Part shown: piece after piece, positions 1-64,000 of the stretch
Position numbering within the stretch: the first letter of the stretch is position 1
Layout: every line of letters starts with the position of its first letter
From: Candidatus Nanoarchaeia archaeon
GTDB lineage: Archaea > Nanobdellota > Nanobdellia > SCGC-AAA011-G17 > GW2011-AR17
Assembly (NCBI GenBank): GCA_041659245.1
Contig: JBAZYQ010000001.1
Span: 4,912-68,911, forward strand
Direction: 5' to 3'
DNA: 64,000 nt
The notes under the pieces: model-generated
The model's input: only the letters and a program-made list of their open reading frames with translations
What the model was told of the DNA's origin: nothing
The model's database searches: none
Translations under genes and position numbers: made by a program

Positions 1-434
1 TCATTGCAAAATGGATTGGTGGAGAATTTTACAGGAAACTAGTATTTATTTGGGGTTATGGCAAGAATGCAAAAAAGCATAATAGGGAATTAAAATGGCT
101 ATACAAGGCATTTGGGGAAAGGCTATGGATAACTACTTTTTCAGAAGCATGCGAATATTTTGATTTAAGGAAAAAAAGCAAAATAGACATTAAACAGCAA
201 AAAGATAAGATTATCATAACTATAGATAGCAGGGATAGCTTATCTTGGGATGGCAGGGCAATGCCTGTTTCATTAAAACTAAAAGGCATTGCAAGTGTCA
301 AAAATTGCAGCTTACTGAAAGGCACCAAAAAAATTAGGATAAATTCGTTTAGGGCGCTCTCTAACGGCGATATTATAATTGATGATGTAATACTAAAACC
401 TAATGCTATTACTAGATATGAATTTGGGTTCTAA
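1..434 (+). CDS. 5'-truncated CDS (C-terminal ~143 aa) of a hypothetical protein
   Basis: Frame 3 is open from the window edge to TAA at 432-434 (…WDGRAMPVSLKLKGIASVK…YEFGF*). No recognisable motif. Confidence 0.35.
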   Translation, partial: IAKWIGGEFYRKLVFIWGYGKNAKKHNRELKWLYKAFGERLWITTFSEACEYFDLRKKSKIDIKQQKDKIIITIDSRDSLSWDGRAMPVSLKLKGIASVKNCSLLKGTKKIRINSFRALSNGDIIIDDVILKPNAITRYEFGF

Positions 435-503
435 ATGAATATGTCCCTGAATTAAATCTATAACTCCTAAAAATTTATAAAGGATATCTTTCTCGTTATC
501 TTT

Positions 504-1448
504 ATGAAAAACATATTGGTTACAGGCGGAGCCGGCTTTATAGGCAGTCATCTCTGCGAGACGCTTGTGAATAAGGGGCACAATGTTGTTTGCATGGACA
601 ATTTAAGCACGGGCAATAAGAATAATATTTCCCATTTGCATGAAAACTTTAAGTTTGTAAAAGGCGATGCAAATTCAATCGAGGATTTAAAGCCTTTATT
701 TGCTGAAAATAGGTTTAATTCTGTTTTTCATTATGCTGCTCTTGTTGGTGTTGAAAGAACTCTGAAACATCCGCTTGCTGTTCTTAATGATGTTAACGGC
801 ATACAGCATATTCTCAGATTAGCAAAGGAGAATGGCACAAAAGAAGTAATCTATTCATCTTCATCTGAAGTTTACGGGGAGCCCGTTGAAATCCCTGAGA
901 TTGAAGATGGGCATCTGAATGCAAAGCTGCCTTATGCTGTAACAAAGTTAATGGGCGAAAAGCTTATGAGGGCTTATTATGAAGAATTTGGCTTAAAAAC
1001 AGTCTCGTTAAGATTCTTTAATGTATATGGTCCAAAACAGGATTCAAGTCCATATGGATTTGTTGTCGGCATTTTTATAAAACAATTGCTTGAAGGCAAA
1101 AACCCTACCATATTTGGTGATGGCACGCAAACAAGAGATTTTGTTTATATACAAGATAACATCAATGCCGCCTTAAAAGCCATGGATAGCCCCAAATGCG
1201 CAGGGGAATCCATAAATATAGGAAGCGGAAAATCAATAACAATCCTTGAATTGGCAAATACATTGGCAAATATGATTAACAGTAAAATTAAACCTAAATT
1301 TATTGGTACTAACAGGATAGATATCAAGCACAGGCGTCCTAATGTCTCAAAGATGCAATCTCTTTTGGGATTTTATCCGGAATATAAGCTTGAACAAGGG
1401 CTTGCGAAGACAATAGAGTGGTATAAAGAGAAGGGTAATGCTAAATAA
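504..1448 (+). CDS. NAD-dependent epimerase/dehydratase (extended SDR), UDP-glucuronate decarboxylase / UDP-sugar 4-epimerase-like
   Basis: N-terminal TGGAGFIGSH Rossmann motif, DNLSTG, SSSSEVYG, YxxxK (YAVTK) catalytic motif, NVYGP; 314 aa. Confidence 0.8.
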   Translation: MKNILVTGGAGFIGSHLCETLVNKGHNVVCMDNLSTGNKNNISHLHENFKFVKGDANSIEDLKPLFAENRFNSVFHYAALVGVERTLKHPLAVLNDVNGIQHILRLAKENGTKEVIYSSSSEVYGEPVEIPEIEDGHLNAKLPYAVTKLMGEKLMRAYYEEFGLKTVSLRFFNVYGPKQDSSPYGFVVGIFIKQLLEGKNPTIFGDGTQTRDFVYIQDNINAALKAMDSPKCAGESINIGSGKSITILELANTLANMINSKIKPKFIGTNRIDIKHRRPNVSKMQSLLGFYPEYKLEQGLAKTIEWYKEKGNAK

Positions 1449-1573
1449 GTCTAATATTCTTTTTATTAAACATTCTGTTTCTTTTATTGATGGTTAGGAG
1501 AGAGCCCACCCTTATTGATAACATTTAAATACCTATCTTTTAATTCTTAAAACTTAAAGTGGTATCTAAAGAT

Positions 1574-2272
1574 ATGATTGTAAATGTTTGCAATGCGAAT
1601 AAAGAATTAAAGAATTTAGGGCTAGTTATTTTTACTTGGGGCAATGTCAGCGCAATAGATAGGGCCAGAGGAGAAGTAGCTATAAAGCCAAGCGGAGTTC
1701 CATACGATAAACTGCAACCGGAGGATATTGTTGTTGTAGATTTAGACGGTAGAATAATTTCTGGTTCTAAAAAACCCAGTTCAGACACACTAGCTCATTT
1801 GGAGTTGTATAGGCGATTTAAAGGGGTTGGTTCTATTGTACATACCCATTCCGTATATGCCTCTGCTTTTGCTCAGGCAAGAATGCCAATCGCTTGCATG
1901 GGGACAACTCATGCAGATTATTTTTCGGGTCCTGTTCCTGTAACCAGGCTTATGACGAAAGAAGAAGTAACAAAAGATTATGAATTAAATACAGGAAAGC
2001 TGATAGTGGAACATTTTCTGGAAAACAAGCTGGATCCTATGATTATGCCTGCCTGTTTGGTTGCTGGTCACGCACCATTTATATGGGGCAATAGCCCGGC
2101 AGAGGCGGTTCATAATGCAAAAGTATTAGAAACTGTCGCTCAAATGAATCTTTTAACATTGCAGTTAAATTCTAATATAACTGATTTGCCCTCTTTTTTA
2201 TTGGAAAAGCATTATATGCGTAAACATGGCCCTACTGCATATTATGGGCAAAAAAGAGCAAAAAATGACTAA
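1574..2272 (+). CDS. Class II aldolase/adducin-family protein (L-ribulose-5-phosphate 4-epimerase / L-fuculose-phosphate aldolase-like)
   Basis: TWGNVS and HTHSVYASAF motifs typical of the AraD/FucA fold. ATG at 1574; the track's 1559 start is GTG. Stop overlaps the next gene's start. Confidence 0.7.
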   Translation: MIVNVCNANKELKNLGLVIFTWGNVSAIDRARGEVAIKPSGVPYDKLQPEDIVVVDLDGRIISGSKKPSSDTLAHLELYRRFKGVGSIVHTHSVYASAFAQARMPIACMGTTHADYFSGPVPVTRLMTKEEVTKDYELNTGKLIVEHFLENKLDPMIMPACLVAGHAPFIWGNSPAEAVHNAKVLETVAQMNLLTLQLNSNITDLPSFLLEKHYMRKHGPTAYYGQKRAKND

Positions 2273-3101
2273 TCTTATCCCCATGGCTGGTATTGGAAGC
2301 CGTTTTTTAGAAAAAGGATTTACTTTACCTAAACCTTTAATTCCTGTTTTGGGGCTGCCAATGCTCATAAAGGTAATAAGGGATTTGCCCCCTTCTGACA
2401 AATGGATATTCTTAGTGAGAAAGGAGCATATTGATGAGTACCAGATTGATGCCGTAATAAATCATGAGTTACCTGATGCAATTATTATTCCTGTAGCAGA
2501 AACGACTGAAGGGCAAGCATGTACCTGTTTATTGGCGAAAGAGCATATCAACATGGCGGAGCCGCTTTTTATTGCTGCCTGTGACAGCGGTTTTTTATAT
2601 GATCATGAAAAATTTGAAGAATTTAAAAAAGACAAAAATATAGATGCAGTTTTTTTTACTTTTTCAAAACAGAACATTCTGAGAGTCAATCCTTCTGCAT
2701 GGGGCTGGTGTATATTAAATAATGATGGCAAGACAATTAAGAGTATGTCGATAAAAATTCCTATTTCTAAGGATCCTTACTATGATCATGCAATTACAGC
2801 CTCTTTCTTCTTTAAAAAGGCGCAGGACTTTTTTGATGCTGTTTCACTTATGATCAACGAGGATTATAGAATTAACAATGAATTTTACGTTGATTCGGTG
2901 CCAATATTCCTTAATAGAATGGGCAAAAAGACAGCCATATTCGATGTGGACCTTTTTGTAAGCTGGGGCACTCCTAATCAGTTATTTGATTTTCAGAAGG
3001 TATCTTATTTTGTTGCAAATAATCTCAGTCCAAAACTGTTGCCAGAAGAGTATAAGCCTCTTTTTAAATTATGGAAAAAATATATTAAAGGAGTATCATG
3101 A
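2265..3101 (+). CDS. Sugar-phosphate nucleotidyltransferase (NTP_transferase family)
   Basis: MAGIGSRF…LPKPL N-terminal signature of sugar-1-P nucleotidyltransferases. ATG at 2265 overlaps the upstream stop (ATGACTAA). Confidence 0.6.
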   Translation: MTNLIPMAGIGSRFLEKGFTLPKPLIPVLGLPMLIKVIRDLPPSDKWIFLVRKEHIDEYQIDAVINHELPDAIIIPVAETTEGQACTCLLAKEHINMAEPLFIAACDSGFLYDHEKFEEFKKDKNIDAVFFTFSKQNILRVNPSAWGWCILNNDGKTIKSMSIKIPISKDPYYDHAITASFFFKKAQDFFDAVSLMINEDYRINNEFYVDSVPIFLNRMGKKTAIFDVDLFVSWGTPNQLFDFQKVSYFVANNLSPKLLPEEYKPLFKLWKKYIKGVS

Positions 3102-3829
3102 CTGTTTTATTATCTATTGTTGTGCCTTGTTATAATGAAGGAAAAAATATTCCTTTTTTAGTTAAAAGATTCTTAGAAGCGAAAAAAGACAATACTTCTT
3201 CTCAATTGGTGATGGTCAATAATGGCTCAACAGATAATTCTCTTCGCTTAATGCGGCAGTTTGCCGCGAAATATAGCTCAATAAATATTGTTAATATAAA
3301 ATACAATAAAGGATATGGACACGGCATATGGTCTGGAATATCCAAGGCTTCAGGGAAATTTATAGCCTGGACACATGCTGACCTTCAAACAGATATCAAA
3401 GATGCGTTTGTTGCTTATGACCTAATAAAACATAAGATAGATAATAAAACCTGTTTTGTAAAAGGGAAAAGAAAAAAGAGGGCTTTTTTTGATTCTTTTT
3501 TCTCTTATGCAATGTCAATTTTTGAATCAATTGTATTTGGAAGGATAGTTTATGATATAAATGCCCAACCTAACTTATTTCATAGGGAATTTCTTAAACA
3601 AGTACATAATCCTCCACTTGATTTTTCTTTTGACTTGTTTATATATTTAACAGCCTTATATTCAAAACAGAAGATTATACGGTTTCCTGTGGACTTTCCT
3701 GAAAGAATCCATGGGCAATCCCATTGGAATACGGGCATAAGGGACAAGTATAAGTTTATTAAACGGACTATCTCTTTTACATGGGAATTAAAGAGGAGAA
3801 TGAGGAAAAATGATAATAGCCGCACATAG
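3098..3829 (+). CDS. GT2-family glycosyltransferase (polyprenol-phosphate sugar synthase-like)
   Basis: LSIVVPCYNEGKNI…VMVNNGSTDNS…HADLQTD: GT-A fold with DxD-type motifs. ATGA start/stop overlap with the upstream gene. Confidence 0.8.
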   Translation: MTVLLSIVVPCYNEGKNIPFLVKRFLEAKKDNTSSQLVMVNNGSTDNSLRLMRQFAAKYSSINIVNIKYNKGYGHGIWSGISKASGKFIAWTHADLQTDIKDAFVAYDLIKHKIDNKTCFVKGKRKKRAFFDSFFSYAMSIFESIVFGRIVYDINAQPNLFHREFLKQVHNPPLDFSFDLFIYLTALYSKQKIIRFPVDFPERIHGQSHWNTGIRDKYKFIKRTISFTWELKRRMRKNDNSRT

Positions 3830-4421
3830 GGTAAATACAGTGGACATGCTGAAAAAAGTTCCTGTTGAGTATGGTGTTGAAGTGGATGTAAGGGTTGCGG
3901 GTAAAGAACTAATATTGAATCATGAGCCTTATATTGGTGGAGAGCTCTTGAAAGAATTCTTGAGCAACTATCGTCATAGTTTTATCATATTTAATATCAA
4001 GGAGGCCGGCATTGAATCCGACGTTATTAAATTAGCGCAGGACTATAATATAGAAGATTACTTTCTCCTTGATGTAGAATACCCTTTTATTTATCGTGCA
4101 ACAAGAAAAGACATATTCAAAAAGATAGCAGTGAGATTTTCTGAAGCAGAGCCTATTGAATTTGCTTTGGCGCATAAGGGTATGGTCGATTGGGTGTGGG
4201 TGGATACTAATACTATCCTGTCTTTAAATGCAGATGTTTATGCAAGGCTCCATAAAGCTGGTTTTAAAATTGCTTTGGTTTCACCGGATAGGTGGGGCAG
4301 ACCTGAAGATATTTTAAAATATAAAGCTTATTTGACAAAAGAGAAAATTCCAGTTGATTTAGTCATGGTAGATTTGCAATTGGCTCCAAAATGGCTGGAT
4401 TGCAAAGTGCAAGATGATTAG
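3810..4421 (+). CDS. Glycerophosphodiester phosphodiesterase (GDPD)-like protein, divergent
   Basis: IAAHRVNT…VEVDVRV…LNHE resembles the GDPD HR…ExD…HD layout. Weak call. Confidence 0.35.
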   Translation: MIIAAHRVNTVDMLKKVPVEYGVEVDVRVAGKELILNHEPYIGGELLKEFLSNYRHSFIIFNIKEAGIESDVIKLAQDYNIEDYFLLDVEYPFIYRATRKDIFKKIAVRFSEAEPIEFALAHKGMVDWVWVDTNTILSLNADVYARLHKAGFKIALVSPDRWGRPEDILKYKAYLTKEKIPVDLVMVDLQLAPKWLDCKVQDD

Positions 4422-7338
4422 GGAAATACTAAGAGACAGGAAAAACGTTCTATTTAGGTTTGTTACAGTGGGTTCTTTATCCACTATTATCAATGTTCTG
4501 GTTTTTATAATACTAATCCAATTGTTGGATCTGCATTATATTCTGTCCGCTTCAATAAGCTATATATGCGGATTTTGTTTGGGATTTATATTAAATACAA
4601 AGTTTTTGGCTGAATTTCAAAGATTTGAAATAAGAAAATATCTTATCGTATACAGCATTTCTCTCCTCATTCAATTATTATTTATGTTTTCAATGGTAAT
4701 AATGGGTCTCGAGGTATTTATTGCCTTTTTAGTGTCTTTGTTTTTGGGTTCTTTAACAAATTTTCTCGGGATAAAATATTTTGTCTTTGCCAAAACCGCA
4801 TTCATCAAGAAAATAAATTATCTTGTATTCAGGTTCAGATATTTTATTATCTATGTTGTAATTGGCTTAACCTCCATATTGGTGGAGCTGCTTGTAATTG
4901 CCTCCATTGAGAATCTTTTTTCAACTCTATACCTAAAACTTTTCCTTGGATTTATGGTAGGTATGATTTTTAGCTTTGTCCTAAACTTAAAACTGAATTT
5001 TGACATTCCAAAAGAAAAGAGCCTTAGGACCTTCAGATTGTTTGTTTTTATCTCTTTTTGTGCATTTATAATTAATCTATTGCTGATAAAACAAGTATTC
5101 CCTTTATTTGGCTTTGCTAATTATAATTATATTCCTTTAAGATTTATTAGTGCAGGCCTTCTGTTTATGATAACTTATACTCTCCACAGGAGATTTACAT
5201 TTAGGGATGTCAAGCAGGTAGGTATTGCTATTTATTTATCTGATTCTGAGGATATTGGTCTTATATATTCGAAGGTATCAATATACCCTGATTTTTTGCA
5301 TATAGATCTTGTTGATAAGACTTTTAATAAAAATGCGGCAGAAATAGATGTAACAAAGGGTGCAGACATAAATCAGTATTGGCCTTATACAAAAAAGATG
5401 ACTCATATTATGTCAAGGACACCATCCCATTGGATTGATAAGGTGGCTTATTTTAGCGATTATATTATAATCCATTCGGAAATAGATGAAGATGTAGGAA
5501 AATTGATAGCACAAATAAAATCTAGGGGTAAGAAGGCTGGCATTTCTATTATGTACAAAACACCAATTGCGTCAATAATGCCTTTCTTAAAAGAAGTGGA
5601 CTTAGTTCAAATCCTTGCAATAGAAAAACCGGGTTTTTCAAATCAGCATCTGCAGAAAAAGGCGCTGACTAGGCTGCATCAATTGACATTATTAAGAGAT
5701 AAATATAATTTTGAAATCTGTTTTGATGGGGGTTTAAAGCCGACAAATATTCATAAGATTAATGCCAAGTATATTGTTTCCGGTTCTGCAGTATTAAACT
5801 CAAAAAATGTAATTGAAACTATCCACACCATGAAAACAAGCGGGCGTTATTATTTTAATAAGGATGAGGACCTGAAGGCATTTCTGGCGAAATCTATACT
5901 CGATACTCTTAATGCGATAGAATTTGTGAAATCAGGGACTATTGTCGGCTCGTTTGTGGATAAGCCAGGTATTGAAGGGTTAAGTGATGTCGATATAGTT
6001 GTTATTGTGGATAAATTGAACAAATCTAAGTTTGAGCATATTTTAACAAGATTTAAGGAGCTAAAACCAGTAATTGAATTAAATTTTGACAAAAAAGTTT
6101 TAATCAATACATGCTTTGGTCCGCTTAAATTCAATGTTGGAGACAATATTGTTCTCCATTTAATGGTATATGATATTGAAGGACACAAGCTGCATTGCCT
6201 AATGAGCCCTTTTACATGCTATGATTGGCAAAGGTCTGATACTTTTGTAAAAAAGCACATGAGCGAATTGTACGCAATTTGCGGGCTTAGCGTATCTGAC
6301 TTCTTTAATTCCAGGAGAAGCATAAATGATTACATTAAGGATATTGAGGCCAGGCGGATTTCTTATAGGAAATATACTTTTGATGATAATGGGGCTTTAA
6401 GCGAGAAAATTAAATATAAAACTATGAATAATAAGGATATTTTTGAATTTAGTTACCATGTTATGAACTTCCTGATGCGAAATTTTTCGAAGCTTTATTT
6501 CCAAATAAATAAAAATTGGTCTTTTGAGGAAATAATCACTAATTACAGCTTATTATTTAACGAGACGTCGAGTCTCAAATTTTTTAAAAAATTGAAAAAA
6601 TATAAATCTACCAATAGTTTTCCAAAATGGAATAAAAAGCATGAGGCCCAGTTACAGGCATTTTTGCTGCATTTTAAGAAAGGATTTGAATCGATATTCT
6701 TTTTGCATGCAAAACATCTGTTTTTTATCAGGCATCAGCAGTCTTTGTTAAATAAACAAGGATATTTTATCGGACAAAAACTCAATCCCTCTATAACCTC
6801 TATTAATAATTCGCTTTTAATCCCCTTTTCAGATATGAGCATAGAGAAAATTATCTCTTCGCCTGCTGAAAGATGTATTCAAACAGCAGACGCCATTAAA
6901 AAATATACACATCTGCAATTTTCTATTGATGTAGATAAGAATTTACAGGAGATAGATTATGGGTCTGTAGAAGGGGAGGATATTAATTTTCTAAAGAAAC
7001 ATTATCCGGACATTGTAAATGCATGGGCCAATAAGGAAGACCCCTGCTTTCCTGGAGGAGAAAATTATGTTGCTCTTTGCAGAAGGCTAGATGCTTTCAT
7101 TAAAAATTTAAACACAATTCCTCAAAAGAGAATATTGGTATGTACGCATAATGTTTTTTTACGCTGTTTAATTGGCACTATTTGGCAGATACCAGCCCAC
7201 AAATGGCATTTAATAGAAATACCTTTTCTAGAGCCCATTCAAGTTTCCCTTGGTAAAAATGGAAAATGCTTTCTTGATCTCTCAGATGGACAAAAGGAAA
7301 GATATTTAAAGAAGCTTTTTTTATATAATAAGGAGTAA
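4414..7338 (+). CDS. Multidomain fusion: tandem GtrA-like 4-TM domains + ribulose-phosphate 3-epimerase-like TIM barrel + Pol-beta-type nucleotidyltransferase + histidine phosphatase (PGAM-like) domain
   Basis: N-terminal RFxxVG GtrA-like segments, twice. RPE-like blocks: FLHIDLVDKTF, IIIHSEI, ILAIEKPGFSNQ, ICFDGGL, IVSGSAV. NTase: GSFVDKPGIEGLSDVDIVVIV. C-terminal histidine-phosphatase-like FFIRHQQS…SSPAERCIQTA…VCTHNVFLRCL. Confidence 0.7.
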   Translation: MIREILRDRKNVLFRFVTVGSLSTIINVLVFIILIQLLDLHYILSASISYICGFCLGFILNTKFLAEFQRFEIRKYLIVYSISLLIQLLFMFSMVIMGLEVFIAFLVSLFLGSLTNFLGIKYFVFAKTAFIKKINYLVFRFRYFIIYVVIGLTSILVELLVIASIENLFSTLYLKLFLGFMVGMIFSFVLNLKLNFDIPKEKSLRTFRLFVFISFCAFIINLLLIKQVFPLFGFANYNYIPLRFISAGLLFMITYTLHRRFTFRDVKQVGIAIYLSDSEDIGLIYSKVSIYPDFLHIDLVDKTFNKNAAEIDVTKGADINQYWPYTKKMTHIMSRTPSHWIDKVAYFSDYIIIHSEIDEDVGKLIAQIKSRGKKAGISIMYKTPIASIMPFLKEVDLVQILAIEKPGFSNQHLQKKALTRLHQLTLLRDKYNFEICFDGGLKPTNIHKINAKYIVSGSAVLNSKNVIETIHTMKTSGRYYFNKDEDLKAFLAKSILDTLNAIEFVKSGTIVGSFVDKPGIEGLSDVDIVVIVDKLNKSKFEHILTRFKELKPVIELNFDKKVLINTCFGPLKFNVGDNIVLHLMVYDIEGHKLHCLMSPFTCYDWQRSDTFVKKHMSELYAICGLSVSDFFNSRRSINDYIKDIEARRISYRKYTFDDNGALSEKIKYKTMNNKDIFEFSYHVMNFLMRNFSKLYFQINKNWSFEEIITNYSLLFNETSSLKFFKKLKKYKSTNSFPKWNKKHEAQLQAFLLHFKKGFESIFFLHAKHLFFIRHQQSLLNKQGYFIGQKLNPSITSINNSLLIPFSDMSIEKIISSPAERCIQTADAIKKYTHLQFSIDVDKNLQEIDYGSVEGEDINFLKKHYPDIVNAWANKEDPCFPGGENYVALCRRLDAFIKNLNTIPQKRILVCTHNVFLRCLIGTIWQIPAHKWHLIEIPFLEPIQVSLGKNGKCFLDLSDGQKERYLKKLFLYNKE

Positions 7339-7344
7339 ATTCAA

Positions 7345-8793
7345 ATGGTAAAAATATTATTCTTGCAGCAGATATGGTTTCCTTTTCAGGGAGTCATGAC
7401 TTTATCGGCGGCATTAAAGCGGGCAGGACACGAAACTGCAGTTGCAGTCGGAAAAGACGAGAGACTTTTTAAAGAGATTTACGAATTTAAACCAGATATA
7501 ATTGCGTTTCCGGTTATTACCTCTTATAGAAGATTTATGATAGAAACTGTTAAAAAAATAAAGGCTAAGAATATTAAGGCTTTAATTGCAATTGGGGGAT
7601 ATGATGCCTCTTTTTTCCCGCAAATAATAGAGAAACTACCGATTAATGTTTTATGTATTGGAGAAGGAGACGATGCTTTTGTGGAATTTGCGAATGCAGT
7701 GAAAGAGGGGAAGGACTATTCCCATATTAAAAATTTATGGGTTAAGCATAACGGAAAAATTATTAAGAATCCGATAAGGTCTTTTAAAGACCTGAAGAAT
7801 AAGCCCTTCGACGACAGAGATATTTATAGGGATTATGACTCTTATTTTAAAGATATTGAATTTGAGCAAGTGATGGTTGGCAGGGGTTGCCCTTATTGCT
7901 GCTCTTATTGTTTTAATCATAAGTATAGGGAACTTTATGCACCTGTTGATAAGCAATATTGTGCTTTGAGGGATGTTGATAATGTCATAGAAGAATGCTT
8001 AATACTTAAAAATAAATATAAGGTTAAGAATTTATTCTTTAATGATAGTACTCTTGGTTATGATAAAAAATGGATATTAAAATTTCTTAAGGAATATCGG
8101 GAAAGGGTAAATATGCCTTTTTCTATTAATGCTTGTGCAAATGAGCTTACCGAAGATGTATGTAAGGCATTAGCTGATACAAAACAGTGCTATATTATAC
8201 GCTTGGGGCTTGAAACAGGAAATGAAGACCTCAGATTTAATGTTTTAAACAAGAAGATGACAAATAAACAATATATGGACGCAACTAACCTTTTGAAAAA
8301 ATATAAGCTTAAATATTCTATGGCTGTCATGTTTGGGCTTCCGGGAGAAACATTGGCAAATTCTTTTGAAACTCTGGATTTAGCTATTAAACTATCAGAT
8401 AAGAATACTGTTGTTGCTGTGAATATCTTTAAGCCATTTCCCAAACTGAATATAACCGAATATGGGGTTAAGCATGGGTTTTATAAATCTGAACTAATAA
8501 ATGATTCAAACTTGATAGGTGATAATGTTATGAATTTTTTTGAATGTTTTAGGCAAGATGAAGAAGGCAGGGTAATTTTGAATTTATCCAGATTATCCCA
8601 GATATATTTGCATTTCCCTATTCTAAGAAAACTAATCCGGACAAAATTAATATATCGGTCGGATAATGCGATTTATAGGGCAATATGGAAATTTAGCGAT
8701 TATTATTACACAAGCAGGCATCATATTAATGCGTCGCTGCCTTTCTTATTTAAGTATGTATTTAAGCATATGGGTAAAGGGGTAAGGGGATAA
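7345..8793 (+). CDS. Cobalamin-binding (class B) radical SAM enzyme, subfamily 1
   Basis: N-terminal B12-binding-like Rossmann segment (MVKILFLQ…IAFPVITS…IAIGG), then radical SAM cysteine motif RGCPYCCSYC (CxxxCxxC). Paralog of 34555..36090. Confidence 0.85.
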   Translation: MVKILFLQQIWFPFQGVMTLSAALKRAGHETAVAVGKDERLFKEIYEFKPDIIAFPVITSYRRFMIETVKKIKAKNIKALIAIGGYDASFFPQIIEKLPINVLCIGEGDDAFVEFANAVKEGKDYSHIKNLWVKHNGKIIKNPIRSFKDLKNKPFDDRDIYRDYDSYFKDIEFEQVMVGRGCPYCCSYCFNHKYRELYAPVDKQYCALRDVDNVIEECLILKNKYKVKNLFFNDSTLGYDKKWILKFLKEYRERVNMPFSINACANELTEDVCKALADTKQCYIIRLGLETGNEDLRFNVLNKKMTNKQYMDATNLLKKYKLKYSMAVMFGLPGETLANSFETLDLAIKLSDKNTVVAVNIFKPFPKLNITEYGVKHGFYKSELINDSNLIGDNVMNFFECFRQDEEGRVILNLSRLSQIYLHFPILRKLIRTKLIYRSDNAIYRAIWKFSDYYYTSRHHINASLPFLFKYVFKHMGKGVRG

Positions 8794-8824
8794 TCTTAAA
8801 TATAGTAATTGGCTTAATTAGGCT

Positions 8825-9445
8825 ATGGAATATGTTTTTGCCCTTAAACCGGAACCTTGTCTATATAATAAAATAAGAATATTGAAAACTTCTTTAAAAA
8901 AGCAAATGGGAAATCAGTTGTATATCAATGACGAACCGCATGTTACTCTCTGCGTATTGGATTTAGGCGATGATATATCTTTTAAAGATAAGCTCGACTT
9001 TATAATCGGTTCTTTTCGTTCTAAATTTAAAAAAATAAGATTTTCGATAAATGCATGGTCTATTTTTTCTGAGGATCCAGTTACTTCTTGTTCAACTTTA
9101 GTTTGTCGGCTCAATATGCCCGGCAATGTCCTGAATAATCTTCAATCTAAATTATTAAAGGAATTACAACTTTTTCGTACAAAAGACATTGCTTTGCGTT
9201 ATATAAAAGTTAAATTCAAAAATAAAGAATTCAATAACTGCTTGCAGCAATATGGGTATCCATTTATGGGCATGATATGGATACCGCATATAAGTATTGG
9301 CTCATTTGATAAAAAAGCCATTAATAAGGCAATTGAAAAAACAGAAAATAAGTGTCCTATTGGCCTCTATTCTTTTCAATCATTGATTGTTTATAAGCTG
9401 CTTCCATCTGATAAATTAGTTCCGCTATATAAATACCCTTTTTAG
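8825..9445 (+). CDS. 2H phosphoesterase superfamily protein (LigT / cyclic phosphodiesterase-like)
   Basis: Two H-x-T/S-x motifs in hydrophobic context: EPHVTLCVL and IPHISIGSF, about 105 aa apart, in a 206-aa protein. Confidence 0.5.
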   Translation: MEYVFALKPEPCLYNKIRILKTSLKKQMGNQLYINDEPHVTLCVLDLGDDISFKDKLDFIIGSFRSKFKKIRFSINAWSIFSEDPVTSCSTLVCRLNMPGNVLNNLQSKLLKELQLFRTKDIALRYIKVKFKNKEFNNCLQQYGYPFMGMIWIPHISIGSFDKKAINKAIEKTENKCPIGLYSFQSLIVYKLLPSDKLVPLYKYPF

Positions 9446-9448
9446 ATA

Positions 9449-11314
9449 TTAGCCTGTTAGATTATATACAATATACTCTCTATTTTTTGTGATTAGTGGA
9501 AATTCCAACTCTTTGTCTTTATTGAATATTGCATATGAAAAGTGGAACTTTTCTTTTAAGATTTGCAATTGCGTTTCATTGAGTGTAGTATAATACTCGT
9601 TAAGATGTTGATTTTCCCCATAGGTTCTGTCATCCAAGGTGAAATGGTTATTTGTTACATTTATAATACGGATATACCACTCTACCATATACCTGTCATC
9701 TAAAGGTATTGTTTTAAAATCAACAACAATAGCCCTATTGAGGCATAATCTCCATTGCTCTTCATCAGGCGGTGTTAAAAATATAGAATTTATAGGTGTA
9801 TTCTCTTGTGCAAAAAGGCAGATTTCTTTCATTTCCGGTTCAAAATCTGATCTTGCATTTAAAGGTGATATCTTAAGGTCAACAAACGAGATTATTACCA
9901 ATATTGCTATTAAAAGGAAAATAATCTTTTTGTTTTTAGGATATATAATCAAAGCTGAACATAAAAGGTAGATAAAAAAGATTATAAATGCTGGCACCAA
10001 TAGGCTTTTAATCAGGGATATTTTTTCTTGTGAAGTTAAATATCTTAGCAGGGTTGGAAATGTAAAATATAGCAATCCTCCCAAGATAATGGCAATGGCA
10101 ATGCCTGCAAAAAGAAAATATCCTCTGTTTATTTTAATATAATTGTTCTCTTTTAGTTTTATAAAAATAAATATTAATGCCAAGAGAATAAATAAATACC
10201 TTAAGACAAATGTGGCAAAAGAGAATATGAATAATAAAGCAAATAGTTTTAGGGGAATACTTTTGGCACTTGCCCATAGCTCATAAGCTTCATTAAAAAT
10301 TATAATATATGAGACCATGAACATGAAGGCAACAGCCCGGAACATATGAAATAAAGCAAAGGACGAGATTGGAATTATTTCTACAAATATATACCCAGTG
10401 ATAGCATATAAAATGCATATTATATAAGATACATAAAATACAGATTTTTGCTTGAAGTTATTATCTCTTAAAAATAACAATCCCAATACTACCAGAAGTA
10501 TGGTTGCAACAAAAAGACTAAAATCCCAAGAGCTTGGCAGGCAATGCCATGGATGCCTGAATCTGGCAACTATGTGGGTAATCAGGCTCTGGTCTGTAAA
10601 CCTTGAAGAAATTAGCAGGCCTTGGATAAGAGCAGGTGCACCTATTATTATAAAAGATATAGGTTTTATCAAGTAAATAAGATTTGATTTGGTAAAAATA
10701 GGTTTGCGTATGTTAATGAAAATATGTATAAAGTAGTATATTGAGAAACACATAAGTCCTGTAATTGTATGGAATATTGCTGCCAATCCTAATATGGCAA
10801 ATCCGCTTACAGTCTTATTCCGCAGTATAAGGTTTAAGGAAATAAGTGCAAAACACCATGAGATAATATTTGGGGTAAGGATGCTGTCAATAAGATTAAT
10901 GGAACCTAAAAATGATGTTTGATACGCCATGATAAAAAACAAGCTAAATAAGGCTGATTTTGCCTTATTTTTATAAAAATAATCTGCAAGATAGAATAAG
11001 GATAGGGCAATCCCCTGTGTAAACAATAAGGTTAATAAAAAGAAAGTAACTGACAGGCTGCCTATTATTTTATATGTGCAAAGGACAAAATAGTTAAATA
11101 TGGATCTAATATTAAATCCTTCCATTGAATTGGTATACCAGTCATTAACAAGGTAGCTTGTATCATTAATGCGGTACATATTTGGTAAATATTGATTATG
11201 GTTACCGATGCCATAACCGCTATATATGAAGATAAATAGAACTGTGACGCAGATAAAGCAAAATATCTCAAATCTGTATTTTTGCAGTATATTCTTAATA
11301 TAATCAGACTTCAT
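9449..11314 (-). CDS. Polytopic integral membrane protein (~14 TM) with C-terminal soluble domain; possible GT-C-like glycosyltransferase
   Basis: 621 aa. Hydrophobic helices throughout the first ~480 aa, then a hydrophilic C-terminal domain. No specific motif recognised. Confidence 0.5.
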   Translation of the reverse strand: MKSDYIKNILQKYRFEIFCFICVTVLFIFIYSGYGIGNHNQYLPNMYRINDTSYLVNDWYTNSMEGFNIRSIFNYFVLCTYKIIGSLSVTFFLLTLLFTQGIALSLFYLADYFYKNKAKSALFSLFFIMAYQTSFLGSINLIDSILTPNIISWCFALISLNLILRNKTVSGFAILGLAAIFHTITGLMCFSIYYFIHIFINIRKPIFTKSNLIYLIKPISFIIIGAPALIQGLLISSRFTDQSLITHIVARFRHPWHCLPSSWDFSLFVATILLVVLGLLFLRDNNFKQKSVFYVSYIICILYAITGYIFVEIIPISSFALFHMFRAVAFMFMVSYIIIFNEAYELWASAKSIPLKLFALLFIFSFATFVLRYLFILLALIFIFIKLKENNYIKINRGYFLFAGIAIAIILGGLLYFTFPTLLRYLTSQEKISLIKSLLVPAFIIFFIYLLCSALIIYPKNKKIIFLLIAILVIISFVDLKISPLNARSDFEPEMKEICLFAQENTPINSIFLTPPDEEQWRLCLNRAIVVDFKTIPLDDRYMVEWYIRIINVTNNHFTLDDRTYGENQHLNEYYTTLNETQLQILKEKFHFSYAIFNKDKELEFPLITKNREYIVYNLTG

Positions 11315-11436
11315 TTTTTATATTTACAGCGGATAAGTTTATAAATTTACCTAAGAATAGATTATTTTATATAGTTGATTATTATGTTTAACCAAATTAT
11401 TTTTCTAGCATTATCCTTATTTTGGAATATATAACA

Positions 11437-12876
11437 TCAACTGGACTTTTTCATGCTGCTAATCAATGCCATTGCCCCATTTATGTAAACCTTTACCCTG
11501 TCTTTTGAGCCAAGATATTTGAGCTGCCTCAATATAAATTTTGGGCGTAAATAGAAGCTTCTCATTGCATATTTCTGGAGCTCTTTGAGCTCTTCAGCAT
11601 TTCTGCCTTCAGGCATGTAAACAAGCTCCTTGTTTGACCATCCGGCCCATGTTTGATAATTTTCCCATTGGAATGACTTTAGTGTTTTGTCTTTCTTTGT
11701 GATTTCATATAATTTTGTTCCAGGATATGGCACTGTTATAGTGAATTGCACCCAGTCAGGGTCAATTTCCTTTGAAAAACTGATTGTCTGCATGCTTTCT
11801 TCCTTTGTTTCAGAAGGCAAACCGAGCATAAAGAATGCTTTTATCTCGATTCCTGCTTCCCTTGTCCATTTGAATGCATCCCTCACCTGCTGCAGCGTTA
11901 TTCCCTTATCTATCAAATTCAGCAACCTCTGGTTTCCGCTTTCAACGCCGTAATGCATGCTCCAGCAGCCTGCTTTTTTCATTATTTTCAGCAGTTCTCT
12001 GTCAACAAGATTTACTCTTGTCATGCAGCTCCATTCAAATCTCTTGTTTAATCCCAGCCGCATAATCTCATTGCATAATTCAATAACGTGCCCTCTGTCT
12101 ACTGTAAAAGTATCGTCCCTAAATATTATGTCTTTTGCGCCGTAATCATTCAGAAGAGTGTTTATTTCCTCAATTATTCTTTTCACAGAATGCTTTCTGT
12201 AAACTCTTCCGGAAACTTTTGAGCAGTATGCGCATTTGAAAGGGCATCCTCTTGAGGCAAGTATAAGATAGCTTGGAAGCCTTTTGAAGTATGTTGGCGC
12301 CGGAGTATATTTAGCCATTGGCAAAAGATCCCTTGCGGGCAATGGAATGGAATCAATGTCTGTTTTTATCTCACGCGCAGGATTTATCGTTATTTTGCCG
12401 TTATTTCTGTATGCTATGCCTTTTATGCTTTCAAAATGCTTTTTTTCTGAAATTGCGTTAAGCAATTCCACTATTGTGTCTTCAGCTTCCCCGAAGCAGG
12501 CAAAGTCGATGTTCTTGTTTTCTTCGAGGGTTATTTCAGGAAAAACAGTGACGTGAGGACCGCCGGCAATAATCTTTGCTTTTGGAAGTGTCTCTTTTAC
12601 AAGGCTGATTATTTCCTTTGCGCGAAGATACATTGGTGTAAGTATAGACACGCCCACAATATCAGGATTTGATTCAATAATACGTTTTTTTAATTCTTCA
12701 GTGCTGATGCGCACAGCGGCAATGTCCAATATTTCAACGTCAGCCGCTTTTGCTTCTCTTATTACCGCAGCAAGATAAGCCAATCCCATTGGCTCGCACA
12801 TAGGCCCCACCTTGCCAAGATATTTACCGTATCTTTCATCAAGCGTAAGCCCTGGCTGAATAAGCATAATTTTCAT
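11437..12876 (-). CDS. Cobalamin-binding (class B) radical SAM enzyme, subfamily 2
   Basis: MKIMLIQPG…MGLAYLAAV…IVGVS B12-binding-like N-terminus; SRGCPFKCAYCS CxxxCxxC. Start moved to the internal ATG at 12876 (the track extends to 12933). Confidence 0.85.
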   Translation of the reverse strand: MKIMLIQPGLTLDERYGKYLGKVGPMCEPMGLAYLAAVIREAKAADVEILDIAAVRISTEELKKRIIESNPDIVGVSILTPMYLRAKEIISLVKETLPKAKIIAGGPHVTVFPEITLEENKNIDFACFGEAEDTIVELLNAISEKKHFESIKGIAYRNNGKITINPAREIKTDIDSIPLPARDLLPMAKYTPAPTYFKRLPSYLILASRGCPFKCAYCSKVSGRVYRKHSVKRIIEEINTLLNDYGAKDIIFRDDTFTVDRGHVIELCNEIMRLGLNKRFEWSCMTRVNLVDRELLKIMKKAGCWSMHYGVESGNQRLLNLIDKGITLQQVRDAFKWTREAGIEIKAFFMLGLPSETKEESMQTISFSKEIDPDWVQFTITVPYPGTKLYEITKKDKTLKSFQWENYQTWAGWSNKELVYMPEGRNAEELKELQKYAMRSFYLRPKFILRQLKYLGSKDRVKVYINGAMALISSMKKSS

Positions 12877-12995
12877 TAGGAACTGAAAGTGTGTTTCATA
12901 TTTAAATAGTTTCGGGATAATAGTGGCAAACATTTAGTAATATATAATTTAAAATCAAATAGCCTTAGAGGATCAAAACATAATAACTCTTTTAT

Positions 12996-13871
12996 TTATT
13001 TTTTCATATCCGCTAAAAATCCAAAGAATAATATTTGGAGACCAGAAATTATTAATAATATGCATAAGACTGTACTTGGCAGATGCCCTACTTTGCCTGT
13101 TTTAAAGAATAGCATGGTAAGCCAAAGTCCAAGTAATAATCCTGTGATAATAAAACTGCCTCCAATGCTCCCAAAGAATTTAATGGGGTTATAATCCCTT
13201 TGCACTCTAAGGATATTTATCCATGCTTTAAATGCGTATCCGAATGGATTCTTTATTAATTTGCTTTTTCCTTCCCTGGCAGAAAAATAGGTTGGGATCT
13301 CTTTCACCTTGAAATCTTCCGTTACTGCCCTTAGTATTTGTTCTTGGGTATAAGTATGGTTTGATATAATATCTAAAGATGCAACTTTCCTGTTAAATGC
13401 TCTAAAACCAGTCTGGCAATCGTTAATTTTATATTTTAATATCTTGGATATGGCTCGGGAGAAAGCGCGATTTCCAATCTTTTTTAATAAAGGCATCTTT
13501 TCTATGCCTCCGGCAAACCTGTCTCCTAATACCAAATCATAGCCCTTCTCAACTTCGTGTATTAATCTTGGAATGTCTTTTGCCTGGTATTGCCCGTCTG
13601 CATCTGTATGCACAATAATATCTGCGCCCATCTTCAGGCTTTTTTTAATTTCAGTTCGAAATGCCTCAGCCAGTCCCCTATTAGTAAAATGCGAAAAAAC
13701 AAACGCTCCTGCTTGTTTAGCAAGACTTTCTGTTTGATCTGTGCTTCCGTCATTTACAACAAGAAGTTTATAATTATATCTCTCCTTAGCCATTACATCC
13801 TTTATGTCTTTAATCACATGACCTATTGTTTTTGCTTCATTGTATGCCGGGATGGTAATTACAACTTTCAT
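12996..13871 (-). CDS. GT2 polyprenol-phosphate sugar synthase (Dpm1/ArnC/GtrB-like) with C-terminal TM anchor
   Basis: VVITIPAYNEAKTIGHVI…LVVNDGSTDQT…HTDADGQ, then a C-terminal hydrophobic segment. Confidence 0.85.
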   Translation of the reverse strand: MKVVITIPAYNEAKTIGHVIKDIKDVMAKERYNYKLLVVNDGSTDQTESLAKQAGAFVFSHFTNRGLAEAFRTEIKKSLKMGADIIVHTDADGQYQAKDIPRLIHEVEKGYDLVLGDRFAGGIEKMPLLKKIGNRAFSRAISKILKYKINDCQTGFRAFNRKVASLDIISNHTYTQEQILRAVTEDFKVKEIPTYFSAREGKSKLIKNPFGYAFKAWINILRVQRDYNPIKFFGSIGGSFIITGLLLGLWLTMLFFKTGKVGHLPSTVLCILLIISGLQILFFGFLADMKK

Positions 13872-13894
13872 ATTAAATCATCATTTTTGGGGTT

Positions 13895-15064
13895 TTATAA
13901 ACCTTTTGCAGAGTACATCTTAAATTCCCCAATCTGTTTTATCAGGCTGAGATTAAGCATATGCTTGGTATAAATATAGTCAACATGTTCACTATAGCTT
14001 TCCAGATTGCCGACTATAATTTTATCATTAAGCCAAAAGCCAATTATACTATTTGTTCTATTCCCTATATCGCGTTCATATATGCCTGTTTGGTTCAATT
14101 TTGAGATAATAGCCTCATCACGTTCATCTAGCAGATATACGGAATATTGCGGATCATATTGATTCATAAACATGCCTATTTGTACTTGGGGTCCTGCTGC
14201 CCAATATACCCTGGTATTGTATATTGTTACTGAATAAGCCAACAGTGAGATTAGAATAAAGAAAATAATTGAAAAATAAAATATGCGCTTGGTATGAGGG
14301 TATATCATCTTGTATAGTATATAAAATATCAATCCCAATATGGCTGCAAAAATAATCTGTGATATGAAAGAGGAATTAAATACTAATCTTATTAGTTCGG
14401 CTAAAATTCCCAGCCAGGACAAGGATAAATTATTAACCGGAAACAAAGGAAATAAATATAAGACTGAAGAGCAAAGAAGTAATGATACGATAATGAAAAT
14501 AGATTTCATATTAATTTTTGTAGGCATCTTTTCAAAGGCAATTATTCCTATTATTATGATTAAAGGCAATACTGCTTCGATATACCTTCCTATAGGTCTG
14601 CCTAATAACCAATTAGAATAGATTCCAACTTGTGCAGCTGCATTATGATTTGAGGCAATAAGCAAGGTTACAAATATGCATAGACCTGAAATAACCAACA
14701 AATAAGGGTATTTAGCTTTTGCTTTCAGCAGATTTAAAAATCCAATGGAATAAATGAAACCAGAACTTATTATCAAATAGCCGAGAGATATTAAAAACCA
14801 AAGCAGAATTGTGCCTATTTTCAGTCCATGGCTTGTTTCAAGACTATAGTACCCTCCTGAAACTGAATTAATTGAAAATCCAAATAAAAGCCCGTTTCGT
14901 ATCAGCCATAAAACGATGAATGGGATGGCTGAGATAATAAATACAAATGTTTTTTTGGCATTTAATTTAAAATCTTTGTCTTCCCAGGCCTTAAACGTAT
15001 AAGCCCCAATACCTACAAAAAGCAAAGCAATGCCGCTTACTTTTGTTAAGTATGATAAGCCCAC
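13895..15064 (-). CDS. GT-C (PMT/ArnT-like) glycosyltransferase, C-terminal portion; likely one gene with 15106..15600 interrupted by a frameshift
   Basis: Polytopic membrane ORF with no ATG start (GTG in the track). Its frame stays open upstream to 15236, overlapping the end of the upstream ORF in another frame. Confidence 0.5.
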   Translation of the reverse strand: MGLSYLTKVSGIALLFVGIGAYTFKAWEDKDFKLNAKKTFVFIISAIPFIVLWLIRNGLLFGFSINSVSGGYYSLETSHGLKIGTILLWFLISLGYLIISSGFIYSIGFLNLLKAKAKYPYLLVISGLCIFVTLLIASNHNAAAQVGIYSNWLLGRPIGRYIEAVLPLIIIIGIIAFEKMPTKINMKSIFIIVSLLLCSSVLYLFPLFPVNNLSLSWLGILAELIRLVFNSSFISQIIFAAILGLIFYILYKMIYPHTKRIFYFSIIFFILISLLAYSVTIYNTRVYWAAGPQVQIGMFMNQYDPQYSVYLLDERDEAIISKLNQTGIYERDIGNRTNSIIGFWLNDKIIVGNLESYSEHVDYIYTKHMLNLSLIKQIGEFKMYSAKGL

Positions 15065-15105
15065 AGATAGCCCTGCAATAATCGGCCATTTGTATCCTTT
15101 TGAGG

Positions 15106-15600
15106 TTACTGCTTTGTAAATTGTAAAAACTGAAAAAGGAATAAAGGATAATATAGGCTTTCGCTCATTATAAAAGGGGCAAATGCTAGATTTGAAGGCA
15201 ATACTGATACAACAACAGCCGTAAGAAATGCTGATTTATCCTCAAGAAATTCTTTTGCAAGAAGCCATGCGGGAATTATTATTAGTGAAGATAATAGTGC
15301 ATTAAGAAATTTCATAAAAATGTAAACATATTGCATATCCTTAAATTTATATGAAATTGAGATTAGAATGGGGTAAAGCGGAGGAAATTGCGCAGAAGGC
15401 ACACCATGTTCTGTAAATTCCTGGTCAAAATAGAAGCTCCTTGCTATTTTTGCATATGAATCTTCATCGCTATATCCTGATATTGTGGGCACAAATGAGG
15501 AAAACACAACTTTTACAATAACCAATGCTAGAAAAATCAACAAAAGCCGTTTTGTATACATTTTCATTAGACTTAAATCAGTTATACTTTTTATAAACAT
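15106..15600 (-). CDS. GT-C (PMT/ArnT-like) glycosyltransferase, N-terminal portion
   Basis: TM1, then YSDEDSYAKIARSF: the DE/DxD first-loop motif of the PMT/ArnT/AglB GT-C families. Confidence 0.55.
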   Translation of the reverse strand: MFIKSITDLSLMKMYTKRLLLIFLALVIVKVVFSSFVPTISGYSDEDSYAKIARSFYFDQEFTEHGVPSAQFPPLYPILISISYKFKDMQYVYIFMKFLNALLSSLIIIPAWLLAKEFLEDKSAFLTAVVVSVLPSNLAFAPFIMSESLYYPLFLFQFLQFTKQ

Positions 15601-15666
15601 TATGAATTGCCTTAAACCTCCGGCATTATATTCTAATATGGATTATTAGAATGTAATAGAAAACAT

Positions 15667-16863
15667 CTACTTTCCTGCTATTTCTTTTAGTACTTTTTCA
15701 ATTGCTTTAATGTGTAATTTAGAATTCAACTTGGAGTGCACATAATGAAATGCATTGGCTGAAAATACTTCGGCTAACTTGTTATCCTTAAGAATTTTTA
15801 GTATTGCGTTTGCAAGAGCTTCGCTATTTGCCGGCTCCACAAGAATACCTGTTTTTTCATCAAGCACTAAATCCATAATGCCTCCCCTTGCTGAACCAAC
15901 AATGGGCCTGCCGACTGACATACATTCATAAATCACAAATGGCGAATTTTCCATCCAAACGCTCGGAATAGCAAATACCCTGCACTTTTCAAACTCATTT
16001 AGGATTTTGCTGTGAGGTATCTTTCCTGTGAATTCAATCTTATTAGTTAGCCCTAACTCTTTTGCAAGGCTTTCCAGATTTTTACGTTCAGGACCATCAC
16101 CAACAATGCGCAGGTGAGCAGAGGGATAATGAATTAATACTTCCTTGAATGCGCGGATAAGAAAATCAACCCCTTTGTTCCTGCTTAACAATCCTGCGTA
16201 TAGCACGAGCCCTTTTTGTGATTTTGCAAAATTCATCTTTGAATTGCCAAATTCCATGAAATTATGTATGCACTGCACGTTCCTAAAACCATGTTTCCTT
16301 AAGTCGGCAGCCAACATTTTGCTAGGAGATATAAACTGTTGAATTATCCTCTTAGTAAGCTTAATCCTTAATTTATTTCTTGGATATGCCATGAAGAAAT
16401 GCAATGGTTTTATGCATCCTTTTAGCATACATTTCAATGCAATCCCTTCAACGCCTTCACAAGGCTTAAGGCTTTTTTTGATAACACACCATGATGAAGG
16501 ACAAATCTGTCCCCAATCATGAATTGTCTGCACCACGGGGACTTTTGAGGCAGAGAGTGCAAGCAGAACAGGGATTGAATGGACATAATTATTGTGCATA
16601 AATACAACATTGGGATTAAACTGCTTGATAAATTTTTTGAGCATAGAATATACCCTAAAGTTAAAAACAAATTTGCCCAGACTTTTTTTAAGTTTATTTG
16701 ACGGATATGCAACTATAACCTTATTTTCTTCAGTTATGCTATTATCTTCGTATCCAAATAATGCCACTTTATGATTTCTGCCGAGTAATTTGGAAACAGC
16801 AAAAATATATGTTTCTGCACCGCCGCCTTCCTTGCAGGAATCATTTATTAATAGGATTCTCAT
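15667..16863 (-). CDS. GT4-family glycosyltransferase (GT-B fold)
   Basis: C-terminal E-x7-E motif ENSPFVIYECMSVGRPIVGSARGGIMD. Confidence 0.85.
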   Translation of the reverse strand: MRILLINDSCKEGGGAETYIFAVSKLLGRNHKVALFGYEDNSITEENKVIVAYPSNKLKKSLGKFVFNFRVYSMLKKFIKQFNPNVVFMHNNYVHSIPVLLALSASKVPVVQTIHDWGQICPSSWCVIKKSLKPCEGVEGIALKCMLKGCIKPLHFFMAYPRNKLRIKLTKRIIQQFISPSKMLAADLRKHGFRNVQCIHNFMEFGNSKMNFAKSQKGLVLYAGLLSRNKGVDFLIRAFKEVLIHYPSAHLRIVGDGPERKNLESLAKELGLTNKIEFTGKIPHSKILNEFEKCRVFAIPSVWMENSPFVIYECMSVGRPIVGSARGGIMDLVLDEKTGILVEPANSEALANAILKILKDNKLAEVFSANAFHYVHSKLNSKLHIKAIEKVLKEIAGK

Positions 16864-16930
16864 AACTTAAAATTTATTTTGAGGGTATATAAATATAATG
16901 AATTTCTAAATTTAATTTATATAAAATTCC

Positions 16931-18139
16931 TTATCTCCCTATTCCAACATACGTCGTTTGCCTGGATATAACCTCTTTATCCAGGAAATTTCTGCCATCC
17001 ACCACAATCTTTGCTTTAGAATAATCCATATTCTTAAATTCAGGGTGAGAAGTCAATAACACAACAATATCCGTGCTGTTTATTGCCTCTTCAGCTGTTG
17101 CATTGCTCAAATGACACACATAGGGCTCATGTATAAGAAGATTGGCCTTTCTTTTCCTGAGCTCTTCTATAATCTCCAATGCAGGGCTTTCCCTCAAATC
17201 CTCAACTCCCCCCTTGTAGGCAAGCCCCATGATTCCTATTTTACTGCCTTTTACGCTCTTTCCAGCTTCATTTAGGGCATTAACGATTAAATCAACTGTG
17301 TGGAAAGGCATGGAATTGTTAATCTCCCTTGCAAGCTTCAGGAGCTTATGGTCGAATCCCAATGTATTGGCTTTTTCAATAAGATAATAGGGGTCTACTG
17401 AGATGCAGTGGCCACCTACGCCACAGCCTGGATAGTGGGCAAGGAAGCTGAATGGCTTTGTTTTTGCGCCTTCTATCACTTCTGTTATGTCAATTCCAAA
17501 TTTTGTGAATGATTTTGCAAGCTCGTTTACAAAGGCTATATTAACATCCCTAAAGGAGTTTTCAACAATTTTTACAGCTTCTGCTGCCTTAATACTGCTC
17601 ATTTCTTTCACAGGAGCATCTAAAATGTTCTCATAAAATGCCTTTGCGCGTTTGCAGCCTTCTTTTGTGGTTGCGCCAATAACCCTTGGGATGTTTCCAA
17701 CATGCCATTTTGGATCGCCAGGGTTAATTCTCTCGGGACAGTGTGCTATATCAAAATCAATGCCTGCTTTTAATCCTGCAGCTTCTAATATGGGCTGGAC
17801 ATCTTCTTCTGTGACACAAGGGTTGACAGTTGATTCCATTACCACCAGCATGCCTTTGTGCAATCCTCTAGCCACTTCATTGGATGCAGAGATTACGCAG
17901 CTCAAGTCCGGCTTTTTGTTATGGTCAACAGGCGTGGGGACGCAGATTATTGCAATATCCGAATTGGATACTGCATTTGGCTCATTGAGAATGATTCCAG
18001 GGAATTTTTGCCTTATTCGTTCTGCTTTGGAAGAATCAACCTCAATGCCATAGACCTTATAGCCTTTTTTGAGGCACAGCTCAGCCAATGGCAGGCCAAC
18101 GTAGCCAAGCCCTATAATACAGACACTTTCCATGTCCAA
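16931..18139 (-). CDS. UDP-glucose/GDP-mannose dehydrogenase-family nucleotide-sugar dehydrogenase (WecC/AglM-like)
   Basis: CIIGLGYVGLPLA N-terminal Rossmann segment; central and C-terminal dimerisation/UDP-binding regions; 402 aa. Confidence 0.85.
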   Translation of the reverse strand: MDMESVCIIGLGYVGLPLAELCLKKGYKVYGIEVDSSKAERIRQKFPGIILNEPNAVSNSDIAIICVPTPVDHNKKPDLSCVISASNEVARGLHKGMLVVMESTVNPCVTEEDVQPILEAAGLKAGIDFDIAHCPERINPGDPKWHVGNIPRVIGATTKEGCKRAKAFYENILDAPVKEMSSIKAAEAVKIVENSFRDVNIAFVNELAKSFTKFGIDITEVIEGAKTKPFSFLAHYPGCGVGGHCISVDPYYLIEKANTLGFDHKLLKLAREINNSMPFHTVDLIVNALNEAGKSVKGSKIGIMGLAYKGGVEDLRESPALEIIEELRKRKANLLIHEPYVCHLSNATAEEAINSTDIVVLLTSHPEFKNMDYSKAKIVVDGRNFLDKEVISRQTTYVGIGR

Positions 18140-18216
18140 AATGAACTTTTTAAGGATATTTAAGGATTATGGTTCTATACTGTAGAATACAATTTTTGCA
18201 TATTTAATTTTCCCCT

Positions 18217-19284
18217 ATGCTTGTCTTCGAAAGATTTATAACTCATCCTGTCTACACAAATAAAATGCAATACGCTTATACTCCTGAGCCAGGCATATGT
18301 CCATTATGCGGCTCAAACAATGCAAAACTATTATACGAGATAGACTCAGAGGATGTAGCAAAAAATTTTTTAGTTAAAGAGAGAGATCCTCAAAAATTTG
18401 AACAGTTGGTAACAAATGTAAACAACACCTGGAAAAGTACAACTTGTAAAGTTATACAATGTGATAACTGCGGATTATGCTATACAAATCCTTTTGTTGC
18501 CGGAGACAATGAATTTTATAACTTAATATACGGCGGAACCGGCAAATCCCGATGGAAATGGGAGTTTGAAGTAACTTTCCAGAAAATAAAAGAAATTATG
18601 GGGGGAATTAATCCTAATGAAACTACTCTCTTAGAAATTGGCGCAGCAGACGGAACTTTCATTAAAAAAATATCTCCTTATTTGATACCTAAGCAAAATA
18701 TACTCTGTACTGATTATTCAGAAAATTGCAAAAAGTTAATTGAGCAATATGGAATAAAATGTGAAACAATTGATATAACCAAAACAAAAAATCCAAAATT
18801 TAAGAACAAATTTTCAATACTATGCATGTTTCAGGTGCTTGAGCATATGGACTCAATTGATTATTTTTTTAAAGCAGCATATTTCCTCACAAAGCCCAAT
18901 GCAGACATATTTATAGCAGTGCCAAATGATAAGATGATTGCAATACAAGAGCTTTATGGTGAACTGCTTGACGAACCGCCTCATCATACTTCCAGATGGA
19001 ATAAAAAATGCTTTGAGATAGCCTCGCAAAAATATGGATTCAAACTATTGGACTACAAGATTGAACCCTGCAGATTAATCCCTGCATTTAAACAGATTAT
19101 AATCTATAAATATAAACGAAAGCGCCAAATTAGGGGAAATATCTATTGCAAATCAGCATTGATAAAGAACAATAGATTAAGAAGAATAGCTGAAATTATG
19201 CTTGTAGCCTATCTTTCGATTACGAGCTTAACCATTCTACCTAAACTTCAGGGGAATTCCCAATGGGTTCATCTTAGAAAATAA
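18217..19284 (+). CDS. SAM-dependent methyltransferase with N-terminal Cys4 zinc-ribbon (Methyltransf_13-like)
   Basis: CPLCGS…CDNCGLCYTNPF zinc ribbon, then LLEIGAADGTF class I MTase motif I. An alternative start is at 18265. Confidence 0.7.
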   Translation: MLVFERFITHPVYTNKMQYAYTPEPGICPLCGSNNAKLLYEIDSEDVAKNFLVKERDPQKFEQLVTNVNNTWKSTTCKVIQCDNCGLCYTNPFVAGDNEFYNLIYGGTGKSRWKWEFEVTFQKIKEIMGGINPNETTLLEIGAADGTFIKKISPYLIPKQNILCTDYSENCKKLIEQYGIKCETIDITKTKNPKFKNKFSILCMFQVLEHMDSIDYFFKAAYFLTKPNADIFIAVPNDKMIAIQELYGELLDEPPHHTSRWNKKCFEIASQKYGFKLLDYKIEPCRLIPAFKQIIIYKYKRKRQIRGNIYCKSALIKNNRLRRIAEIMLVAYLSITSLTILPKLQGNSQWVHLRK

Positions 19285-19439
19285 AAATTCAATCTTAAGC
19301 TATACTTCCCTTTAAGTTAGTATAATCCCTAATGGATTATATGGCTTAATTCTCCCCACCTAATAATTAATTAACATTGAAGCAAATGTAATTATGGCGA
19401 AGAAACATTTATAAAGCTTAAATCTATATCATTCCTAAA

Positions 19440-20867
19440 ATGAATCTATGCTTTGTAAACTTAAATGATAATGGGGGAACGGTTTATCCCTTGGGTATTT
19501 TATCTTTAATGACTTATTTAAAACAATATTCTGAATTTCCTTTGGAAATGAGCCTTGCAGATGCGAATTTTGATATGGATCTAATGGATAAAATAATATG
19601 CTCAAAACCGGATGTGGTTGGCATAAGTGCTATGACTGTGGAATACGGTCAGGCGATAGAATTTGCTAAAGAATTGAAGAAAAGACTAAATATTCCAATA
19701 ATCTTAGGCGGTGTACATATATCTACATTGCCATTATCATTACATGCTTCTTTTGATATAGGTGTTATAGGCGAAGGAGAAGAAACCCTCCTGGAAATCC
19801 TTAAGCTATATGCTCAAAAGAAAACTTTTTTGCCAGATGATTTACGAGCAATAAAAGGGCTCATTTTTCATAATAATGGCGAAAAATGCATGACAGAACC
19901 AAGGGCATTTTTGGACCTTGATAAGATTCCGATAGGGGACAGGTCTTTGCTTAATCAAAAATATTTTAAACCAAGAATAATGCACACGGGCAAATTTAGT
20001 GTTTTTGATTCGATATTCACAACGCGAGGATGCCCTTATAATTGCAGATTTTGTTCTTCAAGTTCTTTCTGGAAAAAAGTAAGATACCATTCCCCCCAAC
20101 ACGTTGTAAATGAAATTAAATATTTATATGATATACATAAGATAAAATTCATAGCCATTATCGATGATCTTTTTATTGCTGATAGGAATAGAATCAAAGA
20201 AATAATCTCCCTTTTAAAACATGAAGACTTACTTGGAAAAATAACTTTTAGTTGCTATGCAAGAGTAAATTTAGTGGATGATGACTTATGCAGATTATTA
20301 AAAGAAATGAATGTAGTTCTGGTTGGATTTGGTTTTGAGAGTGGCAGTGATAGGATGCTAAAATGGCTGAAAAAAGATAATTCATTGTCAGCAGAAAAAA
20401 ATAGAAAAGCTGCAAAAATGTGCAAGGATTATGGGCTGATGGTAGAGGGATATTTATTATTCGGTTCTCCGGGAGAAACTATTGATGACATGAATCAAAC
20501 CGTGGATTTAATAGATTATTTCATTAAGATAAAATTGGACAATCTGGGGCTTTTTGTGCTTACTCCTTTTCCGGCGACAGAAATATGGGAAATTGCAAAA
20601 CAAAGGGGCAAGGTTAATGATTGTAAAATGGACTGGGCCTTACTTTCTCTTACCCGAGATGAACCACTCCTATTGGATGACAGCATAAGCAAGGAACAAT
20701 TTATGCAAGTTTTTTTAAAAGCGAGAAAAAAATTAAGATATTTTATATGGAAAAAAATTATGAGAGACTTGAAAAATGGCAATATGCTGCTTATGATAAA
20801 AACTGCAATCAAAAATCCAAAACGTTTGACTAACCTTTTGTTTAATGGACCTATCGACTCTGAATAG
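19440..20867 (+). CDS. Cobalamin-binding (class B) radical SAM enzyme, subfamily 2
   Basis: B12-binding-like N-terminus (PLGILSLMTYL…VVGISAMT…ILGGVH); TRGCPYNCRFCSSSS CxxxCxxC. Confidence 0.85.
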   Translation: MNLCFVNLNDNGGTVYPLGILSLMTYLKQYSEFPLEMSLADANFDMDLMDKIICSKPDVVGISAMTVEYGQAIEFAKELKKRLNIPIILGGVHISTLPLSLHASFDIGVIGEGEETLLEILKLYAQKKTFLPDDLRAIKGLIFHNNGEKCMTEPRAFLDLDKIPIGDRSLLNQKYFKPRIMHTGKFSVFDSIFTTRGCPYNCRFCSSSSFWKKVRYHSPQHVVNEIKYLYDIHKIKFIAIIDDLFIADRNRIKEIISLLKHEDLLGKITFSCYARVNLVDDDLCRLLKEMNVVLVGFGFESGSDRMLKWLKKDNSLSAEKNRKAAKMCKDYGLMVEGYLLFGSPGETIDDMNQTVDLIDYFIKIKLDNLGLFVLTPFPATEIWEIAKQRGKVNDCKMDWALLSLTRDEPLLLDDSISKEQFMQVFLKARKKLRYFIWKKIMRDLKNGNMLLMIKTAIKNPKRLTNLLFNGPIDSE

Positions 20868-20923
20868 GGCAAATCCGATCATCAGAGTGGGGCATCATAC
20901 ATAAATCTTTTTAAGCTAATATA

Positions 20924-22435
20924 GTGCCTAATTGTATGACAGAGCAGGCAATACTGAATAAAATATCCAAAGGCGCAACTCTACTTTTAATAGGGATGGT
21001 TATTTCCAAGGTATTTTCATACATTTATAGGGTTATTATTGCCCGTTATTTGGGAGCAGATGTATATGGATTATTCAGTATTGGATTAGCGGTTATAGGC
21101 ATCTTAGTTAGTCTCTCACTTGTCGGGCTCCCTCAGGGAATATTGAGGTATGTATCTTATTATAGCGGGAAACGCGATGAAAAATCCATTCATGCAATAA
21201 TAAATAATGCTTTTAAGATTATAATCCCCCTCTCGCTATTATTTACATTGTTGCTTTTTATTTTTGCCAAATGGATTTCTCTTTATTTTTTCCATGACCC
21301 TTCCCTGGTTAACATGCTGAAATTAATGTCTTTTGCAATACCTCTTACTGTAATCGCAATAGGCATAGAATACTCATTCCAGGCATTTCAAAAAATAAAC
21401 TATATAGTTATAGCTAAAACTATTGTGGGACCTGTCTCAAAAGTAACAATTTCACTCATAGTACTAATTATGGGCTACAAGCTTATGGGCATAGCTTTTG
21501 CTTATATCTTCTCGCTATTTATTTCCGCTTTATTGATGGCATATTTTCTTAAAAAGATAGTTTCTTTTAGGAAAATAGCCTTAGCGCCGCCTATTTTTTA
21601 CAAGCAATTATTATATTTTTCACTTCCATTAATGTTTTCGGAATTATTTATTTCGCTTTTGACTTGGAGCGATACATTAATTTTAGGGTATTTTGTTCCT
21701 GCTGTACAAGTAGGTATATATAATGCTGCAGTACCTACTGCATATCTTATTTTTACAATACCCGTTGCATTAATAACTTTATTTATGCCAACAATAAGCG
21801 GTATGTATGCAAGGAAAGAGGATTTTAGCAATCTCTATGATACTATAAATAAATGGATGTTTTTGGTTGGTGTGCCTTCTGTGTTGGTTTTAGGATTATA
21901 TTCCAAACAGATACTTTCAATATTATTTGGTAAAATATTCGTTGAAGGCTATTTTGTATTAATTCTGATTGCAATAAGCTTCTTTATATATTCTCTCATG
22001 CTTACATCAGAATCAATACTTATTATAATGAAAAAGACAAAATTAATATTGTTCAATAGTTTTTTAACAGTTTTGCTAAATATTATTATGAACCTGTTGC
22101 TTATACCCAAATATGGGCTTATGGGGGCGGCAATTGCAACTGCTTCTGCATTTTTATTGACGAGTATTCTTGTTGCGATAGAAACATATTATCTCACAAA
22201 ATTGTTCCCGTTAAAATTAGGCTATATCAAGTGTATAATCTCTGCTGCTATACCTTTTACTCTTATAGTTTATCTTAATACTTACATAAATACCCATGTG
22301 CTATTTGGGCTCATCTTTTTGGCTTTAATATATCTTGTGTTGTATATAATACTATTAAGGCTTACACATGCTTTAGGCGCAGAGGAAATAAGTCTTATCA
22401 AAAGTGCATGGCAAAAGGTCAAGACTAAATTTTAA
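20924..22435 (+). CDS. Polysaccharide biosynthesis protein / oligosaccharide flippase (Wzx, MOP superfamily-like)
   Basis: ~12-14 TM, 503 aa; layout and N-terminal KGATLLLIGMVISKVFSYIYRVIIARYLG typical of Wzx-like flippases. Confidence 0.7.
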   Translation: MPNCMTEQAILNKISKGATLLLIGMVISKVFSYIYRVIIARYLGADVYGLFSIGLAVIGILVSLSLVGLPQGILRYVSYYSGKRDEKSIHAIINNAFKIIIPLSLLFTLLLFIFAKWISLYFFHDPSLVNMLKLMSFAIPLTVIAIGIEYSFQAFQKINYIVIAKTIVGPVSKVTISLIVLIMGYKLMGIAFAYIFSLFISALLMAYFLKKIVSFRKIALAPPIFYKQLLYFSLPLMFSELFISLLTWSDTLILGYFVPAVQVGIYNAAVPTAYLIFTIPVALITLFMPTISGMYARKEDFSNLYDTINKWMFLVGVPSVLVLGLYSKQILSILFGKIFVEGYFVLILIAISFFIYSLMLTSESILIIMKKTKLILFNSFLTVLLNIIMNLLLIPKYGLMGAAIATASAFLLTSILVAIETYYLTKLFPLKLGYIKCIISAAIPFTLIVYLNTYINTHVLFGLIFLALIYLVLYIILLRLTHALGAEEISLIKSAWQKVKTKF

Positions 22436-22487
22436 TGATTTAGGACAATATAGATATATTTTTAAATGCTTAGTCTTATTTAATTCT

Positions 22488-24011
22488 ATGCCAAATATAA
22501 AAAAACACATAGTACTATACAATCCTCAGCAGGAAGAAGGCAAAACAAAGATTGACATATCACTTGCGCTGTTAAGCATTGCTGCTATCCCTTATGAAGA
22601 AGGTTATAAGATACATTACGTTAACAATTCAGATTCAAATGCGCTGGAAAAAGCAATTGATTATTCTAGGGGTTCCCTTTGTGTTGCTTTTAGTGTCATG
22701 ACGGGGTATCAGATTAAGGATGCATTAAAAGTAAGCAGGGCTATTAAGAATAAGTATCCTGAAGTCAAGATTGTCTGGGGCGGGTGGCATCCTTCAATAT
22801 TGCCTGAACAGACGATACAGAATGAACTCATAGATCTAATTGCAGTGGGGCAGGGCCAGCGAACATTTGCTGAGCTTGTTAGGGCGCTGGATAAGAATCA
22901 GCCTCTTGAAAAAGTAAAGGGAATCCTGTATAAGCAGGATGGTAAAATAAAGAAGACAGAGCCAAGAACATTTGAAGACATAAATAATTTTCCACCTCTT
23001 CCCTATGGCCTAATAGACGGAAAAGGATTCATAAGGAATGTTGATGAGGTAGCAACAAGAATTATTGACTATTTTACCAGTCAGGGTTGTCCTCATAGAT
23101 GCAGATTTTGCGCAGACCCTTTAGTTTACAAGCATCGCACAACAATGCTGAAACCGGAACGAATTATAACTGACATTGAACATTTGATAAATGATTATGG
23201 AATAAACGGCGTAATCTGTACTGATACTAACTTCTTTATTGATGAGAAGAGGGTAAGAGAGATATGTAAATCATTGATTGAAAATGGGATAAAGATTTCA
23301 TGGGGAAGCATGAATGGCAGGACAGAACATTTATTAAGGCTTTCAGATGATACATGGAAATTGCTGAAGGAATGTAATTTTTCCAGTTTTCTTGTTGGAG
23401 CCGAGTCAGGAAGCGATGAAAGTCTGAGATTCATACAAAAAGATGCGACAGTAAAAGATACCTTGGAACTTGCAAAAAAATGCAAGCAGTACGGGTTTAA
23501 AGCCTATTATTCTTTCATGCTTGGACTGCCTCCAAATCCGGATTTAATGGAGCCTTATTCTCTGCAGATTAAAAAAGACTGGAAGGCTCTTATTAAAATA
23601 ACAAAAGATATACTTTCAATAAGTAAAGACAATATGTTTTATTTTCTTATCTATACACCTTATCCTGGGACCCCCTTTTACGAGCTATGCAAGAAAAATG
23701 GGCTTAAAGAGCCAGGTAGCCTTGAACAATGGGGGGATTTTACTCTAGACAGGGTTAAGACTCCATGGATGCCAAGAGAATATGTATCTTTGCTCGAACA
23801 AATGAACATGCTCTTTATTCCATTCTTGACTGGAAGTATTTATGTTAAGCTAGGGAAATATGGGCTGCTTGGTAAGGCTGTGAAGATAGCCTTTCTTCCA
23901 CTGCACGGACTGGTAATGTTAAGATGGAAGTTTGAATTCTTTTCACTGCCAGTTGAATACAAACTTATGAAACTGGCAAGAAAAATAGCGCGAAAAATCA
24001 GTTCGATATGA
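22488..24011 (+). CDS. Cobalamin-binding (class B) radical SAM enzyme, subfamily 2
   Basis: MPNIKKHIVLYNPQ… B12-binding-like N-terminus; TSQGCPHRCRFCAD CxxxCxxC. Start moved to the ATG at 22488 (the track extends to 22404, overlapping the upstream gene). Confidence 0.85.
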   Translation: MPNIKKHIVLYNPQQEEGKTKIDISLALLSIAAIPYEEGYKIHYVNNSDSNALEKAIDYSRGSLCVAFSVMTGYQIKDALKVSRAIKNKYPEVKIVWGGWHPSILPEQTIQNELIDLIAVGQGQRTFAELVRALDKNQPLEKVKGILYKQDGKIKKTEPRTFEDINNFPPLPYGLIDGKGFIRNVDEVATRIIDYFTSQGCPHRCRFCADPLVYKHRTTMLKPERIITDIEHLINDYGINGVICTDTNFFIDEKRVREICKSLIENGIKISWGSMNGRTEHLLRLSDDTWKLLKECNFSSFLVGAESGSDESLRFIQKDATVKDTLELAKKCKQYGFKAYYSFMLGLPPNPDLMEPYSLQIKKDWKALIKITKDILSISKDNMFYFLIYTPYPGTPFYELCKKNGLKEPGSLEQWGDFTLDRVKTPWMPREYVSLLEQMNMLFIPFLTGSIYVKLGKYGLLGKAVKIAFLPLHGLVMLRWKFEFFSLPVEYKLMKLARKIARKISSI

Positions 24012-24108
24012 TATTGATACAAGATTAATTGCAATTCATTTTTTTGTAAAAGAAGAAGGAACCACAATAACACAAGGTTTATATAGGGCTATTTTCTAAA
24101 ATTAGTTA

Positions 24109-24789
24109 ATGCAGACTAAAAATATCCAATATTACAATAACAAATATTTTGAATGGCAGAAGACAGCGGGAAAGCTTGGGGGAATACTTGATTTATTCAA
24201 ATTTAAGGAATTCATAATGCCTACAGATAAAGTTATAGACTTTGGTTGTGGCGGCGGTTATTTGCTTGCAAATATCAATTGTGCGGAAAAGAAGGGCATA
24301 GAAATTAATGAAAACGCATGGCCATTTGCAAAGCAGAACAAAGTCGATGTGGTTAAAAGTGCGGAAGATATCCAGGATAATTGGGCTGATGTGATTATAT
24401 CTAATCATGCTTTGGAGCACACGCTAAATCCTTATGGGGAATTAAGAAAATTATATCCTAAATTGAAAAAAGGAGGCAGGATTGTGTTTGTTCTGCCGCA
24501 TGAAATTAGGAGCAAATATATTCCGGGCGATGTTAACCAGCATCTTTATACGTGGAGTCCTATGTGTGCGGGAAATCTATTTACCACGGCAGGCTATAAG
24601 GTTGAAAGGGTTGAAACAATAAAATATCAGTGGCCGCCTTATTATCAGCGTGAAATATTGACTTGCCTGGGCAAAGGGACATTTGATTTGCTGTCTAGGA
24701 TATATGCAAGAGTTTATCCTTTTTTAATAACGGCAAAAACTGTAAGAAATATATACCATTTACAAGTAAGGGTTATTGCAAGAAAATAA
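24109..24789 (+). CDS. Class I SAM-dependent methyltransferase
   Basis: VIDFGCGGGYLL motif I; 226 aa. Confidence 0.7.
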   Translation: MQTKNIQYYNNKYFEWQKTAGKLGGILDLFKFKEFIMPTDKVIDFGCGGGYLLANINCAEKKGIEINENAWPFAKQNKVDVVKSAEDIQDNWADVIISNHALEHTLNPYGELRKLYPKLKKGGRIVFVLPHEIRSKYIPGDVNQHLYTWSPMCAGNLFTTAGYKVERVETIKYQWPPYYQREILTCLGKGTFDLLSRIYARVYPFLITAKTVRNIYHLQVRVIARK

Positions 24790-24877
24790 TCCTGTTTTTA
24801 TTAAATTAAAGGGTTGCTTAAGCAATGCTTTATTATGTGCTCTTTTGATTCTAGTAAGCAGCTACTTTTGTTAAGGC

Positions 24878-25975
24878 CTATCTGTTTATTATTTTGCTGC
24901 AGATTCCTTCAATTTCTTTTTCTGTCAAATTAACAGACGAAGGCAGGTAAAGCCCTTTTATTGATAATTCTATTGAAACCGGATAATCTTTAGAATTATA
25001 CTTATCTTTTGGCAGATAGGGCTGTTTATGCAAAGGCCAGAAAAAGAATCTGGTGTCTACGCCTTTTTCATATAATTCTTTTTTAAGCTCATCTCTTGTT
25101 ATGCCAAAATCATCTTCAATCAAGATGCCGTACATCCAATAGACATTTCTAACATCACTTAGTTCAGGCGGCGTTATTATGCCTTTTACTTTGCTTAAGT
25201 ATTTATTGTAAGTTTTTGCAATCTGTCTTTTTTTTGCTATTGTCTCTTCAATTCTTTCCAGCTGTGCCAATCCTATTGCTGCCTGAATATTGGTGAGCCT
25301 GAAATTATATCCTATTTCCGCATGTATATGCCTTCTTTCCTTGTCAAAAGCAAGGTTGTGCAGCCATCTTGCTCTCTCTGCCAGCGCCTTGTCATTTGTG
25401 ACAATCATTCCGCCTTCACCTGTTGTTATTATCTTATTGGCATAAAAGCTAAAACAGCCAATATTTCCGAAACTTCCCACTTTTTTCCCTTTATATTCTG
25501 CACCGTGAGCTTCTGCGCAGTCTTCTATTACCTTCAGATTATGCTTTTTAGCAATTCCCATTATGCTGTCCATCTCGCAGGGGTGTCCGTATATGTGAAC
25601 GACCATTATTGCTTTTGTTCTGTTTGTTATTTTTCCTTCAATTCTTTTTGGGTCAATGTTCCATGTTTCTCTACACGAGTCTATAAATACCGGCTCTGCT
25701 CCTACATACTGAATTGCAAAGAGGCAGGAAGCCATTGTGAAATCAGAGACAATAACTTCATCTCCTTTTTTTATATTAAGCGCAAGAAGAGCCAGATGCA
25801 ATGCTGTTGTGCCATTTGTGGTGGCAACGCCGTATTTTACCCCGCAATATTCAGCAAATGATTCTTCAAATCGTGCATTATATTTGCCGTTATAAGAAAT
25901 CCATTTATCTTTTAAGCAATCTTTTACATATTCTGCTTCTTTTTCGCCTATTTCCGGCTCAAACACGGGAATCAT
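24878..25975 (-). CDS. DegT/DnrJ/EryC1/StrS-family PLP-dependent sugar aminotransferase
   Basis: MIPVFEPEIGEKE…TNGTTALHLAL N-terminus. Lys-containing block KIITTGEGG. Confidence 0.85.
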   Translation of the reverse strand: MIPVFEPEIGEKEAEYVKDCLKDKWISYNGKYNARFEESFAEYCGVKYGVATTNGTTALHLALLALNIKKGDEVIVSDFTMASCLFAIQYVGAEPVFIDSCRETWNIDPKRIEGKITNRTKAIMVVHIYGHPCEMDSIMGIAKKHNLKVIEDCAEAHGAEYKGKKVGSFGNIGCFSFYANKIITTGEGGMIVTNDKALAERARWLHNLAFDKERRHIHAEIGYNFRLTNIQAAIGLAQLERIEETIAKKRQIAKTYNKYLSKVKGIITPPELSDVRNVYWMYGILIEDDFGITRDELKKELYEKGVDTRFFFWPLHKQPYLPKDKYNSKDYPVSIELSIKGLYLPSSVNLTEKEIEGICSKIINR

Positions 25976-26367
25976 TTTGTTATGTCTACTCTGATTACAT
26001 CTTTTTCATACCCATTGTCTGTCCTTGAGAAGTCATGGAAATCTAGAAACTCAAAATCTTCCAAGGCAATTATCGTATGAATCACTTTTGGCGGTATGCT
26101 AATGAAATCCCCTTCTTTTATTATGTTCTTTTCTGTTTTTGCATTGGGATCTTCCGAATCCTTGCTTAGGAATTCAGCTTTTCCTTTTAATACATAATTG
26201 AACTGTTTCGCCTTGTTGTGGTAATGGTTTCCCCTTACAGCTCCTTTTTTTGAGGTTATCAGCCCAATATGCAATATATTTTCATCATCCAGAATATCAT
26301 GGATAGCTCCGCGCTGGTCTTCAAATGCCGGTTTTATATGCTTTATGCTTATTTTTTTGTTTTCCAT
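25972..26367 (-). CDS. Cupin-fold sugar 3,4-ketoisomerase-like protein (FdtA/WxcM C-terminal domain-like)
   Basis: 131-aa cupin with RGNHYH…VIHTI His-rich metal/active-site motifs. Stop overlaps the aminotransferase start by 4 bp. Confidence 0.55.
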   Translation of the reverse strand: MENKKISIKHIKPAFEDQRGAIHDILDDENILHIGLITSKKGAVRGNHYHNKAKQFNYVLKGKAEFLSKDSEDPNAKTEKNIIKEGDFISIPPKVIHTIIALEDFEFLDFHDFSRTDNGYEKDVIRVDITK

Positions 26368-26371
26368 AGTT

Positions 26372-27607
26372 TCACTCCAGTATTTTTGGTTTTGGTATTG
26401 GTATTATGAACTTGCAGCCGTTTTTTCTGTGAGCTTCAAGGTTCTTTATTATTTCTTCAGCAAAGTTCCAAGGCAGGATTATTCCATAATCCGGCTTGTC
26501 TTCAAGTATTTTTTGGTCAGGATATATCGCAAGATGCAATCCTGGGCTGAATCTTCCAATTTTTAATGTTGATTTTTCTGTCAGATACTCAATAATTCCG
26601 TTGTTAAGCGCACAATAATTAAGCATGGTATTGCCTTTTGCAGGCGCCCCTATTCCCACTATTTTTTTACCCTGTTTCTTAAGCTCGATCAGTATAGATA
26701 CCAGCTCTAATCTTTGTTTCCTGACTTCTTCTGCAACTTTATTCAGCTTTTCAAGTGAGTACACTTTTGCTTCCTCTTCCAGATTGACCAGCTCATTAAC
26801 AATATGGGCTATTTCTCGCTTTCCTTTTCTTCCAATGAAAACTCTGATTGAACCCCCGTGTATTCCTGAGCGGTAAACATCAAAAATTTCCATTCCAAAT
26901 TTATTGAAAAAAGGGATGAGCGGCTTTATCGAGAGATATGACAAATGTTGGTGATATATTGTGTCGTACTCATTGTTTTCAACCAGATTAATAAGATAAG
27001 GAGATTCAAAAATAAATACGCCATCATCTGTAAGGAGCAAATCAATTGCTTTCATAATATCATCAAGGTCATCTATATGCGCAAAGACATTTGTTCCGGT
27101 TATTGCATGGGCTTTGCCTCTTTCTGTTAATATTTTTGCTGCTAATTTTTCAGTAAACAGGCTGCAAATTGTTTCTATGCCTCTGTCATTTGCAATTTTT
27201 GCAACAATAGGTGCAGGATCAACCCCCAGTACTTTCATTCCATTGCTTTTGAATCCTTCCAGCAATACGCCCACATTGCTTCCAATATCCACCAGAAATG
27301 AGCCTCTTTTAAGGCCTATTTTTTGGCAGATGGAATTTGCCATTTCAGAATAATGCACCTTGCCTGTTTCAGTTATAGAAGATTCATACATATATTCGCC
27401 CTGATAAAGAACCTTGGGCGGGACAACATAATCTAGCTGATGAAACCCGCAATTAAGGCAGATTTGCACCCTTAACGGATAAAATGCCTCTTCCTCATTT
27501 AATTCTTCTTTTCTCAGAAAATGATCAGAATGCGGGTGAAAACCCAAATCCAGATAGGTTTTAAGTTTCTTTCCCTTGCATAAACGACATTCTGTTTTTA
27601 GTGGCAT
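26372..27607 (-). CDS. NDP-hexose C-methyltransferase-like (TylC3 family: Zn-ribbon + class I MTase + C-MT C-terminal domain)
   Basis: N-terminal CRLCKG…CLNCGFHQL zinc ribbon, central LVDIGSNVGVLL motif I, ~130-aa C-terminal extension; 411 aa. Confidence 0.65.
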   Translation of the reverse strand: MPLKTECRLCKGKKLKTYLDLGFHPHSDHFLRKEELNEEEAFYPLRVQICLNCGFHQLDYVVPPKVLYQGEYMYESSITETGKVHYSEMANSICQKIGLKRGSFLVDIGSNVGVLLEGFKSNGMKVLGVDPAPIVAKIANDRGIETICSLFTEKLAAKILTERGKAHAITGTNVFAHIDDLDDIMKAIDLLLTDDGVFIFESPYLINLVENNEYDTIYHQHLSYLSIKPLIPFFNKFGMEIFDVYRSGIHGGSIRVFIGRKGKREIAHIVNELVNLEEEAKVYSLEKLNKVAEEVRKQRLELVSILIELKKQGKKIVGIGAPAKGNTMLNYCALNNGIIEYLTEKSTLKIGRFSPGLHLAIYPDQKILEDKPDYGIILPWNFAEEIIKNLEAHRKNGCKFIIPIPKPKILE

Positions 27608-27676
27608 TACGTCTAAACTGTTTTTTGTTTATTAATAAGCTTTATGGATATCGTGCCGCTATACAGTCCTATAAGC

Positions 27677-28462
27677 CTACAGCTTTGTTTTAGGCTTTTT
27701 AACAATGCATAGAATAGAAACGCCAAAAGGCAGATTAATCCTTTTTAAAACATTTGATTCAAGCAAAAAAATTGATTTGAAGAATTTATTAACAAATGGT
27801 GAAATATTGTCTATATCTGAAGAGACGGGCTTATTCTTATTTATCAAATTATCTATTTTTCTCATTACAAATACAAATGGAAATAAGAATGTATTGAAAT
27901 AAGAAGATTTTTTTATAATAAATCCGCAGTCACTCAATTTTCTGCATATCTCTTTCTTTGTATATCTTTCTCTTACATGGGCTGCAATATCGTGCCTACT
28001 ATGCATTGCAGGGCATGCTGCATCAGTCAAAATCAACAAGCCGTCCGGCTTTAATACCCTATATATTTCTCTTATTGCTTCGTTATCATCCTTAATCTGC
28101 TTATGATACAAAACATCAAGGCAGGTTACAATGTCAAAAAATTCGGATTTAAACGGCATTTTTATTACAGAACCCTTAAACAAATTCTTAAGCCCTCTCG
28201 CTTTGCAAAATTTAAGGGCCGCAGGCATTATGTCAAGTCCGTAAGTGTCATATCCTCTTGATTTTAAATCATAAAGCACCATGCCTGTGCCGCATCCGAC
28301 ATCAAGAAGCTTTAATCCTTTGCTGTTTTTGGGCAGGTTGTCATTTACTATTTTGCGCTTTACAATAAACCACCAATAGGCTTTTTCGAGTTTATACATT
28401 TTTTCATATTCCTGTAATTCCATTTTAGTTGCGCGCCTCGCTGGTTTTATTTTTAAAAACAA
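27677..28462 (-). CDS. Class I SAM-dependent methyltransferase
   Basis: LLDVGCGTGMVLYDL motif I, LILTD motif. Likely true start near 28423 (MELQEYEKMY). Confidence 0.75.
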   Translation of the reverse strand: MFLKIKPARRATKMELQEYEKMYKLEKAYWWFIVKRKIVNDNLPKNSKGLKLLDVGCGTGMVLYDLKSRGYDTYGLDIMPAALKFCKARGLKNLFKGSVIKMPFKSEFFDIVTCLDVLYHKQIKDDNEAIREIYRVLKPDGLLILTDAACPAMHSRHDIAAHVRERYTKKEICRKLSDCGFIIKKSSYFNTFLFPFVFVMRKIDNLINKNKPVSSDIDNISPFVNKFFKSIFLLESNVLKRINLPFGVSILCIVKKPKTKL

Positions 28463-28471
28463 TTAAATAGA

Positions 28472-29191
28472 TTATTTATTTGGTCTGAATCTTAATCTTA
28501 TGATTGTTGTCCCTAAATTCCATGCATGCCCTATAAGGGTTTTAAATGAGTCTGCTGTCTTGGTTTCACCGAGAACTCTGTCATAGGTAATGTAAGGGAT
28601 ATCTTTTATCTTGAATCCCATTTTATAAGCTTCATATAGGAACTGTATGCAATATTCTGCATAATTGCCTTTTAAGTTTATATGTTTGAATACGTCCTTT
28701 TTTACTGCAACAAATCCGGTTGTATAATCTGTAATCTTGGGTGTGAGCAGCAGCATTGCAAATTGATTTATTGCCCAGCTGTATGCAATTCTTGGTATTG
28801 TTCTTGTATCTTTTCCGCCTTTAATATATCTTGATGCAGCGGCAATATCATATCCTTCATTAATTATTACGTTCAAGAGTTTAGGTAATAAATGAGGCGG
28901 ATGAGATAAATCGCAATCCATCCAGACAACTATTTCGCCTTTGGCTTCGTGTATGCCCCTTTGAATTGCGGTTACAAGCCCCCTTTCCTTGGTTCTTTTA
29001 ATAACGCGCACATTTGGTTTGTCGAGCTTCTCAACCGTTCTTGCTGTACCGTCAGGGGAATTATCATCAACAACTATTATCTCAAAAGGTAGTTTTACGT
29101 AATGTTCTATTTCTTTTATAACCAGGGGTACATTTTCGGTTTCATTGTAAGTGGGCAAAATAACAGAAACTTTAATTTGTTTGGGATTCAT
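28472..29191 (-). CDS. GT2 polyprenol-phosphate sugar synthase (Dpm1/ArnC/GtrB-like)
   Basis: VSVILPTYNETENV…IVVDDNSPDGT…DCDLSH. Confidence 0.85.
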   Translation of the reverse strand: MNPKQIKVSVILPTYNETENVPLVIKEIEHYVKLPFEIIVVDDNSPDGTARTVEKLDKPNVRVIKRTKERGLVTAIQRGIHEAKGEIVVWMDCDLSHPPHLLPKLLNVIINEGYDIAAASRYIKGGKDTRTIPRIAYSWAINQFAMLLLTPKITDYTTGFVAVKKDVFKHINLKGNYAEYCIQFLYEAYKMGFKIKDIPYITYDRVLGETKTADSFKTLIGHAWNLGTTIIRLRFRPNK

Positions 29192-29344
29192 GACTAAATT
29201 AAGAAATAACTGGTTTAAATAATTTACTAAACCTTCATTTGTGTATACTCGAGAGGCATATACTATGAGAAATCTATACTTGCAGATTGTATCTCCTCAT
29301 ATAAATGAAATATTTGCCTTTCAATTTTTATATTGCTGAAAAGT

Positions 29345-30832
29345 TTAAGCCGTTGTCAGAAGACAGGTGTCATTTCGTTTTCCTTTGGCTTTAAGCCCAC
29401 ATTTTTGCAGATTAGTACAAGATTCCTTATAGCTTACTATCTCTGTTACATTCAGTTTTTTAAGAACATTTAATAAACCGGTGCAATTGTTATTGTTAAA
29501 TGTGTCTGCTGCAGCAACAAGTAATTCTTGCTTTTCAATAGATACTTCATGGGTTGTCCAACCATTGGCAGTTGAAAGATTTAAGTAAATTGCGCCATAA
29601 GAATAGAATGCTCTTAAATAAGCATCTTTTGGCGGAACACCCAAGAATAAGTAAGTACCTTTAATTTGAGGCAATAATAGCATTATATCTTTAGCCAAAG
29701 GGCTATTTTCTTTGAAATAGGGAGTATGAATATGGGATAATGTAACACTTACAACAGGGAAGATTATTAAAATACCTAAAATGCCATACTTCATTAATCT
29801 ATTGATTCTATTTACGTCTATATTGAATAGGAAATAAATAATGCACATCAAAAATAGTAATAGGAATGAGTCGACATAAACTTGGTTTAAATAAGGAATA
29901 AATATCACTAGTTTTGTTATAAGCAAAACTGCCATTAAAATTACAGGCAGGAAAAAAAACTTAGTTTTATAGTTTTGTTCAGTTGATTTCCAGTATATGT
30001 AAAAGAGGAATATTAATGCAATAGATATAATAACGGCAGCTATGTTTGTCCATGCCCATTCGCTTCTAAAACTTAATGACTCACTAGTTAATGCATACTC
30101 GTATATCGTACTTTGGCTATAATCTTTCAAAAAAGGATACCACCAAAACGATGTTAATATTACTGTTATAATCGAGGATATTAATATTTTTATCTTTTCT
30201 TTGCTTATGAGAACAAAAGAAGCGAGCATGATGCCCGCCAATAATGTTTCCTGGGGGTGAGATAATATCATTATTGCAAATATAGGGATAAATAAGAGAT
30301 AGAATTTATTATCTATTTTGTGGTTTATGTACCATAAAATAATGCCTAAAAATGGAATAAAAAATACCCATGCGAAAAAATGCGGATAAGAACCAAGCCT
30401 TATAAAATTGCCTATACTTATCGGGTTTCCAAAGAATAATGCAAAAAAAGCAATTCTTTTAATTATGCTCCATTGCAGATATTTTCCGATTATGGCTATA
30501 AATATGGCAGATAAGAGATATAATACTATCATTGAAATATAAGATGCAATCTGTACATTTTTTGTAATCCAATATAATGGCAATGTAAAGAAAAACCAGC
30601 CAGGTGAATAAAACTTAAGCACTACTAGTCCCCCATACCATTCCGGAGCAATATTATGGAATCCATATTTAGCTAAAAAATGCAGCAATGTCATAAAACA
30701 ACTTGCATCATTAGCATAATCAAAAGGGAAAATAGTCATTATCTTTGCTTGGTCTATTAACCTGAAGATAATATAACTTATTAAAATTATAATAATCGGA
30801 TAAAAATATTTATCTTCAATGGTTTTTGGCAT
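29345..30832 (-). CDS. Polytopic membrane protein, GT-C-like glycosyltransferase candidate
   Basis: ~13 TM. Acidic first-loop motif FDYANDASCFMTLLHF, analogous to the DxDS motifs of AglB and the 15106..15600 fragment. Cys-rich C-terminal extracytoplasmic tail. Confidence 0.5.
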   Translation of the reverse strand: MPKTIEDKYFYPIIIILISYIIFRLIDQAKIMTIFPFDYANDASCFMTLLHFLAKYGFHNIAPEWYGGLVVLKFYSPGWFFFTLPLYWITKNVQIASYISMIVLYLLSAIFIAIIGKYLQWSIIKRIAFFALFFGNPISIGNFIRLGSYPHFFAWVFFIPFLGIILWYINHKIDNKFYLLFIPIFAIMILSHPQETLLAGIMLASFVLISKEKIKILISSIITVILTSFWWYPFLKDYSQSTIYEYALTSESLSFRSEWAWTNIAAVIISIALIFLFYIYWKSTEQNYKTKFFFLPVILMAVLLITKLVIFIPYLNQVYVDSFLLLFLMCIIYFLFNIDVNRINRLMKYGILGILIIFPVVSVTLSHIHTPYFKENSPLAKDIMLLLPQIKGTYLFLGVPPKDAYLRAFYSYGAIYLNLSTANGWTTHEVSIEKQELLVAAADTFNNNNCTGLLNVLKKLNVTEIVSYKESCTNLQKCGLKAKGKRNDTCLLTTA

Positions 30833-30956
30833 TTTTAAAAATAATTATAACCAATTTATAAACTTTATGTCTAATAAGGATAGGTGTGCTTAGAGGCAAT
30901 TGTCAGCATGTAGATAATTAATTTGAGCTATGACTTCTACTTTTTATCTAAAATTA

Positions 30957-33668
30957 TTAACGCTTAATCTTATCTATTTCAGGATCAGGTAGTTCATCTT
31001 TATAGTATTCCGGCGGTATCTTTAGACCTTCGGGATAATCTACTTTCCATATCTTTGTAGGTCCTATAAGCCTTCCTTGGTATAAAGCAAGAGGCATTCC
31101 CGTATTCTCATCTGAATAAGCCAGTTTTATGTAAGGCCAGTCTTGGTTAAGCAGGTAAAGCTTTGCAAACAAGCCTTTATACACTTCAGGCGAGAGATAT
31201 AAGGCTGCACCCAAGGGGTTAGCTTGTCCATTGGATTCGATTGTAGGGATTATCCTTAAGCATCCTTCGAGCATATCTTTGCCTGGGAATATATATTCTT
31301 GCCCATTCAGGTAAACACATTTTAATGGCACTTTTATTTGCTGTGCATTATATACGATAACTGCTTCAGGCTGCATAATCTTCTGAGCTATTTTTGTTCC
31401 ATTTGCATCTTTAACTTCAATATTCTGTATAGGCAGAAATACTCCTGCAACTCCTGCGGCATTAGCAGGAAAGAGTTTTCCCTGATAAATAAAGTCATCA
31501 TCCAGCGGCGTTCCGCCTGCAAACAAGTATACTATTTCTTCTCTTGTTTCCCTTATCTGGTCAGGCTGCATAACCATCGTTGAAATCCATGAATATCGGT
31601 CATAATTCCTGTCTGCACCTATCGATGAATAAGCAGGATATTTGCCTATTTCATCACTGATTATAAGCAAGTATGAAACATTTTTTGATTTCATAAATTC
31701 CAATGCTTCTGTCTCATTTTGCCCAGTAAGGATATGTCTTCCAACAAAGTAGTTTATTGCTCCAAAAGCATTTCCTCCATCGCTTATAGTGGCTCTATTG
31801 GCACCCCATTGAACCCAATAGCCATAATCCCACCAATGAGCAAAGACAGCATCTTCAGGAGTGTTATCTTTAGCCCATGACATGGCATTTTGCCATTGCT
31901 GGTTAAAGCTGGGGCCCACATAGCTTGCTTGGGCGCTTACATTTTTATAAAATCCCCAGAATGTTAATCCCACCACTAAAGCAATTAAAATAAATGCAGT
32001 TATCTTATATGCCTCTTTTTTGAGCTTTTTGGCCCGTTCAAATAATTCAATAGCGCAATATCCTGCAAGAACTGCCGTTACAGGCGCAAAAATGAACAGC
32101 AGTCTTATTGCGCTTCTTGCTGCAATTATCATGATTATAAACCAGATAATCATTAAGGGAATCATTATATCTATATTTAAAACGCTTTCATTGGCTTCTT
32201 TGTTTTTGTAAATATATTTTATATATCCATATCCTAATATGCCAAAGAAAACAATCAGTGAACCAATATAAACTATCTGGGATATTGGTGTTTCACCATT
32301 GAATGTTGATGAAGCGGAGTATCTGCTCATGCTGAATAGCAGTATGAATAATGCAAATGCGCCGGTAAGTATCCAAATATTCTTTTTTTGAATGGTCTTA
32401 ATCTTGCTTATTAAAACATAAAACATCAATATGGCGCCTGCAAAAAACAGCCACATATACAATGGTCCGAAAAAAGCTTCAAGGCTGCTGCCGCTTGAGA
32501 ACTGTCCTATCCAATCTGTAAAATAAGGCTGATGATTTTCTGCAACTGTCACCTGCCATCTGCTTGTTGCGAATGGGCTGGTTATTTGTTCATATACTTC
32601 GCGAAAAACATTTTCAATTACAGTATGCCCTTCTGTCAATAATAAGAAACCTACCCCTAACCCTATAGTTATAAGTAAAGCAAAGAATCCTAGTGGCATT
32701 TTAGCTTCAACTTTTTTTGTGAATGTGCTTAGTTTATTAACATTTAATATTATCCAGACTAATGATACCAAGAAGCCTATTAACATAACTTGAGATGTTA
32801 AGGAATTAGTAAAAGCGATAAAAGGGAATCTTGCCGGATAAAATAAATGTGCAAAAAGTATTAGCAATATCATCCAGATTGTATAGGCATAGAACTGATG
32901 CCTTTTGAATATACCCACCAGATTGCAAATTATGGTATGTACGCCTAAAGCTAGCATTATAAATATGTATCCACCCCATACGGCTGCTAATAGCCCTGAT
33001 AATATTCCTGCTAACGCTGCAAAAGGTATAAATTTTTGTGGTTTTTCTTCTTTTAATGCTGATACATAAAAATAAAGCGCTGCAAACATCAATGCAACAG
33101 CAAGGGCTTCCTTATCTGCCACTCCTGCCATTGTCCTGTAAAGGAATGCAGGCACTACTACAAGGAATGCTGTTGATATGATGGCAACCTTATGGTTAAA
33201 CATCTTTTTTACAAACAAGAAGAAAAATATTGCTGCTATGAAAAATGAGATTACAGGGTATAATATGGCTGCGTTAACCGTTGTTGCGTTTGGATTGAAT
33301 ATTTGCAGTATTTTTTGCAGATATGCAATGCAATTGGATAATATTCCAAATTCCCCCCGTGGATCAAAGCCAAAAGGATAATAACGTAATATATCATTTG
33401 CCATAATCTTGCCATGCACTGCAATATATTCTGCATATCTCAGAAAAGCATAGCTGTCAACATCAGGAAGCCATTTCCCTTGTAATAATGGCAGATTAAG
33501 AGTTCTTATGTAATATCCTAACCAAGCTATAATTACCATAATAATATAGATAATCCAATCTTTTTTTTGTTTAAATCTGCCTAAAAAGGCATCTTTTCTT
33601 TCTTGAAGCTCTTTTGTTATAGAATCAGAAGTACTTTGGGGTTCTTCTTTTAAGTCATAGTCTGTCAT
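30957..33668 (-). CDS. aglB: Archaeal oligosaccharyltransferase AglB (STT3 family)
   Basis: Signature WWDYGYW motif (AHWWDYGYWVQ). First-loop DVDSYAFLRY DxD motif. 13 TM plus a large C-terminal domain; 903 aa. Confidence 0.92.
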   Translation of the reverse strand: MTDYDLKEEPQSTSDSITKELQERKDAFLGRFKQKKDWIIYIIMVIIAWLGYYIRTLNLPLLQGKWLPDVDSYAFLRYAEYIAVHGKIMANDILRYYPFGFDPRGEFGILSNCIAYLQKILQIFNPNATTVNAAILYPVISFFIAAIFFFLFVKKMFNHKVAIISTAFLVVVPAFLYRTMAGVADKEALAVALMFAALYFYVSALKEEKPQKFIPFAALAGILSGLLAAVWGGYIFIMLALGVHTIICNLVGIFKRHQFYAYTIWMILLILFAHLFYPARFPFIAFTNSLTSQVMLIGFLVSLVWIILNVNKLSTFTKKVEAKMPLGFFALLITIGLGVGFLLLTEGHTVIENVFREVYEQITSPFATSRWQVTVAENHQPYFTDWIGQFSSGSSLEAFFGPLYMWLFFAGAILMFYVLISKIKTIQKKNIWILTGAFALFILLFSMSRYSASSTFNGETPISQIVYIGSLIVFFGILGYGYIKYIYKNKEANESVLNIDIMIPLMIIWFIIMIIAARSAIRLLFIFAPVTAVLAGYCAIELFERAKKLKKEAYKITAFILIALVVGLTFWGFYKNVSAQASYVGPSFNQQWQNAMSWAKDNTPEDAVFAHWWDYGYWVQWGANRATISDGGNAFGAINYFVGRHILTGQNETEALEFMKSKNVSYLLIISDEIGKYPAYSSIGADRNYDRYSWISTMVMQPDQIRETREEIVYLFAGGTPLDDDFIYQGKLFPANAAGVAGVFLPIQNIEVKDANGTKIAQKIMQPEAVIVYNAQQIKVPLKCVYLNGQEYIFPGKDMLEGCLRIIPTIESNGQANPLGAALYLSPEVYKGLFAKLYLLNQDWPYIKLAYSDENTGMPLALYQGRLIGPTKIWKVDYPEGLKIPPEYYKDELPDPEIDKIKR

Positions 33669-33770
33669 TCGTATTTATAGTCTTATGGTTTATTTAAATA
33701 GTTTTTGTTTTGATATTCATATATGGGCTTAAAATCATTATTTAAAATTAATGCTAATCCTTGAATTTTA

Positions 33771-34433
33771 TCACTTTTTATGGATAAATAAGATTATAAC
33801 TCCCAATAAGGGATAGGTTTTAATTTTATAATCCTTTTCTTCAGAACAATATTTTTTTAGACAGCTTTCAAGAGATTTTTTTGAAAAAAATACTAATGAG
33901 GTCCATGGCCAAAATCTGTTTAATATTTTGGGTCGTGTGATTTTATACCATAAATTGTGGTACGAAACAGTATAAGGTACGGATATAATGGCATACCCTC
34001 CTTTTTTTGTAATCTTTAGGTGTTCTTTGAGGATTTTAGCGGGGTCTGCAAAATGTTCAATTAAACCCTGACTCCAAACAACATCAAACTTTTCTTTTGT
34101 CTTTAATTTTAAGCAATTATCGTTAATAAACCTGCTATTTTGGACGTTTAATTTATTAAAATGGTTTCTACTTCTATCTAAAGATATATCTGAATAGTCT
34201 ACACCTGTTACCTTAGTAGCATAAGGTGCAACCATAGCAAGAAATGTGCTACTCCCACAACCTAATTCACAGAAATTTTCTACATTCATATATTTTTTTA
34301 AAATAGTAAAAAATCGTTTGTTGTAAAATATTCTACCAAGGTTAACAATCTTATTTATAATTAGCTTATTTCCCCAAATAGTATCCCATTCTTTTTTTTG
34401 TGCGAGCCGTTCTGCGATAAGGCTATCTGCCAT
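33771..34433 (-). CDS. Class I SAM-dependent methyltransferase
   Basis: FCELGCGSSTFL motif I; 220 aa. Confidence 0.7.
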   Translation of the reverse strand: MADSLIAERLAQKKEWDTIWGNKLIINKIVNLGRIFYNKRFFTILKKYMNVENFCELGCGSSTFLAMVAPYATKVTGVDYSDISLDRSRNHFNKLNVQNSRFINDNCLKLKTKEKFDVVWSQGLIEHFADPAKILKEHLKITKKGGYAIISVPYTVSYHNLWYKITRPKILNRFWPWTSLVFFSKKSLESCLKKYCSEEKDYKIKTYPLLGVIILFIHKK

Positions 34434-34554
34434 TTTTAATTAAAGGTTATTGCTTCTATATAAGTTTGTCGGTATTTTGCGCTTATAAACTGATAATCCA
34501 ATTAATTTTAAAGATACAAAATGCTTTTAAATCACTTATGTTCTTTAAATCACT

Positions 34555-36090
34555 ATGAAAATAGTATTAATCTCAACTTCAACTTATCCTTCTGACCAGG
34601 GACTGCGGACAATCTCCTCATGTCTTAAGAGGGAAGGCTATGATGTTAAGATGGTTTTCATGCCAATGGCGGAGGATTATTCACTTGAATATTCAAAATC
34701 AGTTCTTGGACAGCTTAAAGAAATATGCAAGGATGCAAGGCTGATTGGGATTTCTGCTTATGCTTCAACTTCAGTAAGGGCTGAACAGCTTATAAATTAT
34801 TTAAAACAGCTTAATGTGCCTATTGTATGGGGCGGGCCTCATGCAACAATTTCTCCTGATATGTGCATAAAGCAGTGCGATATTGTCTGCAGGGGCGAGG
34901 GTGAATATGCAATGCTTGAGCTTGCAAAGAGGGTGAAAGAAGGCAAGGATTATTCTGATGTTCCAAACCTGTGGGTTAGGAAAGGCGATGAAATAATCAA
35001 GAATGAAATAAGCAATATGCCTGACTGCCTTGACTGCTTTGCTCCTCCGGACTATGACTTGGAAGACCATTACCTGCTTGAAGGAAACAAGCTTGTTCCA
35101 TTCAGGGAAAAGCACCTTAACGGCATGATATTCTTCATGACAACAAGGGGCTGCCCGAATGCGTGCGCCTACTGCTGCAATCATCTTTACAGGCAATTGT
35201 ATCACGGGCACGGCAAATTATTAAGAAGTTACAGCATAGATTATGTAATCAAAGAGCTTCAAAGGCTAAGGGACAAATTTCCTTCGGTTGGCGTATTTGA
35301 CATTCGCGATGAAACATTTTTTGCAAGGCCGCTTTCAGAAATAAAGGAATTTGCAGAAAGATACCAAAAAGAAGTAGGTGTAAGGTGGAAGTGCCTTGCA
35401 GATCCAACAACGATGAGCGAGGAAAAGCTTCAGCTGCTTGTTGACGCAGGGCTTACTGACATAATCATCGGAATACAGTCAGGTTCTGACAGGATAAACC
35501 TGGAGATTTATAAGAGATTCATCAAGAGAGAGCAGGTTTTGAAGGCTGCAAAGATTGCAAATAAGTTTAAGGGAAAGCTCGCAGTGATGTATGACATAAT
35601 AACAACAAATCCTTATGAGAATCCTGAGGATGTTTTGGATTCAATAAACCTGCTGCGCGAGATACCAAAGCCATATTTCCTGTCTGTGAATAATCTTGTT
35701 TTCTTTCTTGGAACTCCACTTTATGAAAAGGCAATTGCAGACGGCATTATAAAATCAAAAAAAGACTCTGCCTCTCATTTGAATTATTGGGACAGGTGGA
35801 ACCACATAAAACTGAAGAAGAAGAATGCCTACCTTAATCTCATATTAAATCTGATGAGGGGGCCTGTCACAGACAAGAGATATGGGATAATACCTGCTCC
35901 TTTGCTGAATAAGCTGATATCCAAGAAAGCAGTTGATTATAACCTGAAGCATAATATTCCTACATATACTGCAGGGCAGTTTGTGCAGGCTGGGGATTAT
36001 TTCAGGGAGCACGTTGCAAAGCCGCTTTACAGGAACATGCTTCCGACTTCTGTCAAGGTATGGTATGATAAGGTTAGATATAGGGTATAG
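34555..36090 (+). CDS. Cobalamin-binding (class B) radical SAM enzyme, subfamily 1
   Basis: MKIVLISTST…LIGISAYAS…VWGGPH B12-binding-like N-terminus; TRGCPNACAYCCNH CxxxCxxC. Shares KEGKDYS / NLWV / CCNHLYRQLY blocks with 7345..8793. Confidence 0.85.
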   Translation: MKIVLISTSTYPSDQGLRTISSCLKREGYDVKMVFMPMAEDYSLEYSKSVLGQLKEICKDARLIGISAYASTSVRAEQLINYLKQLNVPIVWGGPHATISPDMCIKQCDIVCRGEGEYAMLELAKRVKEGKDYSDVPNLWVRKGDEIIKNEISNMPDCLDCFAPPDYDLEDHYLLEGNKLVPFREKHLNGMIFFMTTRGCPNACAYCCNHLYRQLYHGHGKLLRSYSIDYVIKELQRLRDKFPSVGVFDIRDETFFARPLSEIKEFAERYQKEVGVRWKCLADPTTMSEEKLQLLVDAGLTDIIIGIQSGSDRINLEIYKRFIKREQVLKAAKIANKFKGKLAVMYDIITTNPYENPEDVLDSINLLREIPKPYFLSVNNLVFFLGTPLYEKAIADGIIKSKKDSASHLNYWDRWNHIKLKKKNAYLNLILNLMRGPVTDKRYGIIPAPLLNKLISKKAVDYNLKHNIPTYTAGQFVQAGDYFREHVAKPLYRNMLPTSVKVWYDKVRYRV

Positions 36091-36099
36091 TTTTATTCT

Positions 36100-36750
36100 T
36101 TACTCTTTTTCTGCAACAATAATCATCTCTTTTTGGTTGCGCAGATATCCGCTAGATTTCAGAACAGCCATTGCAAAAGGCAATGGGAGTTTATAAAATA
36201 GAGAAAATCCAAAGGCATAATTGAATTTGGCAATCTTCACTTTGAATCCCACCGTATGCAATAAAGCCCATATTGCTGAGACTGTCCAGGCATACAAATG
36301 CCATGCTTTAAAATCAGGGGCTTTTATGCCTTCATTTTTGTTAGCCGGAAGTACAAGCACAAGTTTGCCTCCTTTTTTCAATACGCGAAGAAATTCTCTT
36401 AAATAATAAGCCGGCTCTTCCAAATGTTCAAGCACATGACAGCAAATTATACCCTCAATTGAACCTGAATCTATCTTTTTTATATCTTTTATTACATTTA
36501 TCCCTTTCTTTTTACATTGTTTTATTGCAAAATTGCTTATATCAATACCTGTTGAATTTTTCTTATGCATGAAAATATTTTGCCCCATGCCGCAGCCAAA
36601 TTCAATAAACTTTCCGTTTTTGCTGTTTTCAAAATACTTCCAATAAATTTTGTCAGCATATCTGGCACGAAACAGATAATATTTGATGTCACTAAGAAGC
36701 TTTTTATGGAACATACTATGGTAACTTTCTTCATATTTATTATTTTTCAT
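36100..36750 (-). CDS. Class I SAM-dependent methyltransferase
   Basis: FIEFGCGMGQNI motif I, LVLVLP motif; 216 aa. Confidence 0.75.
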   Translation of the reverse strand: MKNNKYEESYHSMFHKKLLSDIKYYLFRARYADKIYWKYFENSKNGKFIEFGCGMGQNIFMHKKNSTGIDISNFAIKQCKKKGINVIKDIKKIDSGSIEGIICCHVLEHLEEPAYYLREFLRVLKKGGKLVLVLPANKNEGIKAPDFKAWHLYAWTVSAIWALLHTVGFKVKIAKFNYAFGFSLFYKLPLPFAMAVLKSSGYLRNQKEMIIVAEKE

Positions 36751-36876
36751 CTTATTATTTGAGTTGAGTATCTTTAAATGCTTTTCGTGGATATGTACAT
36801 CTACTTAAACCCGATTTAAGTTCTGTGTTGCTTAATGACAAATATTTATAAATCGTAGACATCTCCCTTTTAGGGT

Positions 36877-38691
36877 ATGGACATAGAATCCCATGAAGAT
36901 AAAGGTGTAATCTCATCTTGCAAGCAAGGCAATGCTTTTTCAGAAATCAAAAAAGACAAGCTTTTGCTTTCCCTATTTTTAATCCTAATCCTACTGGGCA
37001 TAGCTGTAAGATTTGTTTATCCTACCGAACCCGGACTTTGGAATGATGATATGAGTACTGTTCCAACTGCTGTAATGTGGTTTTATCCTCATGATTATTA
37101 TCCTGGTTTATCTGCTCAGGGTGAGCCTGCTTTAAGTAATTATATCATCGGAAAATCCTGTATGCTTTCCGGACAAGATTTCTCTAATGTTTCTAAAATC
37201 AATCCAGTCTGGTTTCCGGATAGAGCTGTTTTACTGGGCAAGGCTATGTCTTTATCAGAAGATTATTGCAGGATTCCGATGTATATCTTTGGTTTATTAT
37301 TCTTAATAGTTATAACTATCTTAAGTTTTATGCTACTTGACAAATATTCTGCATTATATACTATCTCCTTTTTTTCGTTTTATCCTTCTGTATTGCAACT
37401 TAGCAGGTGGATACGCGGAGATATAATCTTATACACTTTTTTAGTTCTAGGGTTAATATTTCTTTGGAAGTTTTATATTTCTCCTAAATATTCTAAACGT
37501 GAGATTGTCTTTTTCATTATATCGATGGCTTGGTTTGCACTATCCTTGGGCACCAAACTGCCTGCTGCAGTCTATGCTTTATTTGCTTTTTTAGTCATGC
37601 TGGAAAAATACAAGGAAGTTATTTTTTTAGGAATAGAAAAGGCAAAAGGCTGGTTGGGGCTGACTTTTAAAACTAATTTCGGAAGCAACGAAAAGCCTCG
37701 TCCGTTTAGAGTTTTTGTTTTAGCAGTTTCTTCCTTAGTTGCTTATATTCTGATGCTGCTTCCCCCCTATGAATTTGATTTGAAAAACATATGGCTCGTA
37801 ATTCAAATGTACAGGCGTACTGCCGGTTCCATGGGGGAATTTACACTTAATCTGGATATAGGGTCTACTTTTTATGAATTTGTTCTTAATATAAATGTTA
37901 TTGATATTTTTCTCTTGCTCGGGGCGATATATATATTTATAGCCTTATTGTTAAAAACCAAGGACAAGAATGAAAAATTTATATTTATGCTGATATTGCT
38001 TTTTATCTTTATGTCTATGATTTTTCCGACAATATCCCTACTCAGGATTTTTACGAGTTTTGCATTCGGATTGATATTTTTGATGTCTCTTGTGTTGTCT
38101 TCTAAGCATTATTCTTTGTCAGGAATTTTAAAATTAAACAGCAAAACTACTAGGAGATTATACTTAATTATACTGGTTATATACATTTTTATCTCGGCAT
38201 ATATAACTTTTTCTTCTTCGCCATACTTTTTGCATCAAAATAGCATTATCTGTGCAATTACGGATTGCGTTCCTTTAGGATATGGGGATTATGCCGGGTC
38301 ACAAGCAGGGGAATATGCGAGTAATCTTCTTAAAAATAATAGTGAAGATACCTTTGAGATACTTGAACGAAATCAGCTGATATATTATTATGCTATGTCT
38401 GAACAACATTACTTAGCATGGGCATTTAGAGAATCATTTAAACAGCAAACAGGAAGGGCACGTAATATACAAAATATACTCACTTATTATCATCCCTATA
38501 ATCGGACTGTAAGATATTTATTTATAGATCCGAATTATAATTATCCTAGCGAATATGGCTATCCTGATGAATCTAGAGATTATATTGAAGCATTAAAATT
38601 AGATTATATACCTAATGACAAAATAGTATTAAAACATGGTTTTGAAGCATTTTGGGTATATGATTTAAAGAATTTGCAAAAAAGAATATAA
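36877..38691 (+). CDS. Polytopic membrane protein, GT-C-like glycosyltransferase candidate
   Basis: 604 aa, many TM helices. Acidic first-loop motif after TM1 (WNDDMSTVPTAVMWFY). Hydrophilic C-terminal domain. Confidence 0.5.
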   Translation: MDIESHEDKGVISSCKQGNAFSEIKKDKLLLSLFLILILLGIAVRFVYPTEPGLWNDDMSTVPTAVMWFYPHDYYPGLSAQGEPALSNYIIGKSCMLSGQDFSNVSKINPVWFPDRAVLLGKAMSLSEDYCRIPMYIFGLLFLIVITILSFMLLDKYSALYTISFFSFYPSVLQLSRWIRGDIILYTFLVLGLIFLWKFYISPKYSKREIVFFIISMAWFALSLGTKLPAAVYALFAFLVMLEKYKEVIFLGIEKAKGWLGLTFKTNFGSNEKPRPFRVFVLAVSSLVAYILMLLPPYEFDLKNIWLVIQMYRRTAGSMGEFTLNLDIGSTFYEFVLNINVIDIFLLLGAIYIFIALLLKTKDKNEKFIFMLILLFIFMSMIFPTISLLRIFTSFAFGLIFLMSLVLSSKHYSLSGILKLNSKTTRRLYLIILVIYIFISAYITFSSSPYFLHQNSIICAITDCVPLGYGDYAGSQAGEYASNLLKNNSEDTFEILERNQLIYYYAMSEQHYLAWAFRESFKQQTGRARNIQNILTYYHPYNRTVRYLFIDPNYNYPSEYGYPDESRDYIEALKLDYIPNDKIVLKHGFEAFWVYDLKNLQKRI

Positions 38692-38738
38692 CACTTATCT
38701 CCAATAAATTAATATTTAAAAATATATCTTAAGCATAT

Positions 38739-40154
38739 TCACTTTAATATAAACTTAATAAAGCCCATTCCGCTGTTCAATACTTTCTTTCTAATCTTCG
38801 GATGCTTTAGTTTCCCCAGATATTTCACTATAATCCTTGGTCTTATATAAAATGCCATCCATGCCCTTTTATAATATTTCTCAAGCTCTTCCTTTGTAAG
38901 CCCGTGCGGCACGAAATTATCTGCATTAAACATATTTGTTTTTTTCCAATCCTTATCAAATGTTCCATATTTATCTGCCAAATTATATGCGGCTGCTCCG
39001 GGGAGAGGCGTGAAACAGGTAATATGGAAATCAGTAAGCGGGATTTTTCTTATAAATCTCAGCGTTTCTTCAATTGTTTCCTTTGTTTCACCGAAATTAC
39101 CCAGCATAAAGAGCCCCTTGACATCCATTCCTGCCTTCCTTGCCATTTTTATTGCTTCTTCAATTTGTTCTTTTTTTACTCCTTTGTTAAGTATATCAAG
39201 AATCTTTTGTGAGCCGCTTTCACACCCAAAGTTTATCTGCCAGCATCCTGCTTTATTCATTAGCTTTAGCAGTTCCGCATCAATAGTGTCCACGCGCCCC
39301 AGGCATGACCATGTTATATCAATCTTTTCGTTGATTATCCTTTCGCATATCTCTTTTAACCTTTTTTTGAACAGTAAAAAATTATCATCTTCAATGAAAA
39401 GCTCTTTGATACCATAATCCTGCTGCAATTTTTTAATCATTCTGATTACATAATCTGCGCTATAACATCGACATAAGTTTCCAAAAACACTCCTGTCGCA
39501 AAATATGCACTGCCCTGTGCATCCTCTTGAAGTGATAAGCAATGTTGCGGGATACCTGTGCATTGTATCTGCAGCGGGCTGGTAGTATTTAACAAGATTA
39601 GGCAGCATATCCCATGCGGGAAATGGTAGCCTATCCAAATCCATAATCGGCTTTCTTTTGCCTGTGAATATAATCTTGTCTTTTTCACGAATTATGAGCC
39701 CCTGGATTTTGTCGATACTTTTTCCTTCATCAAGAGTATCAAGCAGTTCCAGGATTGTATCTTCAGCTTCCCCTACCACGCCTATTTCAAAGACAGGGAA
39801 TATATTCATTGTTTGTTCAGGCACTGCAGTTATATGCGGTCCGCCAAGAATTATCCTTATTTTAGAATTAGCTTTATGCACTCCTTCTGCAACTTCTGCT
39901 GCAGTATAAACAGACATTGTTGTGGAAGTGATTCCCAGATAATCCGGTTTTTCCGCTATAATTGCATCTATTGTTTCTTTAATTGTCATTTTTAGGGCAA
40001 GGGCATCAATTATTTTTGTGTTATACCCCTTATCTTTTGTAACTGCCGCAAGAATAGCGAGTCCCAAAGGTGGTAGTTCGCTTCCTGCATCTCCCAACTC
40101 GTTATATAATTCGCTTAAGTTTTGAGGCGGATTAAGAAAAACTATTTTGCTCAT
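38739..40154 (-). CDS. Cobalamin-binding (class B) radical SAM enzyme, subfamily 2
   Basis: B12-binding-like N-terminus (PPLGLAILAAV…YLGITSTT…ILGGPH); SRGCTGQCIFCDRS CxxxCxxC. Start overlaps the stop of 40151..40888 by 4 bp. Confidence 0.85.
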   Translation of the reverse strand: MSKIVFLNPPQNLSELYNELGDAGSELPPLGLAILAAVTKDKGYNTKIIDALALKMTIKETIDAIIAEKPDYLGITSTTMSVYTAAEVAEGVHKANSKIRIILGGPHITAVPEQTMNIFPVFEIGVVGEAEDTILELLDTLDEGKSIDKIQGLIIREKDKIIFTGKRKPIMDLDRLPFPAWDMLPNLVKYYQPAADTMHRYPATLLITSRGCTGQCIFCDRSVFGNLCRCYSADYVIRMIKKLQQDYGIKELFIEDDNFLLFKKRLKEICERIINEKIDITWSCLGRVDTIDAELLKLMNKAGCWQINFGCESGSQKILDILNKGVKKEQIEEAIKMARKAGMDVKGLFMLGNFGETKETIEETLRFIRKIPLTDFHITCFTPLPGAAAYNLADKYGTFDKDWKKTNMFNADNFVPHGLTKEELEKYYKRAWMAFYIRPRIIVKYLGKLKHPKIRKKVLNSGMGFIKFILK

Positions 40155-40888
40155 TCTTTTACCCCTCTTATTCTTCGCCAGGTAAATTTCATTAAAGTTT
40201 TCATTGCCTTTATTATTTCCTGTCTTGATATTTTTGAAACGCCGACTCTTCTGTCTTCGAAGATTATCGGTATCTCACCAATCTTAAAATTATTTACTTG
40301 ACATTTATACATCATTTCCAGAAGAAATGAATATCCATTTGAGTAAATATTATTGAGATTGATTGTGCTTAATACTTCTTTTTTGTAGCATCTGAATCCT
40401 GCTGTGCAATCATTGGCTTTAAGCCCAAGCAAAGTATGAGCTAGAAGATTTGTGCTGCGGCTTATTATCTTTCGTGATATCCCCCAATTTTTGGTGCCTC
40501 CGCCAGGCACATATCTTGAACCCACGCAGAGGTCACATGTTTCCATCTTTTTGAGCATACTTGGCAGATAGCTTGGCTTATGGGAAAAGTCAGCGTCCAT
40601 GGTAATGGCATAATCATACTCTTTTTCCAGAGCAAACCTGAATCCGGCGATATAAGCTGTGCCAAGCCCCATTTTACCAGGCCTTTCTATTATAAACAGA
40701 TTTTGTTTAAATTTTTCATACATGATTTTTTTTACAATTGCTGCCGTTCCATCTGGAGAATTATCATCAACAACTACTATATGTAGTCCTAAATTATTTT
40801 TTGAAGAAACATCATATATTTCTGTTATTAGCGTGCTTATATTTTCTTTTTCATTATATGTTGGAAGGATAATTATGGCTTTTTTCAT
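40151..40888 (-). CDS. GT2 polyprenol-phosphate sugar synthase (Dpm1/ArnC/GtrB-like)
   Basis: KAIIILPTYNEKENI…VVVDDNSPDGT…DADFSH. Confidence 0.85.
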   Translation of the reverse strand: MKKAIIILPTYNEKENISTLITEIYDVSSKNNLGLHIVVVDDNSPDGTAAIVKKIMYEKFKQNLFIIERPGKMGLGTAYIAGFRFALEKEYDYAITMDADFSHKPSYLPSMLKKMETCDLCVGSRYVPGGGTKNWGISRKIISRSTNLLAHTLLGLKANDCTAGFRCYKKEVLSTINLNNIYSNGYSFLLEMMYKCQVNNFKIGEIPIIFEDRRVGVSKISRQEIIKAMKTLMKFTWRRIRGVKE

Positions 40889-41056
40889 ATTAGAGTTACC
40901 TTTTACATATTTGCATATAATCTTTTAATTTTATCGGTTTCTGATGTGTTGTTAAAATAGTGCAGATTTAAAAACTTTGCCTTATTTTGTAATAACTAGC
41001 TAAAACCGGCAAATTTCGCATGCAATGTGGTTTTTAGCTAAAATGATTTGTTTTTC

Positions 41057-41072
41057 AATAAATTTATAAATC
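41057..41072 (+). promoter_or_regulatory. Candidate archaeal BRE/TATA box (AATAAATTTATAAATC) ~25-30 bp upstream of the gmd ATG, suggesting a leaderless transcript
   Basis: TTTATAAA with an A-rich upstream BRE-like element at the expected -26/-27 spacing from ATG 41095. Sequence-only; the AT-rich background gives a high false-positive risk. Confidence 0.25.
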
Positions 41073-41094
41073 CCTTAGCATAAATCTAGATAAA

Positions 41095-42087
41095 ATGCCC
41101 AAAACAGCACTCATCACAGGAATAACAGGACAGGACGGCTCTTATCTTGCTGAATTCTTACTGGGCAAAGGATACACTGTTTACGGATTAATAAGGCGCT
41201 CTTCAACAGAAACCACAGGCAGGATACAGCATTTAGTTGATTCAGGAAAAATTCAATTGATAGGCGGAGATATAATAGACCATCTTTCATTAATACAGGC
41301 TGTGCAAAAATCGGGCGCAGACGAGGTTTACAATCTTGCTGCAATGTCTTATGTGAAAGCTTCTTGGGATCATCCTGTTGCGACTGCTGATTACACAGGT
41401 ATAAGCGTCACCAAGATGCTTGAAGCAATAAGAACCATCAATCCAAAGATAAAATTCTACCAGGCATCAAGCAGCGAAATGTTCGGCAAGGTGCAGGCAG
41501 TGCCGCAAAATGAAAAAACTCCTTTCTATCCAAGAAGCCCTTACGGAATTGCAAAGCTTTTCGGGCACTGGACAACTGTGAATTACAGGGAAAGTTACAA
41601 TATATTTGCGTGCAGCGGAATACTATTTAATCATGAATCCCCAAGAAGGGGAATGGAATTTGTAACAAGAAAGATATCCCATAATGTCGCTAAAATAAAA
41701 TTAGGGCTTTCAAACGGTTTTAGCCTTGGCAATATGGATGCAAAAAGAGACTGGGGTTTTGCAGGGGATTATGTTAAGGCAATGTGGCTTATGCTTCAGC
41801 AGGACAAGCCGGAGGATTATGTTATTGCAACAGGCGAAACGCATTCTGTCCGCGAATTCGTGGATGCTGCTTTTTCGCACGTAGGCATAACAGACTGGGA
41901 AAAGTATGTCAAGGTTGATGCAAGGTATATGAGGCCTGCAGAAGTTGAGCTGTTGGTAGGAGATGCCTCAAAAGCAAGGGATGTGCTTGGCTGGAAGCCT
42001 GATGTTTCATTCAAGGAACTTGTTGCCATGATGGTTGATTCTGACTTAAGGTTGTTGAAAAATGAGAGTTCTAATAACAGGAATTGA
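41095..42087 (+). CDS. gmd: GDP-mannose 4,6-dehydratase
   Basis: [20 protein letters not shown]-terminus, YxxxK (YGIAK), characteristic Gmd blocks ([22 protein letters not shown]); 330 aa. Confidence 0.9.
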
Positions 42088-42976
42088 CGGATTTGTAGCG
42101 CCATTTCTTGCTCGGCTTGAAAAAAACACCAATGAAGTTTTTGGCGCTTATCTTAAGGAGCCCATAAGGGAAAAAGGAATAAATTATATTCTTATGGATT
42201 TGCTTGATGAAAAAGCAGTTGACAAAGTTATTGCAGATGTAAAGCCCGATGTCATATATCATCTTGCAGGCTTCAGCTCTGTTGCAGACAGCTGGAAAAC
42301 ACCTAAAATGGCAATGAAAATCAATGCTGGCGGGACATACAATCTTCTTAATGCGGTACAAAAAGCAGGAATAAACCCCCGAATTGTAGCTGTTTCTTCT
42401 GCAGATGTTTATGGTAATCCATTGCATTTGCCAATTAGTGAGTCACACCCATTAAATCCGCAAAGCCCCTACGGCGAATCCAGGATTGAGCAGGAAAATA
42501 TTATATCTGGATTCAAAAAGCTGGACGTGATTATTTCAAGAAGCTTCAGCCATACTGGCCCGGGGCAAAGCACCAAGTTTGTATGCTCTGATTTTGCATA
42601 TAAGATTGCTGCAATTGAGAAAGGTATTGCAGACAATATTCTAATGCACGGTGACATTAAAATTAAAAGGGATTTTTCAGATGTGAGGGATATTGTAAGG
42701 GCATATGTGCTTCTTGCAAGGAAAGGAAAGCCGCATCAGGCATACAATGTCTGTTCAGGCAAGGCTTATTCAATAGGGCAGATACTGGACATATTTTTAA
42801 GAATGAGCAAATCAAAGATAATAAAAAAGTTTGATTCTTCTAAAACAAGAAAAGCTGACATTCCCGTACTGCAGGGAGATAATTCAAAGCTTGTCAATGA
42901 TACCGGCTGGAAGCCGGAGATTAAGTTAGAGGAAACACTTAAGGAATTGCTGGAATACTGGAGAAATAATATTTAG
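42062..42976 (+). CDS. GDP-4-dehydro-6-deoxy-D-mannose reductase (Rmd)-like short SDR
   Basis: [24 protein letters not shown] YxxxK. 304 aa; overlaps the gmd 3' end by 26 bp; paralog of 50197..51141. Confidence 0.6.
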
Positions 42977-43032
42977 CAAACTGAGCTTATGCATTCACAA
43001 GGCTTTTTAACCCTCTTTTCCAGATTTATTCT

Positions 43033-44181
43033 ATGAAAATAGGCTTTTTGCTCTCATCCTTCTATCCTGCAACAGGCGGAAGGGAGACAATTACATTTAA
43101 TCAGGCGAGGGAGCTGGCAAGAAGGGGGCACGAGGTGCATGTATTCACTTCTTTGGCAAATGGGCTGAAAAAAGAAGAGGTTGTTGAAAAAATACACATA
43201 CACAGAAGCAAGACATGGTTTAAGTACAAATATTATCTTGAATTTAATCCGGGCTGGGTATGGAATGTGATGAAATGCAAGTTGGATATTCTTCATATTC
43301 AAAGCTTTGGCTTTATCATGGCTGACAAGATTGTTTTGCTGAAAAAGATTTTTACAAAAACAAAACTGGTGAATACGCCGCATGGGCCTTTCATGGCTCT
43401 GGACAAATACCCCCTTTGGCAGGCTGTTTTGAAAAAAGTATATACTGCGCTGGAATATCCTGTTAATCGGCTTTATGACGCTGTAATACAGGTTAATCCG
43501 GAGCAGTGGACTTGGATGGTTAAAGCAGGCGCAAGAAAAGACAGGATTCATCTTATTCCCAATAGCATTCCTCATGAATTATTTGGAAAATACGACTCCA
43601 GGAAATTCATTGAAAAATACGATTTGAAAGGCAAGATAGTAATAAGCTATGTCGGAAGAATCCAGAAATACAAGGGGCTTGACCAGGTGATTGCTGTTTT
43701 GCCTGATGTTCTTAAGAAACATAAGAATGCTGTTTTTCTTGCAATGGGCAAGGATGCTGATGACATGGACAGGCTTAAGAAGATGGCTGCTGAGCTTAAT
43801 GTTGAAAAGCAGGTTATATTGACAGGCTCTGTTACTGAAGAAGAGAAGATTCAGGGCTTGGATGTTTCGCAGATATTCGTGTTTCCTTCTGAATGGGAGG
43901 CATTTGGAATAGTCCTTGTTGAGGCAATGGCTCGCGGAAATGCTTTAATTAGCACTAAGACAGAAGGGGGCAGGTATCTTGTTGAAGAAGGCGTAAACGG
44001 CTATCTCTATGACTACAAGAATACCGAGCAGCTAAAGAAATGCCTTTTGAAATTGCTGGATGATGAAAAATCCAGAAAGCTTATAATAAGCAATAATCTG
44101 AAAAAATCGCACAGGTTCAAGATTGAAACCATAACTGACGAGCTTGAAACGCTGTATAAATCACTGACAAAGGCGAAATAA
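43033..44181 (+). CDS. GT4-family glycosyltransferase
   Basis: FPSEWEAFGIVLVEAMARGNALISTKTEGG E-x7-E region; 382 aa. Confidence 0.85.
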   Translation: MKIGFLLSSFYPATGGRETITFNQARELARRGHEVHVFTSLANGLKKEEVVEKIHIHRSKTWFKYKYYLEFNPGWVWNVMKCKLDILHIQSFGFIMADKIVLLKKIFTKTKLVNTPHGPFMALDKYPLWQAVLKKVYTALEYPVNRLYDAVIQVNPEQWTWMVKAGARKDRIHLIPNSIPHELFGKYDSRKFIEKYDLKGKIVISYVGRIQKYKGLDQVIAVLPDVLKKHKNAVFLAMGKDADDMDRLKKMAAELNVEKQVILTGSVTEEEKIQGLDVSQIFVFPSEWEAFGIVLVEAMARGNALISTKTEGGRYLVEEGVNGYLYDYKNTEQLKKCLLKLLDDEKSRKLIISNNLKKSHRFKIETITDELETLYKSLTKAK

Positions 44182-45204
44182 ATGAAAGTAATATGCAGGG
44201 TGCCGGTAAGAATCAATCTCGCAAATGGCGGGGACACTGATTACTATATTAAGGAAGCCGGCTGGGGATGCGTTGTCAATGCAACTCTTTCCTCGCATTT
44301 CTATGAAGTTGAGCTTAACGAAGATAATAATTTCAAGATGGACATTGTTGATTATTTTGACTATGCGCATAACATGAACAGGACATACAGGCTTGACTCT
44401 GATTTTTCAGAGCTGGACTTGCTGAAAGCATCATTAAAGGAAACAGGATTCAATGGAAGAAATTCTTTTGTATCAAGGACAAATGTTCCAATGCAATCCG
44501 GATTGGGAGGCTCTTCCTCAGTATGCGTTGCAATACTTTCTGCAATTAAGCATTACAGGAATGAGCAGATAAACCCGCATGAGATTGCATCAATGGCTTA
44601 CTCTATTGAGAGAAACAGATTAAATGTGCCCGGCGGATACCAGGACCAGTATGCTGCGGCGTTTGGAGCAGGCTTTAATTACATGGAATTCAGGAATGAC
44701 GGGGTTTCTGTTGAGAATCTTAATCTTTCTGATGAAGTTATTGAAAAGCTGGAGAAAAATCTGATTTTGTATTATATTTCAAAAAGAAGCGTTTCAGGAA
44801 CCGAGGTTCACAAGGCGCAGGAGCAGAAAGCGGCTTTGGAATGGGAGCAGGTTAAGTCACTGCTTGTTGAAAAAAGAGATAATGCCGTAAAGACAAAGGC
44901 GGCTTTACTTTCAGGGGATTTATCACAATTCGCCTTGCTTTTAAAAATTGACGGAGAGCTGAAGAATAAATTGTCTCCAAAGGCTTCAAATGAATTTATT
45001 GATTCTTTGATGGAAACTGCTTATTTGAATGGCGCAATCGGCGGGAAGATTTCAGGGGCTGGAAGCGGCGGGTGCATGTTCTTTTACGTGCCTGAGGAAA
45101 AGCAATCGCAATTTAAGCAGGCGATGGAGAATTCTGGCGCGATTGAGATGAATTACAGGTTTCAGAGAAGCTATGAGCCGGGAATTCTCTTGAAGAGATT
45201 GTGA
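44182..45204 (+). CDS. GHMP-family sugar kinase (D-glycero-D-manno-heptose 7-phosphate kinase HddA-like)
   Basis: GHMP motif PMQSGLGGSSSVCVAIL; C-terminal GAGSGGCMFFYV. Starts immediately after the upstream stop (TAAATG). Confidence 0.7.
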   Translation: MKVICRVPVRINLANGGDTDYYIKEAGWGCVVNATLSSHFYEVELNEDNNFKMDIVDYFDYAHNMNRTYRLDSDFSELDLLKASLKETGFNGRNSFVSRTNVPMQSGLGGSSSVCVAILSAIKHYRNEQINPHEIASMAYSIERNRLNVPGGYQDQYAAAFGAGFNYMEFRNDGVSVENLNLSDEVIEKLEKNLILYYISKRSVSGTEVHKAQEQKAALEWEQVKSLLVEKRDNAVKTKAALLSGDLSQFALLLKIDGELKNKLSPKASNEFIDSLMETAYLNGAIGGKISGAGSGGCMFFYVPEEKQSQFKQAMENSGAIEMNYRFQRSYEPGILLKRL

Positions 45205-45264
45205 TTCGGAAGGTTTATATATTACTTCTTCGGGGTAACTCTAGAGTATTCAGGGGGTAAATCA

Positions 45265-46017
45265 ATGGTAAATCTTGAACAAATAACAGCAATCGCAACA
45301 ACTACTTTTTACAAGCCGGGCTCTGAGAATGATGCAATGAGGGCTGAGATTGCAAAAAAGACTGTAAGAAATGCGGCTGATTTGGGATATCCTATTGTTA
45401 TTGTTGACGGCGGCTCTTCTGATGAATTGCTGAAAGAGTTTCAAAGCTACGGGCAAAATGTTTATGTTCATGTCGAGCCAAAAATGGGCATGGGAGAAAG
45501 CAGAAGGCACGCCCTGAATCTTGCAATGAAGCTTGGCAGGCATGTTATTGCATGGGTTGAGCCTGAAAAAGAAAATTATATTCATAGTATTGCAAAAACA
45601 GTTGAGCCTATTTTTGACGGCTCTGCTGATTTGGTTGTACCCAGAAGGGCATCATTGGCATCTTATCCTCTTGGGCAGCAGCAGGCGGAAAGCATGGGCA
45701 ATTTATTCTGGAACAAATTAACAGGGCATGATTTGGACATGTGGTTCGGGCCAAGGACTTTCAGAAGGGATATCAGCGCTTATTTTACAACATATAACGG
45801 AGAGTATGGCGACAAATGGGATTCAATTTTCATACCGGTAATGGATGCCATAATCGGCGGAGAGAATGTTAAGAGTGTTACAGTTGATTACACCCATCCT
45901 GCAGAGCAGACTGCTTTTGAAGAGCAGGACTTGAGCTTGTATTTGAAGAGAGTCAAGCAGCTGGAAAACCTGCTTCCTGCATTGGAAACACACTGGAAAA
46001 AAAGAAAGGGAATCTGA
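45265..46017 (+). CDS. Hypothetical protein, possible GT-A-fold (nucleotide-diphospho-sugar transferase-like)
   Basis: IVIVDGGSSDELL resembles the GT2 xDD motif region. Otherwise unrecognised. Confidence 0.35.
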   Translation: MVNLEQITAIATTTFYKPGSENDAMRAEIAKKTVRNAADLGYPIVIVDGGSSDELLKEFQSYGQNVYVHVEPKMGMGESRRHALNLAMKLGRHVIAWVEPEKENYIHSIAKTVEPIFDGSADLVVPRRASLASYPLGQQQAESMGNLFWNKLTGHDLDMWFGPRTFRRDISAYFTTYNGEYGDKWDSIFIPVMDAIIGGENVKSVTVDYTHPAEQTAFEEQDLSLYLKRVKQLENLLPALETHWKKRKGI

Positions 46018-46023
46018 AATAAG

Positions 46024-46734
46024 ATGATACAACTCGGCACTCTGGGAAACTTCTTCCACGCAATCTGGCTTGGCAGGATAGAAGGTTCTCTTAAGCTGGA
46101 GAATACAAATTTTATCGGGCAGGACAATGTCATTGCAGTTGGAAGAGATTTAAAAAATGATTTGGAATCTGTTGTTGCTCTTCAGCCTGATATTGTTGTT
46201 GCAGGAAATCACGGGTGCAGGGTTAATTGCTCCGAGTGCTGCGACAAGCCTGCTTACAGGAACAGGGTTACGAGAAGATACTGCGAATACCTTACTGAAG
46301 TTGGAAATTATTGCATTACAAAGCTTGCAGGCAAAAACTGCACAGACGATGTTTGCGAAAAATGGTTCTGCTTAGAGTTTTGCGAAGATCCTGTTGACAG
46401 GTTCTCTGGAAATTCACTTGAAGTGCCTTTGATAGGAAATACTGCGAATATTTACAGCCTAAGGCAGAAGGTGGAATTTTTGGCAATTGTTACAGCAGTG
46501 CAGACAGGTATTAAAACATGCAATATAGCTTCGCTTGCGTCACGCGGTAGGGAAGTAATACTTTACAAAAAGGCAAAAGAAATGCTGTTGAAAACAGCTG
46601 ATGTGAAAGCGGCTGCACTTATTGAGAATGATGAATTTGAACAGGCAAAGGCATTGATGGGAAGCAATAATTATTTTGAAGCGCTGAAGCAGTGGGAAGA
46701 AAGATATTGCAAGAGGAAGAAGTTGAAGTTATAA
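46024..46734 (+). CDS. Cysteine-rich hypothetical protein (possible metal/Fe-S binding)
   Basis: Cys clusters HGCRVNCSECCDK (CxxxCxxCC) and YCEYL…NYCITKLAGKNCTDDVCEKWFCLEFC. The 236-aa size is too short for a canonical radical SAM barrel. Confidence 0.4.
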   Translation: MIQLGTLGNFFHAIWLGRIEGSLKLENTNFIGQDNVIAVGRDLKNDLESVVALQPDIVVAGNHGCRVNCSECCDKPAYRNRVTRRYCEYLTEVGNYCITKLAGKNCTDDVCEKWFCLEFCEDPVDRFSGNSLEVPLIGNTANIYSLRQKVEFLAIVTAVQTGIKTCNIASLASRGREVILYKKAKEMLLKTADVKAAALIENDEFEQAKALMGSNNYFEALKQWEERYCKRKKLKL

Positions 46735-46748
46735 TCTTGAGATACAAA

Positions 46749-47960
46749 ATGAAAAACATAATAATCGTGAATCAGGCGCCGCACGGAATAGGTCCCATAT
46801 TGAGGGCTGCGGAATTTGCGCAGGATTTGTATCATATGCTAAAAAAAGATAATCCTGCCAATGAATATGAAATTGTCTTTACAGAACCTGAAAAGCCGTT
46901 TCTAAAGAAAGTTTTGCAAAATGAAACATTTCTAAATGACGAGGCTTTGGAGCATGTATGGCTTTCGCCTGAATTTGGAGCTCTTGTAAATTCATTTGAT
47001 TTCAGCAGTTCAGATTACAAAGACAGGCTGGAAAATATAGCTGCCAACAGAAGCAATCTTGAAGCAAAACTTTTATCATTGCTTGAAAATGGAATGGAGG
47101 CTTATAAGCTTGTAAAGCCGGAAGAAAGGATGGCTGTAAAAAGCGATAATTTGTTATGTGAAGTCAGCCATAATCCCATTCTAAGAACTGCTGTTGACGG
47201 TTCGCTTAGCATGTTTTATACAACAATAGGATTGTTTTCAGAAATATTAAAGCATGCTTCTGATGTAAACCCCAGATACAATGATGCAGAACTGCAGAAA
47301 GTAGTGCAGGCTTGCATATCAGAAGCAAAAGACGTAGAAAGCGTGCAGACTTTTCTTATGGTGGCAGAGCCATCAGCACTTACATACAAGGGGAATACAA
47401 ACAAAAATGAGCTTTGGATTCCGCCTTTCATAAGGCCTCCTGCAGGAAGCACTGAAACACTCAAACAAGGAGTTTATCTGAATATTTCAGGAATAGATTC
47501 AGTGCAGAAACAGATAGTTGATTTGGCAAAGCCATTCATGGATGCAGGCTATGCTGTTTATTATCCACCAAGCTACAAGCAAGGCATTGAAGGCGGTATA
47601 GAAAAAGCGCCTGTTGAAAAAGGCATAAGCATTTTCTCAAATCCTGCAATTATTGCAGCTGTCGGCAGAATGGGCTGGAGTTCTGTGTGGGAGCCCATGA
47701 TGAATGGAAGCCCGTTTATTACATATGAATATGATGAGAAAGAAGATCCTGAAATGCATCATAATGTAAGAACACTTGAACAGCTTGGATTGGGTGTTGT
47801 GATGAAGACAGGAGATGAACCAAAAGTTGTAATGGAAAAGGCGCTTGCATTGAGACCAAAAATACAGCAATATCTTGGAACACTTCAGCAAAAGTATGGC
47901 ACATTAAATGGAATAGAGTTTGCGGCAAAAAGGGCTTACTCAGCGCTTAAAGGCTGGTAG
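46749..47960 (+). CDS. Hypothetical protein with GT-B (MurG/GT28/GT1-like) C-terminal domain features
   Basis: C-terminal PAIIAAVGRMGWSSVWEPMMNGSPFITYEY…QLGLGVVM resembles the GT-B donor-binding region. Start placed at the internal ATG 46749. Confidence 0.4.
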   Translation: MKNIIIVNQAPHGIGPILRAAEFAQDLYHMLKKDNPANEYEIVFTEPEKPFLKKVLQNETFLNDEALEHVWLSPEFGALVNSFDFSSSDYKDRLENIAANRSNLEAKLLSLLENGMEAYKLVKPEERMAVKSDNLLCEVSHNPILRTAVDGSLSMFYTTIGLFSEILKHASDVNPRYNDAELQKVVQACISEAKDVESVQTFLMVAEPSALTYKGNTNKNELWIPPFIRPPAGSTETLKQGVYLNISGIDSVQKQIVDLAKPFMDAGYAVYYPPSYKQGIEGGIEKAPVEKGISIFSNPAIIAAVGRMGWSSVWEPMMNGSPFITYEYDEKEDPEMHHNVRTLEQLGLGVVMKTGDEPKVVMEKALALRPKIQQYLGTLQQKYGTLNGIEFAAKRAYSALKGW

Positions 47961-48024
47961 TTTGATTTTAATTCTAAATACAGATTCCATAATGCTTATA
48001 AGTTAAGGAAAGATTTCAAGATAT

Positions 48025-48915
48025 ATGATTTCAATTGTCATAACTGCATTCAAGGAGCCTTTGGTATATCGCGCTATTGAAGCAATTCTTTTCCAGAAAA
48101 TCAAGGAGGATTTTGAGCTTGTTGTTGCAGCGCCTGACAAGGAAACAGAAGATCTTGTAAAGGAATACCACAAAAAATACAAGCAGATAAGATTCTTCAA
48201 GGATCCGGGAAAGGGAAAGAGCTTTGCATTAAATCTCTTATTCAAGGAATTGAAAGGAAAAATCTGGATTTTCACTGATGGAGATGTATTTTTGGACAAT
48301 GGCGCAATAAACGCAATGCTTGACATGTTCAAGGATGAAAAAATAGGCTGTGTTTGCGGCAGGGTAATGTGCGAGAATCCAAGATACACGATGTTTGGCT
48401 ATTGGGGCAAATTGCTTGCTGATGTTGGAGCGCACAGGATAAGAAAGGAATTGTTCAAGCAAAAGCAGTTTCTTGAATGCTCAGGCTATTTGTTTGGCTT
48501 CAGAAACAATGGAATCATTACAAGCATTCCTGTTGATGTTGCCGAGGATTCAATAATACCTTATTATTTCTGGAAAAAAGGTTATACAATCGGCTATGCA
48601 GAGAATGCAAGAGTATTTGTGAAGAATCCGACAAACCTGCATGACTGGATGAAGCAGAGAAAGAGGACTGCTGATGCGCATACAAAGCTTACAAAATATG
48701 TTCCTGATTTTCCAAAAGTAAAATCATTCAAGAACGAGGCTTCAAAAGGAATAAGATGGATTTGGGGCTATCCAAAAAGCGTCAAGGAATTCTTTTGGAC
48801 AATACTTCTTGTGTTTGCAAGGCTCTATATGTGGCTTTCATTGTTCTATGACCTGAAATTCAAGAGAAAAGGGTATGTTGACGGCTGGGAAAGAAGCGAA
48901 ACAACTAAGATTTAG
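48025..48915 (+). CDS. GT2-family glycosyltransferase
   Basis: ISIVITAFKEP…VVAAPDKET…FTDGDVF (DxD), C-terminal hydrophobic helix. Stop overlaps the convergent gene end. Confidence 0.75.
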   Translation: MISIVITAFKEPLVYRAIEAILFQKIKEDFELVVAAPDKETEDLVKEYHKKYKQIRFFKDPGKGKSFALNLLFKELKGKIWIFTDGDVFLDNGAINAMLDMFKDEKIGCVCGRVMCENPRYTMFGYWGKLLADVGAHRIRKELFKQKQFLECSGYLFGFRNNGIITSIPVDVAEDSIIPYYFWKKGYTIGYAENARVFVKNPTNLHDWMKQRKRTADAHTKLTKYVPDFPKVKSFKNEASKGIRWIWGYPKSVKEFFWTILLVFARLYMWLSLFYDLKFKRKGYVDGWERSETTKI

Positions 48916-49622
48916 ATTTTTCCTGTTTTCATCATTTCTTCTATTTGCTTCATTCTATCAAATGAGCCCATGTCTTCAAGAAATTCTTCTGTATAATAAG
49001 CATAAACCTTTTTGCCTTGTTTTAGCAATTCAGGAAGAAGCTGCCTTTCAAGATTATAGCTTCCTTCTGGGATTATTGAAAGAGATTTTGGGCTTAAAAC
49101 ATACATTGAAGCATTTGTCTTGTCAATCTTAGGAGTTTCTGCTGAATGCGGCTTTAGCCAGAAATGCTTTACTTTACCTTTCTTGTCATATTCAATCAAA
49201 TCGCTTTCTTCAGGATGGCTTCCTTTTTGCACAACTACTGTTGCATCAGCTTTCATTTTCTTATGAAATTGCATGAGCTTTTTTGCGTCAATTTTGCACA
49301 CTATATCGCCTGAAAGCACAATAAAGTCCTCTTTTAGCTTTTCTTTTATTATTCTTAAAGGGCCTCCTGTTCCAAGCGGACTTTTCTCTACTGAGTATTC
49401 AATGTGAACTCCTAATTTGCTTCCATCTCCAAAGTATTTTTCAATTACATTGGATAAATAGCCTGAGCAGATTATGATATCTGTAATTCCCTGTGTTTTT
49501 GCCCATTCTATTGTATGCTCAAGAATAGGTTTTCCATTAATCAGAAGCATTGGCTTTGGAGTGTCATAAGTAAGCGGCTGAAGCCTGACTCCTTTTCCAC
49601 CAGCCATTAGAACTAGTTTCAT
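48912..49622 (-). CDS. Sugar-1-phosphate nucleotidyltransferase (D-glycero-D-manno-heptose 1-phosphate guanylyltransferase HddC-like)
   Basis: LVLMAGGKGVRLQPLTYDTPKPML N-terminal signature. ~236 aa, short like HddC. Start overlaps the gmhA stop. Confidence 0.7.
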   Translation of the reverse strand: MKLVLMAGGKGVRLQPLTYDTPKPMLLINGKPILEHTIEWAKTQGITDIIICSGYLSNVIEKYFGDGSKLGVHIEYSVEKSPLGTGGPLRIIKEKLKEDFIVLSGDIVCKIDAKKLMQFHKKMKADATVVVQKGSHPEESDLIEYDKKGKVKHFWLKPHSAETPKIDKTNASMYVLSPKSLSIIPEGSYNLERQLLPELLKQGKKVYAYYTEEFLEDMGSFDRMKQIEEMMKTGKI

Positions 49623-50218
49623 TTTTTGCCGTAAAGCTCGTTTTCAATGACTTCGCACATGACATGCCCCACTGTGATGTGCATTTCCTGTATTCTTGCG
49701 CATCTTTCAGAAGGAACCTTAAGAACATAATCCAATCCCATGCTGTTCATCTTTCCGCCATTTGAGCCTGTCCATGCAATTGCCTTTGCGCCTTTTTCCT
49801 TTGCAGCCTTGAGCGCATTGATTACATTGTCAGAATTGCCTGATGTTGAAATTCCTATAACAGCATCATTTTCATTTACCAAGTCCATTACCTGCCTTGA
49901 AAACAAGTGTTCATAGCCCATGTCATTGCCTATTGCAGTGAGGATTGAAGTGTTTACAGTAAGCGCTATTGCCGGAATGCTTGGTCTTTTGTTTTCCCTG
50001 TCAAGCAAACAGACTAATTCTGCCGCAATATGCTGGGCGTCTGCTGCAGAGCCGCCATTGCCCAGAATAATCATCTTGCCCTTGTTTTTGTAGCAATTGA
50101 CTATAATTTTGCACATCTGCTCTATTTCATTTGACATTGAAACAAGCTTTTGCTTTGATTCAAGCGATTCATTCAAGCTTTTTGTGATTGTATTTATCAT
50201 TTGATTTTTTCCCTCCAA
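49619..50218 (-). CDS. gmhA: Phosphoheptose isomerase (sedoheptulose-7-phosphate isomerase, SIS domain)
   Basis: IILGNGGSAADAQHIAAEL and SGNSDNV SIS motifs; 199 aa. Confidence 0.85.
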   Translation of the reverse strand: MEGKNQMINTITKSLNESLESKQKLVSMSNEIEQMCKIIVNCYKNKGKMIILGNGGSAADAQHIAAELVCLLDRENKRPSIPAIALTVNTSILTAIGNDMGYEHLFSRQVMDLVNENDAVIGISTSGNSDNVINALKAAKEKGAKAIAWTGSNGGKMNSMGLDYVLKVPSERCARIQEMHITVGHVMCEVIENELYGKK

Positions 50219-51141
50219 AACTCAACCATATCCTTAAGAGTCTTGTCAATGGGTATAGACTGCTTCCACCCTGTGCTGTTTTTAAGCTTTGTGGAGTCTC
50301 CGAATATTATTGTTTCGTCAGTGGTTCTCAATAACTTGGGATCAACTTCTATTTTGCATTTTATGCCTGTGATTTTTATTATTTCATCAAGTATGTCTTT
50401 AATCAGATATGCCTTTTCTCCGCAAAGGTTATAGACTTCTCCTGCTTGTCCTTTTTCAGCCAGAAGATAGAATGCATTGATTATGTCTCTCACATCTGTG
50501 ATAGCTCTTTTTGCATTAAGGTTTCCAACTTTAAAGACAGGATTCTGCTTCCCCTTCTCTATCATCACTGCCTGTTTTGTGAAATCAGAGCAAACATCAT
50601 TGACTTTTCCTGGGCCTGTTGTGTTGAATATTCTTACTCTTATGCCTTTCATTCCAAAATTCTTAAAATACTGGTACGTGAGAAAATCCTGCCCAACCTT
50701 GCTGACTCCATAGGGATGCAGTGGAAGCAGTGAATGCTCTTCTTTTATCGGAATCTCTTCAGGCTTTACAAATCCGTACTCTGCTGATGAGCATGCAACA
50801 ATCACAACCGGATTCATTTTTAATTCTTTCAATGACTCAAACAAGTTGATTGTGCCTTCAATGTTTGACTGTACTGTGAAGTTTGGCTTTTCCCATGAAA
50901 CAGTTGGATAGCTTTGCGCAGCAAGATGGTAGACTTGGTCAGGCTTGAATTCCTTCAATAGCTTCTTGAATTTTTCCTTGTCTCTTACGTCAAGCTCAAC
51001 TGCCTTTCCTAATTTTTTTAATTCCTTTATATCAGAAATAGGCTCATAATAAGTTGACATGACTTCCGCGCCTTTCTCATGCAAAAATCTTGCAAGATGG
51101 GGGCCCATGAATCCGCCTGCGCCTGTTATGAATGCTCTCAT
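50197..51141 (-). CDS. Rmd-like short SDR (NDP-sugar reductase/epimerase), paralog of 42062..42976
   Basis: MRAFITGAGGFMGPHLARF, YGVSK. Conserved blocks with 42062..42976 (TGPGxxxxxVCSDF, EKG, NLNAKRxxTDVRDI, YNLCGEKAY). Start overlaps the gmhB stop. Confidence 0.8.
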   Translation of the reverse strand: MRAFITGAGGFMGPHLARFLHEKGAEVMSTYYEPISDIKELKKLGKAVELDVRDKEKFKKLLKEFKPDQVYHLAAQSYPTVSWEKPNFTVQSNIEGTINLFESLKELKMNPVVIVACSSAEYGFVKPEEIPIKEEHSLLPLHPYGVSKVGQDFLTYQYFKNFGMKGIRVRIFNTTGPGKVNDVCSDFTKQAVMIEKGKQNPVFKVGNLNAKRAITDVRDIINAFYLLAEKGQAGEVYNLCGEKAYLIKDILDEIIKITGIKCKIEVDPKLLRTTDETIIFGDSTKLKNSTGWKQSIPIDKTLKDMVEFWREKIK

Positions 51142-51701
51142 TTGTTCTCACCTAATATTATCTTTGCCGCATCATATAAATCTTCTGCAGTATAGTTAGG
51201 GACAGCCTCTGCTGTATTGTCCTTTCCGCCGTAGCCTGTCAGAACAAGAATTGTTTTCACGCCTGCTGACAAACCTGCTTTAATATCTGCTTTTTTGTCT
51301 CCAACCATAAAGCTTTGTTTTAAATCAATATTATGCTCTTTTGCAGCCTGAATAAGCATTCCCGGCTTTGGCTTTCTGCAATCGCATTCTGTCTTGTATT
51401 TTCCAATGCCTTTTTCAGCATGGTGAAAGCACATGTATGTCGCATCAACCCTGGCTCCTTTTTCTTTAAGCAAGGAAATAACTTTCAAATGCACTTTCAT
51501 TGCCTGCTCTTCAGAGCACATTCCCCTGCCAACAGCAGCCTGGTTTGTTATTATGATAACTTTGTATTTCTTGTTAAGAAGCGCAATTGCCTCGGCAGCT
51601 TTTGGAATAAGAGATACATCTTCCTCTTTGGTAATGTGGTCTACATCCTTTATTATAACTCCGTCCCTGTCCAAAAATACTGCTGGTTTTTTTAGTTCCA
51701 T
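51138..51701 (-). CDS. gmhB: D,D-heptose 1,7-bisphosphate phosphatase (HAD family IIIA)
   Basis: AVFLDRDGVII HAD motif I, CDCRKPKPGML Zn-site/motif, GDKKADI motif. Confidence 0.85.
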   Translation of the reverse strand: MELKKPAVFLDRDGVIIKDVDHITKEEDVSLIPKAAEAIALLNKKYKVIIITNQAAVGRGMCSEEQAMKVHLKVISLLKEKGARVDATYMCFHHAEKGIGKYKTECDCRKPKPGMLIQAAKEHNIDLKQSFMVGDKKADIKAGLSAGVKTILVLTGYGGKDNTAEAVPNYTAEDLYDAAKIILGENK

Positions 51702-51800
51702 TACTATAATTGAAGGCTTTTGAAATGCTTAAAAAGTTTGTGTATAGCGCGTCGAAACTGCAGATAAACAGTTTACATTTCTTATACATAAGGCTTTTAA

Positions 51801-52721
51801 ATGGTTCCTTGCAAAATTCTGCATATGAACGACAAAGTTTATCTTATGGCAAACAATGCAGCAATTGACGCTACAATACTTACAAAAGGTGACATAGTGC
51901 CTGCGTATGCAAAACATCATGGAATCCCTTTGGAGAGAATAGCTGCAATAGGCGATGAAATAATAGACTTGCCTATGCTTACAACTGAGGGATTGGGCTT
52001 TGTTGGCGCTCCTGCCAATGCTCAGGACAAGGTAAAGGAGGCAGTTGCAAAAATGCAGAATGGCTGGATTTCTTCGTGCCAAGTGCTTGACGCATTTATT
52101 GAGTTTTATGCTCTCACCAAGAAAAGAAATATTTCCCATATAATCTCAGACAAAGATGGAGTGCTTCTTGCAAAGGGTGACTTGGCAAGGGGCGCTGAAT
52201 TTTATGCTCTTATGCAATATGCAGGAGTTGGCGGGAATCCTTTTGTTACTGTATTAACAGGTTCTTCTGTAGGACAGAATGCAAAATTCATGAAAGGATA
52301 TGGCCTTGATGCAAGGCTTGAATCAAATCCTGCTATAAAGAAAAATCCTTATCTGCTTCTCGCTGAAAACGGGTTAATTCATCTTGATGTGCTGTCAGGC
52401 AATACCTTGAACTTTTGTAAAATACTTAATCCCTATCTTCTCACAAAACTGAAAAATGAATTTGAGCCTGAAGTTGCTAGGAGAATGGAAGCAGAGATAT
52501 TCCCTATATTTGGTTTTGAGTGGAGTGCTGATTCTGAAGATCAGGCTGAGAAGGTGTATCATGCTCCAAAGCAAGGCATGGTTACATTCAATGTGCCTCG
52601 CTATTTTAAAGACGGAAGCGATTACAGGAAATCAGCGCAGGCAAAAGCATACAGGGAAAACATGATAAAGCTCATGTCTGAAACTGCTGAGAAAATACAG
52701 ATGCATTATGAAATATTATAG
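51801..52721 (+). CDS. HAD-superfamily-like protein with unusual motif order (KdsC-like segment upstream of a DxDG motif-I segment)
   Basis: IAAIGDEIIDLPML (HAD motif III/IV-like) at ~aa 45-60 precedes IISDKDGVLL (motif I-like) at ~aa 113, then VTVLTGSS. Confidence 0.4.
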   Translation: MVPCKILHMNDKVYLMANNAAIDATILTKGDIVPAYAKHHGIPLERIAAIGDEIIDLPMLTTEGLGFVGAPANAQDKVKEAVAKMQNGWISSCQVLDAFIEFYALTKKRNISHIISDKDGVLLAKGDLARGAEFYALMQYAGVGGNPFVTVLTGSSVGQNAKFMKGYGLDARLESNPAIKKNPYLLLAENGLIHLDVLSGNTLNFCKILNPYLLTKLKNEFEPEVARRMEAEIFPIFGFEWSADSEDQAEKVYHAPKQGMVTFNVPRYFKDGSDYRKSAQAKAYRENMIKLMSETAEKIQMHYEIL

Positions 52722-52744
52722 AATGAATTTATTATTTCGGCTTT

Positions 52745-53671
52745 TTATTTCTTGTCTTTCCCAATCCTTATCATCAGCACGCCTACCAACGCAAGCCCAA
52801 TAGTCGCTATTGAATAAATCAAAGACGCAGCCATCACAAGCCCTGCGGGAACTCCTATCAAGCCGTACATGTAAACAGACGCTCCCTCTTTCAATCCCAA
52901 GCCTGAGATTGTTATTGGAATAAGGGCAAGTATATTTATGGTTACTGAGATAAGATATACATAGGGGAAATCAACATAAACTCCCGCCATCCCGAGCACA
53001 AGCCACATTGACAATGCAAGTATTGCCCAGCGGATTGCAGACAAAAGAATCAGGATTATGAACAATGAATAATCTTTTCTCATAAACAATTTTAGCTTTT
53101 CAGTGAATTCCTCAAATGACATTGCATATTTTTTAAGAAATTTTGAAATAACCTTTGTTCCAAAGCGAAGAAACAGGACAAATGAAAGCAATGCAATTAT
53201 TGCAATCATCATTGGAATGTAAATTTTTCCTCCAGGCAACAGAAGATAAAAGGTGATTGTGGCCATCATAACATAAAAAGCAAATGTTCCTGCCTTGTCA
53301 ACAAGATACATGATTGCAGAATCCTTCACTTCAATATTCTGCTTTTTAAGAAAATAAAGAATTGACAAGTCACCGAATTTTCCGGGAATTATCGTGCCTA
53401 TGCTCCAGCTTGAAACAAAATGCCTGAACAGCGTCATGAACCTTATTTTCACATTTATTCTTGAAAGAACAAGATAATATGATGCCGTGTTAAGCAATGC
53501 ATTAAGGAGATAGCCAATGGCAATTATTAAATAGACAAGGGGATTTGTGGATGAGATAATGCCTGCAATTTCCCTGAACCCGATTGCATATATCAGCGCT
53601 GAAATTATTGCAATTCCAAACCCGGCTTTCATGAGGGTAAAATATGGCTTTTTCATATTGCTGTAATGCAT
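52745..53671 (-). CDS. Flippase-like membrane protein (lysylphosphatidylglycerol-synthase TM region / UPF0104 family)
   Basis: ~8 TM. Resembles LPG_synthase_TM-type flippase-like domains, which are commonly fused or adjacent to GT2 in archaea. Probable start at the internal MKKPYF (~53656). Confidence 0.55.
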   Translation of the reverse strand: MHYSNMKKPYFTLMKAGFGIAIISALIYAIGFREIAGIISSTNPLVYLIIAIGYLLNALLNTASYYLVLSRINVKIRFMTLFRHFVSSWSIGTIIPGKFGDLSILYFLKKQNIEVKDSAIMYLVDKAGTFAFYVMMATITFYLLLPGGKIYIPMMIAIIALLSFVLFLRFGTKVISKFLKKYAMSFEEFTEKLKLFMRKDYSLFIILILLSAIRWAILALSMWLVLGMAGVYVDFPYVYLISVTINILALIPITISGLGLKEGASVYMYGLIGVPAGLVMAASLIYSIATIGLALVGVLMIRIGKDKK

Positions 53672-53920
53672 AGAAAGGTTTATATATAAGATGCCTACTT
53701 AATGTTCTGAAAGAAGATAGACGATAGTGAATGATATCTTCTTACTAATGTTCGAAAATTCATTTTCGAATAAATTGTTCTAGTTCCTATATGGAACGAG
53801 AGGCGTTTTGCCTCGCAAGTTCGCGCAACGCGAGCAGCGGAATGCATGCATTCCGTTCAGTGCCTACTCTGAATAGGCATACATCATAATGAGTGCTTGA
53901 TTGAACAATCCTGCATGATG

Positions 53921-53960
53921 TGGGCAAGACGGCAATAATATTGTATATTATTGCGTGCAC
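53921..53960 (+). other. 5' strand of the 16S pre-rRNA processing stem (pairs with 55547..55587)
   Basis: TGGGCAAGACGGCAATAATATTGTATATT is complementary to AATATACAATTTGCTAAAGTCTTGCCCA downstream of the 16S (10-nt perfect GTCTTGCCCA core plus an AATATACAAT block). Confidence 0.6.
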
Positions 53961-54059
53961 TAATAAGTAAAATTTTATACCTCTATTTTTTGGTAGCTAT
54001 ATTAGTTTAAGTTTAGTTTCGATTTATTTTCTACGACAGAAACGCGACATTTAATGAAT

Positions 54060-55535
<1,476 letters not shown>

Positions 55536-55604
55536 TTATTTATTTATGTACAATATTTAATATACAATTTGCTAAAGTCTTGCCCACAAAAATGCTTTGG
55601 CTTT

Positions 55605-55676
55605 GGGCTCGTAGCGCAGTGGTAGCGCACTGCCCTTGCAAGGCAGGGGTCTCGGGTTCGAATCCCGACGAGTCCA
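55605..55676 (+). tRNA. tRNA-Ala (anticodon TGC) in the 16S-23S spacer
   Basis: GGGCTCGTAGCGCAGTGGTAGCGCACTGCCCTTGCAAGGCAG…GGGTTCGAATCCCGACGAGTCCA. Cloverleaf with 7-bp acceptor stem and G3:U70. CCA not encoded. Confidence 0.9.
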
Positions 55677-55900
55677 TTATGTATTTCCATTTTGGATTTC
55701 ATACCCGGCTGCAGGAGAATAAAATTTAGCTAAAGCAGATCACATATCATATTCAAACATATCATTGTTTGATCCGAAACCGAAAGGTTTCATTTGTGCG
55801 GTTCGCGTCGCGAGAAGCGGACTAAGGGCATTATGTCCATGAAGCAATAGTTTCATGGTACAGTATCATCGCAAACCAAAAGTTTGCACAGATGTTCATG

Positions 55901-55930
55901 GTGCCGTGCATAGGCAAGACAGTCTAGATC
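55901..55930 (+). other. 5' strand of the 23S pre-rRNA processing stem (pairs with 58844..58873)
   Basis: GTGCCGTGCATAGGCAAGACAGTCTAGATC pairs with AATCTAGGCTGTCTTGCTTATCACGGCA, about 25/28 complementary. Confidence 0.6.
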
Positions 55931-55939
55931 CTACTTATG

Positions 55940-58850
55940 CCATCAGGTGAACGACTTGGTTCAGGACACTGAAGAAGGGCGTGGCAAGCTACGAAATTCT
56001 CTGGCGAGGTGCATGCGGCCATTGAACCAGAGGTACCCTAATGTGACCTCACATCGCGCAGCAATGCGCGATATCCGGAAACGGAGAGGAACCCGGGGGA
56101 CTGAAGCGTCTTAGTACCCGGAGGAAAAGAAATCAAACACGAGATGCCGTTAGTATCAGCGAGACAAAGCGGCAGAAGGCAAACCGAATGCTGTATAGAA
56201 ATGTACAGCGCATGTGGTGTTATAGGGACTGCATTTAGATCATAGTAAGTTGATTCAAAGTTTTCTGGAAAGAAATGCCATAGAGGGTGAAAGCCCCGTA
56301 GAAGTAAACTGAAACGGTTGAGCAGTTACCTGAGTAGCGCTACTTGGATATGTGGCGTGAAATCGGGAGGCATCAACTCCCAACCTTAAATATGTCCTGA
56401 GACCGATAGCGAAGCTAGTACCGTGAGGGAAAGTTGAAAAGAACCCGTAACAGGGAGTCAAAAGAGCCGGAAACCTGGTGGTGATCGTTAGATAGGGCAC
56501 TACGGTGTTCTATCGTTCGTTTCGAATAACGGGCCAAGGAGTGCATATGAGTGGCGAGGGTAATGGTGTTAAGCCAGCACCCTAAGGGAAACCAAATTTC
56601 CGCAGCCGCAAGGCGAGGGAAAAGGTATGAAAGTGCCATTAGTCACTTGTTTGCGACCCGAAACCGTGCGATCTAGTCGAGGGTAAGGTGAAATCCAGCA
56701 ATGGATGGAGGCCTGAAGAGTTACTGCGTGCATGCGTCCTTCTAACTTTCGACTAGGGGTGAAAAGCCAATCGAGCACGGTGATAGCTGGTTCCTGCCGA
56801 AATAGGCGCCAGTCTAGTTTCAGAGGAGATGACCGAGGAGGTAGAGCTACGGATTGGGAAGCCCGGGGGAGAAATCTCTCACTTTCCTGTCCAACTCCGA
56901 ATGCTTTGGTATCGTAGAATCTGAAAAACGGCGGCACTGGGGTAAGCTTGTGTCGCTAGGGGGGAACAGCCCAGACTGCAGTTAAGGTCCCTAAGTATTG
57001 ATTAAGTGTTAACGGGCGAAAGGGTTTGAAGCCCGAGACAGCGGGGAGGTATGCTCAGAAGCAGCAATCCTTCAAAGAAAGCGTAACAGCTCACCCGTCA
57101 AGGTCTCATGCCCTGAAAATGGACGGGACTAAATCAATTACCGATACTGCAGGCCACAGAAATGTGTGCGGTAGGCAGGTGTTCTGCAGGGGTAGAAGCA
57201 CGTTCGAGAGTATGTGTGGACCTTGTGGAATTATGAATCTTGGCGGTAGTAGGAACTAGACAGAGTGAAAATCTCTGATACCGAAAGGGCTAGGGTTTCT
57301 CAGCAATGTCAATCAACTGAGAGTAAGTCAGTCCTAACCGGCCTCCTAACTGGAGGAACTGGGAAAGGGCAAAAGGTTAATAATCCTTTACTAATCGGAT
57401 ACGCGCGGCAACGCAAGTTCCGCTTCAGACGTTTTTGGCTAGATCGACAGAAGCAGTCGCTTCTGTTAACATGGATAAGCCGGTGGAGTACCGTAATGGT
57501 GAGAAACCGGTTAAACTATGGAATAGCAGTCCTTATGGATTGTTCGATTGATGCCTGGAGCCCGTGAAAATGGAGCGGAAAAGGAATCTGATTATCTGTA
57601 CCAAGAACCAGCACTGGTGCCCCTAGATGAGAAGTCTAAGGTATGAGGGAATAAACTAAGCTAAGGGAAATCGACAAACTAGCCCCGTAACTTCGGAAGA
57701 AGGGGTCCCTGCGATTGTATTCGTATGAGTGCAATTACAGGGTTCAATAACTAGGGGGGCCCGACTGTTTAACAAAAACAAAGCAATTCGCGAGTCCGCA
57801 AGGATGTGTATGGATTGCTACGTCTGCCCAGTGCCAGTACTTTAAACTCCGGTTCAACGGAGCTAAGAGCTGGTAAACGGCGGGAATAACTATAATTCTC
57901 TTAAGGTAGCGAAATACCTTGTCGTTTAAATGACGACCTGCATGAAGGGCGTAACGAGGTCCCCATTGTCCCTAGCTAGAGTCCTCCGAACTCAACATTC
58001 TGGTGTGAAGTCCAGAGATTTCCAGTGGGAAGCGAAGACCCCGTAGAACTTTACTGTAGTTTGTTGCTGTGATGCGAGTTTTGTTGTGCAGCGTAGGCGG
58101 AAGTCGCTAAAGCAGGATCGCTAGATTCTGTGTAGACGCCGATGAAACACCGCCCTTCAGGGCTTGCATCGCTCACCTCGCGAGAGGGACACCAATAGAT
58201 GGACAGTTTGGCTGGGGCGGCACCCTGCTGAAAGTGTATCAGTAGGGCCCAAAGGTTGACTCATCCCATTTAGAAATTGGGAGTAGAGTGCAAGAGCAAA
58301 AGTCAGCCTAACTGAATTTCGAATCGAAAGAAATTCAGGGACGCAAGTCTGGTCTAGCGAACCTCTATGTCCTCCTTGATGGGGGCTAGAGATGACAGAA
58401 AAGCTATCTCGGGGATAACTGAGTTGTCGCGCCCTAGAGTTCCTATCGACGGCGCGGCTTGCTACTTCGATGTCGGCTCATCCTATCCTGGGCGTGCAGA
58501 AGCGTCCAAGGGTGGGGGTGTTCACCCATTAAAAGGGTTCGTGAGCTGGGTTAAGAACGTCGCGAGACAGTTTGTATGATATCTACCGGAAATGTATTAA
58601 GGTCTGAGGGGAAGAATCGTCTAGTACGAGAGGAACGGCGAATCGTGGCCTCTGGTCCATCGATTGTCCGACAGGGCAGGTCGAGCAGCTACGCCACAAG
58701 TCATAAATCCTGAAAGCATCTAAGGATGAAAGACGCCTCAAAAAGAGACCTAGAGCGCCTAAAGAACATAGGCTTGATAGGACTGGAGTGTAAGCACGAA
58801 GCTTCGGCGACGTGTTCAGCTCGCAGTTACTAAACACTCAAACTAAATCT
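55940..58850 (+). rRNA. 23S (LSU) rRNA, archaeal type
   Basis: 5' region GAAGAAGGGCGTGGCAAGCTACGA; conserved LSU blocks throughout (GGATAACTGAGTTGTCGCGC…, sarcin-ricin loop AGTACGAGAGGAAC). Ends bounded by the processing stem; approximate. Confidence 0.85.
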
Positions 58851-58892
58851 AGGCTGTCTTGCTTATCACGGCATTCCTTTTTTCAAAAATCT

Positions 58893-58935
58893 CGATTTTT
58901 GAATATCCGAAAATTTTTGATTTTCGAATATTTCA
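58893..58935 (+). terminator. Imperfect inverted repeat plus T-runs downstream of the 23S (candidate rRNA operon terminator)
   Basis: GAATATCCGAAAAT / ATTTTCGAATAT arms separated by TTTTGA, flanked by oligo-T runs that favour archaeal termination. Sequence-only. Confidence 0.25.
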
Positions 58936-59154
58936 TAATTCTATTTTATTTCTTTTATTCTTTGAATTAAAATTAAAAAGGAATGTGTATAGCGTGAGCT
59001 CTATTAAAATAAGGCGTAGAGTAAAGCCGAGCTCCGCTATTAATTCAAATAATTATTTGTTTTCAAAACAAGACAAGCAATTCTTTATAGCCGCAAGGCT
59101 CGCCTTACTCTTGTCTCAGATAATTATTTAAGCGGATTTCGGCATTGATAACAT

Positions 59155-60345
59155 ATGATCTTTAAGAAAGGCGAGCTAAAAGAATTATGGCCGTTCTATT
59201 TATATTACTTGATTTATGGATTTTCATCTCTGGTAATGCCTTTTATGATAATATATTTCAGGGATCTGAACCTGACTTTTTTCCAGATTGCATTAATCAC
59301 GTCGGGTTTCAGCATTGGGATGATGCTTTTTGAAGTGCCGACAGGCGCTTTTGCAGACGGATTGAGCAGAAAAATTTCAGTCATCATTGGCTTTCTGATG
59401 AATGCAGCTGCAATTTTAATGTTCCCTTTTTTTAACAGCCCTTATGTCTTATTTGTGCTTTGGACTTTCGCAGGAATAGGCATGAGCTTTATTAGCGGGG
59501 CAGAGGAAGCATGGGTTGTTGATAACCTGCGCAAGGCGAAACGGAAAGAGTTGCAGCAGGAATATTTTATCAAGGCGGCAAGCATTGCTGCATTTGGGGC
59601 GATATTTGCGCCATTGCTTGGCGCACTTTTTGTCAAATCACATCCAATTAAGTGGCTTTGGCTTATTTTCGGAGCTGGATTTTTGATAAACGCGATTATA
59701 TTATCTCTTTTTGCAAAGGAGCTTTACAAGCCGAAGCGCGTCAGCTTTTTGAAAAGCCTTAAAGAGACGTTTAAGAACGGTGCAAAGGGAATAAAGTTTA
59801 CATTTAGTCACAAGGTTATTCTGCTGCTGGTGTTAGGAGGGGCTTTTGCTATTCTTATGGAATTTGCATCTGACGGTTGGCAGCCTCTTTTAGTCAATTT
59901 TTCAATGCCAAAATACGGGTTGGGCATTATATTCTCTGTTGTGGCTGCAGTTTCAATGGTAGTGCCTTTTTTGTCAAGGCTTTTGCTGAGATTTAAGGTA
60001 AAGAATGTGATAGCAATTACTATTTTATTTAATATGATTTTATTATTTTCACTGATATTCCTATTTCCTCCAATGTTCATGTTTGCAGCTATAATATTCG
60101 TATTTAACAATGGGATTTGGTATTTGAATAACCCGCTTTTGCAATCTTATCTTCATAAATTTATTCCTACAAAAATAAGGGCAACAGTTATTTCTACGAA
60201 AAGCATGTTCAATAAGCTAGTTATAATCTTAGGTTCGCTTGTAGCAGGTGTTTTGATGGACTCTTTTGGTCCACAAAAGATAATTGCCTTAGGCAGTCTG
60301 TTCGGAATTTTCGCTATATTTTGCTACCTTAAGATAAAAGATTAA
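59155..60345 (+). CDS. MFS-superfamily transporter
   Basis: 12 predicted TM in 6+6 arrangement with a central loop, 396 aa; MFS-like GxxxDGLSRK loop 2-3 motif. Confidence 0.8.
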   Translation: MIFKKGELKELWPFYLYYLIYGFSSLVMPFMIIYFRDLNLTFFQIALITSGFSIGMMLFEVPTGAFADGLSRKISVIIGFLMNAAAILMFPFFNSPYVLFVLWTFAGIGMSFISGAEEAWVVDNLRKAKRKELQQEYFIKAASIAAFGAIFAPLLGALFVKSHPIKWLWLIFGAGFLINAIILSLFAKELYKPKRVSFLKSLKETFKNGAKGIKFTFSHKVILLLVLGGAFAILMEFASDGWQPLLVNFSMPKYGLGIIFSVVAAVSMVVPFLSRLLLRFKVKNVIAITILFNMILLFSLIFLFPPMFMFAAIIFVFNNGIWYLNNPLLQSYLHKFIPTKIRATVISTKSMFNKLVIILGSLVAGVLMDSFGPQKIIALGSLFGIFAIFCYLKIKD

Positions 60346-60411
60346 TTCACGCCGCGAGGCTGGCTTTTTCTTGCAAACGCTTATATATTACGAAGTCATA
60401 CCTCCTGTTCT

Positions 60412-61191
60412 ATGGCGAAAAACGCTATTCTCGCACTTCTTGCCGCTTGTTCTATGTATTCTGCAAATGCAAATGCTGAGCAGTGTGTTGACCCTGTGAA
60501 GGAAACAGAGATAGGAGCGACAGCTGCATATACTAATAATCAAAATGAGTTTGGAAACTTGGATGCATTCCAGCTTCGCATCGGCGGAAGCACTGTAACA
60601 AATGTTTATGATAATCTTGATTTGGTTTTGGACAGCGGATATACAATGAATTATTACGGATACGAAAATATAGGGCTTCAGAAAGACTCTGTGACTGATG
60701 TTTCTGCCTTGCTTATGACAAATTACATGTGCGATTATTTTGGAGGCGGGTTGAATGTTGTTTATTACGACGGGTTTGGGGCTTATGATGACGGCTCTGA
60801 CATGAGCCTTACTGACTATTCAATAGGGCCTGCTGCCAGGGCGCAGTTTCTTGCCGAGGACATGGTTTTGACTTTTGATTATTCAATCGGATTTGGCGAG
60901 TACGGCAACAACAGGAACGGCGAGACGTTTAATATCAAGAACCAGTTTGGAATTGGCTTGGATTATAATATTATTGAAGGGCTTTATGCAGAAGCTTATT
61001 CAGAAGTTGTTTACAATTACATGCCTTTTACCTCAAGGCAGACTCTTGAGATTGTTGCAGGCGCTGAGCTGAGCTACAGGTTTGTGAAGTTTATGGCATT
61101 GAATGTATTTTATGAGCATTCCCGGATTTGGGGCGAGCCCACAAGGGAGAATATTGATTCTGTCGGCGGCGGATTGTCGCTGTTTTTCTAG
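60412..61191 (+). CDS. Secreted beta-rich protein (signal peptide, Gly/Tyr/Asn-rich, C-terminal Phe); paralog of 61819..62640
   Basis: MAKNAILALLAACSMYSANANA signal peptide. Alternating hydrophobic/polar pattern suggesting beta-strands; ends …GGGLSLFF. Confidence 0.55.
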   Translation: MAKNAILALLAACSMYSANANAEQCVDPVKETEIGATAAYTNNQNEFGNLDAFQLRIGGSTVTNVYDNLDLVLDSGYTMNYYGYENIGLQKDSVTDVSALLMTNYMCDYFGGGLNVVYYDGFGAYDDGSDMSLTDYSIGPAARAQFLAEDMVLTFDYSIGFGEYGNNRNGETFNIKNQFGIGLDYNIIEGLYAEAYSEVVYNYMPFTSRQTLEIVAGAELSYRFVKFMALNVFYEHSRIWGEPTRENIDSVGGGLSLFF

Positions 61192-61268
61192 CTTCCTGTC
61201 TTGCCTAAAACGTATCTACTTATAAATGACAAATAATAGAAAGGTTTATATATGGGCTTCTCTTTCAA

Positions 61269-61502
61269 ATGACTAAGATTTATGGGGGTAAAATGGATAC
61301 TACACTTGAAAAGTTATGCCAGTATCATAGCTGCAGTGGAAAGGCAATCAGCATAATCTGTGCAAATAAAACAGGCGAGGATCCAATTTATGCGCTTGCA
61401 TGCGAAACCCATGAGCCGGATATTATCAGGGACATGAAAGATTTGTATGTACCCATGGGGTATCTTATTTCAATCCTTGACATTGCGGAGGATATTCAGT
61501 AA
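61269..61502 (+). CDS. Small hypothetical protein (77 aa, Cys-containing)
   Basis: ORF only. CQYHSCSGK…CANKTG…ACETHEPD could be a small metal-binding protein. Confidence 0.3.
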   Translation: MTKIYGGKMDTTLEKLCQYHSCSGKAISIICANKTGEDPIYALACETHEPDIIRDMKDLYVPMGYLISILDIAEDIQ

Positions 61503-61520
61503 AATAAGCAGGGGGATAAA

Positions 61521-61793
61521 ATGGACACAAACAAATTTTTGGACACGATGCTGGAAGACTTTGGGGTAAAAGCGCCTAAAGGCGTATCGCTTACAGTTGC
61601 TGTTAAAAGAAAAGACGGCTGGTCATATGGGGAATACAAGAATCCTGATGTGCTGATTGCTGTCAGCAGAGGAGATGACATACGGCTTTTCCCTGTCTGT
61701 GCAGAGCAGGCAAGGCAGAGGCTAAGCTCGCTGCAGGCATGGTTTGAGACAGATGGATACATAGTCGGGCAATACGATATAATTGTAAAATAA
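61521..61793 (+). CDS. Small hypothetical protein (90 aa)
   Basis: ORF only, in co-directional tandem between the two secreted paralogs. Confidence 0.3.
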   Translation: MDTNKFLDTMLEDFGVKAPKGVSLTVAVKRKDGWSYGEYKNPDVLIAVSRGDDIRLFPVCAEQARQRLSSLQAWFETDGYIVGQYDIIVK

Positions 61794-61818
61794 AAAAATC
61801 TTGAAATAAAAAATCAAA

Positions 61819-62640
61819 ATGACAAAAGGCAAAATAAAAGCAGGACTGGCGGCAATCTTGGCAGCTGCTTCAGTGTCAGCTTCTAATGCAAAAGCAGAGG
61901 ATTTTGTTCCTGAAACAGATGATACAGTTACAATAGCTTTAACAGCAGGATACCAGGACAATAATCTTGAGGATTATTCTTCATTGGATTTTTCAGAAGG
62001 ATGGCAATTAAGAGGGCAGGGAGAATCAGCAGTCACTTTTTATCCCGGAGCGCAGCTTGTCACAAGGGGGCTTTTGGAAATAGACAATGTTAATTATTCA
62101 GACGGCAACGGGGAAAATCTTGTTGTTGACACAGATATTTCTGAATTATGGGAATGGGCTCACAGGGCAGAAACTTACGCATTGAATCTTGGCGCAGGTG
62201 TTAATTTTGACTGCAGGTATGAGACTGGAAATTATCTTGAAGTTCCAATAACAAAAACAATTTGCGGTGCAGGGCCTATGATTGATTTTACAATTGATTC
62301 AGAGTATGTTAATTTCGGGCTTAATTATGCTCTTGATTTTGGCACAATGGGAAATAATGTTCAGGGGTTCAATGATTTGATGAAGCACAAGCTGAGATTA
62401 AATCTTGGATTTCATCTTGGGCCTGTTGATGTTGAGGGCTATGTGCAGGGAGAGTATAATACTGCAATGGAAGGCGCAATAAACAGGGAAAATTTATTTT
62501 TATACGGCGGAACAAATGCAAAAATATGGGTGCATGAGAATGTTGCTTTGCAGGCAGGCTATGAATACATATGGTTTTATGGAGACCAGGACGGCGTTGA
62601 CAGCAATACTTACAGCCTTGGCTTAGTGGGGAGGTTTTGA
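61819..62640 (+). CDS. Secreted beta-rich protein (signal peptide, C-terminal Phe); paralog of 60412..61191
   Basis: MTKGKIKAGLAAILAAASVSASNAKA signal peptide. Shares GNN and alternating-residue blocks with 60412..61191; ends …GLVGRF. Confidence 0.55.
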   Translation: MTKGKIKAGLAAILAAASVSASNAKAEDFVPETDDTVTIALTAGYQDNNLEDYSSLDFSEGWQLRGQGESAVTFYPGAQLVTRGLLEIDNVNYSDGNGENLVVDTDISELWEWAHRAETYALNLGAGVNFDCRYETGNYLEVPITKTICGAGPMIDFTIDSEYVNFGLNYALDFGTMGNNVQGFNDLMKHKLRLNLGFHLGPVDVEGYVQGEYNTAMEGAINRENLFLYGGTNAKIWVHENVALQAGYEYIWFYGDQDGVDSNTYSLGLVGRF

Positions 62641-64000
62641 TGGGAATTAAAAGCTGGCTTAAGAAAACAGGAATGGCAGTTTCATTAGCAGGCGCTTTGA
62701 CCGGTTGCGACATGCTTTCGCCTGAAGGAGAACAGGTAATACAGGATGCTGACGGAGTTTTGACAGCTGAAGAGCAGGCAAATGCCGAGCAGGCTCTTTC
62801 ACCTGACTATTATGCAAATGATTTCATTCCTTTCAAGCCGCTTGTGAATGACTTTAATGTTTTCATGGGAAATGAACTGGTTTCGCAGGGATTAAATGAA
62901 AGAAGGTTTGATGATGAACTGCATGTTTATATGGTAAATGATGAAGCTGAAATGAGAGAAAAATATACATACGGCAACAGGCCATGGGTGCCTCCCGCGT
63001 TTCACGGAGACACAAATTCCACTTTATACATACTGAAGAATTCATATATCCCTGCTGATTTCATAATGGCATTCACGCATGAGTCAGGGCATCATTTCAG
63101 AAGCTCTGCTTATGAGTTTCCTTCAAAGGCGTATGAAATGTATTTTGCATTCAGGGCTTACGGCTTTAACAGGAGAATTGGCTCTTTGTTTGCGGATTAC
63201 GCCTCTCCAGTCCCAATGTCCACTTCAGGGGATGAAAGCAGAAGGTGCCTTCCTGTTGATGAATACTTTGCAGGCGATTATCACAAATATTATTCATTTG
63301 GAGATCTTGGCTTTCTTATACAGGCAAACCTTGAAAACGGGAACCTGGAAAAGGCATTTAACAATATCCTTACAAGGCCCATACTTTATCTTGAGCAAAC
63401 AACTGTTGATGCTGCAAGGCAGTACGGCAACATGTGCGAAGTAGGACTTGGCGAGTTTAGAAAACTGCTGGAAAAGCCGGGCTTCAGGCAGGGGTTATTG
63501 AGGCACATGTCTCCTGAAGAGGCAAATGAGTTTACTGATTATCTGCTCATTAATGCAAATGACATTATGTCTGCTGTAAAATCAAACGAGGGCATGTATC
63601 CCAATATTTTGGAAAGGCAGGAGATGCTCCGCAATGAAGAACAATTCCTTGATTCATATCCTAATAACCCTTTTTTCAGGGGAAATGTTACTGAAATGAT
63701 TTCATATGGATATTACCTGAATGCATTGGACCTGCTTAACGATTCTGCGCAAATGGCTACAAATGCAGGGATAGTAAAAGCACATAAAATTGCAACAGAC
63801 ATAATCGCCTTAAATAAGGATTATCCGTGCCAGTATAAATTCTATGAGTGCATGGGCAAGGCTGCTGCAGTGAGGGCTTCACAAGCGCTAGGTTATTTAC
63901 TTGCAACATATTATCCAAATGAGCTCATAGCTTCAGGAGTTGAAACGCCTGAGACACTAATCTTAATACCTAATGAATATGCTTCAAAGTTTTATTCAAA
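62639..64000 (+). CDS. 3'-truncated CDS: lipoprotein-like secreted protein with HExxH zinc-metallopeptidase motif
   Basis: ATG overlaps the upstream stop (ATGA). Signal plus lipobox-like LAGALTGC; AFTHESGHHF (HExxH). Frame is open to the window end. Confidence 0.5.

Follow-up and report, generated by a model that had tools for sequence, protein, structure and literature searches.

A Conserved Gene Cassette Proposed to Supply a Pentulose-Derived Donor for Lipid-Carrier Glycosylation in a Nanoarchaeal Glycan Island

Introduction

Several described systems attach sugars to surface glycans by way of lipid carriers. GtrA/GtrB/GtrC constitute the three-component O-antigen glucosylation system of Shigella and Salmonella, AglD/AglR/AglS carry out the archaeal dolichol-phosphate-mannose step, and the Arn pathway (ArnA/B/C/D/T) leads to undecaprenyl-phosphate-L-Ara4N. 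The PRPP-dependent three-component systems for pentofuranoses, exemplified by Citrobacter ORF15/14/12 and GT136, have been covered together with the mycobacterial DPR/DPA synthesis by Kelly et al. (2024, PMC11127046).

Herein, a cassette comparable with these systems is described from a window of 64,000 nucleotides of Candidatus Nanoarchaeia archaeon (GCA_041659245.1, JBAZYQ010000001.1:4912-68911), to whose first letter all positions refer. The cassette is uncharacterised, no paper that describes it having been found, and it occurs in many bacteria as well as in tiny archaea, on an E. coli plasmid and in a giant virus. Its best reading is a Gtr/Arn-like lipid-carrier glycosylation system with a donor derived from pentulose phosphates. 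We give a probability of about 0.55 to the proposal that ribulose 5-phosphate is turned into a five-carbon sugar donor, which is loaded on dolichyl or polyprenyl phosphate and delivered to a surface glycan outside the membrane.

Gene Organization

Four ORFs occupy the plus strand at 1574-2272 (AraD-type epimerase), 2265-3101 (nucleotidyltransferase, NT), 3098-3829 (GT2) and 3810-4421 (PDE203), and the run continues into a 974-aa fusion protein (4414-7338), with successive overlaps of 8, 4, 20 and 8 nt. The stop of AraD at 2272 lies beyond the start of NT at 2265 (ATGACTAA), PDE203 and the fusion share 4414-4421 (ATGATTAG), and the ATG of PDE203 at 3810 has GAGG 5 nt upstream. The range of 4-20 bp given for the overlaps in a preliminary description of this region stands, but the ATGA type, which it had ascribed to further junctions, is found on measurement at 3098-3101 only. 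NT is 285 aa and PDE203 191 aa in public gene calls, while homologue alignments favour the starts at 2265 and 3810; for AraD, the GTG at 1559 is a possible alternative start. An archaeal TATA-box-like element, TTTAAATA, can be read on the plus strand at 1524-1531, 28 nt before this GTG, and is a possible promoter of an operon beginning with araD.

Conservation and Two Variants of the Cassette

PDE203 relatives are encoded at 124 genomic loci, and 71-76 of 85 loci combine NT, GT2 and PDE, NT being one of three near-universal core genes. Matching gene sets are present in Halobaculum sp. P14, DPANN MAGs and bacteria, and two variants can be told apart, both of which carry pentulose-phosphate enzymes. 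Variant 1, represented by 24 loci in DPANN archaea, Halobaculum, Bacteroidota, Verrucomicrobiota and Marinimicrobia, is defined by the fusion and a 2H phosphoesterase, to which AraD is added in 18 loci. The four ORFs had been viewed as a self-contained module upstream of the fusion, a view that does not hold, since the fusion, the 2H phosphoesterase and a multi-TM protein are conserved with them as one unit in variant-1 loci. Variant 2 was met in CPR bacteria, in Azospirillum and Hirschia, on an E. coli plasmid and in a giant-virus MAG, and cultured carriers of the cassette include E. coli with plasmid NZ_CP145712.1, A. brasilense MTCC4039 and H. baltica ATCC 49814. This variant has a membrane-PRK (phosphoribulokinase), a HAD phosphatase, a second NT paralogue (NT'), whose catalytic motif is complete and which has a conserved pocket of its own, and, in the place of AraD, a different class II aldolase-fold enzyme, the long AldII-L; the 2H enzyme occurs in only 7-8 of its loci.

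Gene fusions tie the components further together, comprising 2H-PDE, NT'-NT-PDE, PDE-NT'-NT, GT2-PDE, PDE-IMPase, MID-HisPhos-2H and HAD-AldII-L. Bacterial cassettes are surrounded by gmd and ABC transporters, a setting typical of surface-glycan loci. In the giant-virus MAG, PRK, HAD-AldII-L, NT'-NT and PDE stand beside Leloir GTs, and its contig yielded no GtrA, GT-C or cassette-GT2 homologue, the only GT2-family ORF being an unrelated 185-aa protein.

The AraD-Type Epimerase

The product of 1574-2272 matches PF00596 at 4.9e-48 and NCBIfam NF006047 with 335 bits (cutoff 257), while its score on the equivalog TIGR00760 is 310.5, under the cutoff of 389. It aligns in full length (residues 9-231) with E. 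coli AraD (1JDI) at 231 bits, with N28, K42, S44, G45, S74, S75, D76, H95, H97, T116, D120, H171 and Y229 identical. These are the residues that we take to be the ligand and catalytic set of AraD, presumably including, in E. coli numbering, the zinc ligands D76, H95, H97 and H171 and the acid/base pair D120 and Y229. Judged from its sequence, the protein is a bona fide AraD-type L-ribulose-5-P 4-epimerase.

It might be supposed that such an enzyme serves ordinary catabolism or central metabolism and stands beside glycosylation genes by chance, the overlaps reflecting the packing of a compact genome. Short gene overlaps are indeed ordinary in small genomes, and this AraD is not distinguishable by sequence from a canonical one. 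The supposition is nevertheless hardly credible. AraD is part of the cassette, or adjoins it, in 18 of the 24 variant-1 loci and on two short contigs, across Archaea, Bacteroidota, Verrucomicrobiota and Marinimicrobia, a synteny that contradicts both chance and the concern that a generic FucA-type aldolase with no conserved linkage had been met; variant 2 fills the same place with another class II aldolase-fold enzyme; and no arabinose isomerase or ribulokinase family appeared in Pfam/NCBIfam scans of the window from 504 to 38691. The linkage of the ORFs goes beyond chance because the gene set is conserved across domains of life, not on account of the overlaps alone.

Nucleotidyltransferase and Glycosyltransferase

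NT (2265-3101, plus strand) is assigned as a sugar-phosphate nucleotidyltransferase with a GT-A-like fold. Its N-terminal motif reads MAGxGSRF...PKPL, in which G9, G11, R13 and K23 are invariant among 25 homologues, positions that cover the GxGxR loop and the lysine conserved in the NTP site. There are 891 homologues with 50-63% identity, many of which carry precomputed PF00483/PF12804 matches, whereas the window protein itself reaches 20.5 bits on PF12804, under the Pfam gathering score of 27. The family profile matches the sugar-1-phosphate nucleotidyltransferases 4EVW, HddC and IPCT in the PDB (6e-7).

The 243-aa GT2 (3098-3829, plus strand) matches PF00535 at 1.4e-17, and its best PDB matches, over residues 4-232, are ArnC (9HWJ, 1.5e-10), GtrB (sll0501; 5EKP, 7.7e-9) and the DPMS of P. 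furiosus (5MLZ, 8.7e-9), in line with a soluble polyprenyl-phosphate glycosyltransferase corresponding to the catalytic part of DPMS/GtrB/ArnC. No hydrophobic or transmembrane segment was found in its own polypeptide; the GtrA_DPMS_TM domain is encoded in a gene after GT2, which in other loci is a separate small one. GT2 was recovered at 76 of the 85 loci and mostly precedes PDE immediately.

The Fusion Protein

The domains of the fusion are arranged in the order GtrA, RPE, aminoglycoside-adenylyltransferase-like NTase and histidine phosphatase. Residues 1-265 (4414-5208) contain about seven hydrophobic segments and match PF04138 in two stretches, forming two GtrA/DPMS-type transmembrane modules that are a putative membrane partner or flippase for GT2. 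Residues 266-480 (5209-5853) form a ribulose-phosphate 3-epimerase domain (PF00834 at 1.9e-24), which on alignment to human RPE conserves H35, D37, H70 and D175, presumably the metal and catalytic residues of that enzyme.

Residues 481-765 (5854-6708), termed MID, gave no match at sequence level. The AF2 model (pLDDT 89) points to a Pol-beta-fold, aminoglycoside O-adenylyltransferase-like domain, whose best Foldseek matches, ANT(9)/AadA, are weak (E 3e-3 to 1e-2, TM about 0.5); GS...DxD is invariant, along with H102, D107, H111, H114, C122, R154 and R155. MID is always joined to a histidine phosphatase (branch 1) domain, here residues 766-974 (6709-7338; PF00300 at 5e-26), with CobC alpha-ribazole phosphatase and FBPase-2 as the closest models.

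PDE203, a GDPD/PI-PLC-Like TIM Barrel

PDE203 (3810-4421, plus strand) belongs to a family of about 200 aa and 1577 representative clusters, which is absent from Pfam and NCBIfam and matches nothing in either by sequence. No PDB match was obtained by sequence, 36 members failed to match PF03009 even at E <= 10, and hhalign against UgpQ, for which a possibly inexact sequence was used, was not significant; PGAP labels bacterial homologues as 'PI-PLC/GDPD family'. With the AF2 model (pLDDT 95.7), the ten best Foldseek matches in the PDB are all GDPDs (E 3.5e-6 to 6e-5, TM 0.64-0.75, probability 1.0), followed by RPE and PRAI barrels. The residues H6, R7, N9, E24, D26, R28, H38, K64 and E65 are invariant at strand ends, with H6/R7 following beta1, E24/D26 within beta2 and H38 following the strand after that, positions that were compared with those of GDPDs at the level of strands. 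PDE203 may accordingly be called GDPD-like by modelled fold and motif position only.

Of the assignments proposed earlier, those of an AraD-like class II aldolase/epimerase, a GT2 and an RPE domain agree with the matches above, and that of a sugar-phosphate nucleotidyltransferase is borne out at superfamily level only. The 'GDPD-like phosphodiesterase' cannot be detected by sequence and finds its support in structure prediction.

Downstream Genes and Surrounding Island

A B12-binding radical SAM enzyme (7345-8793, plus strand; PF02310, PF04055), probably a methylase acting as a lineage-specific accessory, follows the fusion, and its homologues with 54-66% identity adjoin the cassette in four DPANN loci. 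It is succeeded by the 2H (LigT/CPDase-like) phosphoesterase (8825-9445, plus strand), which has both HxT/S motifs (HVTL and HISI) and matches PF13563 at 1.1e-5, under the gathering score. An iterated family HMM found this enzyme in all 24 variant-1 loci, and its fusion partner is PDE203 in P0267/L088 and MID-HisPhos at three loci. On the minus strand, 9449-11314 encodes a 621-aa multi-TM protein with about 12-14 hydrophobic segments and a C-terminal DUF6798 (PF20604). DUF6798 proteins did not match the GT-C models of Pfam; the same cassette position is held by a DUF6798 protein in one other locus and by a PMT_2 GT-C in four, which makes the multi-TM protein a candidate GT-C transferase using a lipid-linked sugar outside the cell. 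The AraD-to-PDE cassette sits in an AglB-containing glycosylation island, with Wzx and GTs also in the window.

A UXS/GalE-like SDR (504-1448) lies directly upstream of the cassette and a UDP-glucose dehydrogenase at 16931-18139. From these genes it could be argued that the donor of GT2 is a conventional UDP-pentose (either UDP-Xyl or UDP-L-Ara, made from UDP-GlcA), and that the pentulose enzymes, NT and PDE make a separate phosphodiester-linked substituent or some other donor; a UXS-family gene within the Hirschia cassette and the pentose-type transferase ArnC as the best PDB match of GT2 are in keeping with this. We regard it as quite unlikely, however. Conservation with the cassette does not extend to the SDR genes, and those in its neighbourhood are mostly of gmd/rmd type, for a rhamnan backbone; GT2-PDE and NT-PDE fusions and near-universal adjacency bind GT2 to the product of NT and PDE; and the giant-virus contig has the soluble module without a homologue of the cassette GT2.

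Proposed Pathway

The linkage of an AraD-type epimerase, an RPE domain and a nucleotidyltransferase, to which the preliminary description had drawn attention, is corroborated by the synteny, and its frame of a nucleotide- or lipid-linked donor is right because the module feeds a polyprenyl/dolichyl-phosphate GT2. Its pentitol option fared otherwise. Worked out as a pathway resembling teichoic acid synthesis, that option would have a pentulose 5-phosphate undergo cytidylylation and reduction, giving CDP-ribitol or CDP-arabinitol, from which pentitol phosphate would be passed to the glycan. NT does share its superfamily with TarI, IspD and AbpA-type enzymes, whose substrates are non-anomeric phosphates, and MID lies in what we take to be the fold class of LicD and fukutin. 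Yet no conserved reductase/dehydrogenase cluster (TarJ-like) was found among the genes neighbouring about 85 loci, the enzyme acting downstream belongs with the DPMS/GtrB-type GT2s and not with the TagF/TarL/LicD transferases, and the fold search with MID returned aminoglycoside adenylyltransferases instead of LicD/FKRP, all of which leaves the pentitol option very improbable.

On the preferred reading of a pentulose-derived sugar donor, homology suggests that the RPE domain would convert D-Ru5P into D-Xu5P and AraD the latter into L-Ru5P, that NT would make an NDP-sugar, and that the soluble GT2 would form the lipid-phosphate-sugar while docked on the fusion protein by way of its GtrA-type TM modules. 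The multi-TM protein may finally transfer the sugar outside the cell. The product may be a ketopentofuranose, although NDP-linked ketopentofuranoses have, to our knowledge, never been described. For the middle steps we favour, tentatively and with considerable doubt, the following route. The adenylyltransferase-like MID would nucleotidylate O1 of the pentulose phosphate, and the fused histidine phosphatase would take off the 5-phosphate, so that the furanose ring could close. The GDPD-like PDE203 would then cyclise the diester to a 1,2-cyclic phosphate, the 2H enzyme would open this ring to the anomeric 2-phosphate, and NT would yield the NDP-ketopentofuranose (here L-ribulofuranose). In variant 2, PRK and the second NT would replace MID, and the HAD enzyme the histidine phosphatase; the intact catalytic motif of NT' fits two nucleotidylation steps. 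A difficulty for this route is that, with 2H confined to 7-8 variant-2 loci, most loci of that variant offer no enzyme to which the opening of the ring can be assigned. The soluble enzymes, in which no TM segment was found, can be read as a nucleotide-sugar pathway with PDE acting before glycosyl transfer, because the giant-virus MAG has the soluble set without GtrA or GT-C.

The same overall system could also make an NDP-aldopentofuranose. The pentulose would be phosphorylated on O1, by PRK in variant 2 and, in variant 1, by MID and 2H together in place of a kinase; PDE203 would be a ketose-1-phosphate/aldose-1-phosphate isomerase, running the MtnA or ribose-1,5-bisphosphate-isomerase reaction in reverse; a phosphatase would remove the 5-phosphate, and NT would make, for example, NDP-L-Araf or NDP-Xylf for GT2. 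All constant variant-2 enzymes (PRK, HAD resembling RuBP 5-phosphatase, PDE, NT, GT2) are thereby placed with no step missing, the RPE and PRAI barrels among the PDE203 matches are accommodated, NT'-NT could be a two-subunit pyrophosphorylase, and lipid-linked three-component systems are known to deliver pentofuranoses (PMC11127046). The price is that a GDPD-type active site with an intact H/R/E/D/H set must do different chemistry, an adenylyltransferase and a 2H enzyme must stand in for a simple kinase, and NT' still keeps its full motif and pocket; the 2H-PDE fusion and recurring 2H-like genes are more natural for cyclic-phosphate chemistry. We therefore judge the aldose route unlikely.

Comparison with Known Systems

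As in GtrABC and AglD/AglR/AglS, a cytoplasmic GT2 of the proposed system loads a sugar on polyprenyl or dolichyl phosphate, and a GtrA-type membrane module, an adjacent multi-TM protein and a surface-glycan/AglB island are present. Those systems, however, take ready-made UDP-Glc or GDP-Man, whereas the cassette carries its own donor-synthesis module of 5-7 enzymes; its GT2 and the TM domain are separate polypeptides, the latter being joined with RPE, NTase and phosphatase domains, and its candidate transferase is a DUF6798 protein instead of a recognised GtrC or AglS. The Arn pathway shares, as proposed, a dedicated pentose donor, transfer by a GT2 (ArnC being the best PDB match) and use by a GT-C outside the membrane. 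The Arn donor arises from UDP-GlcA by decarboxylation, in contrast to the pentulose phosphates, epimerases, nucleotidyltransferases and phosphoesterases of the cassette, in which homologues of ArnA, ArnB and ArnD are absent.

With the PRPP-dependent systems (PMC11127046), the cassette as proposed has in common a lipid-phosphate-pentose donor, a sugar 5-phosphate phosphatase, auxiliary epimerases diversifying the pentose, a putative flippase and a candidate GT-C. A UbiA-type phosphoribosyltransferase uses PRPP there, and epimerisation follows lipid attachment, whereas the cassette has no PRPP enzyme, and would rely on an NDP-sugar and GT2 and epimerise at the pentulose-phosphate stage. The syntheses of CDP-ribitol (TarI/TarJ) and CDP-arabinitol (AbpA/AbpB) likewise begin with a pentulose 5-phosphate and a GT-A-fold nucleotidyltransferase, but the cassette is devoid of a reductase and ends in a glycosyltransferase, not a polyol-phosphate transferase.

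PDE203 resembles GDPD/PI-PLC enzymes in its predicted fold, its H-R, E-x-D and H lying at strand ends that seem to correspond, and differs from them in being shorter (about 200 aa), in being missed by GDPD HMMs and in its setting among genes for sugar-nucleotide synthesis. The 8825-9445 protein shares both HxT/S motifs with 2H cyclic phosphodiesterases, among which the 2H CPDase acts on ADP-ribose 1'',2''-cyclic phosphate. Finally, the series of PRK, HAD and class II aldolase-fold enzymes in variant 2 resembles the haloarchaeal non-carboxylating pentose bisphosphate pathway (NF053830/NF053831: RuBP 5-phosphatase and ribulose-1-phosphate aldolase). The variant-2 HAD scores 137 bits against the RuBP 5-phosphatase model, scores on NF053830/NF053831 being far under the equivalog cutoffs, and the setting of variant 2 is anabolic, not catabolic, because its enzymes adjoin, or form fusions with, nucleotidyltransferases and glycosyltransferases.

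Organization and family assignment of the gene run

The forward strand carries four ORFs (1574-2272, 2265-3101, 3098-3829 and 3810-4421) followed by an ORF of 974 aa (4414-7338), and measurement on the sequence gave successive overlaps of 8, 4, 20 and 8 nt, which confirmed the preliminary description of four overlapping same-strand ORFs running into a fusion gene. Three of the overlaps (2265/2272, 3098/3101 and 4414/4421) had likewise been regarded as ATGA-type, which holds for 3098/3101 only. The TTTAAATA element found at 1524-1531 suggests that the transcription unit starts at araD. GGAG and GAGG lie upstream of the third (GT2) and fourth start, respectively. The homology-supported starts of ORFs 3810-4421 and 2265-3101 differ from the public gene calls: the 191-aa JGI call for the former would remove strand beta1 and the invariant H6-R7, and the NCBI call for the latter gives 285 aa versus a family median of ~276 aa.

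The families earlier proposed for the four ORFs all stand, the GDPD-like call for 3810-4421 being backed at the fold level only. ORF 1574-2272 scores over the subfamily cutoff on the NCBIfam AraD models, aligns over its full length with E. coli AraD at 231 bits and keeps every residue that we take to serve Zn binding, phosphate binding or acid/base catalysis in AraD. ORF 2265-3101 (NT) harbors the GxGxR...K signature of sugar-phosphate nucleotidyltransferases; its product matches WC852_00045 from a Candidatus Nanoarchaeia MAG exactly, its 891 database relatives of 50-63% identity are all unnamed or generically named, and the nearest solved structures are the uncharacterised Vibrio enzyme 4EVW and HddC. 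ORF 3098-3829 is a GT2 without a transmembrane (TM) segment, whose top matches among solved structures are ArnC, GtrB and the dolichol-phosphate-mannose synthase of P. furiosus.

The protein encoded at 3810-4421, termed PDE203, found no match in Pfam, NCBIfam or PDB sequences. Nothing was retrieved when 36 family members were searched against Pfam at E <= 10 or when phmmer and profile searches were run against PDB, and an hhalign comparison with an approximate UgpQ sequence was not significant. The structural model (pLDDT 95.7) is an eight-stranded barrel whose top ten PDB matches are all glycerophosphodiesterases, with the invariant H6-R7, E24-x-D26 and H38 positioned like the HR, ExD and H motifs of GDPD, and bacterial homologues have independently been named 'PI-PLC/GDPD family' by PGAP. 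Some DPANN homologues (P0004, P0010, P0012, P0018, P0032 and P0095; L003 10001-10936) bear an N-terminal PF14251 (PterinBD-DUF4346) domain.

Fusion protein and glycosylation island

The 974-aa fusion comprises four parts, namely two GtrA/DPMS-type TM modules, an RPE domain conserving what we take to be the metal and catalytic residues, a 285-aa domain (residues 481-765, termed MID) that is a putative nucleotidyltransferase of the Pol-beta fold, and a histidine phosphatase (HisPhos). The GS...DxD motif is invariant in the MID alignment, which omits two loci having in-frame stops. A MID profile run against PDB sequences returned nothing, and the closest likeness of the MID model (pLDDT 89), though weak, is to aminoglycoside O-adenylyltransferases. 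Bacteria also have MID and HisPhos as a separate two-domain protein. The MID-homologous regions of two Woesearchaeota MAG loci, L012 (3620-4486) and L040 (7195-8040), contain one in-frame stop each, which could mean that the gene is split, decayed to a pseudogene or recoded, or that the assembly is faulty.

Downstream of the fusion lie a B12-binding radical SAM gene (7345-8793), a LigT/CPDase-like phosphoesterase with both HxT/S motifs (2H, 8825-9445) and, on the opposite strand, a protein of ~13 TM segments with a DUF6798 domain (9449-11314). Homologues of this radical SAM protein adjoin the conserved gene set, hereafter the cassette, in four DPANN loci (L003, L005, L006 and L010) with 54-66% identity, which exceeds the identity of the cassette enzymes; it is one of five B12-binding radical SAM genes within 36 kb, the others being located at 11437-12933, 19440-20867, 22404-24011 and 34555-36090.

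The cassette is located in an N-glycosylation island that spans the window's first 39 kb and encodes the oligosaccharyltransferase AglB/STT3 (30957-33668, reverse strand), a Wzx/MATE-type flippase (20924-22435, forward), a UDP-glucose dehydrogenase (16931-18139, reverse), a DegT aminotransferase, several glycosyltransferases and many methyltransferases, together with a second, PMT-like multi-TM protein (36877-38691, forward) and a separate 164-aa ORF (15106-15600, reverse) resembling the STT3 N-terminus only. An SDR of the UXS or GalE type (504-1448, forward) scores equally against UDP-glucuronate decarboxylases and UDP-glucose 4-epimerases, and could, jointly with the UDP-glucose dehydrogenase, be a source of UDP-xylose; neither gene is conserved with the cassette. 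The window is archaeal and carries a complete archaeal 16S-tRNA-23S operon (54058-58853; spacer tRNA 55605-55676), which has ~50% GC versus ~34% in the surrounding region.

Conservation and variants of the cassette

Halobaculum sp. P14 and DPANN MAGs were found, by a lookup of PDE203 homologues, to have the fusion, 2H, AraD, NT, GT2, PDE and the multi-TM protein together, and a scan limited to one genome for each species recovered 124 loci encoding PDE203 relatives in DPANN, CPR/Patescibacteria, Bacteroidota, Verrucomicrobiota, Armatimonadota, Lentisphaerota, Spirochaetota and Proteobacteria. Analysis of 85 loci by tblastn and all-against-all ORF clustering revealed a core triad of NT (71/85), GT2 (76/85) and PDE (80/85), in which GT2 is usually located immediately upstream of PDE.

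This core is joined by one of two upstream variants. Variant 1, represented by 24 loci including the window, contains GtrA-RPE, MID-HisPhos and 2H in every case and AraD in 18, three of the six AraD-less loci being truncated by contig ends. Variant 2 is characterized by a membrane-anchored phosphoribulokinase (PRK; NF005655 at 180 bits), a HAD phosphatase that scores best on the model for haloarchaeal RuBP 5-phosphatase, a second NT paralogue (NT') with an intact catalytic motif and, in most loci, a class II aldolase-fold protein of 320-340 aa (AldII-L). A minimal variant 2 devoid of the second NT was rejected, since such loci encode a fused NT'-NT. A 2H-like gene was seen in only 7-8 variant-2 loci. 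A second, divergent family of 210-255 aa is encoded within or next to the cassette, predominantly in variant-2 loci (L006 8690-9427, L009 378-1103, L031 10782-11420, L041 10692-11330, L046 12579-13289, L058 1834-2538, L059 5781-6479 and L085 7849-8613), and two 2H-like HxT/S motifs are present in six of the eight members.

Among 1.84 billion representative proteins searched, the PDE203 family comprised 1,577 clusters, and fusions of the types 2H-PDE, NT'-NT-PDE, PDE-NT'-NT, GT2-PDE, PDE-IMPase-like phosphatase and GT61-PDE came to light, the 2H-PDE fusion lying within an otherwise normal variant-1 cassette. In Chitinophagaceae, MID-HisPhos-2H forms a single polypeptide.

Plasmid and viral carriers

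Variant 2 is carried by an IncR plasmid of 33 kb in E. coli (NZ_CP145712.1, 6022-14984; strain S1-CAM-01-A or ES3), by plasmid p5 of Azospirillum brasilense MTCC4039, where it lies beside gmd and an ABC transporter, and by pHbal01 of Hirschia baltica ATCC 49814. In E. coli, the cassette occurred in just two of the 5,426 complete genomes searched, in both cases on a plasmid of ~33 kb. A literature search on Azospirillum glycans with pentofuranose or xylulose returned nothing relevant, and no homologue was found in a phage collection. A contig classed as viral (IMGVR_UViG_3300015262_000245, 1-8526) contains a variant-2 cassette that shares ~72% DNA identity with the copy on the E. coli plasmid across 6 kb and may represent a serotype-conversion module borne by a phage or plasmid.

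On a giant-virus MAG contig with 28% GC (IMG/VR GVMAG-M-3300009151-61, 8001-13575), PRK and PDE203 are accompanied by HAD-AldII-L and NT'-NT fusions and neighbored by gmd, a C-methyltransferase-SDR fusion and soluble Leloir glycosyltransferases (GT2, GT25, GT7 and WavE); no homologue of the cassette GT2, no GtrA and no GT-C was found on this contig. The soluble enzymes thus appear to constitute a self-contained nucleotide-sugar pathway, in which PDE203 would act before glycosyl transfer, and the idea that PDE203 acts on the lipid-linked product was rejected, since the contig keeps PDE203 beside the soluble enzymes but lacks lipid-linked machinery.

Proposed pathway

We assign a probability of roughly 0.55 to the reading that these genes are part of a cassette that makes a sugar donor and feeds it into lipid-linked glycosylation of a known type. 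As judged from sequence, the RPE domain would convert Ru5P to Xu5P, AraD would convert Xu5P to L-Ru5P, NT would make the NDP-sugar, and GT2 with the GtrA/DPMS-type TM module would pass the sugar to dolichyl or polyprenyl phosphate. Synteny suggests that the multi-TM protein may perform the final transfer outside the cell, and that the sugar may be modified by an accessory methylase, a B12 radical SAM enzyme in DPANN and a TylF-type enzyme in bacteria. The preliminary interpretation of a nucleotide- or lipid-linked pentose donor is partly supported; its alternative of a pentitol pathway is not, because no reductase is conserved in the ~85 loci.

The two variants could be mapped onto each other, with HisPhos of variant 1 corresponding to HAD of variant 2 (or to the IMPase-like domain in one fusion) and AraD to AldII-L as the optional class II epimerase. 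In variant 1, the pentulose O1 would be directly nucleotidylated by the aminoglycoside-adenylyltransferase-like MID, while in variant 2 PRK would phosphorylate Ru5P at O1 and NT' would nucleotidylate that phosphate. Removal of the 5-phosphate and furanose closure would, in both variants, give a pentulose with an O1-phosphodiester or anhydride beside the anomeric C2-OH, which is the arrangement attacked by GDPD/PLC-type enzymes, so that PDE203 may cyclise it to the 1,2-cyclic phosphate. CPDase opens ADP-ribose 1'',2''-cyclic phosphate, leaving an anomeric phosphate; 2H would similarly open the 1,2-cyclic phosphate to leave the anomeric 2-phosphate, and NT would finally yield an NDP-ketopentofuranose, whose sugar would be L-ribulofuranose in the archaeon studied here and either xylulofuranose or ribulofuranose in other carriers. 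This cyclic-phosphate route, the middle steps of which we infer, is put forward tentatively and may well prove wrong, being weakened by the scarcity of 2H-like genes in variant 2.

The main rival, which we consider rather improbable, is that PDE203 isomerises a pentulose 1-phosphate to an aldopentofuranose 1-phosphate; every variant-2 step would then have an enzyme, but a GDPD-type site would have to switch chemistry, and MID and 2H would have to stand in for the kinase.

Possible implications for xylulofuranose biosynthesis

Xylulofuranose, a ketopentofuranose, occurs in chlorovirus glycans and in those of E. coli O95/O97, Yersinia, Campylobacter and Devosia, for which no donor pathway has been assigned (PMC7685785, PMC8707391, PMC9614988). 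The cassette is a concrete, testable candidate for this long-standing gap. That activation of a ketopentose at its anomeric carbon through O1 nucleotidylation and cyclisation is the missing donor pathway in these organisms seems doubtful to us; no link of the cassette to any of them has been established, and for the E. coli xylulose serogroups this is attributed to the presence of only two cassette-bearing plasmids among the genomes surveyed.

If the reading is true, one horizontally mobile cassette would put an unusual five-carbon sugar on the surfaces of very different cells and viruses, its carriers comprising DPANN archaea, CPR bacteria, freshwater Bacteroidota, Azospirillum, an E. coli plasmid and a giant virus, and a GDPD-like barrel, 2H, an aminoglycoside-adenylyltransferase-like domain and a phosphoribulokinase would be newly implicated in nucleotide-sugar synthesis. 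It also provides a function-level context for the Pfam-less PDE203 family of ~1,600 representative clusters, and in DPANN and CPR episymbionts attachment to the host may plausibly depend on surface glycans. Owing to the cultured carriers (the E. coli plasmid, A. brasilense and H. baltica), genetics and glycan chemistry are immediately feasible.

Comparison with known systems

Literature searches on the fusion architecture, DUF6798, AraD with GtrA, and PRK with Patescibacteria found no description of the cassette, which is widespread and apparently undescribed, and no precedent for its enzyme set was found. In architecture it appears to be a lipid-carrier system of the Gtr/Arn/AglD-AglS type. 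A functional parallel is offered by the PRPP-dependent pentofuranose routes described by Kelly et al. (PMC11127046), which include three-component systems, and by mycobacterial DPA synthesis (PMC11127046). In contrast with the PRPP systems, the cassette would derive its donor from pentulose phosphates via nucleotide sugars rather than from PRPP, and would epimerise the sugar before its attachment to the lipid.

Follow-up and report, generated by a model that had tools for sequence, protein, structure and literature searches.

Why should a single archaeal protein combine two membrane units with an epimerase, a nucleotidyltransferase, and a phosphatase, and does such a protein exist outside one assembly? 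The question is raised by an archaeal, DPANN-like window (the whole 64,000-nucleotide stretch of DNA that was analysed), in which an initial annotation claimed a 974-aa single ORF fusing four protein families. This ORF is present as described at 4414..7338 on the plus strand, begins with ATG, and has the claimed four-family architecture, as judged from Pfam matches and conserved catalytic residues. Stop-to-stop ORF mapping of homologous loci displayed a single intact reading frame, and the same frame is intact in homologues of 40-48% identity from independent assemblies, which excludes a frameshift or an assembly join. The single-ORF architecture is kept at 34-48% identity across many independent assemblies and one isolate genome. 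Single-ORF versions are encoded at no fewer than 12 independent loci, that of the cultured Halobaculum sp. P14 among them, which rules out an artefact. In bacteria such as SAR11, Bacteroidota, and Planctomycetota, it is split into a GtrA-RPE protein (RPE, ribulose-phosphate 3-epimerase) and a nucleotidyltransferase (NTase)-phosphatase protein, and these split forms are widespread. The further claim that the architecture is undescribed stood only in part: no functional description of the fusion or of its gene cassette was found in the literature searched, but public databases hold the architecture from dozens of genomes under automatic labels, for example "GtrA family protein" or "histidine phosphatase family protein".

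The N-terminal part contains two 4-TM domains of the GtrA/DPMS type, assigned to 4447..4797 (+, aa ~12-128) by Pfam PF04138 and a hydropathy scan and to 4819..5205 (+, aa ~136-264) by a second PF04138 stretch. The family, entitled "GtrA/DPMS transmembrane domain" in Pfam, was matched in the two stretches with 69.2 bits vs a cut-off of 26.1, best at aa 15-125 (E 4.6e-19), and the scan of aa 1-265 gave about 2x4 hydrophobic segments; the fusion is thus a GtrA/DPMS member by its profile match above the gathering score and its four TM helices per unit. The distribution of K/R residues suggests an N-in/C-in topology, with the enzymes then cytoplasmic. Domain 1 is missing or separately encoded in some homologues, and in nearly all homologues, whether bacterial or archaeal, domain 2 is the GtrA copy joined to RPE, RPE being the domain most constantly fused to GtrA. 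Two GtrA units are retained even when split, for example in Pelagibacter (locus L049).

A TIM barrel resembling RPE follows at 5209..5838 (+, aa 266-475; PF00834) and a histidine phosphatase domain of branch 1 ends the protein at 6718..7338 (+, aa 769-974 plus the stop; PF00300), both matched above the Pfam gathering score. The Ribul_P_3_epim match (aa 293-460) reached E 1.9e-24 with 86.6 bits vs 21.1, and among solved structures human RPE (3ovp/3qc3, E 3e-17) comes nearest. Among 21 homologues, H296, D298, H331, and D438 as well as the phosphate loops PG.S.Q, DGG, and SGS are invariant or nearly so; the profile, the metal/catalytic H-x-D, H, and D residues, and the phosphate-binding loops all place the domain in the RPE family. 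It missed the housekeeping RPE equivalog and subfamily cut-offs (NCBIfam TIGR01163, 88.5 vs 212.6; PRK05581, 104 vs 165), and is a divergent family member whose substrate may differ from that of housekeeping RPE. The His_Phos_1 match (aa 769-937) reached E 5e-26 with 92 bits vs 21.7, and R773, H774, R820, E846, and H912 are conserved across homologues, consistent with the profile and the R-H ... R ... E ... H set of the branch 1 superfamily. Its nearest solved structures are fructose-2,6-bisphosphatase (1e-9) and CobC (1e-8), and the equivalog cut-off of the alpha-ribazole phosphatase CobC (TIGR03162) was missed at 88.2 vs 162.9.

Between these two enzymes lies an ANT-like NTase at 5839..6717 (+, aa 476-768) with a Pol-beta NTase lobe and a helical lobe. 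It had been called minimal, but is an NTase plus helical domain of ~290 aa. The segment of the window protein falls below the Pfam cut-off (PF01909, 16.8 bits vs 21), and PF01909 was matched in 17 of 18 homologues with a best E of 4.4e-6; together with the G-S ... D-x-D ... D pattern and the NTase fold, this places the domain in the Pol-beta-type superfamily. Its closest folds are small-molecule O-adenylyltransferases. No PDB match was found for it at the sequence level, and it is only 10-12% identical to the aminoglycoside and lincosamide O-nucleotidyltransferases ANT(3'')(9)/AadA, AAD(9), ANT(4'), and LinB. Neither sequence-level membership nor the aminoglycoside substrate of the ANT(3'')(9)/AadA family applies to it, and unlike these enzymes it is not a resistance gene and is always fused to a histidine phosphatase. 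In the helical lobe, R634 is invariant and R635 and R652 are nearly so, the columns of all three being invariant in an 18-sequence alignment; these conserved basic residues suggest an anionic substrate.

The gene cassette of the fusion is embedded in a glycan island with a GT2, a GT4, a UDP-glucose dehydrogenase, a Wzx-like flippase, and an STT3 fragment. An L-ribulose-5-phosphate 4-epimerase of the AraD subfamily (1559..2272, +; NCBIfam PRK08193, 336 bits vs a cut-off of 257) is followed by a sugar-1-phosphate nucleotidylyltransferase (2226..3101, +), whose true start is probably the ATG at 2265 by comparison with homologue starts. The latter was assigned by a weak PF12804 match and a PDB profile search (NDP-sugar pyrophosphorylase 4evw, HddC, GlmU, IPCT, and ManC) and also draws MobA/IspD-like NTP_transf_3 matches. 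Next comes a GT2 glycosyltransferase resembling polyprenyl-phosphate sugar synthases (3098..3829, +; PF00535), whose nearest solved structures are ArnC, GtrB (sll0501), and the Pyrococcus furiosus dolichol-phosphate mannose synthase (PfDPMS) and in which a hydropathy scan found no TM segment. This GT2 had been placed directly upstream of the fusion, but a 203-aa gene (3810..4421, +) sits between them. Its product belongs to no Pfam family and is a minimal phosphodiesterase of the GDPD/PLC-like superfamily by its TIM barrel and H-R ... E-x-D ... H pattern. More than 2000 database members of this 203-aa family carry no annotation.

Downstream of the fusion, a B12-binding radical SAM enzyme (7345..8793, +; PF02310 plus PF04055) is an accessory insert in the operon, followed by a 2H phosphoesterase (8825..9445, +). 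The PF13563 score of the latter, 25.9 bits, is slightly below the cut-off of 27; the family call was repeated in homologous loci, the PHVTL and second H-x-S/T motifs are present, and the PDB profile matches, although weak, all fall within the 2H superfamily. On the minus strand, 9449..11314 encodes a polytopic membrane protein with DUF6798 (PF20604), a candidate extracytoplasmic glycosyltransferase. In a crude hydropathy scan it showed 16 hydrophobic segments that overlap in part, read as ~12 or more TM helices, and its position is taken in other loci by YfhO-like or PMT_2-like proteins. No Pfam or PDB link connected it with GT-C enzymes, and hhalign found no profile similarity to the PMT_2/YfhO-like partners (probability 2.6%); its invariant N-D-W after TM1 would be compatible with the acidic first-loop motif of GT-C enzymes.

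These genes recur far beyond the window. Among 32 non-redundant loci with at least 5 kb of flank on each side, the NTP-transferase and the GT2 were found in 32, the GDPD-like and 2H genes in 31, and AraD in 27; the radical SAM gene lies near the fusion in just 5. Halobaculum sp. P14 carries a compact same-strand 7-gene operon in the order fusion, 2H, AraD, NTP-transferase, GT2, GDPD-like, and DUF6798, and in DPANN loci the fusion is surrounded by the same set of genes. The cassette is common to Archaea and Bacteria, many of the latter aquatic, with conserved composition, and its components are tied to one another by variable fusion states, namely GtrA-RPE, NTase-HP (HP, histidine phosphatase), HP-2H (in several bacteria), NTase-HP-2H, 2H-NTase-HP, NTase-HP-NTP-transferase (L026), and NTP-transferase-GT2 (L001). 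The membrane-tethered sugar-phosphate processing unit proposed in the initial annotation is consistent with this conserved cassette, and the proposed link to a polyprenol-phosphate-sugar synthase was borne out; a TM-less ArnC/GtrB/DPMS-like GT2 was found at all 32 loci.

A GtrB-like GT2 beside GtrA is characteristic of Gtr-type three-component systems, i.e., GtrA/GtrB/GtrC of Shigella and Salmonella, CsbB-GtcA-YfhO of Firmicutes, and the AglD/J-AglR-AglS-like steps of haloarchaea. The cassette shares with them the ArnC/GtrB/DPMS-type GT2, the GtrA-family 4-TM domains, and usually a polytopic membrane protein nearby. It differs in that the GT2 has no TM helices, GtrA is duplicated and joined to enzymes, and the donor would be not a housekeeping UDP-hexose but the product of seven dedicated activities: two epimerases, two nucleotidyltransferases (the sugar-1-phosphate nucleotidylyltransferase included), and three phosphoesterases. 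In PfDPMS, a GT2 catalytic domain and a GtrA-like 4-TM domain share one polypeptide; its catalytic and interface part (5mlz) is where the window GT2 aligns, the fusion carries PF04138, and together the GT2 and the fusion look like a split DPMS. Unlike in PfDPMS, the TM domain of the cassette is on a separate polypeptide, duplicated, and joined to three unrelated enzymes. The GT2 would presumably interact with the fusion protein.

The fusion is probably the membrane-anchored core of a cassette making a polyprenyl(dolichyl)-phosphate-linked pentose for outer-face glycosylation, and the system is best read as Gtr-type polyprenyl-phosphate-sugar glycosylation with a novel pentose supply module drawing on pentulose-5-phosphates. 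In the reaction order and with the sugar identity that we infer, the RPE domain and AraD would fix the stereochemistry of a pentulose-5-phosphate from central metabolism in the cytoplasm, and the ANT-like NTase, histidine phosphatase, GDPD-like phosphodiesterase, and 2H phosphoesterase would convert it to a sugar phosphate. The sugar-1-phosphate nucleotidylyltransferase would then form an NDP-sugar, and the TM-less GT2 would transfer the sugar to polyprenyl phosphate, with the paired GtrA/DPMS-type domains as its membrane and lipid-binding partner and/or flippase. Flipping of polyprenyl-phosphate sugars is unproven even for the prototype GtrA (PMC11127046). Finally, the polytopic membrane transferase (DUF6798, YfhO-like, or PMT_2-like) would pass the sugar onto a surface glycan.

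The cassette contains neither a ketose/aldose isomerase nor a kinase, and the route to the anomeric phosphate is for this reason a construction built to use all conserved genes. In speculative form, an acyclic ketopentose-5-phosphate would be O-nucleotidylated at a hydroxyl adjoining the future anomeric centre, loss of the 5-phosphate would let the furanose ring close, the GDPD-like enzyme would transesterify the phosphodiester to a 1,2-cyclic phosphate, and the 2H enzyme would open this ring so that the anomeric phosphate remains. The last step is modelled on the 2H cyclic phosphodiesterases that convert ADP-ribose 1'',2''-cyclic phosphate to the 1''-phosphate. This speculative order of steps matches the N-to-C order of RPE, NTase, and phosphatase, and the four steps together would lead to a sugar-1(2)-phosphate without a kinase. 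That such kinase-independent anomeric phosphorylation, by O-nucleotidylation, 5-dephosphorylation, GDPD-type 1,2-cyclisation, and regiospecific 2H opening, yields NDP- and polyprenyl-phosphate-activated ketopentofuranoses of the D-xylulofuranose or L-ribulofuranose type is a tentative idea and rather unlikely. If true, it would explain where the ketofuranosyl residues, such as Xulf, in the surface glycans of bacteria and archaea come from. A review of E. coli O-antigens reports no pathway characterised for making an activated Xulf donor and names NDP-D-Xulf as a presumed donor, with its genes located outside the O-antigen clusters (PMC7685785).

Several points count against the favoured lipid-linked pentose reading. 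The reading gives no reason for GtrA to be joined most constantly to an epimerase whose substrate is a soluble central metabolite. No polytopic membrane protein was found nearby in 10 of the 32 loci, including Pelagibacter L049, at a crude hydropathy threshold. The histidine phosphatase fold supports mutases too, and the "phosphatase" of the cassette could be a phosphomutase instead; the 2H-HP fusions could remove the phosphate entirely. 

A pairing of 2H with branch-1 histidine phosphatase is known from the eukaryotic Sts/TULA/UBASH3 proteins and ecdysteroid-phosphate phosphatase (PMC10218301), and it recurs in the bacterial HP-2H, NTase-HP-2H, and 2H-NTase-HP fusions; the comparison holds at the superfamily level, and Sts/TULA/UBASH3 are, unlike the cassette, signalling proteins with UBA/SH3 domains.

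Among the alternatives, an aldopentofuranose (Ribf/Araf/Xylf) donor pathway, suggested by analogy, would have the histidine phosphatase strip C5 of a ribose or arabinose 1,5-bisphosphate-type intermediate and a GT-C use the lipid-linked pentofuranose. Pentofuranose systems combine a lipid-phosphoribose synthase, a 5-phosphatase, a flippase, and a GT-C with auxiliary epimerases that diversify the sugar (Kelly et al. 2024, PMC11127046). The cassette resembles them and the mycobacterial decaprenyl-phospho-arabinose pathway, to which the initial annotation had likened it, in the concept of a lipid-phosphate-linked pentose donor, sugar 5-phosphate removal, diversification by auxiliary epimerases, and extracytoplasmic transfer; GtrA and polytopic membrane proteins are present, and the phosphatase is similar to CobC, whose reaction removes a ribosyl 5'-phosphate. 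The likeness does not extend to the machinery. In those systems a UbiA-type synthase works from PRPP, the phosphatases are of the HAD or PAP2 type, the flippases are MATE or SMR proteins, and DprE1/E2 or ORF13 epimerises the lipid-bound sugar, whereas the cassette would epimerise at the pentulose-phosphate level and activate through an NDP-sugar and a GT2. No UbiA-type phosphoribosyltransferase, DprE1/E2, or ORF13-type epimerase was found among the Pfam-annotated genes at 504..11314, the ten ORFs at 11437..24011, or the Halobaculum operon, and the cassette has no HAD phosphoribose phosphatase; it has a GT2 and a sugar-1-phosphate nucleotidylyltransferase instead. Moreover, RPE and AraD act on ketopentose phosphates, there is no isomerase for a non-ribose aldopentose, and neither epimerase would be needed were ribose the sugar, all of which leaves this pathway unlikely.

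It is improbable that the NTase and/or the NTP-transferase makes an NDP-pentulose or NDP-pentitol (CDP-ribitol-like, 5-phosphate-linked) for a pentose- or pentitol-phosphate (teichoic-acid-like phosphodiester) substituent trimmed or recycled by the GDPD-like, 2H, and phosphatase enzymes. The MobA/IspD-like matches, polyol-phosphodiesters as GDPD substrates, and the YfhO-like partner in one locus fit it, YfhO being a protein that glycosylates teichoic acids. The cassette, however, contains no reductase for a pentitol phosphate and no CDP-alcohol, LicD, or TagF-type phosphotransferase, and the strictly conserved GT2 and the NTP-transferase-GT2 fusion point to an anomerically activated NDP-sugar. 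More doubtful still is that the membrane-tethered NTase acts on the lipid, turning polyprenyl phosphate into an NDP-polyprenol attacked by a hydroxyl of a pentulose or pentose phosphate before the phosphatase strips the 5-phosphate. In archaea a membrane domain of the polyprenyl-phosphate-binding type indeed anchors the NTase, and NTase and phosphatase are almost always fused, but the NTase-phosphatase protein of bacteria lacks a membrane domain, the closest folds of the NTase act on small molecules, and the conserved NTP-transferase, GT2, GDPD-like, and 2H genes would be left without roles. As for an artefact, or an incidental fusion of housekeeping pentose-phosphate-pathway and phosphoglycerate-mutase-like enzymes without joint function, only the unusual length and the usual occurrence of each family alone speak for it. 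The artefact half is already refuted, and the architecture kept at this level of divergence, the conserved catalytic residues, the sub-cut-off housekeeping scores of the RPE and phosphatase domains, and a gene neighbourhood conserved across domains of life make the whole explanation scarcely credible.

If the lipid-linked pentose reading is true, a compact, horizontally mobile gene set lets hosts as different as DPANN archaea, a haloarchaeon, SAR11, Bacteroidota, and Planctomycetota make an unusual lipid-linked pentose for their surface glycans by a dedicated route. The combination of an ANT-like NTase, a histidine phosphatase, a 2H enzyme, and a minimal GDPD-like enzyme was not found for any nucleotide-sugar pathway in the literature searched. 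The cassette is directly testable because it is present in the cultured haloarchaeon Halobaculum sp. P14, and its many fusion and fission states offer a clean case for substrate channelling at the membrane. It would give a function to the 203-aa GDPD-like family, could be relevant to the activation of ketofuranose residues, and would stand next to Leloir donors and PRPP-based systems as a third way of incorporating pentoses.

The fusion gene (4414..7338, plus strand) is one uninterrupted frame of 974 codons that begins with ATG; its first 8 nt are shared with the end of the upstream gene, and a gap of 6 nt separates it from the following gene. Pfam located two GtrA/DPMS transmembrane units within the N-terminal ~265 residues, an RPE domain at residues 293-460 and a branch-1 histidine phosphatase (HP) at residues 769-937, all matching far over the gathering threshold. 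NCBIfam confirmed the domain families, and all equivalog models (RPE, CobC, PGAM and others) stayed well under cut-off, indicating that the domains are divergent members rather than housekeeping enzymes. Domain mapping and the homologue alignment bore out the four-family architecture read in the initial annotation: the protein belongs to the GtrA, RPE, Pol-beta nucleotidyltransferase (NTase) and histidine phosphatase superfamilies and lies outside the housekeeping RPE, CobC and aminoglycoside ANT families. A housekeeping role in the pentose phosphate pathway was rejected, given the low equivalog scores and the conservation of the gene neighbourhood.

In an alignment of 21 sequences, H296, D298, H331 and D438 of the RPE domain, S507, D525, D527 and D587 of the NTase, and R773, H774, R820, E846 and H912 of the phosphatase were invariant or nearly so. 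The closest solved relative of the phosphatase domain was fructose-2,6-bisphosphatase, which works on ketofuranose bisphosphates, with CobC almost equally close. Sequence and profile searches of the PDB with the NTase segment returned nothing useful, and a fold search was needed instead. A hydropathy scan displayed about 2 × 4 membrane helices, with an N-terminus and even-numbered loops rich in Lys and Arg, which suggests that the enzyme domains face the cytoplasm.

A database search recovered 28 clusters of the same architecture with 33-48% identity, named by source as Woesearchaeota or Nanoarchaeota proteins. Such conserved single-ORF homologues excluded the frameshift or assembly join that the initial annotation had proposed to check, and an artefact is thereby refuted; an incidental fusion is very improbable. 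Scanning a single genome for each species gave 60 loci, whose hosts besides DPANN archaea included Thermoplasmatota, a Methanosarcinales MAG, SAR11/Pelagibacteraceae (one genome complete), Pirellulales, Cytophagaceae, Chitinophagaceae, Flavobacteriales, Spirochaetia, Lentisphaerota, Gracilibacteria and others. A full fusion (971 aa), under the NCBI name 'GtrA family protein', is also present in Halobaculum sp. P14, a haloarchaeon in culture. Mapping each domain onto stop-to-stop ORFs showed that the fusion state varies among the full fusion (mostly in archaea), a separate first GtrA unit and a separate phosphatase, and that essentially all bacteria possess two adjoining genes, GtrA-RPE (~350 aa) and NTase-phosphatase (~480 aa). 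Among 1.84 billion representatives, a profile built on the NTase segment reached just 171 at E<=1e-30. Most of these are NTase-phosphatase proteins of ~470-500 aa; of the representatives listed, about eight were full fusions of ~960-1000 aa. The four-module fusion is real but less common than the two-gene unit of which it is a variant, and it is found mainly in archaea; the architecture, first taken as undescribed, is already in databases and split in bacteria, but it is uncharacterised. The window itself is archaeal, since it holds a complete archaeal rRNA operon (54058-58853) with SSU (54058-55534), LSU (55923-58853) and a spacer tRNA-Ala(TGC) (55604-55677). The archaeal-type single ORF was also seen in two CPR-labelled MAGs, at loci L010 (Patescibacteria) and L012 (Saccharibacteria), which points either to horizontal gene transfer among episymbionts of different lineages or to DPANN contigs binned wrongly.

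Among the neighbours, the AraD gene (1559..2272) scored over the AraD-subfamily cut-off, and the NTP-transferase (2226..3101) was closest by PDB profile search to sugar-1-phosphate nucleotidylyltransferases (4evw, HddC, GlmU, IPCT, ManC). Homologues of the latter begin M-x-N-x-IPMAG, matching the ATG at 2265, which is probably the true start within the 2226-2272 region. Translation from there would share 8 nt with the end of AraD, and the fusion overlaps the GDPD-like gene before it in the same manner, which would fit translational coupling of the operon genes. The GT2 (3098..3829) was closest to ArnC, GtrB and P. furiosus DPMS and bears no transmembrane helix. The 203-aa GDPD/PLC-like protein (3810-4421) had no match in Pfam or NCBIfam and nothing useful in PDB sequence and profile searches, so that here too a fold search was needed; its family, which has >2000 database members and no Pfam model, includes P0032, P0038, P0040, P0046, P0060 and P0123. 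Some of the family carry an N-terminal PterinBD-DUF4346 domain (PF14251). The 2H protein (8825..9445) displays an H-x-T motif, and a second H-x-S/T motif is found in most members. For the polytopic DUF6798 protein (9449..11314, minus strand), a candidate extracytoplasmic glycosyltransferase, a PDB search for GT-C relatives found nothing, and an hhalign comparison with the PMT_2/YfhO-like partners at other loci reached a probability of 2.6%.

The cassette was counted by tblastn of the window's proteins against all loci, using the 32 non-redundant loci with >=5 kb on each side. NTP-transferase and GT2 were present in 32/32, the 200-aa GDPD-like protein and the 2H phosphoesterase in 31/32 each, AraD in 27/32 and a polytopic membrane ORF, by a crude hydropathy threshold, in 22/32. 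The GalE-like SDR (11/32) and the B12-radical SAM protein (5/32) are accessory, judging from their low counts. In Halobaculum, a compact same-strand operon unites the fusion, 2H phosphoesterase, AraD, NTP-transferase, GT2, 200-aa protein and DUF6798 membrane protein. This operon lies within 721419-742021 of contig JBNTKB010000001.1 (assembly GCA_051195155.1), at 4292-12449 of locus L006. Further fusions among cassette components were HP-2H (L022, 4456-5712), NTase-HP-2H (L050, L053, L056 and L064), 2H-NTase-HP (L030, 7395-9593), NTase-HP-NTP-transferase (L026, 9071-11398) and NTP-transferase-GT2 (L001, 15831-17369); they span different phyla and would be useful as Rosetta-stone evidence. The cassette of Ca. 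Pelagibacter nBUS_28 (L049, NZ_CP172844.1 707256-725672) comprises AraD, GtrA-RPE, NTase-HP, 2H, NTP-transferase, a free GtrA, GT2 and the GDPD-like protein, so that a pair of GtrA units is kept in fused and unfused arrangements alike. No polytopic membrane transferase lay within 8 kb of it, and its final acceptor step is thus encoded elsewhere or different.

The window's cassette sits within a larger glycan island of GT2, GT4, UDP-glucose dehydrogenase, methyltransferase, a Wzx-like flippase, an STT3 fragment and four B12-binding radical SAM paralogues within 24 kb (7345-8793, 11437-12933 on the minus strand, 19440-20867 and 22404-24011), the first of which separates the fusion from the 2H gene. 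These radical SAM enzymes possibly act in sugar C-methylation. The match of a 164-aa ORF (15106-15600, minus strand) to STT3/AglB is confined to the N-terminal region (PF02516 positions 54-138 of 405), and the ORF may represent either a small paralogue or an oligosaccharyltransferase gene that has been truncated or fragmented. The flanking GalE/UXS-like extended SDR (504-1448) and UDP-glucose dehydrogenase (16931-18139, minus strand) could together provide the UDP-GlcA, UDP-Xyl or UDP-GalA of the base glycan without involvement of the cassette.

On balance, we favour a Gtr-type system whose donor sugar comes from a dedicated supply module. Like Gtr/ArnC-ArnT-type glycosylation, it would form a polyprenyl-phosphate sugar by GT2, handle it at the membrane by GtrA and use it outside by a polytopic transferase. 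RPE and AraD accept only open-chain ketopentose 5-phosphates, so the sugar would be drawn from Ru5P/Xu5P with its C3/C4 configuration fixed before activation, and AraD, missing in 5/32 cassettes, behaves as a diversifier. Both the fusion of NTP-transferase to GT2 and the relatives in PDB indicate that GT2 receives an NDP-sugar whose precursor is an anomeric sugar phosphate. The TM-less GT2 with PF04138 on a separate chain resembles a split P. furiosus-type DPMS, and by this analogy the GtrA pair may bind lipid as the partner of GT2, as well as or instead of acting as flippase.

No kinase, mutase or isomerase is encoded in the cassette. It is conceivable, if unlikely, that the four remaining activities convert pentulose-5-phosphate to the anomeric phosphate, each enzyme used once. 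The ANT-like NTase would O-nucleotidylate the hydroxyl next to the future anomeric centre, and the phosphatase would hydrolyse the 5-phosphate, a removal needed because ketopentose 5-phosphates cannot form a furanose ring. A GDPD/PI-PLC-type transesterification would then yield a 1,2-cyclic phosphate with release of the nucleoside, and the 2H enzyme would open this ring to leave the anomeric phosphate, on the model of 2H cyclic phosphodiesterases, which are known to produce ADP-ribose 1''-phosphate from the 1'',2''-cyclic phosphate. In the fusion, RPE, NTase and phosphatase follow one another from N to C in an order that agrees with these steps. That the system conceals a categorically new activation chemistry is likewise unlikely.

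Several points count against the model. The searches gave no GT-C link for the DUF6798 protein, one third of the 32 loci have no nearby polytopic protein by the crude hydropathy threshold, the model does not account for the constant GtrA-RPE fusion, and the histidine phosphatase fold also serves mutases. HP-2H fusions, a pairing also seen in eukaryotic Sts/TULA proteins, might mean that phosphate is removed altogether. Among the rivals, nucleotidylation of a lipid by the NTase was considered, as was a CDP-pentitol or teichoic-like phosphodiester decoration, which the cassette, having neither reductase nor phosphotransferase, speaks against. The PterinBD-DUF4346 fusions, CobC-like phosphatase and B12-radical SAM genes had raised the idea of a role in a methanopterin or cobalamin loop, which was dropped because the invariant partners are GT2 and GtrA and radical SAM is accessory. 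Another rival is an aldopentofuranose (Ribf/Araf) donor pathway akin to decaprenyl-phospho-arabinose or to the three-component pentofuranose systems described by Kelly et al. 2024 (PMC11127046). The cassette shares their concept but lacks the enzymes that define them, namely UbiA-type PPPRS, DprE1/E2, HAD phosphatase and MATE. The likeness is therefore conceptual; the membrane-tethered sugar-phosphate idea of the initial annotation gains from the conserved cassette, whereas its decaprenyl-phospho-arabinose analogy does not hold beyond the concept.

The literature searched for the sugar-supply module, the domain combination, DUF6798, combinations of cassette components and xylulofuranose biosynthesis contained no description of this system, and the RPE and phosphatase fusions mentioned in an archaeal fusion survey are unrelated to it. 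What would be new relative to Gtr-type systems is the dedicated module as the source of the donor sugar. A review of E. coli O-antigens lists NDP-D-Xulf as a presumed donor, with genes outside the O-antigen clusters, and describes no characterised pathway by which an activated D-Xulf donor is made (PMC7685785), which leaves room for a ketofuranose product of the cassette.

Follow-up and report, generated by a model that had tools for sequence, protein, structure and literature searches.

Six divergent B12-type radical SAM enzymes in the glycan island of a DPANN archaeon are candidate sugar-tailoring enzymes

Most characterised cobalamin (Cbl)-dependent radical SAM (rSAM) enzymes are methylases, and GenK, GenD1, and MoeK5 methylate sugar carbons (PMC9204698), MoeK5 doing so in moenomycin biosynthesis (PMC9204698, PMC13459092). 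The known or proposed substrate of the hopanoid cyclitol-ether enzyme HpnJ (TIGR03471) is a lipid-attached sugar installed by a GT2 enzyme (PMC9204698, PMC13459092). Three-component glycosylation systems modify lipid-linked monosaccharides before flipping; in the pentofuranose system, an epimerase modifies the lipid-linked monosaccharide in the cytoplasm before export (PMC11127046).

We analyzed a window of 64,000 nucleotides from a 'Candidatus Nanoarchaeia' (DPANN) MAG, in which a glycan island of ~53 kb surrounds six B12-type radical SAM genes (R1–R6) with a combined length of 8.8 kb inside 33 kb (Table 1). All six were located where a first-pass annotation had placed them, and Pfam/NCBIfam scans bore out the island neighbors it had named: AglB, Dpm1/AglJ-like GT2s, GT-C proteins, flippases, and methyltransferases. 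Seven GT2 genes (some Dpm1/AglJ/ArnC-like) and two GT4 genes were present, together with multi-pass GT-C-like proteins, a Wzx flippase, a GtrA domain, and a flippase-like PF03706 protein. The methyltransferases numbered six, as had been claimed, five being generic class I enzymes and one a TylC3-type sugar C-methyltransferase; these could supply every methyl group without radical methylation. Neither a cobalamin uptake gene nor a four-cysteine ferredoxin motif was found within the window.

Table 1 Features of the glycan island, with positions in the window and the domain evidence for each.
Feature	Position	Strand	Length	Evidence or content
AraD-type epimerase, upstream of R1	1559–2272	+		
Block upstream of R1	1559–7338	+		five genes
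NTP-transferase-like protein, upstream of R1	2226–3101	+	291 aa	
GT2, upstream of R1	3098–3829	+		
203-aa protein, upstream of R1	3810–4421	+	203 aa	
GtrA + ribulose-P-3-epimerase + histidine-phosphatase fusion, upstream of R1	4414–7338	+		
R1, B12-binding + radical SAM	7345–8793	+	482 aa	PF02310 45.8 bits, PF04055 64.8 bits
12-TM membrane protein, DUF6798	9449–11314	-		PF20604 58.5 bits; twelve hydrophobic segments
R2, B12-binding + radical SAM	11437–12876	-	479 aa	PF02310 91.9 bits, PF04055 85.8 bits
Dpm1/AglJ-like GT2, directly upstream of R2	12996–13871	-		PF00535; two C-terminal TM helices
PMT_2-type GT-C glycosyltransferase, frameshifted near 15130–15136	13895–15600	-		two ORFs: 13895–15064, 15106–15600
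Class I SAM methyltransferase upstream of R3 (MT355)	18217–19284	+	355 aa	PF13489, PF08242
R3, B12-binding + radical SAM	19440–20867	+	475 aa	both Pfam domains
Wzx/MATE-type flippase between R3 and R4	20924–22435	+		PF01943 123.6 bits; thirteen hydrophobic segments
R4, B12-binding + radical SAM	22488–24011	+	507 aa	both Pfam domains
Class I SAM methyltransferase downstream of R4 (MT226)	24109–24789	+	226 aa	Pfam
Sugar branch	24878–29191	-		DegT aminotransferase, cupin, TylC3-type C-methyltransferase, class I methyltransferase (261 aa), Dpm1-like GT2
AglB/STT3 oligosaccharyltransferase	30957–33668	-	903 aa	PF02516 76.3 bits, PF21436
Class I SAM methyltransferase between AglB and R5	33771–34433	-	220 aa	Pfam
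R5, B12-binding + radical SAM	34555–36090	+	511 aa	both Pfam domains
Class I SAM methyltransferase downstream of R5 (MT216)	36100–36750	-	216 aa	Pfam
GT-C-like membrane protein between MT216 and R6	36877–38691	+	604 aa	PF02366 PMT 22.9 bits
R6, B12-binding + radical SAM	38739–40154	-	471 aa	both Pfam domains
GT2, polyprenyl-P-sugar-synthase-like, translationally coupled to R6	40151–40888	-	245 aa	PF00535 100 bits
Flippase-like PF03706 membrane protein, island end	52745–53671	-		PF03706 115.6 bits

As judged from sequence, all six enzymes have a class-B-type architecture in which the radical SAM barrel comes after a Rossmann domain predicted to bind cobalamin. The B12-binding domain (PF02310, 45.8–91.9 bits, gathering score 32.1) and the radical SAM core (PF04055, 64.8–93.2 bits, gathering score 29.5) that had been claimed were detected in 6/6 proteins, and the CxxxCxxC motifs quoted earlier occur verbatim in each (GCPYCCSYC in R1). 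The Cbl-binding GG motif, defined like the GE motif as in PMC9204698, was present in all six and GE in five, R4 having GQ instead; both were invariant or nearly so in alignments of 32 R2-family and 36 R1-family sequences. Five enzymes had no predicted transmembrane helix, and R4 had one C-terminal hydrophobic helix. The longest R2 ORF extends to 12933; homologues align to it from Met20 onward only, NCBI record MFA5887098.1 has the 479-aa form, so the end at 12876, also given by the first-pass annotation, is correct. Since the longest R4 ORF, beginning at GTG 22404, would run into the end of the Wzx gene (22435), ATG 22488 is the plausible start.

The nearest solved structures to the AF2 models of R1 (pLDDT 92) and R2 (pLDDT 91) were the class I B12-rSAM enzymes MgmA, CysS, TsrM, TokK, and OxsB, and also AprD4. 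The top Foldseek matches of R1 were MgmA, CysS, AprD4, TsrM, and TokK, and the top PDB match of R2, by both sequence and fold, was AprD4 (6fd2). The N-terminal domains aligned to cobalamin-bound TokK, OxsB, TsrM, CysS, and MgmA; together with the PF02310 matches in every protein, these alignments answer an earlier concern that the B12-binding domain might prove undetectable.

R3 lies in an operon-like run (MT355-R3-Wzx-R4-MT226), R5 is two genes from AglB and transcribed divergently, and the start of R6 shares 4 bp with the stop of its upstream GT2 gene, whose best models were PpgS, ArnC, and AglJ. AglB carries WWDYG at residues 612–616, DVD at 69–71, and 13 hydrophobic segments. The GT2 enzyme upstream of R2 scored 161 bits with AglJ, 122 with dolichyl-P-hexose transferase, and 107 with PpgS, and its orthologues (57–63% identity) adjoin or sit one gene from R2 orthologues in loci L002 and L006. 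Both ORFs of the PMT_2-type gene match one 574-aa PMT_2 protein found beside R2 orthologues in L003 and L006, and the frame change was visible by tblastn; that one of R2's GT-C partners carries a frameshift in the assembly weighs against the explanation favored below. The GT-C-like protein near R6, marginally above the PF02366 threshold of 22.7 bits, matched the Agl23 family and has eight hydrophobic segments; its L002 orthologue (53% identical) directly precedes an R6-methyltransferase fusion. The DUF6798 protein, located between the R1 block and R2, is a candidate GT-C or polymerase. The PF03706 protein scored 66.3 bits with TIGR00374 (cut-off 43.2), and members of its family adjoin or lie near rSAM orthologues in L002, L003, L085, L088, L091, and L092.

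The earlier description of the six as paralogues in two subfamilies overstates their kinship, because pairwise identity is just 20–35%; they are better seen as six old, distinct families that have diverged deeply. For R1, R2, R5, and R6, the searches recovered a series of orthologues each (45–93% identity in other DPANN genomes), and those of R1 and R2 extend to CPR and other anaerobic bacteria: R1 orthologues (45–73% identical) occur in DPANN, Omnitrophica, Elusimicrobiota, and Planctomycetota, and R2 orthologues (41–95%) in DPANN, CPR, Scalindua, Desulfobacter, and Hyphomicrobiales. The best 120 homologues of R5 were all at least 53% identical over the full length, all named hosts being DPANN. 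The best relatives of R3 and R4 showed 35–45% identity, the closest cluster representatives of R3 being at most 45% identical. None of the six reached the cut-off of a curated NCBIfam family, and so nothing fixes their reaction. BchE and HpnJ were the top-scoring models for R2, R6, R3, and R4, with HpnJ nearly full length in R2 (247 bits, residues 48–480) and R6 (217 bits) against a cut-off of 577.6; the top four scores of R1 were nearly tied, HpnJ first, and R5 scored best with a ladderane-lipid family. The best-scoring models for R2 and R6 (HpnJ, BchE, and ApyD) are non-methylases, which counts against a methylation reading.

Glycosylation-type neighbors (GT2, GT4, GT-C, or flippase-like) were found beside R1, R2, and R5 relatives in 18/18 contexts examined. 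R2 orthologues adjoin or lie at most three genes from a GT2, GT4, or PMT_2 gene in all 10 loci, among them those of Hyphomicrobiales, Desulfobacter, Pacebacteria, and Scalindua; R5 relatives are likewise close to such a gene (5/5 loci), and at the R1 loci a GtrA, methyltransferase, or nucleotidyltransferase gene adjoins, with a GT2 nearby (3/3). Locus L002 has the order Wzx, GT2, R2, flippase-like, GT-C, R6-methyltransferase, R5, AglB; its R5 counterpart (90% identical) adjoins AglB, its R4 counterpart (35%) adjoins Wzx, and its R6 orthologue (76%) carries a class I methyltransferase as a C-terminal fusion, 700 aa in all. L088 keeps the 291-aa protein, GT2, 203-aa protein, and R1 together (57%, 41%, 51%, and 60% identity), and in L089, an Elusimicrobiota contig, the GtrA gene and R1 orthologue overlap by 4 bp. 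R3-like enzymes are fused to GT4, to GT2+GT4, or to a class I methyltransferase, R2-like enzymes to a methyltransferase (P0098, P0103, P0116, and P0120), and a methyltransferase-rSAM fusion was also seen in a related locus. Across many DPANN genomes, glycosyltransferase genes accompany the R1, R2, and R5 families, as they do the single R4 and R6 counterparts seen; the R1 and R2 families have such neighbors in CPR and further anaerobic bacteria as well. Rather than being peculiar to this genome, the cassette is widespread, though unstudied. The proposed tie of the enzymes to glycosylation is strong, synteny with glycosylation genes being conserved across genomes and domains and the GT2, GT4, and methyltransferase fusions reinforcing it.

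We consider it somewhat better than an even chance (about 0.55) that the six are soluble tailoring enzymes of surface and N-glycans that modify sugars in the cytoplasm, with C-methylation as the leading guess. The substrate would be a sugar on dolichyl or polyprenyl phosphate, loaded at the cytoplasmic face by the neighboring Dpm1/AglJ-like GT2, or alternatively a growing lipid-linked oligosaccharide or a nucleotide sugar; the stage, lipid-linked or nucleotide-linked, we infer from gene order alone. A 5'-deoxyadenosyl radical would abstract hydrogen and methylcobalamin would then methylate an unactivated sugar carbon, as in GenK, GenD1, and MoeK5, while adjacent or fused class I methyltransferases may add O- or N-methyl groups. 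The modified sugar would be flipped by Wzx, GtrA, or the PF03706 flippase-like protein and transferred to a surface protein or glycan by a GT-C enzyme or AglB, a scheme corresponding to a 'three-component' side-branch system with an inserted radical step. Methyl transfer to a sugar carbon would by analogy be the most likely chemistry and is the weakest step of the explanation; ring contraction or dehydration would be a less likely alternative.

Some or all of the enzymes might instead tailor the glycan without methylating it, by radical rearrangement or redox chemistry on the sugar, a reading that we hold to be rather unlikely. The sugar ring might contract to a carbocyclic or oxetane-type unit (as with HpnJ, Cds, and OxsB), or the sugar might undergo BchE-like oxidation or epimerization; the partner class I methyltransferase would cap the newly exposed hydroxyl or amine. 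Such chemistry agrees with the model ranking of R2 and R6, in which HpnJ is followed by BchE and ApyD, and contraction of lipid-linked hexoses has been proposed for both HpnJ and Cds (PMC13459092). The order GT2, rSAM, PF03706 flippase-like recalls HpnI, HpnJ, HpnL, and the window's PF03706 protein matches the HpnL model weakly (23.6 bits). HpnL is presumably a PF03706 family member. The constant pairing with a separate methyltransferase also makes most sense if the rSAM enzyme is not a methylase. However, the scores stop at ~40% of what HpnJ and BchE membership requires, the adjacent GT2s resemble AglJ/Dpm1/PpgS, with HpnB (23–40 bits) as the only hopanoid-associated GT2 model matched, and methylases are the majority of characterized family members. 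Similarity networks put HpnJ in one cluster with Fom3 and MoeK5, both methylases (PMC9204698), so a likeness to HpnJ need not mean ring contraction.

It is improbable that the Rossmann domain works without cobalamin, as in AprD4 and ArsL, and that the enzymes are cobalamin-independent dehydratases or deoxygenases making deoxy sugars. AprD4, whose substrate is a sugar (paromamine), was the best PDB sequence match of R2, R3, and R6 and the top Foldseek match of the R2 model, and both AprD4 and ArsL, although without Cbl, group with B12-rSAM enzymes in similarity networks (PMC12931638). The AprD4 sequence alignments, however, are confined to the radical SAM core (residues 173–393 in R2), and the N-termini align with Cbl-bound structures instead; PF02310 reaches 92 bits, the six and the wider families alike preserve the GG and GE motifs, and none of the six exceeds 124 bits with the NCBIfam model for AprD4 (cut-off 500).

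A lipid target is very improbable; here the dolichol/polyprenol carrier or scavenged archaeal membrane lipids would be methylated, cyclized, or cross-linked, as by GrsA/B, GDGT-MAS, or HpnP/R. Many lipid-modifying rSAMs belong to class B (PMC13459092), and TIGR04072 ('lipid biosynthesis B12-binding/radical SAM') was the best model for R5 and among the four near-tied models of R1. Against this, TIGR04072 scores were 77–149 bits (cut-off 360), and GDGT-MAS (7tol) matched only R1, weakly (E = 8e-5, 70 residues), so that the strong lipid-family homology raised earlier as a possible objection was not found. A lipid-synthesis gene was absent from the window and the related loci examined, where the neighbors are without exception sugar-activating enzymes and glycosyltransferases; fusions directly join the enzymes to GT2 and GT4 domains, and members of these families are also found in bacteria, among which archaeal lipids are lacking. 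A peptide or protein target (RiPP-type or S-layer protein C-methylases lying in the island incidentally) is barely credible. Moderate matches of R2 to RiPP-associated models speak for it (ApyD 200 bits, rSAM_ocin_1 118 bits), but both are below cut-off (750 and 282), synteny and fusions involve glycosyltransferases, and Pfam scans of the window genes, a few 3'-end ORFs excepted, found no precursor-peptide, RiPP-recognition, or peptidase genes.

Six very different B12-type radical enzymes in the sugar-coat island of one tiny DPANN archaeon, together with relatives elsewhere that are fused to glycosyltransferases, point to unstudied radical sugar chemistry in microbial surface glycans. If the glycan-tailoring reading is true, the glycan coat of this small archaeon would be modified heavily and in unusual ways, and would depend on acquired cobalamin.

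Among known systems, HpnJ shares the B12-binding and radical SAM layout (~470 aa) and is the top curated model for R2 and R6, but the island lacks hopanoid genes, its adjacent GT2s are of the AglJ/Dpm1/PpgS type, and the host is archaeal. The similarity-network neighbors of HpnJ are MoeK5 and Fom3. GenK and GenD1 perform the chemistry proposed here, Cbl-dependent radical SAM methylation of unactivated sugar carbons (PMC9204698); they differ as gentamicin secondary-metabolite enzymes acting on free pseudo-oligosaccharides, and the likeness is one of described chemistry only. AprD4, a 1,2-diol dehydratase, shares a sugar substrate but uses no cobalamin (PMC12931638). MgmA/QCMT, CysS, TokK, TsrM, and OxsB have the same two-domain fold (Foldseek E 1e-17 to 1e-28, TM 0.60–0.76) at 14–20% identity, and act on peptides, carbapenems, tryptophan, and nucleotides; the extra domains of TokK, CysS, and OxsB are absent from the window enzymes. 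R1–R6 scored 27–101 bits with TIGR04295 ('B12_rSAM_oligo'), an uncharacterized B12-rSAM family that we take to be defined from an oligosaccharide-type gene cassette; as the cut-off is 400, none is a member. The three-component systems (GtrA/B/C, ArnC/ArnT, and pentofuranose GT136) likewise bring together a Dpm1-like GT2, a flippase, and a GT-C enzyme. We know of no described three-component system that includes a radical SAM step, whereas the island places a B12-rSAM enzyme, often with a class I methyltransferase, beside its GT2 and GT-C genes.

All six ORFs that the first-pass annotation had assigned to B12-binding radical SAM enzymes (R1 to R6) were present in the window, and the CxxxCxxC strings it quoted were found verbatim in each. 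The start of R2 at 12876 was upheld by homologues and by the deposited 479-aa protein (the longest ORF would move it to 12933), and the start of R4 was set at ATG 22488, which avoids overlap with the Wzx gene. Of ten window proteins looked up by exact sequence, nine had database entries, all from a single 71,541-bp MAG contig deposited as 'Candidatus Nanoarchaeia archaeon'; these entries (MFA5887095 to MFA5887137, locus tag WC852_) annotate the six proteins solely as 'radical SAM protein'. HMM scans detected both expected domains in all six: Radical_SAM (PF04055) scored 64.8-93.2 bits (gathering threshold 29.5), and the N-terminal Rossmann B12-binding domain (PF02310) scored 45.8-91.9 bits (gathering threshold 32.1). 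The CxxxCxxC cysteines were invariant in a six-way alignment. Membrane helices were predicted in none of five radical SAM proteins, and R4 featured one C-terminal hydrophobic helix.

Because AprD4 and ArsL share this architecture without cobalamin (PMC12931638), architecture alone is no proof of cobalamin binding. The cobalamin-contact motifs defined from OxsB, TsrM, and TokK are a downstream GxSxL-like motif, GG, and GE (PMC9204698). When these were examined in the six proteins, GG was invariant, GE was present in five (GQ in R4), and the GxSxL-like motif was clear in R2 (GVSIL), R3 (GISAM), and R5 (GISAY); R1, R4, and R6 have degenerate forms of it. Conservation of GG and GE across 32 R2-family and 36 R1-family sequences was complete or at least 90%. 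Searches of PDB sequences aligned the N-terminal domains with those of cobalamin-bound TokK, OxsB, TsrM, CysS, and MgmA (9ccb), and the alignment with AprD4 was confined to the radical SAM core. AF2 models of R2 (pLDDT 91) and R1 (pLDDT 92) had these same five proteins and AprD4 as their nearest folds; the fold searches identified the class I B12-radical SAM fold, within which methylases, non-methylases, and AprD4 were not separable. Taken together, the motifs, alignments, and models favor cobalamin binding as the predicted property of all six.

The first 53.7 kb of the window (36% G+C) formed one continuous glycan-biosynthesis island, and its content of AglB, GT2s, GT-Cs, flippases, and methyltransferases had been described accurately in the first-pass annotation, as had the 'small AT-rich archaeon', here a DPANN archaeon. 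AglB (903 aa; PF02516, 76.3 bits) carries the catalytic WWDYG at residues 612-616 and an N-terminal DxD (DVD, 69-71), the STT3/AglB motifs of an AglB-dependent N-glycosylation locus. Seven GT2 and two GT4 genes were found, several of the GT2s resembling dolichyl/polyprenyl-phosphate sugar synthases (AglJ, DPM, PpgS, and ArnC models), together with several multi-pass GT-C-like proteins and three flippase types: Wzx, a GtrA domain, and a PF03706 'flippase-like' protein (TIGR00374, 66.3 bits; cut-off 43.2). The window thereby holds together the Dpm1/GtrB-like GT2, flippase, and GT-C genes of a predicted three-component polyprenyl-phosphate-sugar system.

Features of the window (coordinates in nucleotides)
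Feature	Coordinates	Strand	Remarks
AraD-type L-ribulose-5-P 4-epimerase	first gene of the R1 block, 1559-7338	+	NCBIfam subfamily 336 bits vs 257
974-aa fusion: GtrA TM domains, ribulose-phosphate 3-epimerase-like, histidine phosphatase	directly upstream of R1	+	three genes between it and the AraD-type epimerase
R1	7345-8793	+
R2	11437-12876	-
GT2, set with R2	12996-13871
PMT_2-type GT-C split in two ORFs, set with R2	15106-15600 (N-terminal part), 13895-15064 (C-terminal part)	-	13895-15600 orthologous to PMT_2 proteins
R3	19440-20867	+
R4	22488-24011	+
TylC3-type class I sugar C-methyltransferase (PF08421 + PF08484) with cupin and DegT aminotransferase	24878-27607	-
Class I methyltransferase	27677-28462		CpaM 48 bits (cut-off 180)
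Class I methyltransferase	33771-34433		CpaM 29.5 bits (cut-off 180)
R5	34555-36090	+
GT-C, set with R6	36877-38691		PMT model barely over threshold
R6	38739-40154	-
GT2, set with R6	40151-40888
GDP-heptose or 6-deoxyheptose-like branch	41095-51701
16S-tRNA(Ala)-23S operon	54058-58853

The island also encodes a UDP-glucose dehydrogenase and a heptose-type branch. Within this branch the GDP-mannose 4,6-dehydratase passed its cut-off (459 bits vs 415), and the HddA-like GHMP kinase, GmhA-like SIS protein, GmhB-like HAD phosphatase, and sugar-1-phosphate nucleotidyltransferase all fell below their equivalog cut-offs. The TylC3-type C-methyltransferase with its cupin and DegT partners means that a conventional route to C-methyl/amino NDP-sugars coexists with the radical SAM enzymes. 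Besides this branch there are five generic class I methyltransferases, and NCBIfam gave only generic matches to the class I methyltransferases; two weak matches to CpaM ('corrinoid protein-associated methyltransferase') probably reflect generic class I similarity and were not counted as evidence. The block ahead of R1 points to a branch that makes a sugar from pentulose phosphate; in locus L088, the R1 orthologue is accompanied instead by an FGGY kinase, an AP_endonuc_2 protein, and a class II aldolase. The split PMT_2-type GT-C is intact (574 aa) in two comparison loci (L003 and L006), and tblastn placed a frame switch near 15130-15136, beside T-runs; either the gene is a true pseudogene or the assembly is wrong at this point. 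The rRNA operon after the island directly abuts it, has about 50% G+C against about 36% in the island, and carries a tRNA(Ala) of the UGC type; no 5S rRNA was found by Rfam in the window.

Synteny comparison across genomes bore out the proposed link to glycosylation, in a small and non-random set of loci. All ten R2-family loci, namely the window, L002, L003, L005, L006, L007 (Hyphomicrobiales), L008 (Desulfobacter), L009, L091 (Pacebacteria), and L092 (Scalindua), had a Dpm1-like GT2, a GT4, or a PMT_2 GT-C no more than three genes away, and a class I methyltransferase was the usual companion. R5-family genes were flanked by AglB, PMT_2/TMEM260, GT2, GT4, or GT9 in 5/5 loci, and R1-family genes adjoined a GtrA, methyltransferase, or nucleotidyltransferase gene with a GT2 nearby in 3/3. 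L088 keeps a block of a 291-aa protein, a GT2, a 203-aa protein, and R1, and on an Elusimicrobiota contig (L089) the GtrA gene and the R1 orthologue overlap by 4 bp. L002 is a 62.8-kb contig that repeats the island arrangement compactly, in the order R4-like (35% identical to R4), Wzx, GT2 (57%), R2 (71%), PF03706 flippase-like, GT-C (53%), a fusion of R6 (76%) with a class I methyltransferase, R5 (90%), and AglB (58%). This locus holds four B12-radical SAM genes, and L006 and L091 hold three each. R5 (16383-17918 in L002) was far more similar than the neighboring AglB, GT-C, and GT2, and R2 and R5 have a G+C of 0.41 against an island average of 0.36; for R5, the 90% identity and higher G+C indicate unusually strong constraint or recent transfer.

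Gene fusions pointed to the same link. Class I methyltransferases were fused to R6-like and R2-like enzymes, and a methyltransferase-radical SAM fusion occurred in Pacebacteria. R3-like enzymes were fused to a GT4 (P0454), to a GT2 and a GT4 (P0458, 1,232 aa), and to methyltransferases (P0499 and P0502). The occurrence of glycosyltransferase and radical SAM domains on one polypeptide is direct evidence of a role in glycan assembly for this branch of the superfamily. Among the R3 relatives P0405, P0433, P0454, P0458, P0499, and P0502, methyltransferases were fused N- or C-terminally; one relative is a tandem double radical SAM protein, and another carries an inserted LAGLIDADG intein.

Two further observations concern the comparison loci. 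Fusion of radical SAM and glycosyltransferase domains occurs in a second form, not of the B12 type: a 632-aa GT2 + radical SAM + SPASM protein (L089, 4448-6346), three genes from the R1 orthologue of the Elusimicrobiota contig. The Pacebacteria locus encodes a 72-aa ferredoxin and a nitroreductase-family protein (L091, 5452-5670 and 6633-7289) in a block of GT2, methyltransferase, R2-like radical SAM, GATase, second radical SAM, and flippase-like genes; these two proteins are possible electron donors to radical SAM enzymes. A six-frame scan of the window found no ferredoxin motif of the form CxxCxxCxxxC.

At least two sets of GT2, radical SAM, and GT-C genes occur in the window, one with R2 and one with R6. 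The other groupings are the pentulose-phosphate-linked block around R1, a run in which R3, Wzx, and R4 lie between two class I methyltransferases (MT355 of 355 aa and MT226 of 226 aa), and R5 beside AglB. We infer that each radical SAM enzyme would modify a cytoplasmic sugar, either at the lipid-linked stage or as a nucleotide sugar, in a presumably cobalamin-dependent reaction. C-methylation of an unactivated carbon would be the single most likely reaction, because most characterized members of the class are methylases and GenK, GenD1, and MoeK5 methylate unactivated sugar carbons (PMC9204698). A serious rival is a non-methylating rearrangement by the same enzymes, such as ring contraction, oxidation, or dehydration; it draws on the similarity between HpnJ and both R2 and R6, and on the separate methyltransferase that constantly accompanies the radical SAM genes.

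None of the six reached any curated NCBIfam cut-off, and a lipid-modifying identity was not supported. HpnJ (TIGR03471; cut-off 577.6 bits) was the top model for R2 (247.5 bits) and R6 (216.6), and it headed the list for R1 (82.9) in a near tie with three others; R3, R4, and R5 scored 127.1, 120.2, and 98.2. BchE (TIGR02026; cut-off 481.35) scored highest with R2 (228.9 bits) and was the best model for R3 (141) and R4 (124). The ladderane-lipid model TIGR04072 was the best for R5 (100 bits; maximum among the six 149 vs 360), HpnR reached at most 132 bits against 650, and the AprD4 diol dehydratase model (NF033070) at most 124.3 against 500, with the core region alone aligning. The first-pass annotation had named strong homology to a characterized lipid-modifying family such as the GDGT ring synthase, with conserved synteny unrelated to glycosylation, as one finding that would count against it; GDGT-MAS (7tol) matched R1 only, with E = 8e-5 over 70 residues. 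No hopanoid biosynthesis genes (hpnH/I/K, shc) were found in the window and no lipid-synthesis genes in any locus examined, and the GT2s adjoining the radical SAM genes were AglJ/Dpm1/PpgS-like, which is not a hopanoid context.

The description of the six as paralogues overstates their closeness. Pairwise identity was 20-35%, with R2 and R6 the closest pair (35%), R3 and R4 loosely allied with these, and R1 and R5 apart; R1, R2, R5, and R6 each have an orthologue series of their own. Relatives of R2 (41-95% identical) occurred in Nanoarchaeota, Woesearchaeota, Pacebacteria (CPR), Scalindua, Nitrospiraceae, WOR-3, Desulfobacter, and Hyphomicrobiales, and a genome-collection scan with the R2 alignment returned at least five loci whose identity was 41% or higher. 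Those of R1 (45-73%) occurred in DPANN, Omnitrophica, Elusimicrobiota, Planctomycetota, and Deltaproteobacteria. The best 120 matches of R5 were all full length and at least 53% identical, and every named one was DPANN. For R3, 5,072 proteins scored below 1e-30, yet the best cluster representatives were at most 45% identical; it is without a close comparator because the metagenome scan gave a single distant match (24% identity), and its context evidence consists of the window itself and the fusions among relatives 33-45% identical. On sequence divergence, the six make up a set of six old families and not a local expansion. Recent local duplication was ruled out by this divergence and by orthologues of R1, R2, R5, and R6 that are 45-93% identical elsewhere, and chance clustering with glycan genes by the conserved synteny and fusions.

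To our knowledge, class B radical SAM enzymes come almost wholly from antibiotic, cofactor, lipid, and RiPP pathways, and we know of none experimentally tied to the assembly of prokaryotic protein or surface glycans. Our full-text search of the literature on radical SAM/B12 enzymes with AglB, archaeal glycosylation, DPANN/Woesearchaeota, polysaccharide, O-antigen, and polyprenyl found no report of such enzymes in prokaryotic glycan loci, in keeping with the first-pass description of the arrangement as undescribed; it is not, however, peculiar to this genome, as L002, L006, and L091 also carry it. Reviews of the class name no glycan-assembly member (PMC12931638, PMC9204698). What emerges is an uncharacterized cassette that is widespread and crosses domains, with the window as an unusually rich instance of it; here a known class of enzyme appears in a pathway setting that is undescribed.

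We give a probability of about 40% to the reading that this cassette of Dpm1-like GT2, B12-radical SAM enzyme, class I methyltransferase, flippase, and GT-C places radical-modified sugars (C-methylated, carbocyclic, or ring-contracted) on the surfaces of DPANN, CPR, and other anaerobes, with the radical step acting on a polyprenyl-phosphate-linked monosaccharide. Glycan modification of this kind would constitute a new class, and the coat of ultra-small symbionts would depend on cobalamin from hosts or neighbors. These enzymes take up about 9 kb of a genome of presumably around 1 Mb, which implies that a modified coat matters, perhaps in host attachment or virus evasion. The predicted C-methyl or carbocyclic sugars are not known to have been sought in archaeal glycans, a dependence of the coat on cobalamin and reducing power would be testable, and the well-conserved R1, R2, and R5 families, with their orthologue series, are tractable targets for reconstitution.

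In three-component systems, a lipid-phosphate monosaccharide is made, and perhaps modified, in the cytoplasm, flipped, and transferred by a GT-C (PMC11127046). The recurrent gene order seen here (Dpm1/AglJ-like GT2, B12-radical SAM enzyme with or without a methyltransferase, flippase-like protein, GT-C) matches this logic of extracytoplasmic glycosylation; if lipid-linked sugars are indeed modified, the radical SAM enzymes would extend the known sequence of GT2, flippase, and GT-C by a new chemical step.
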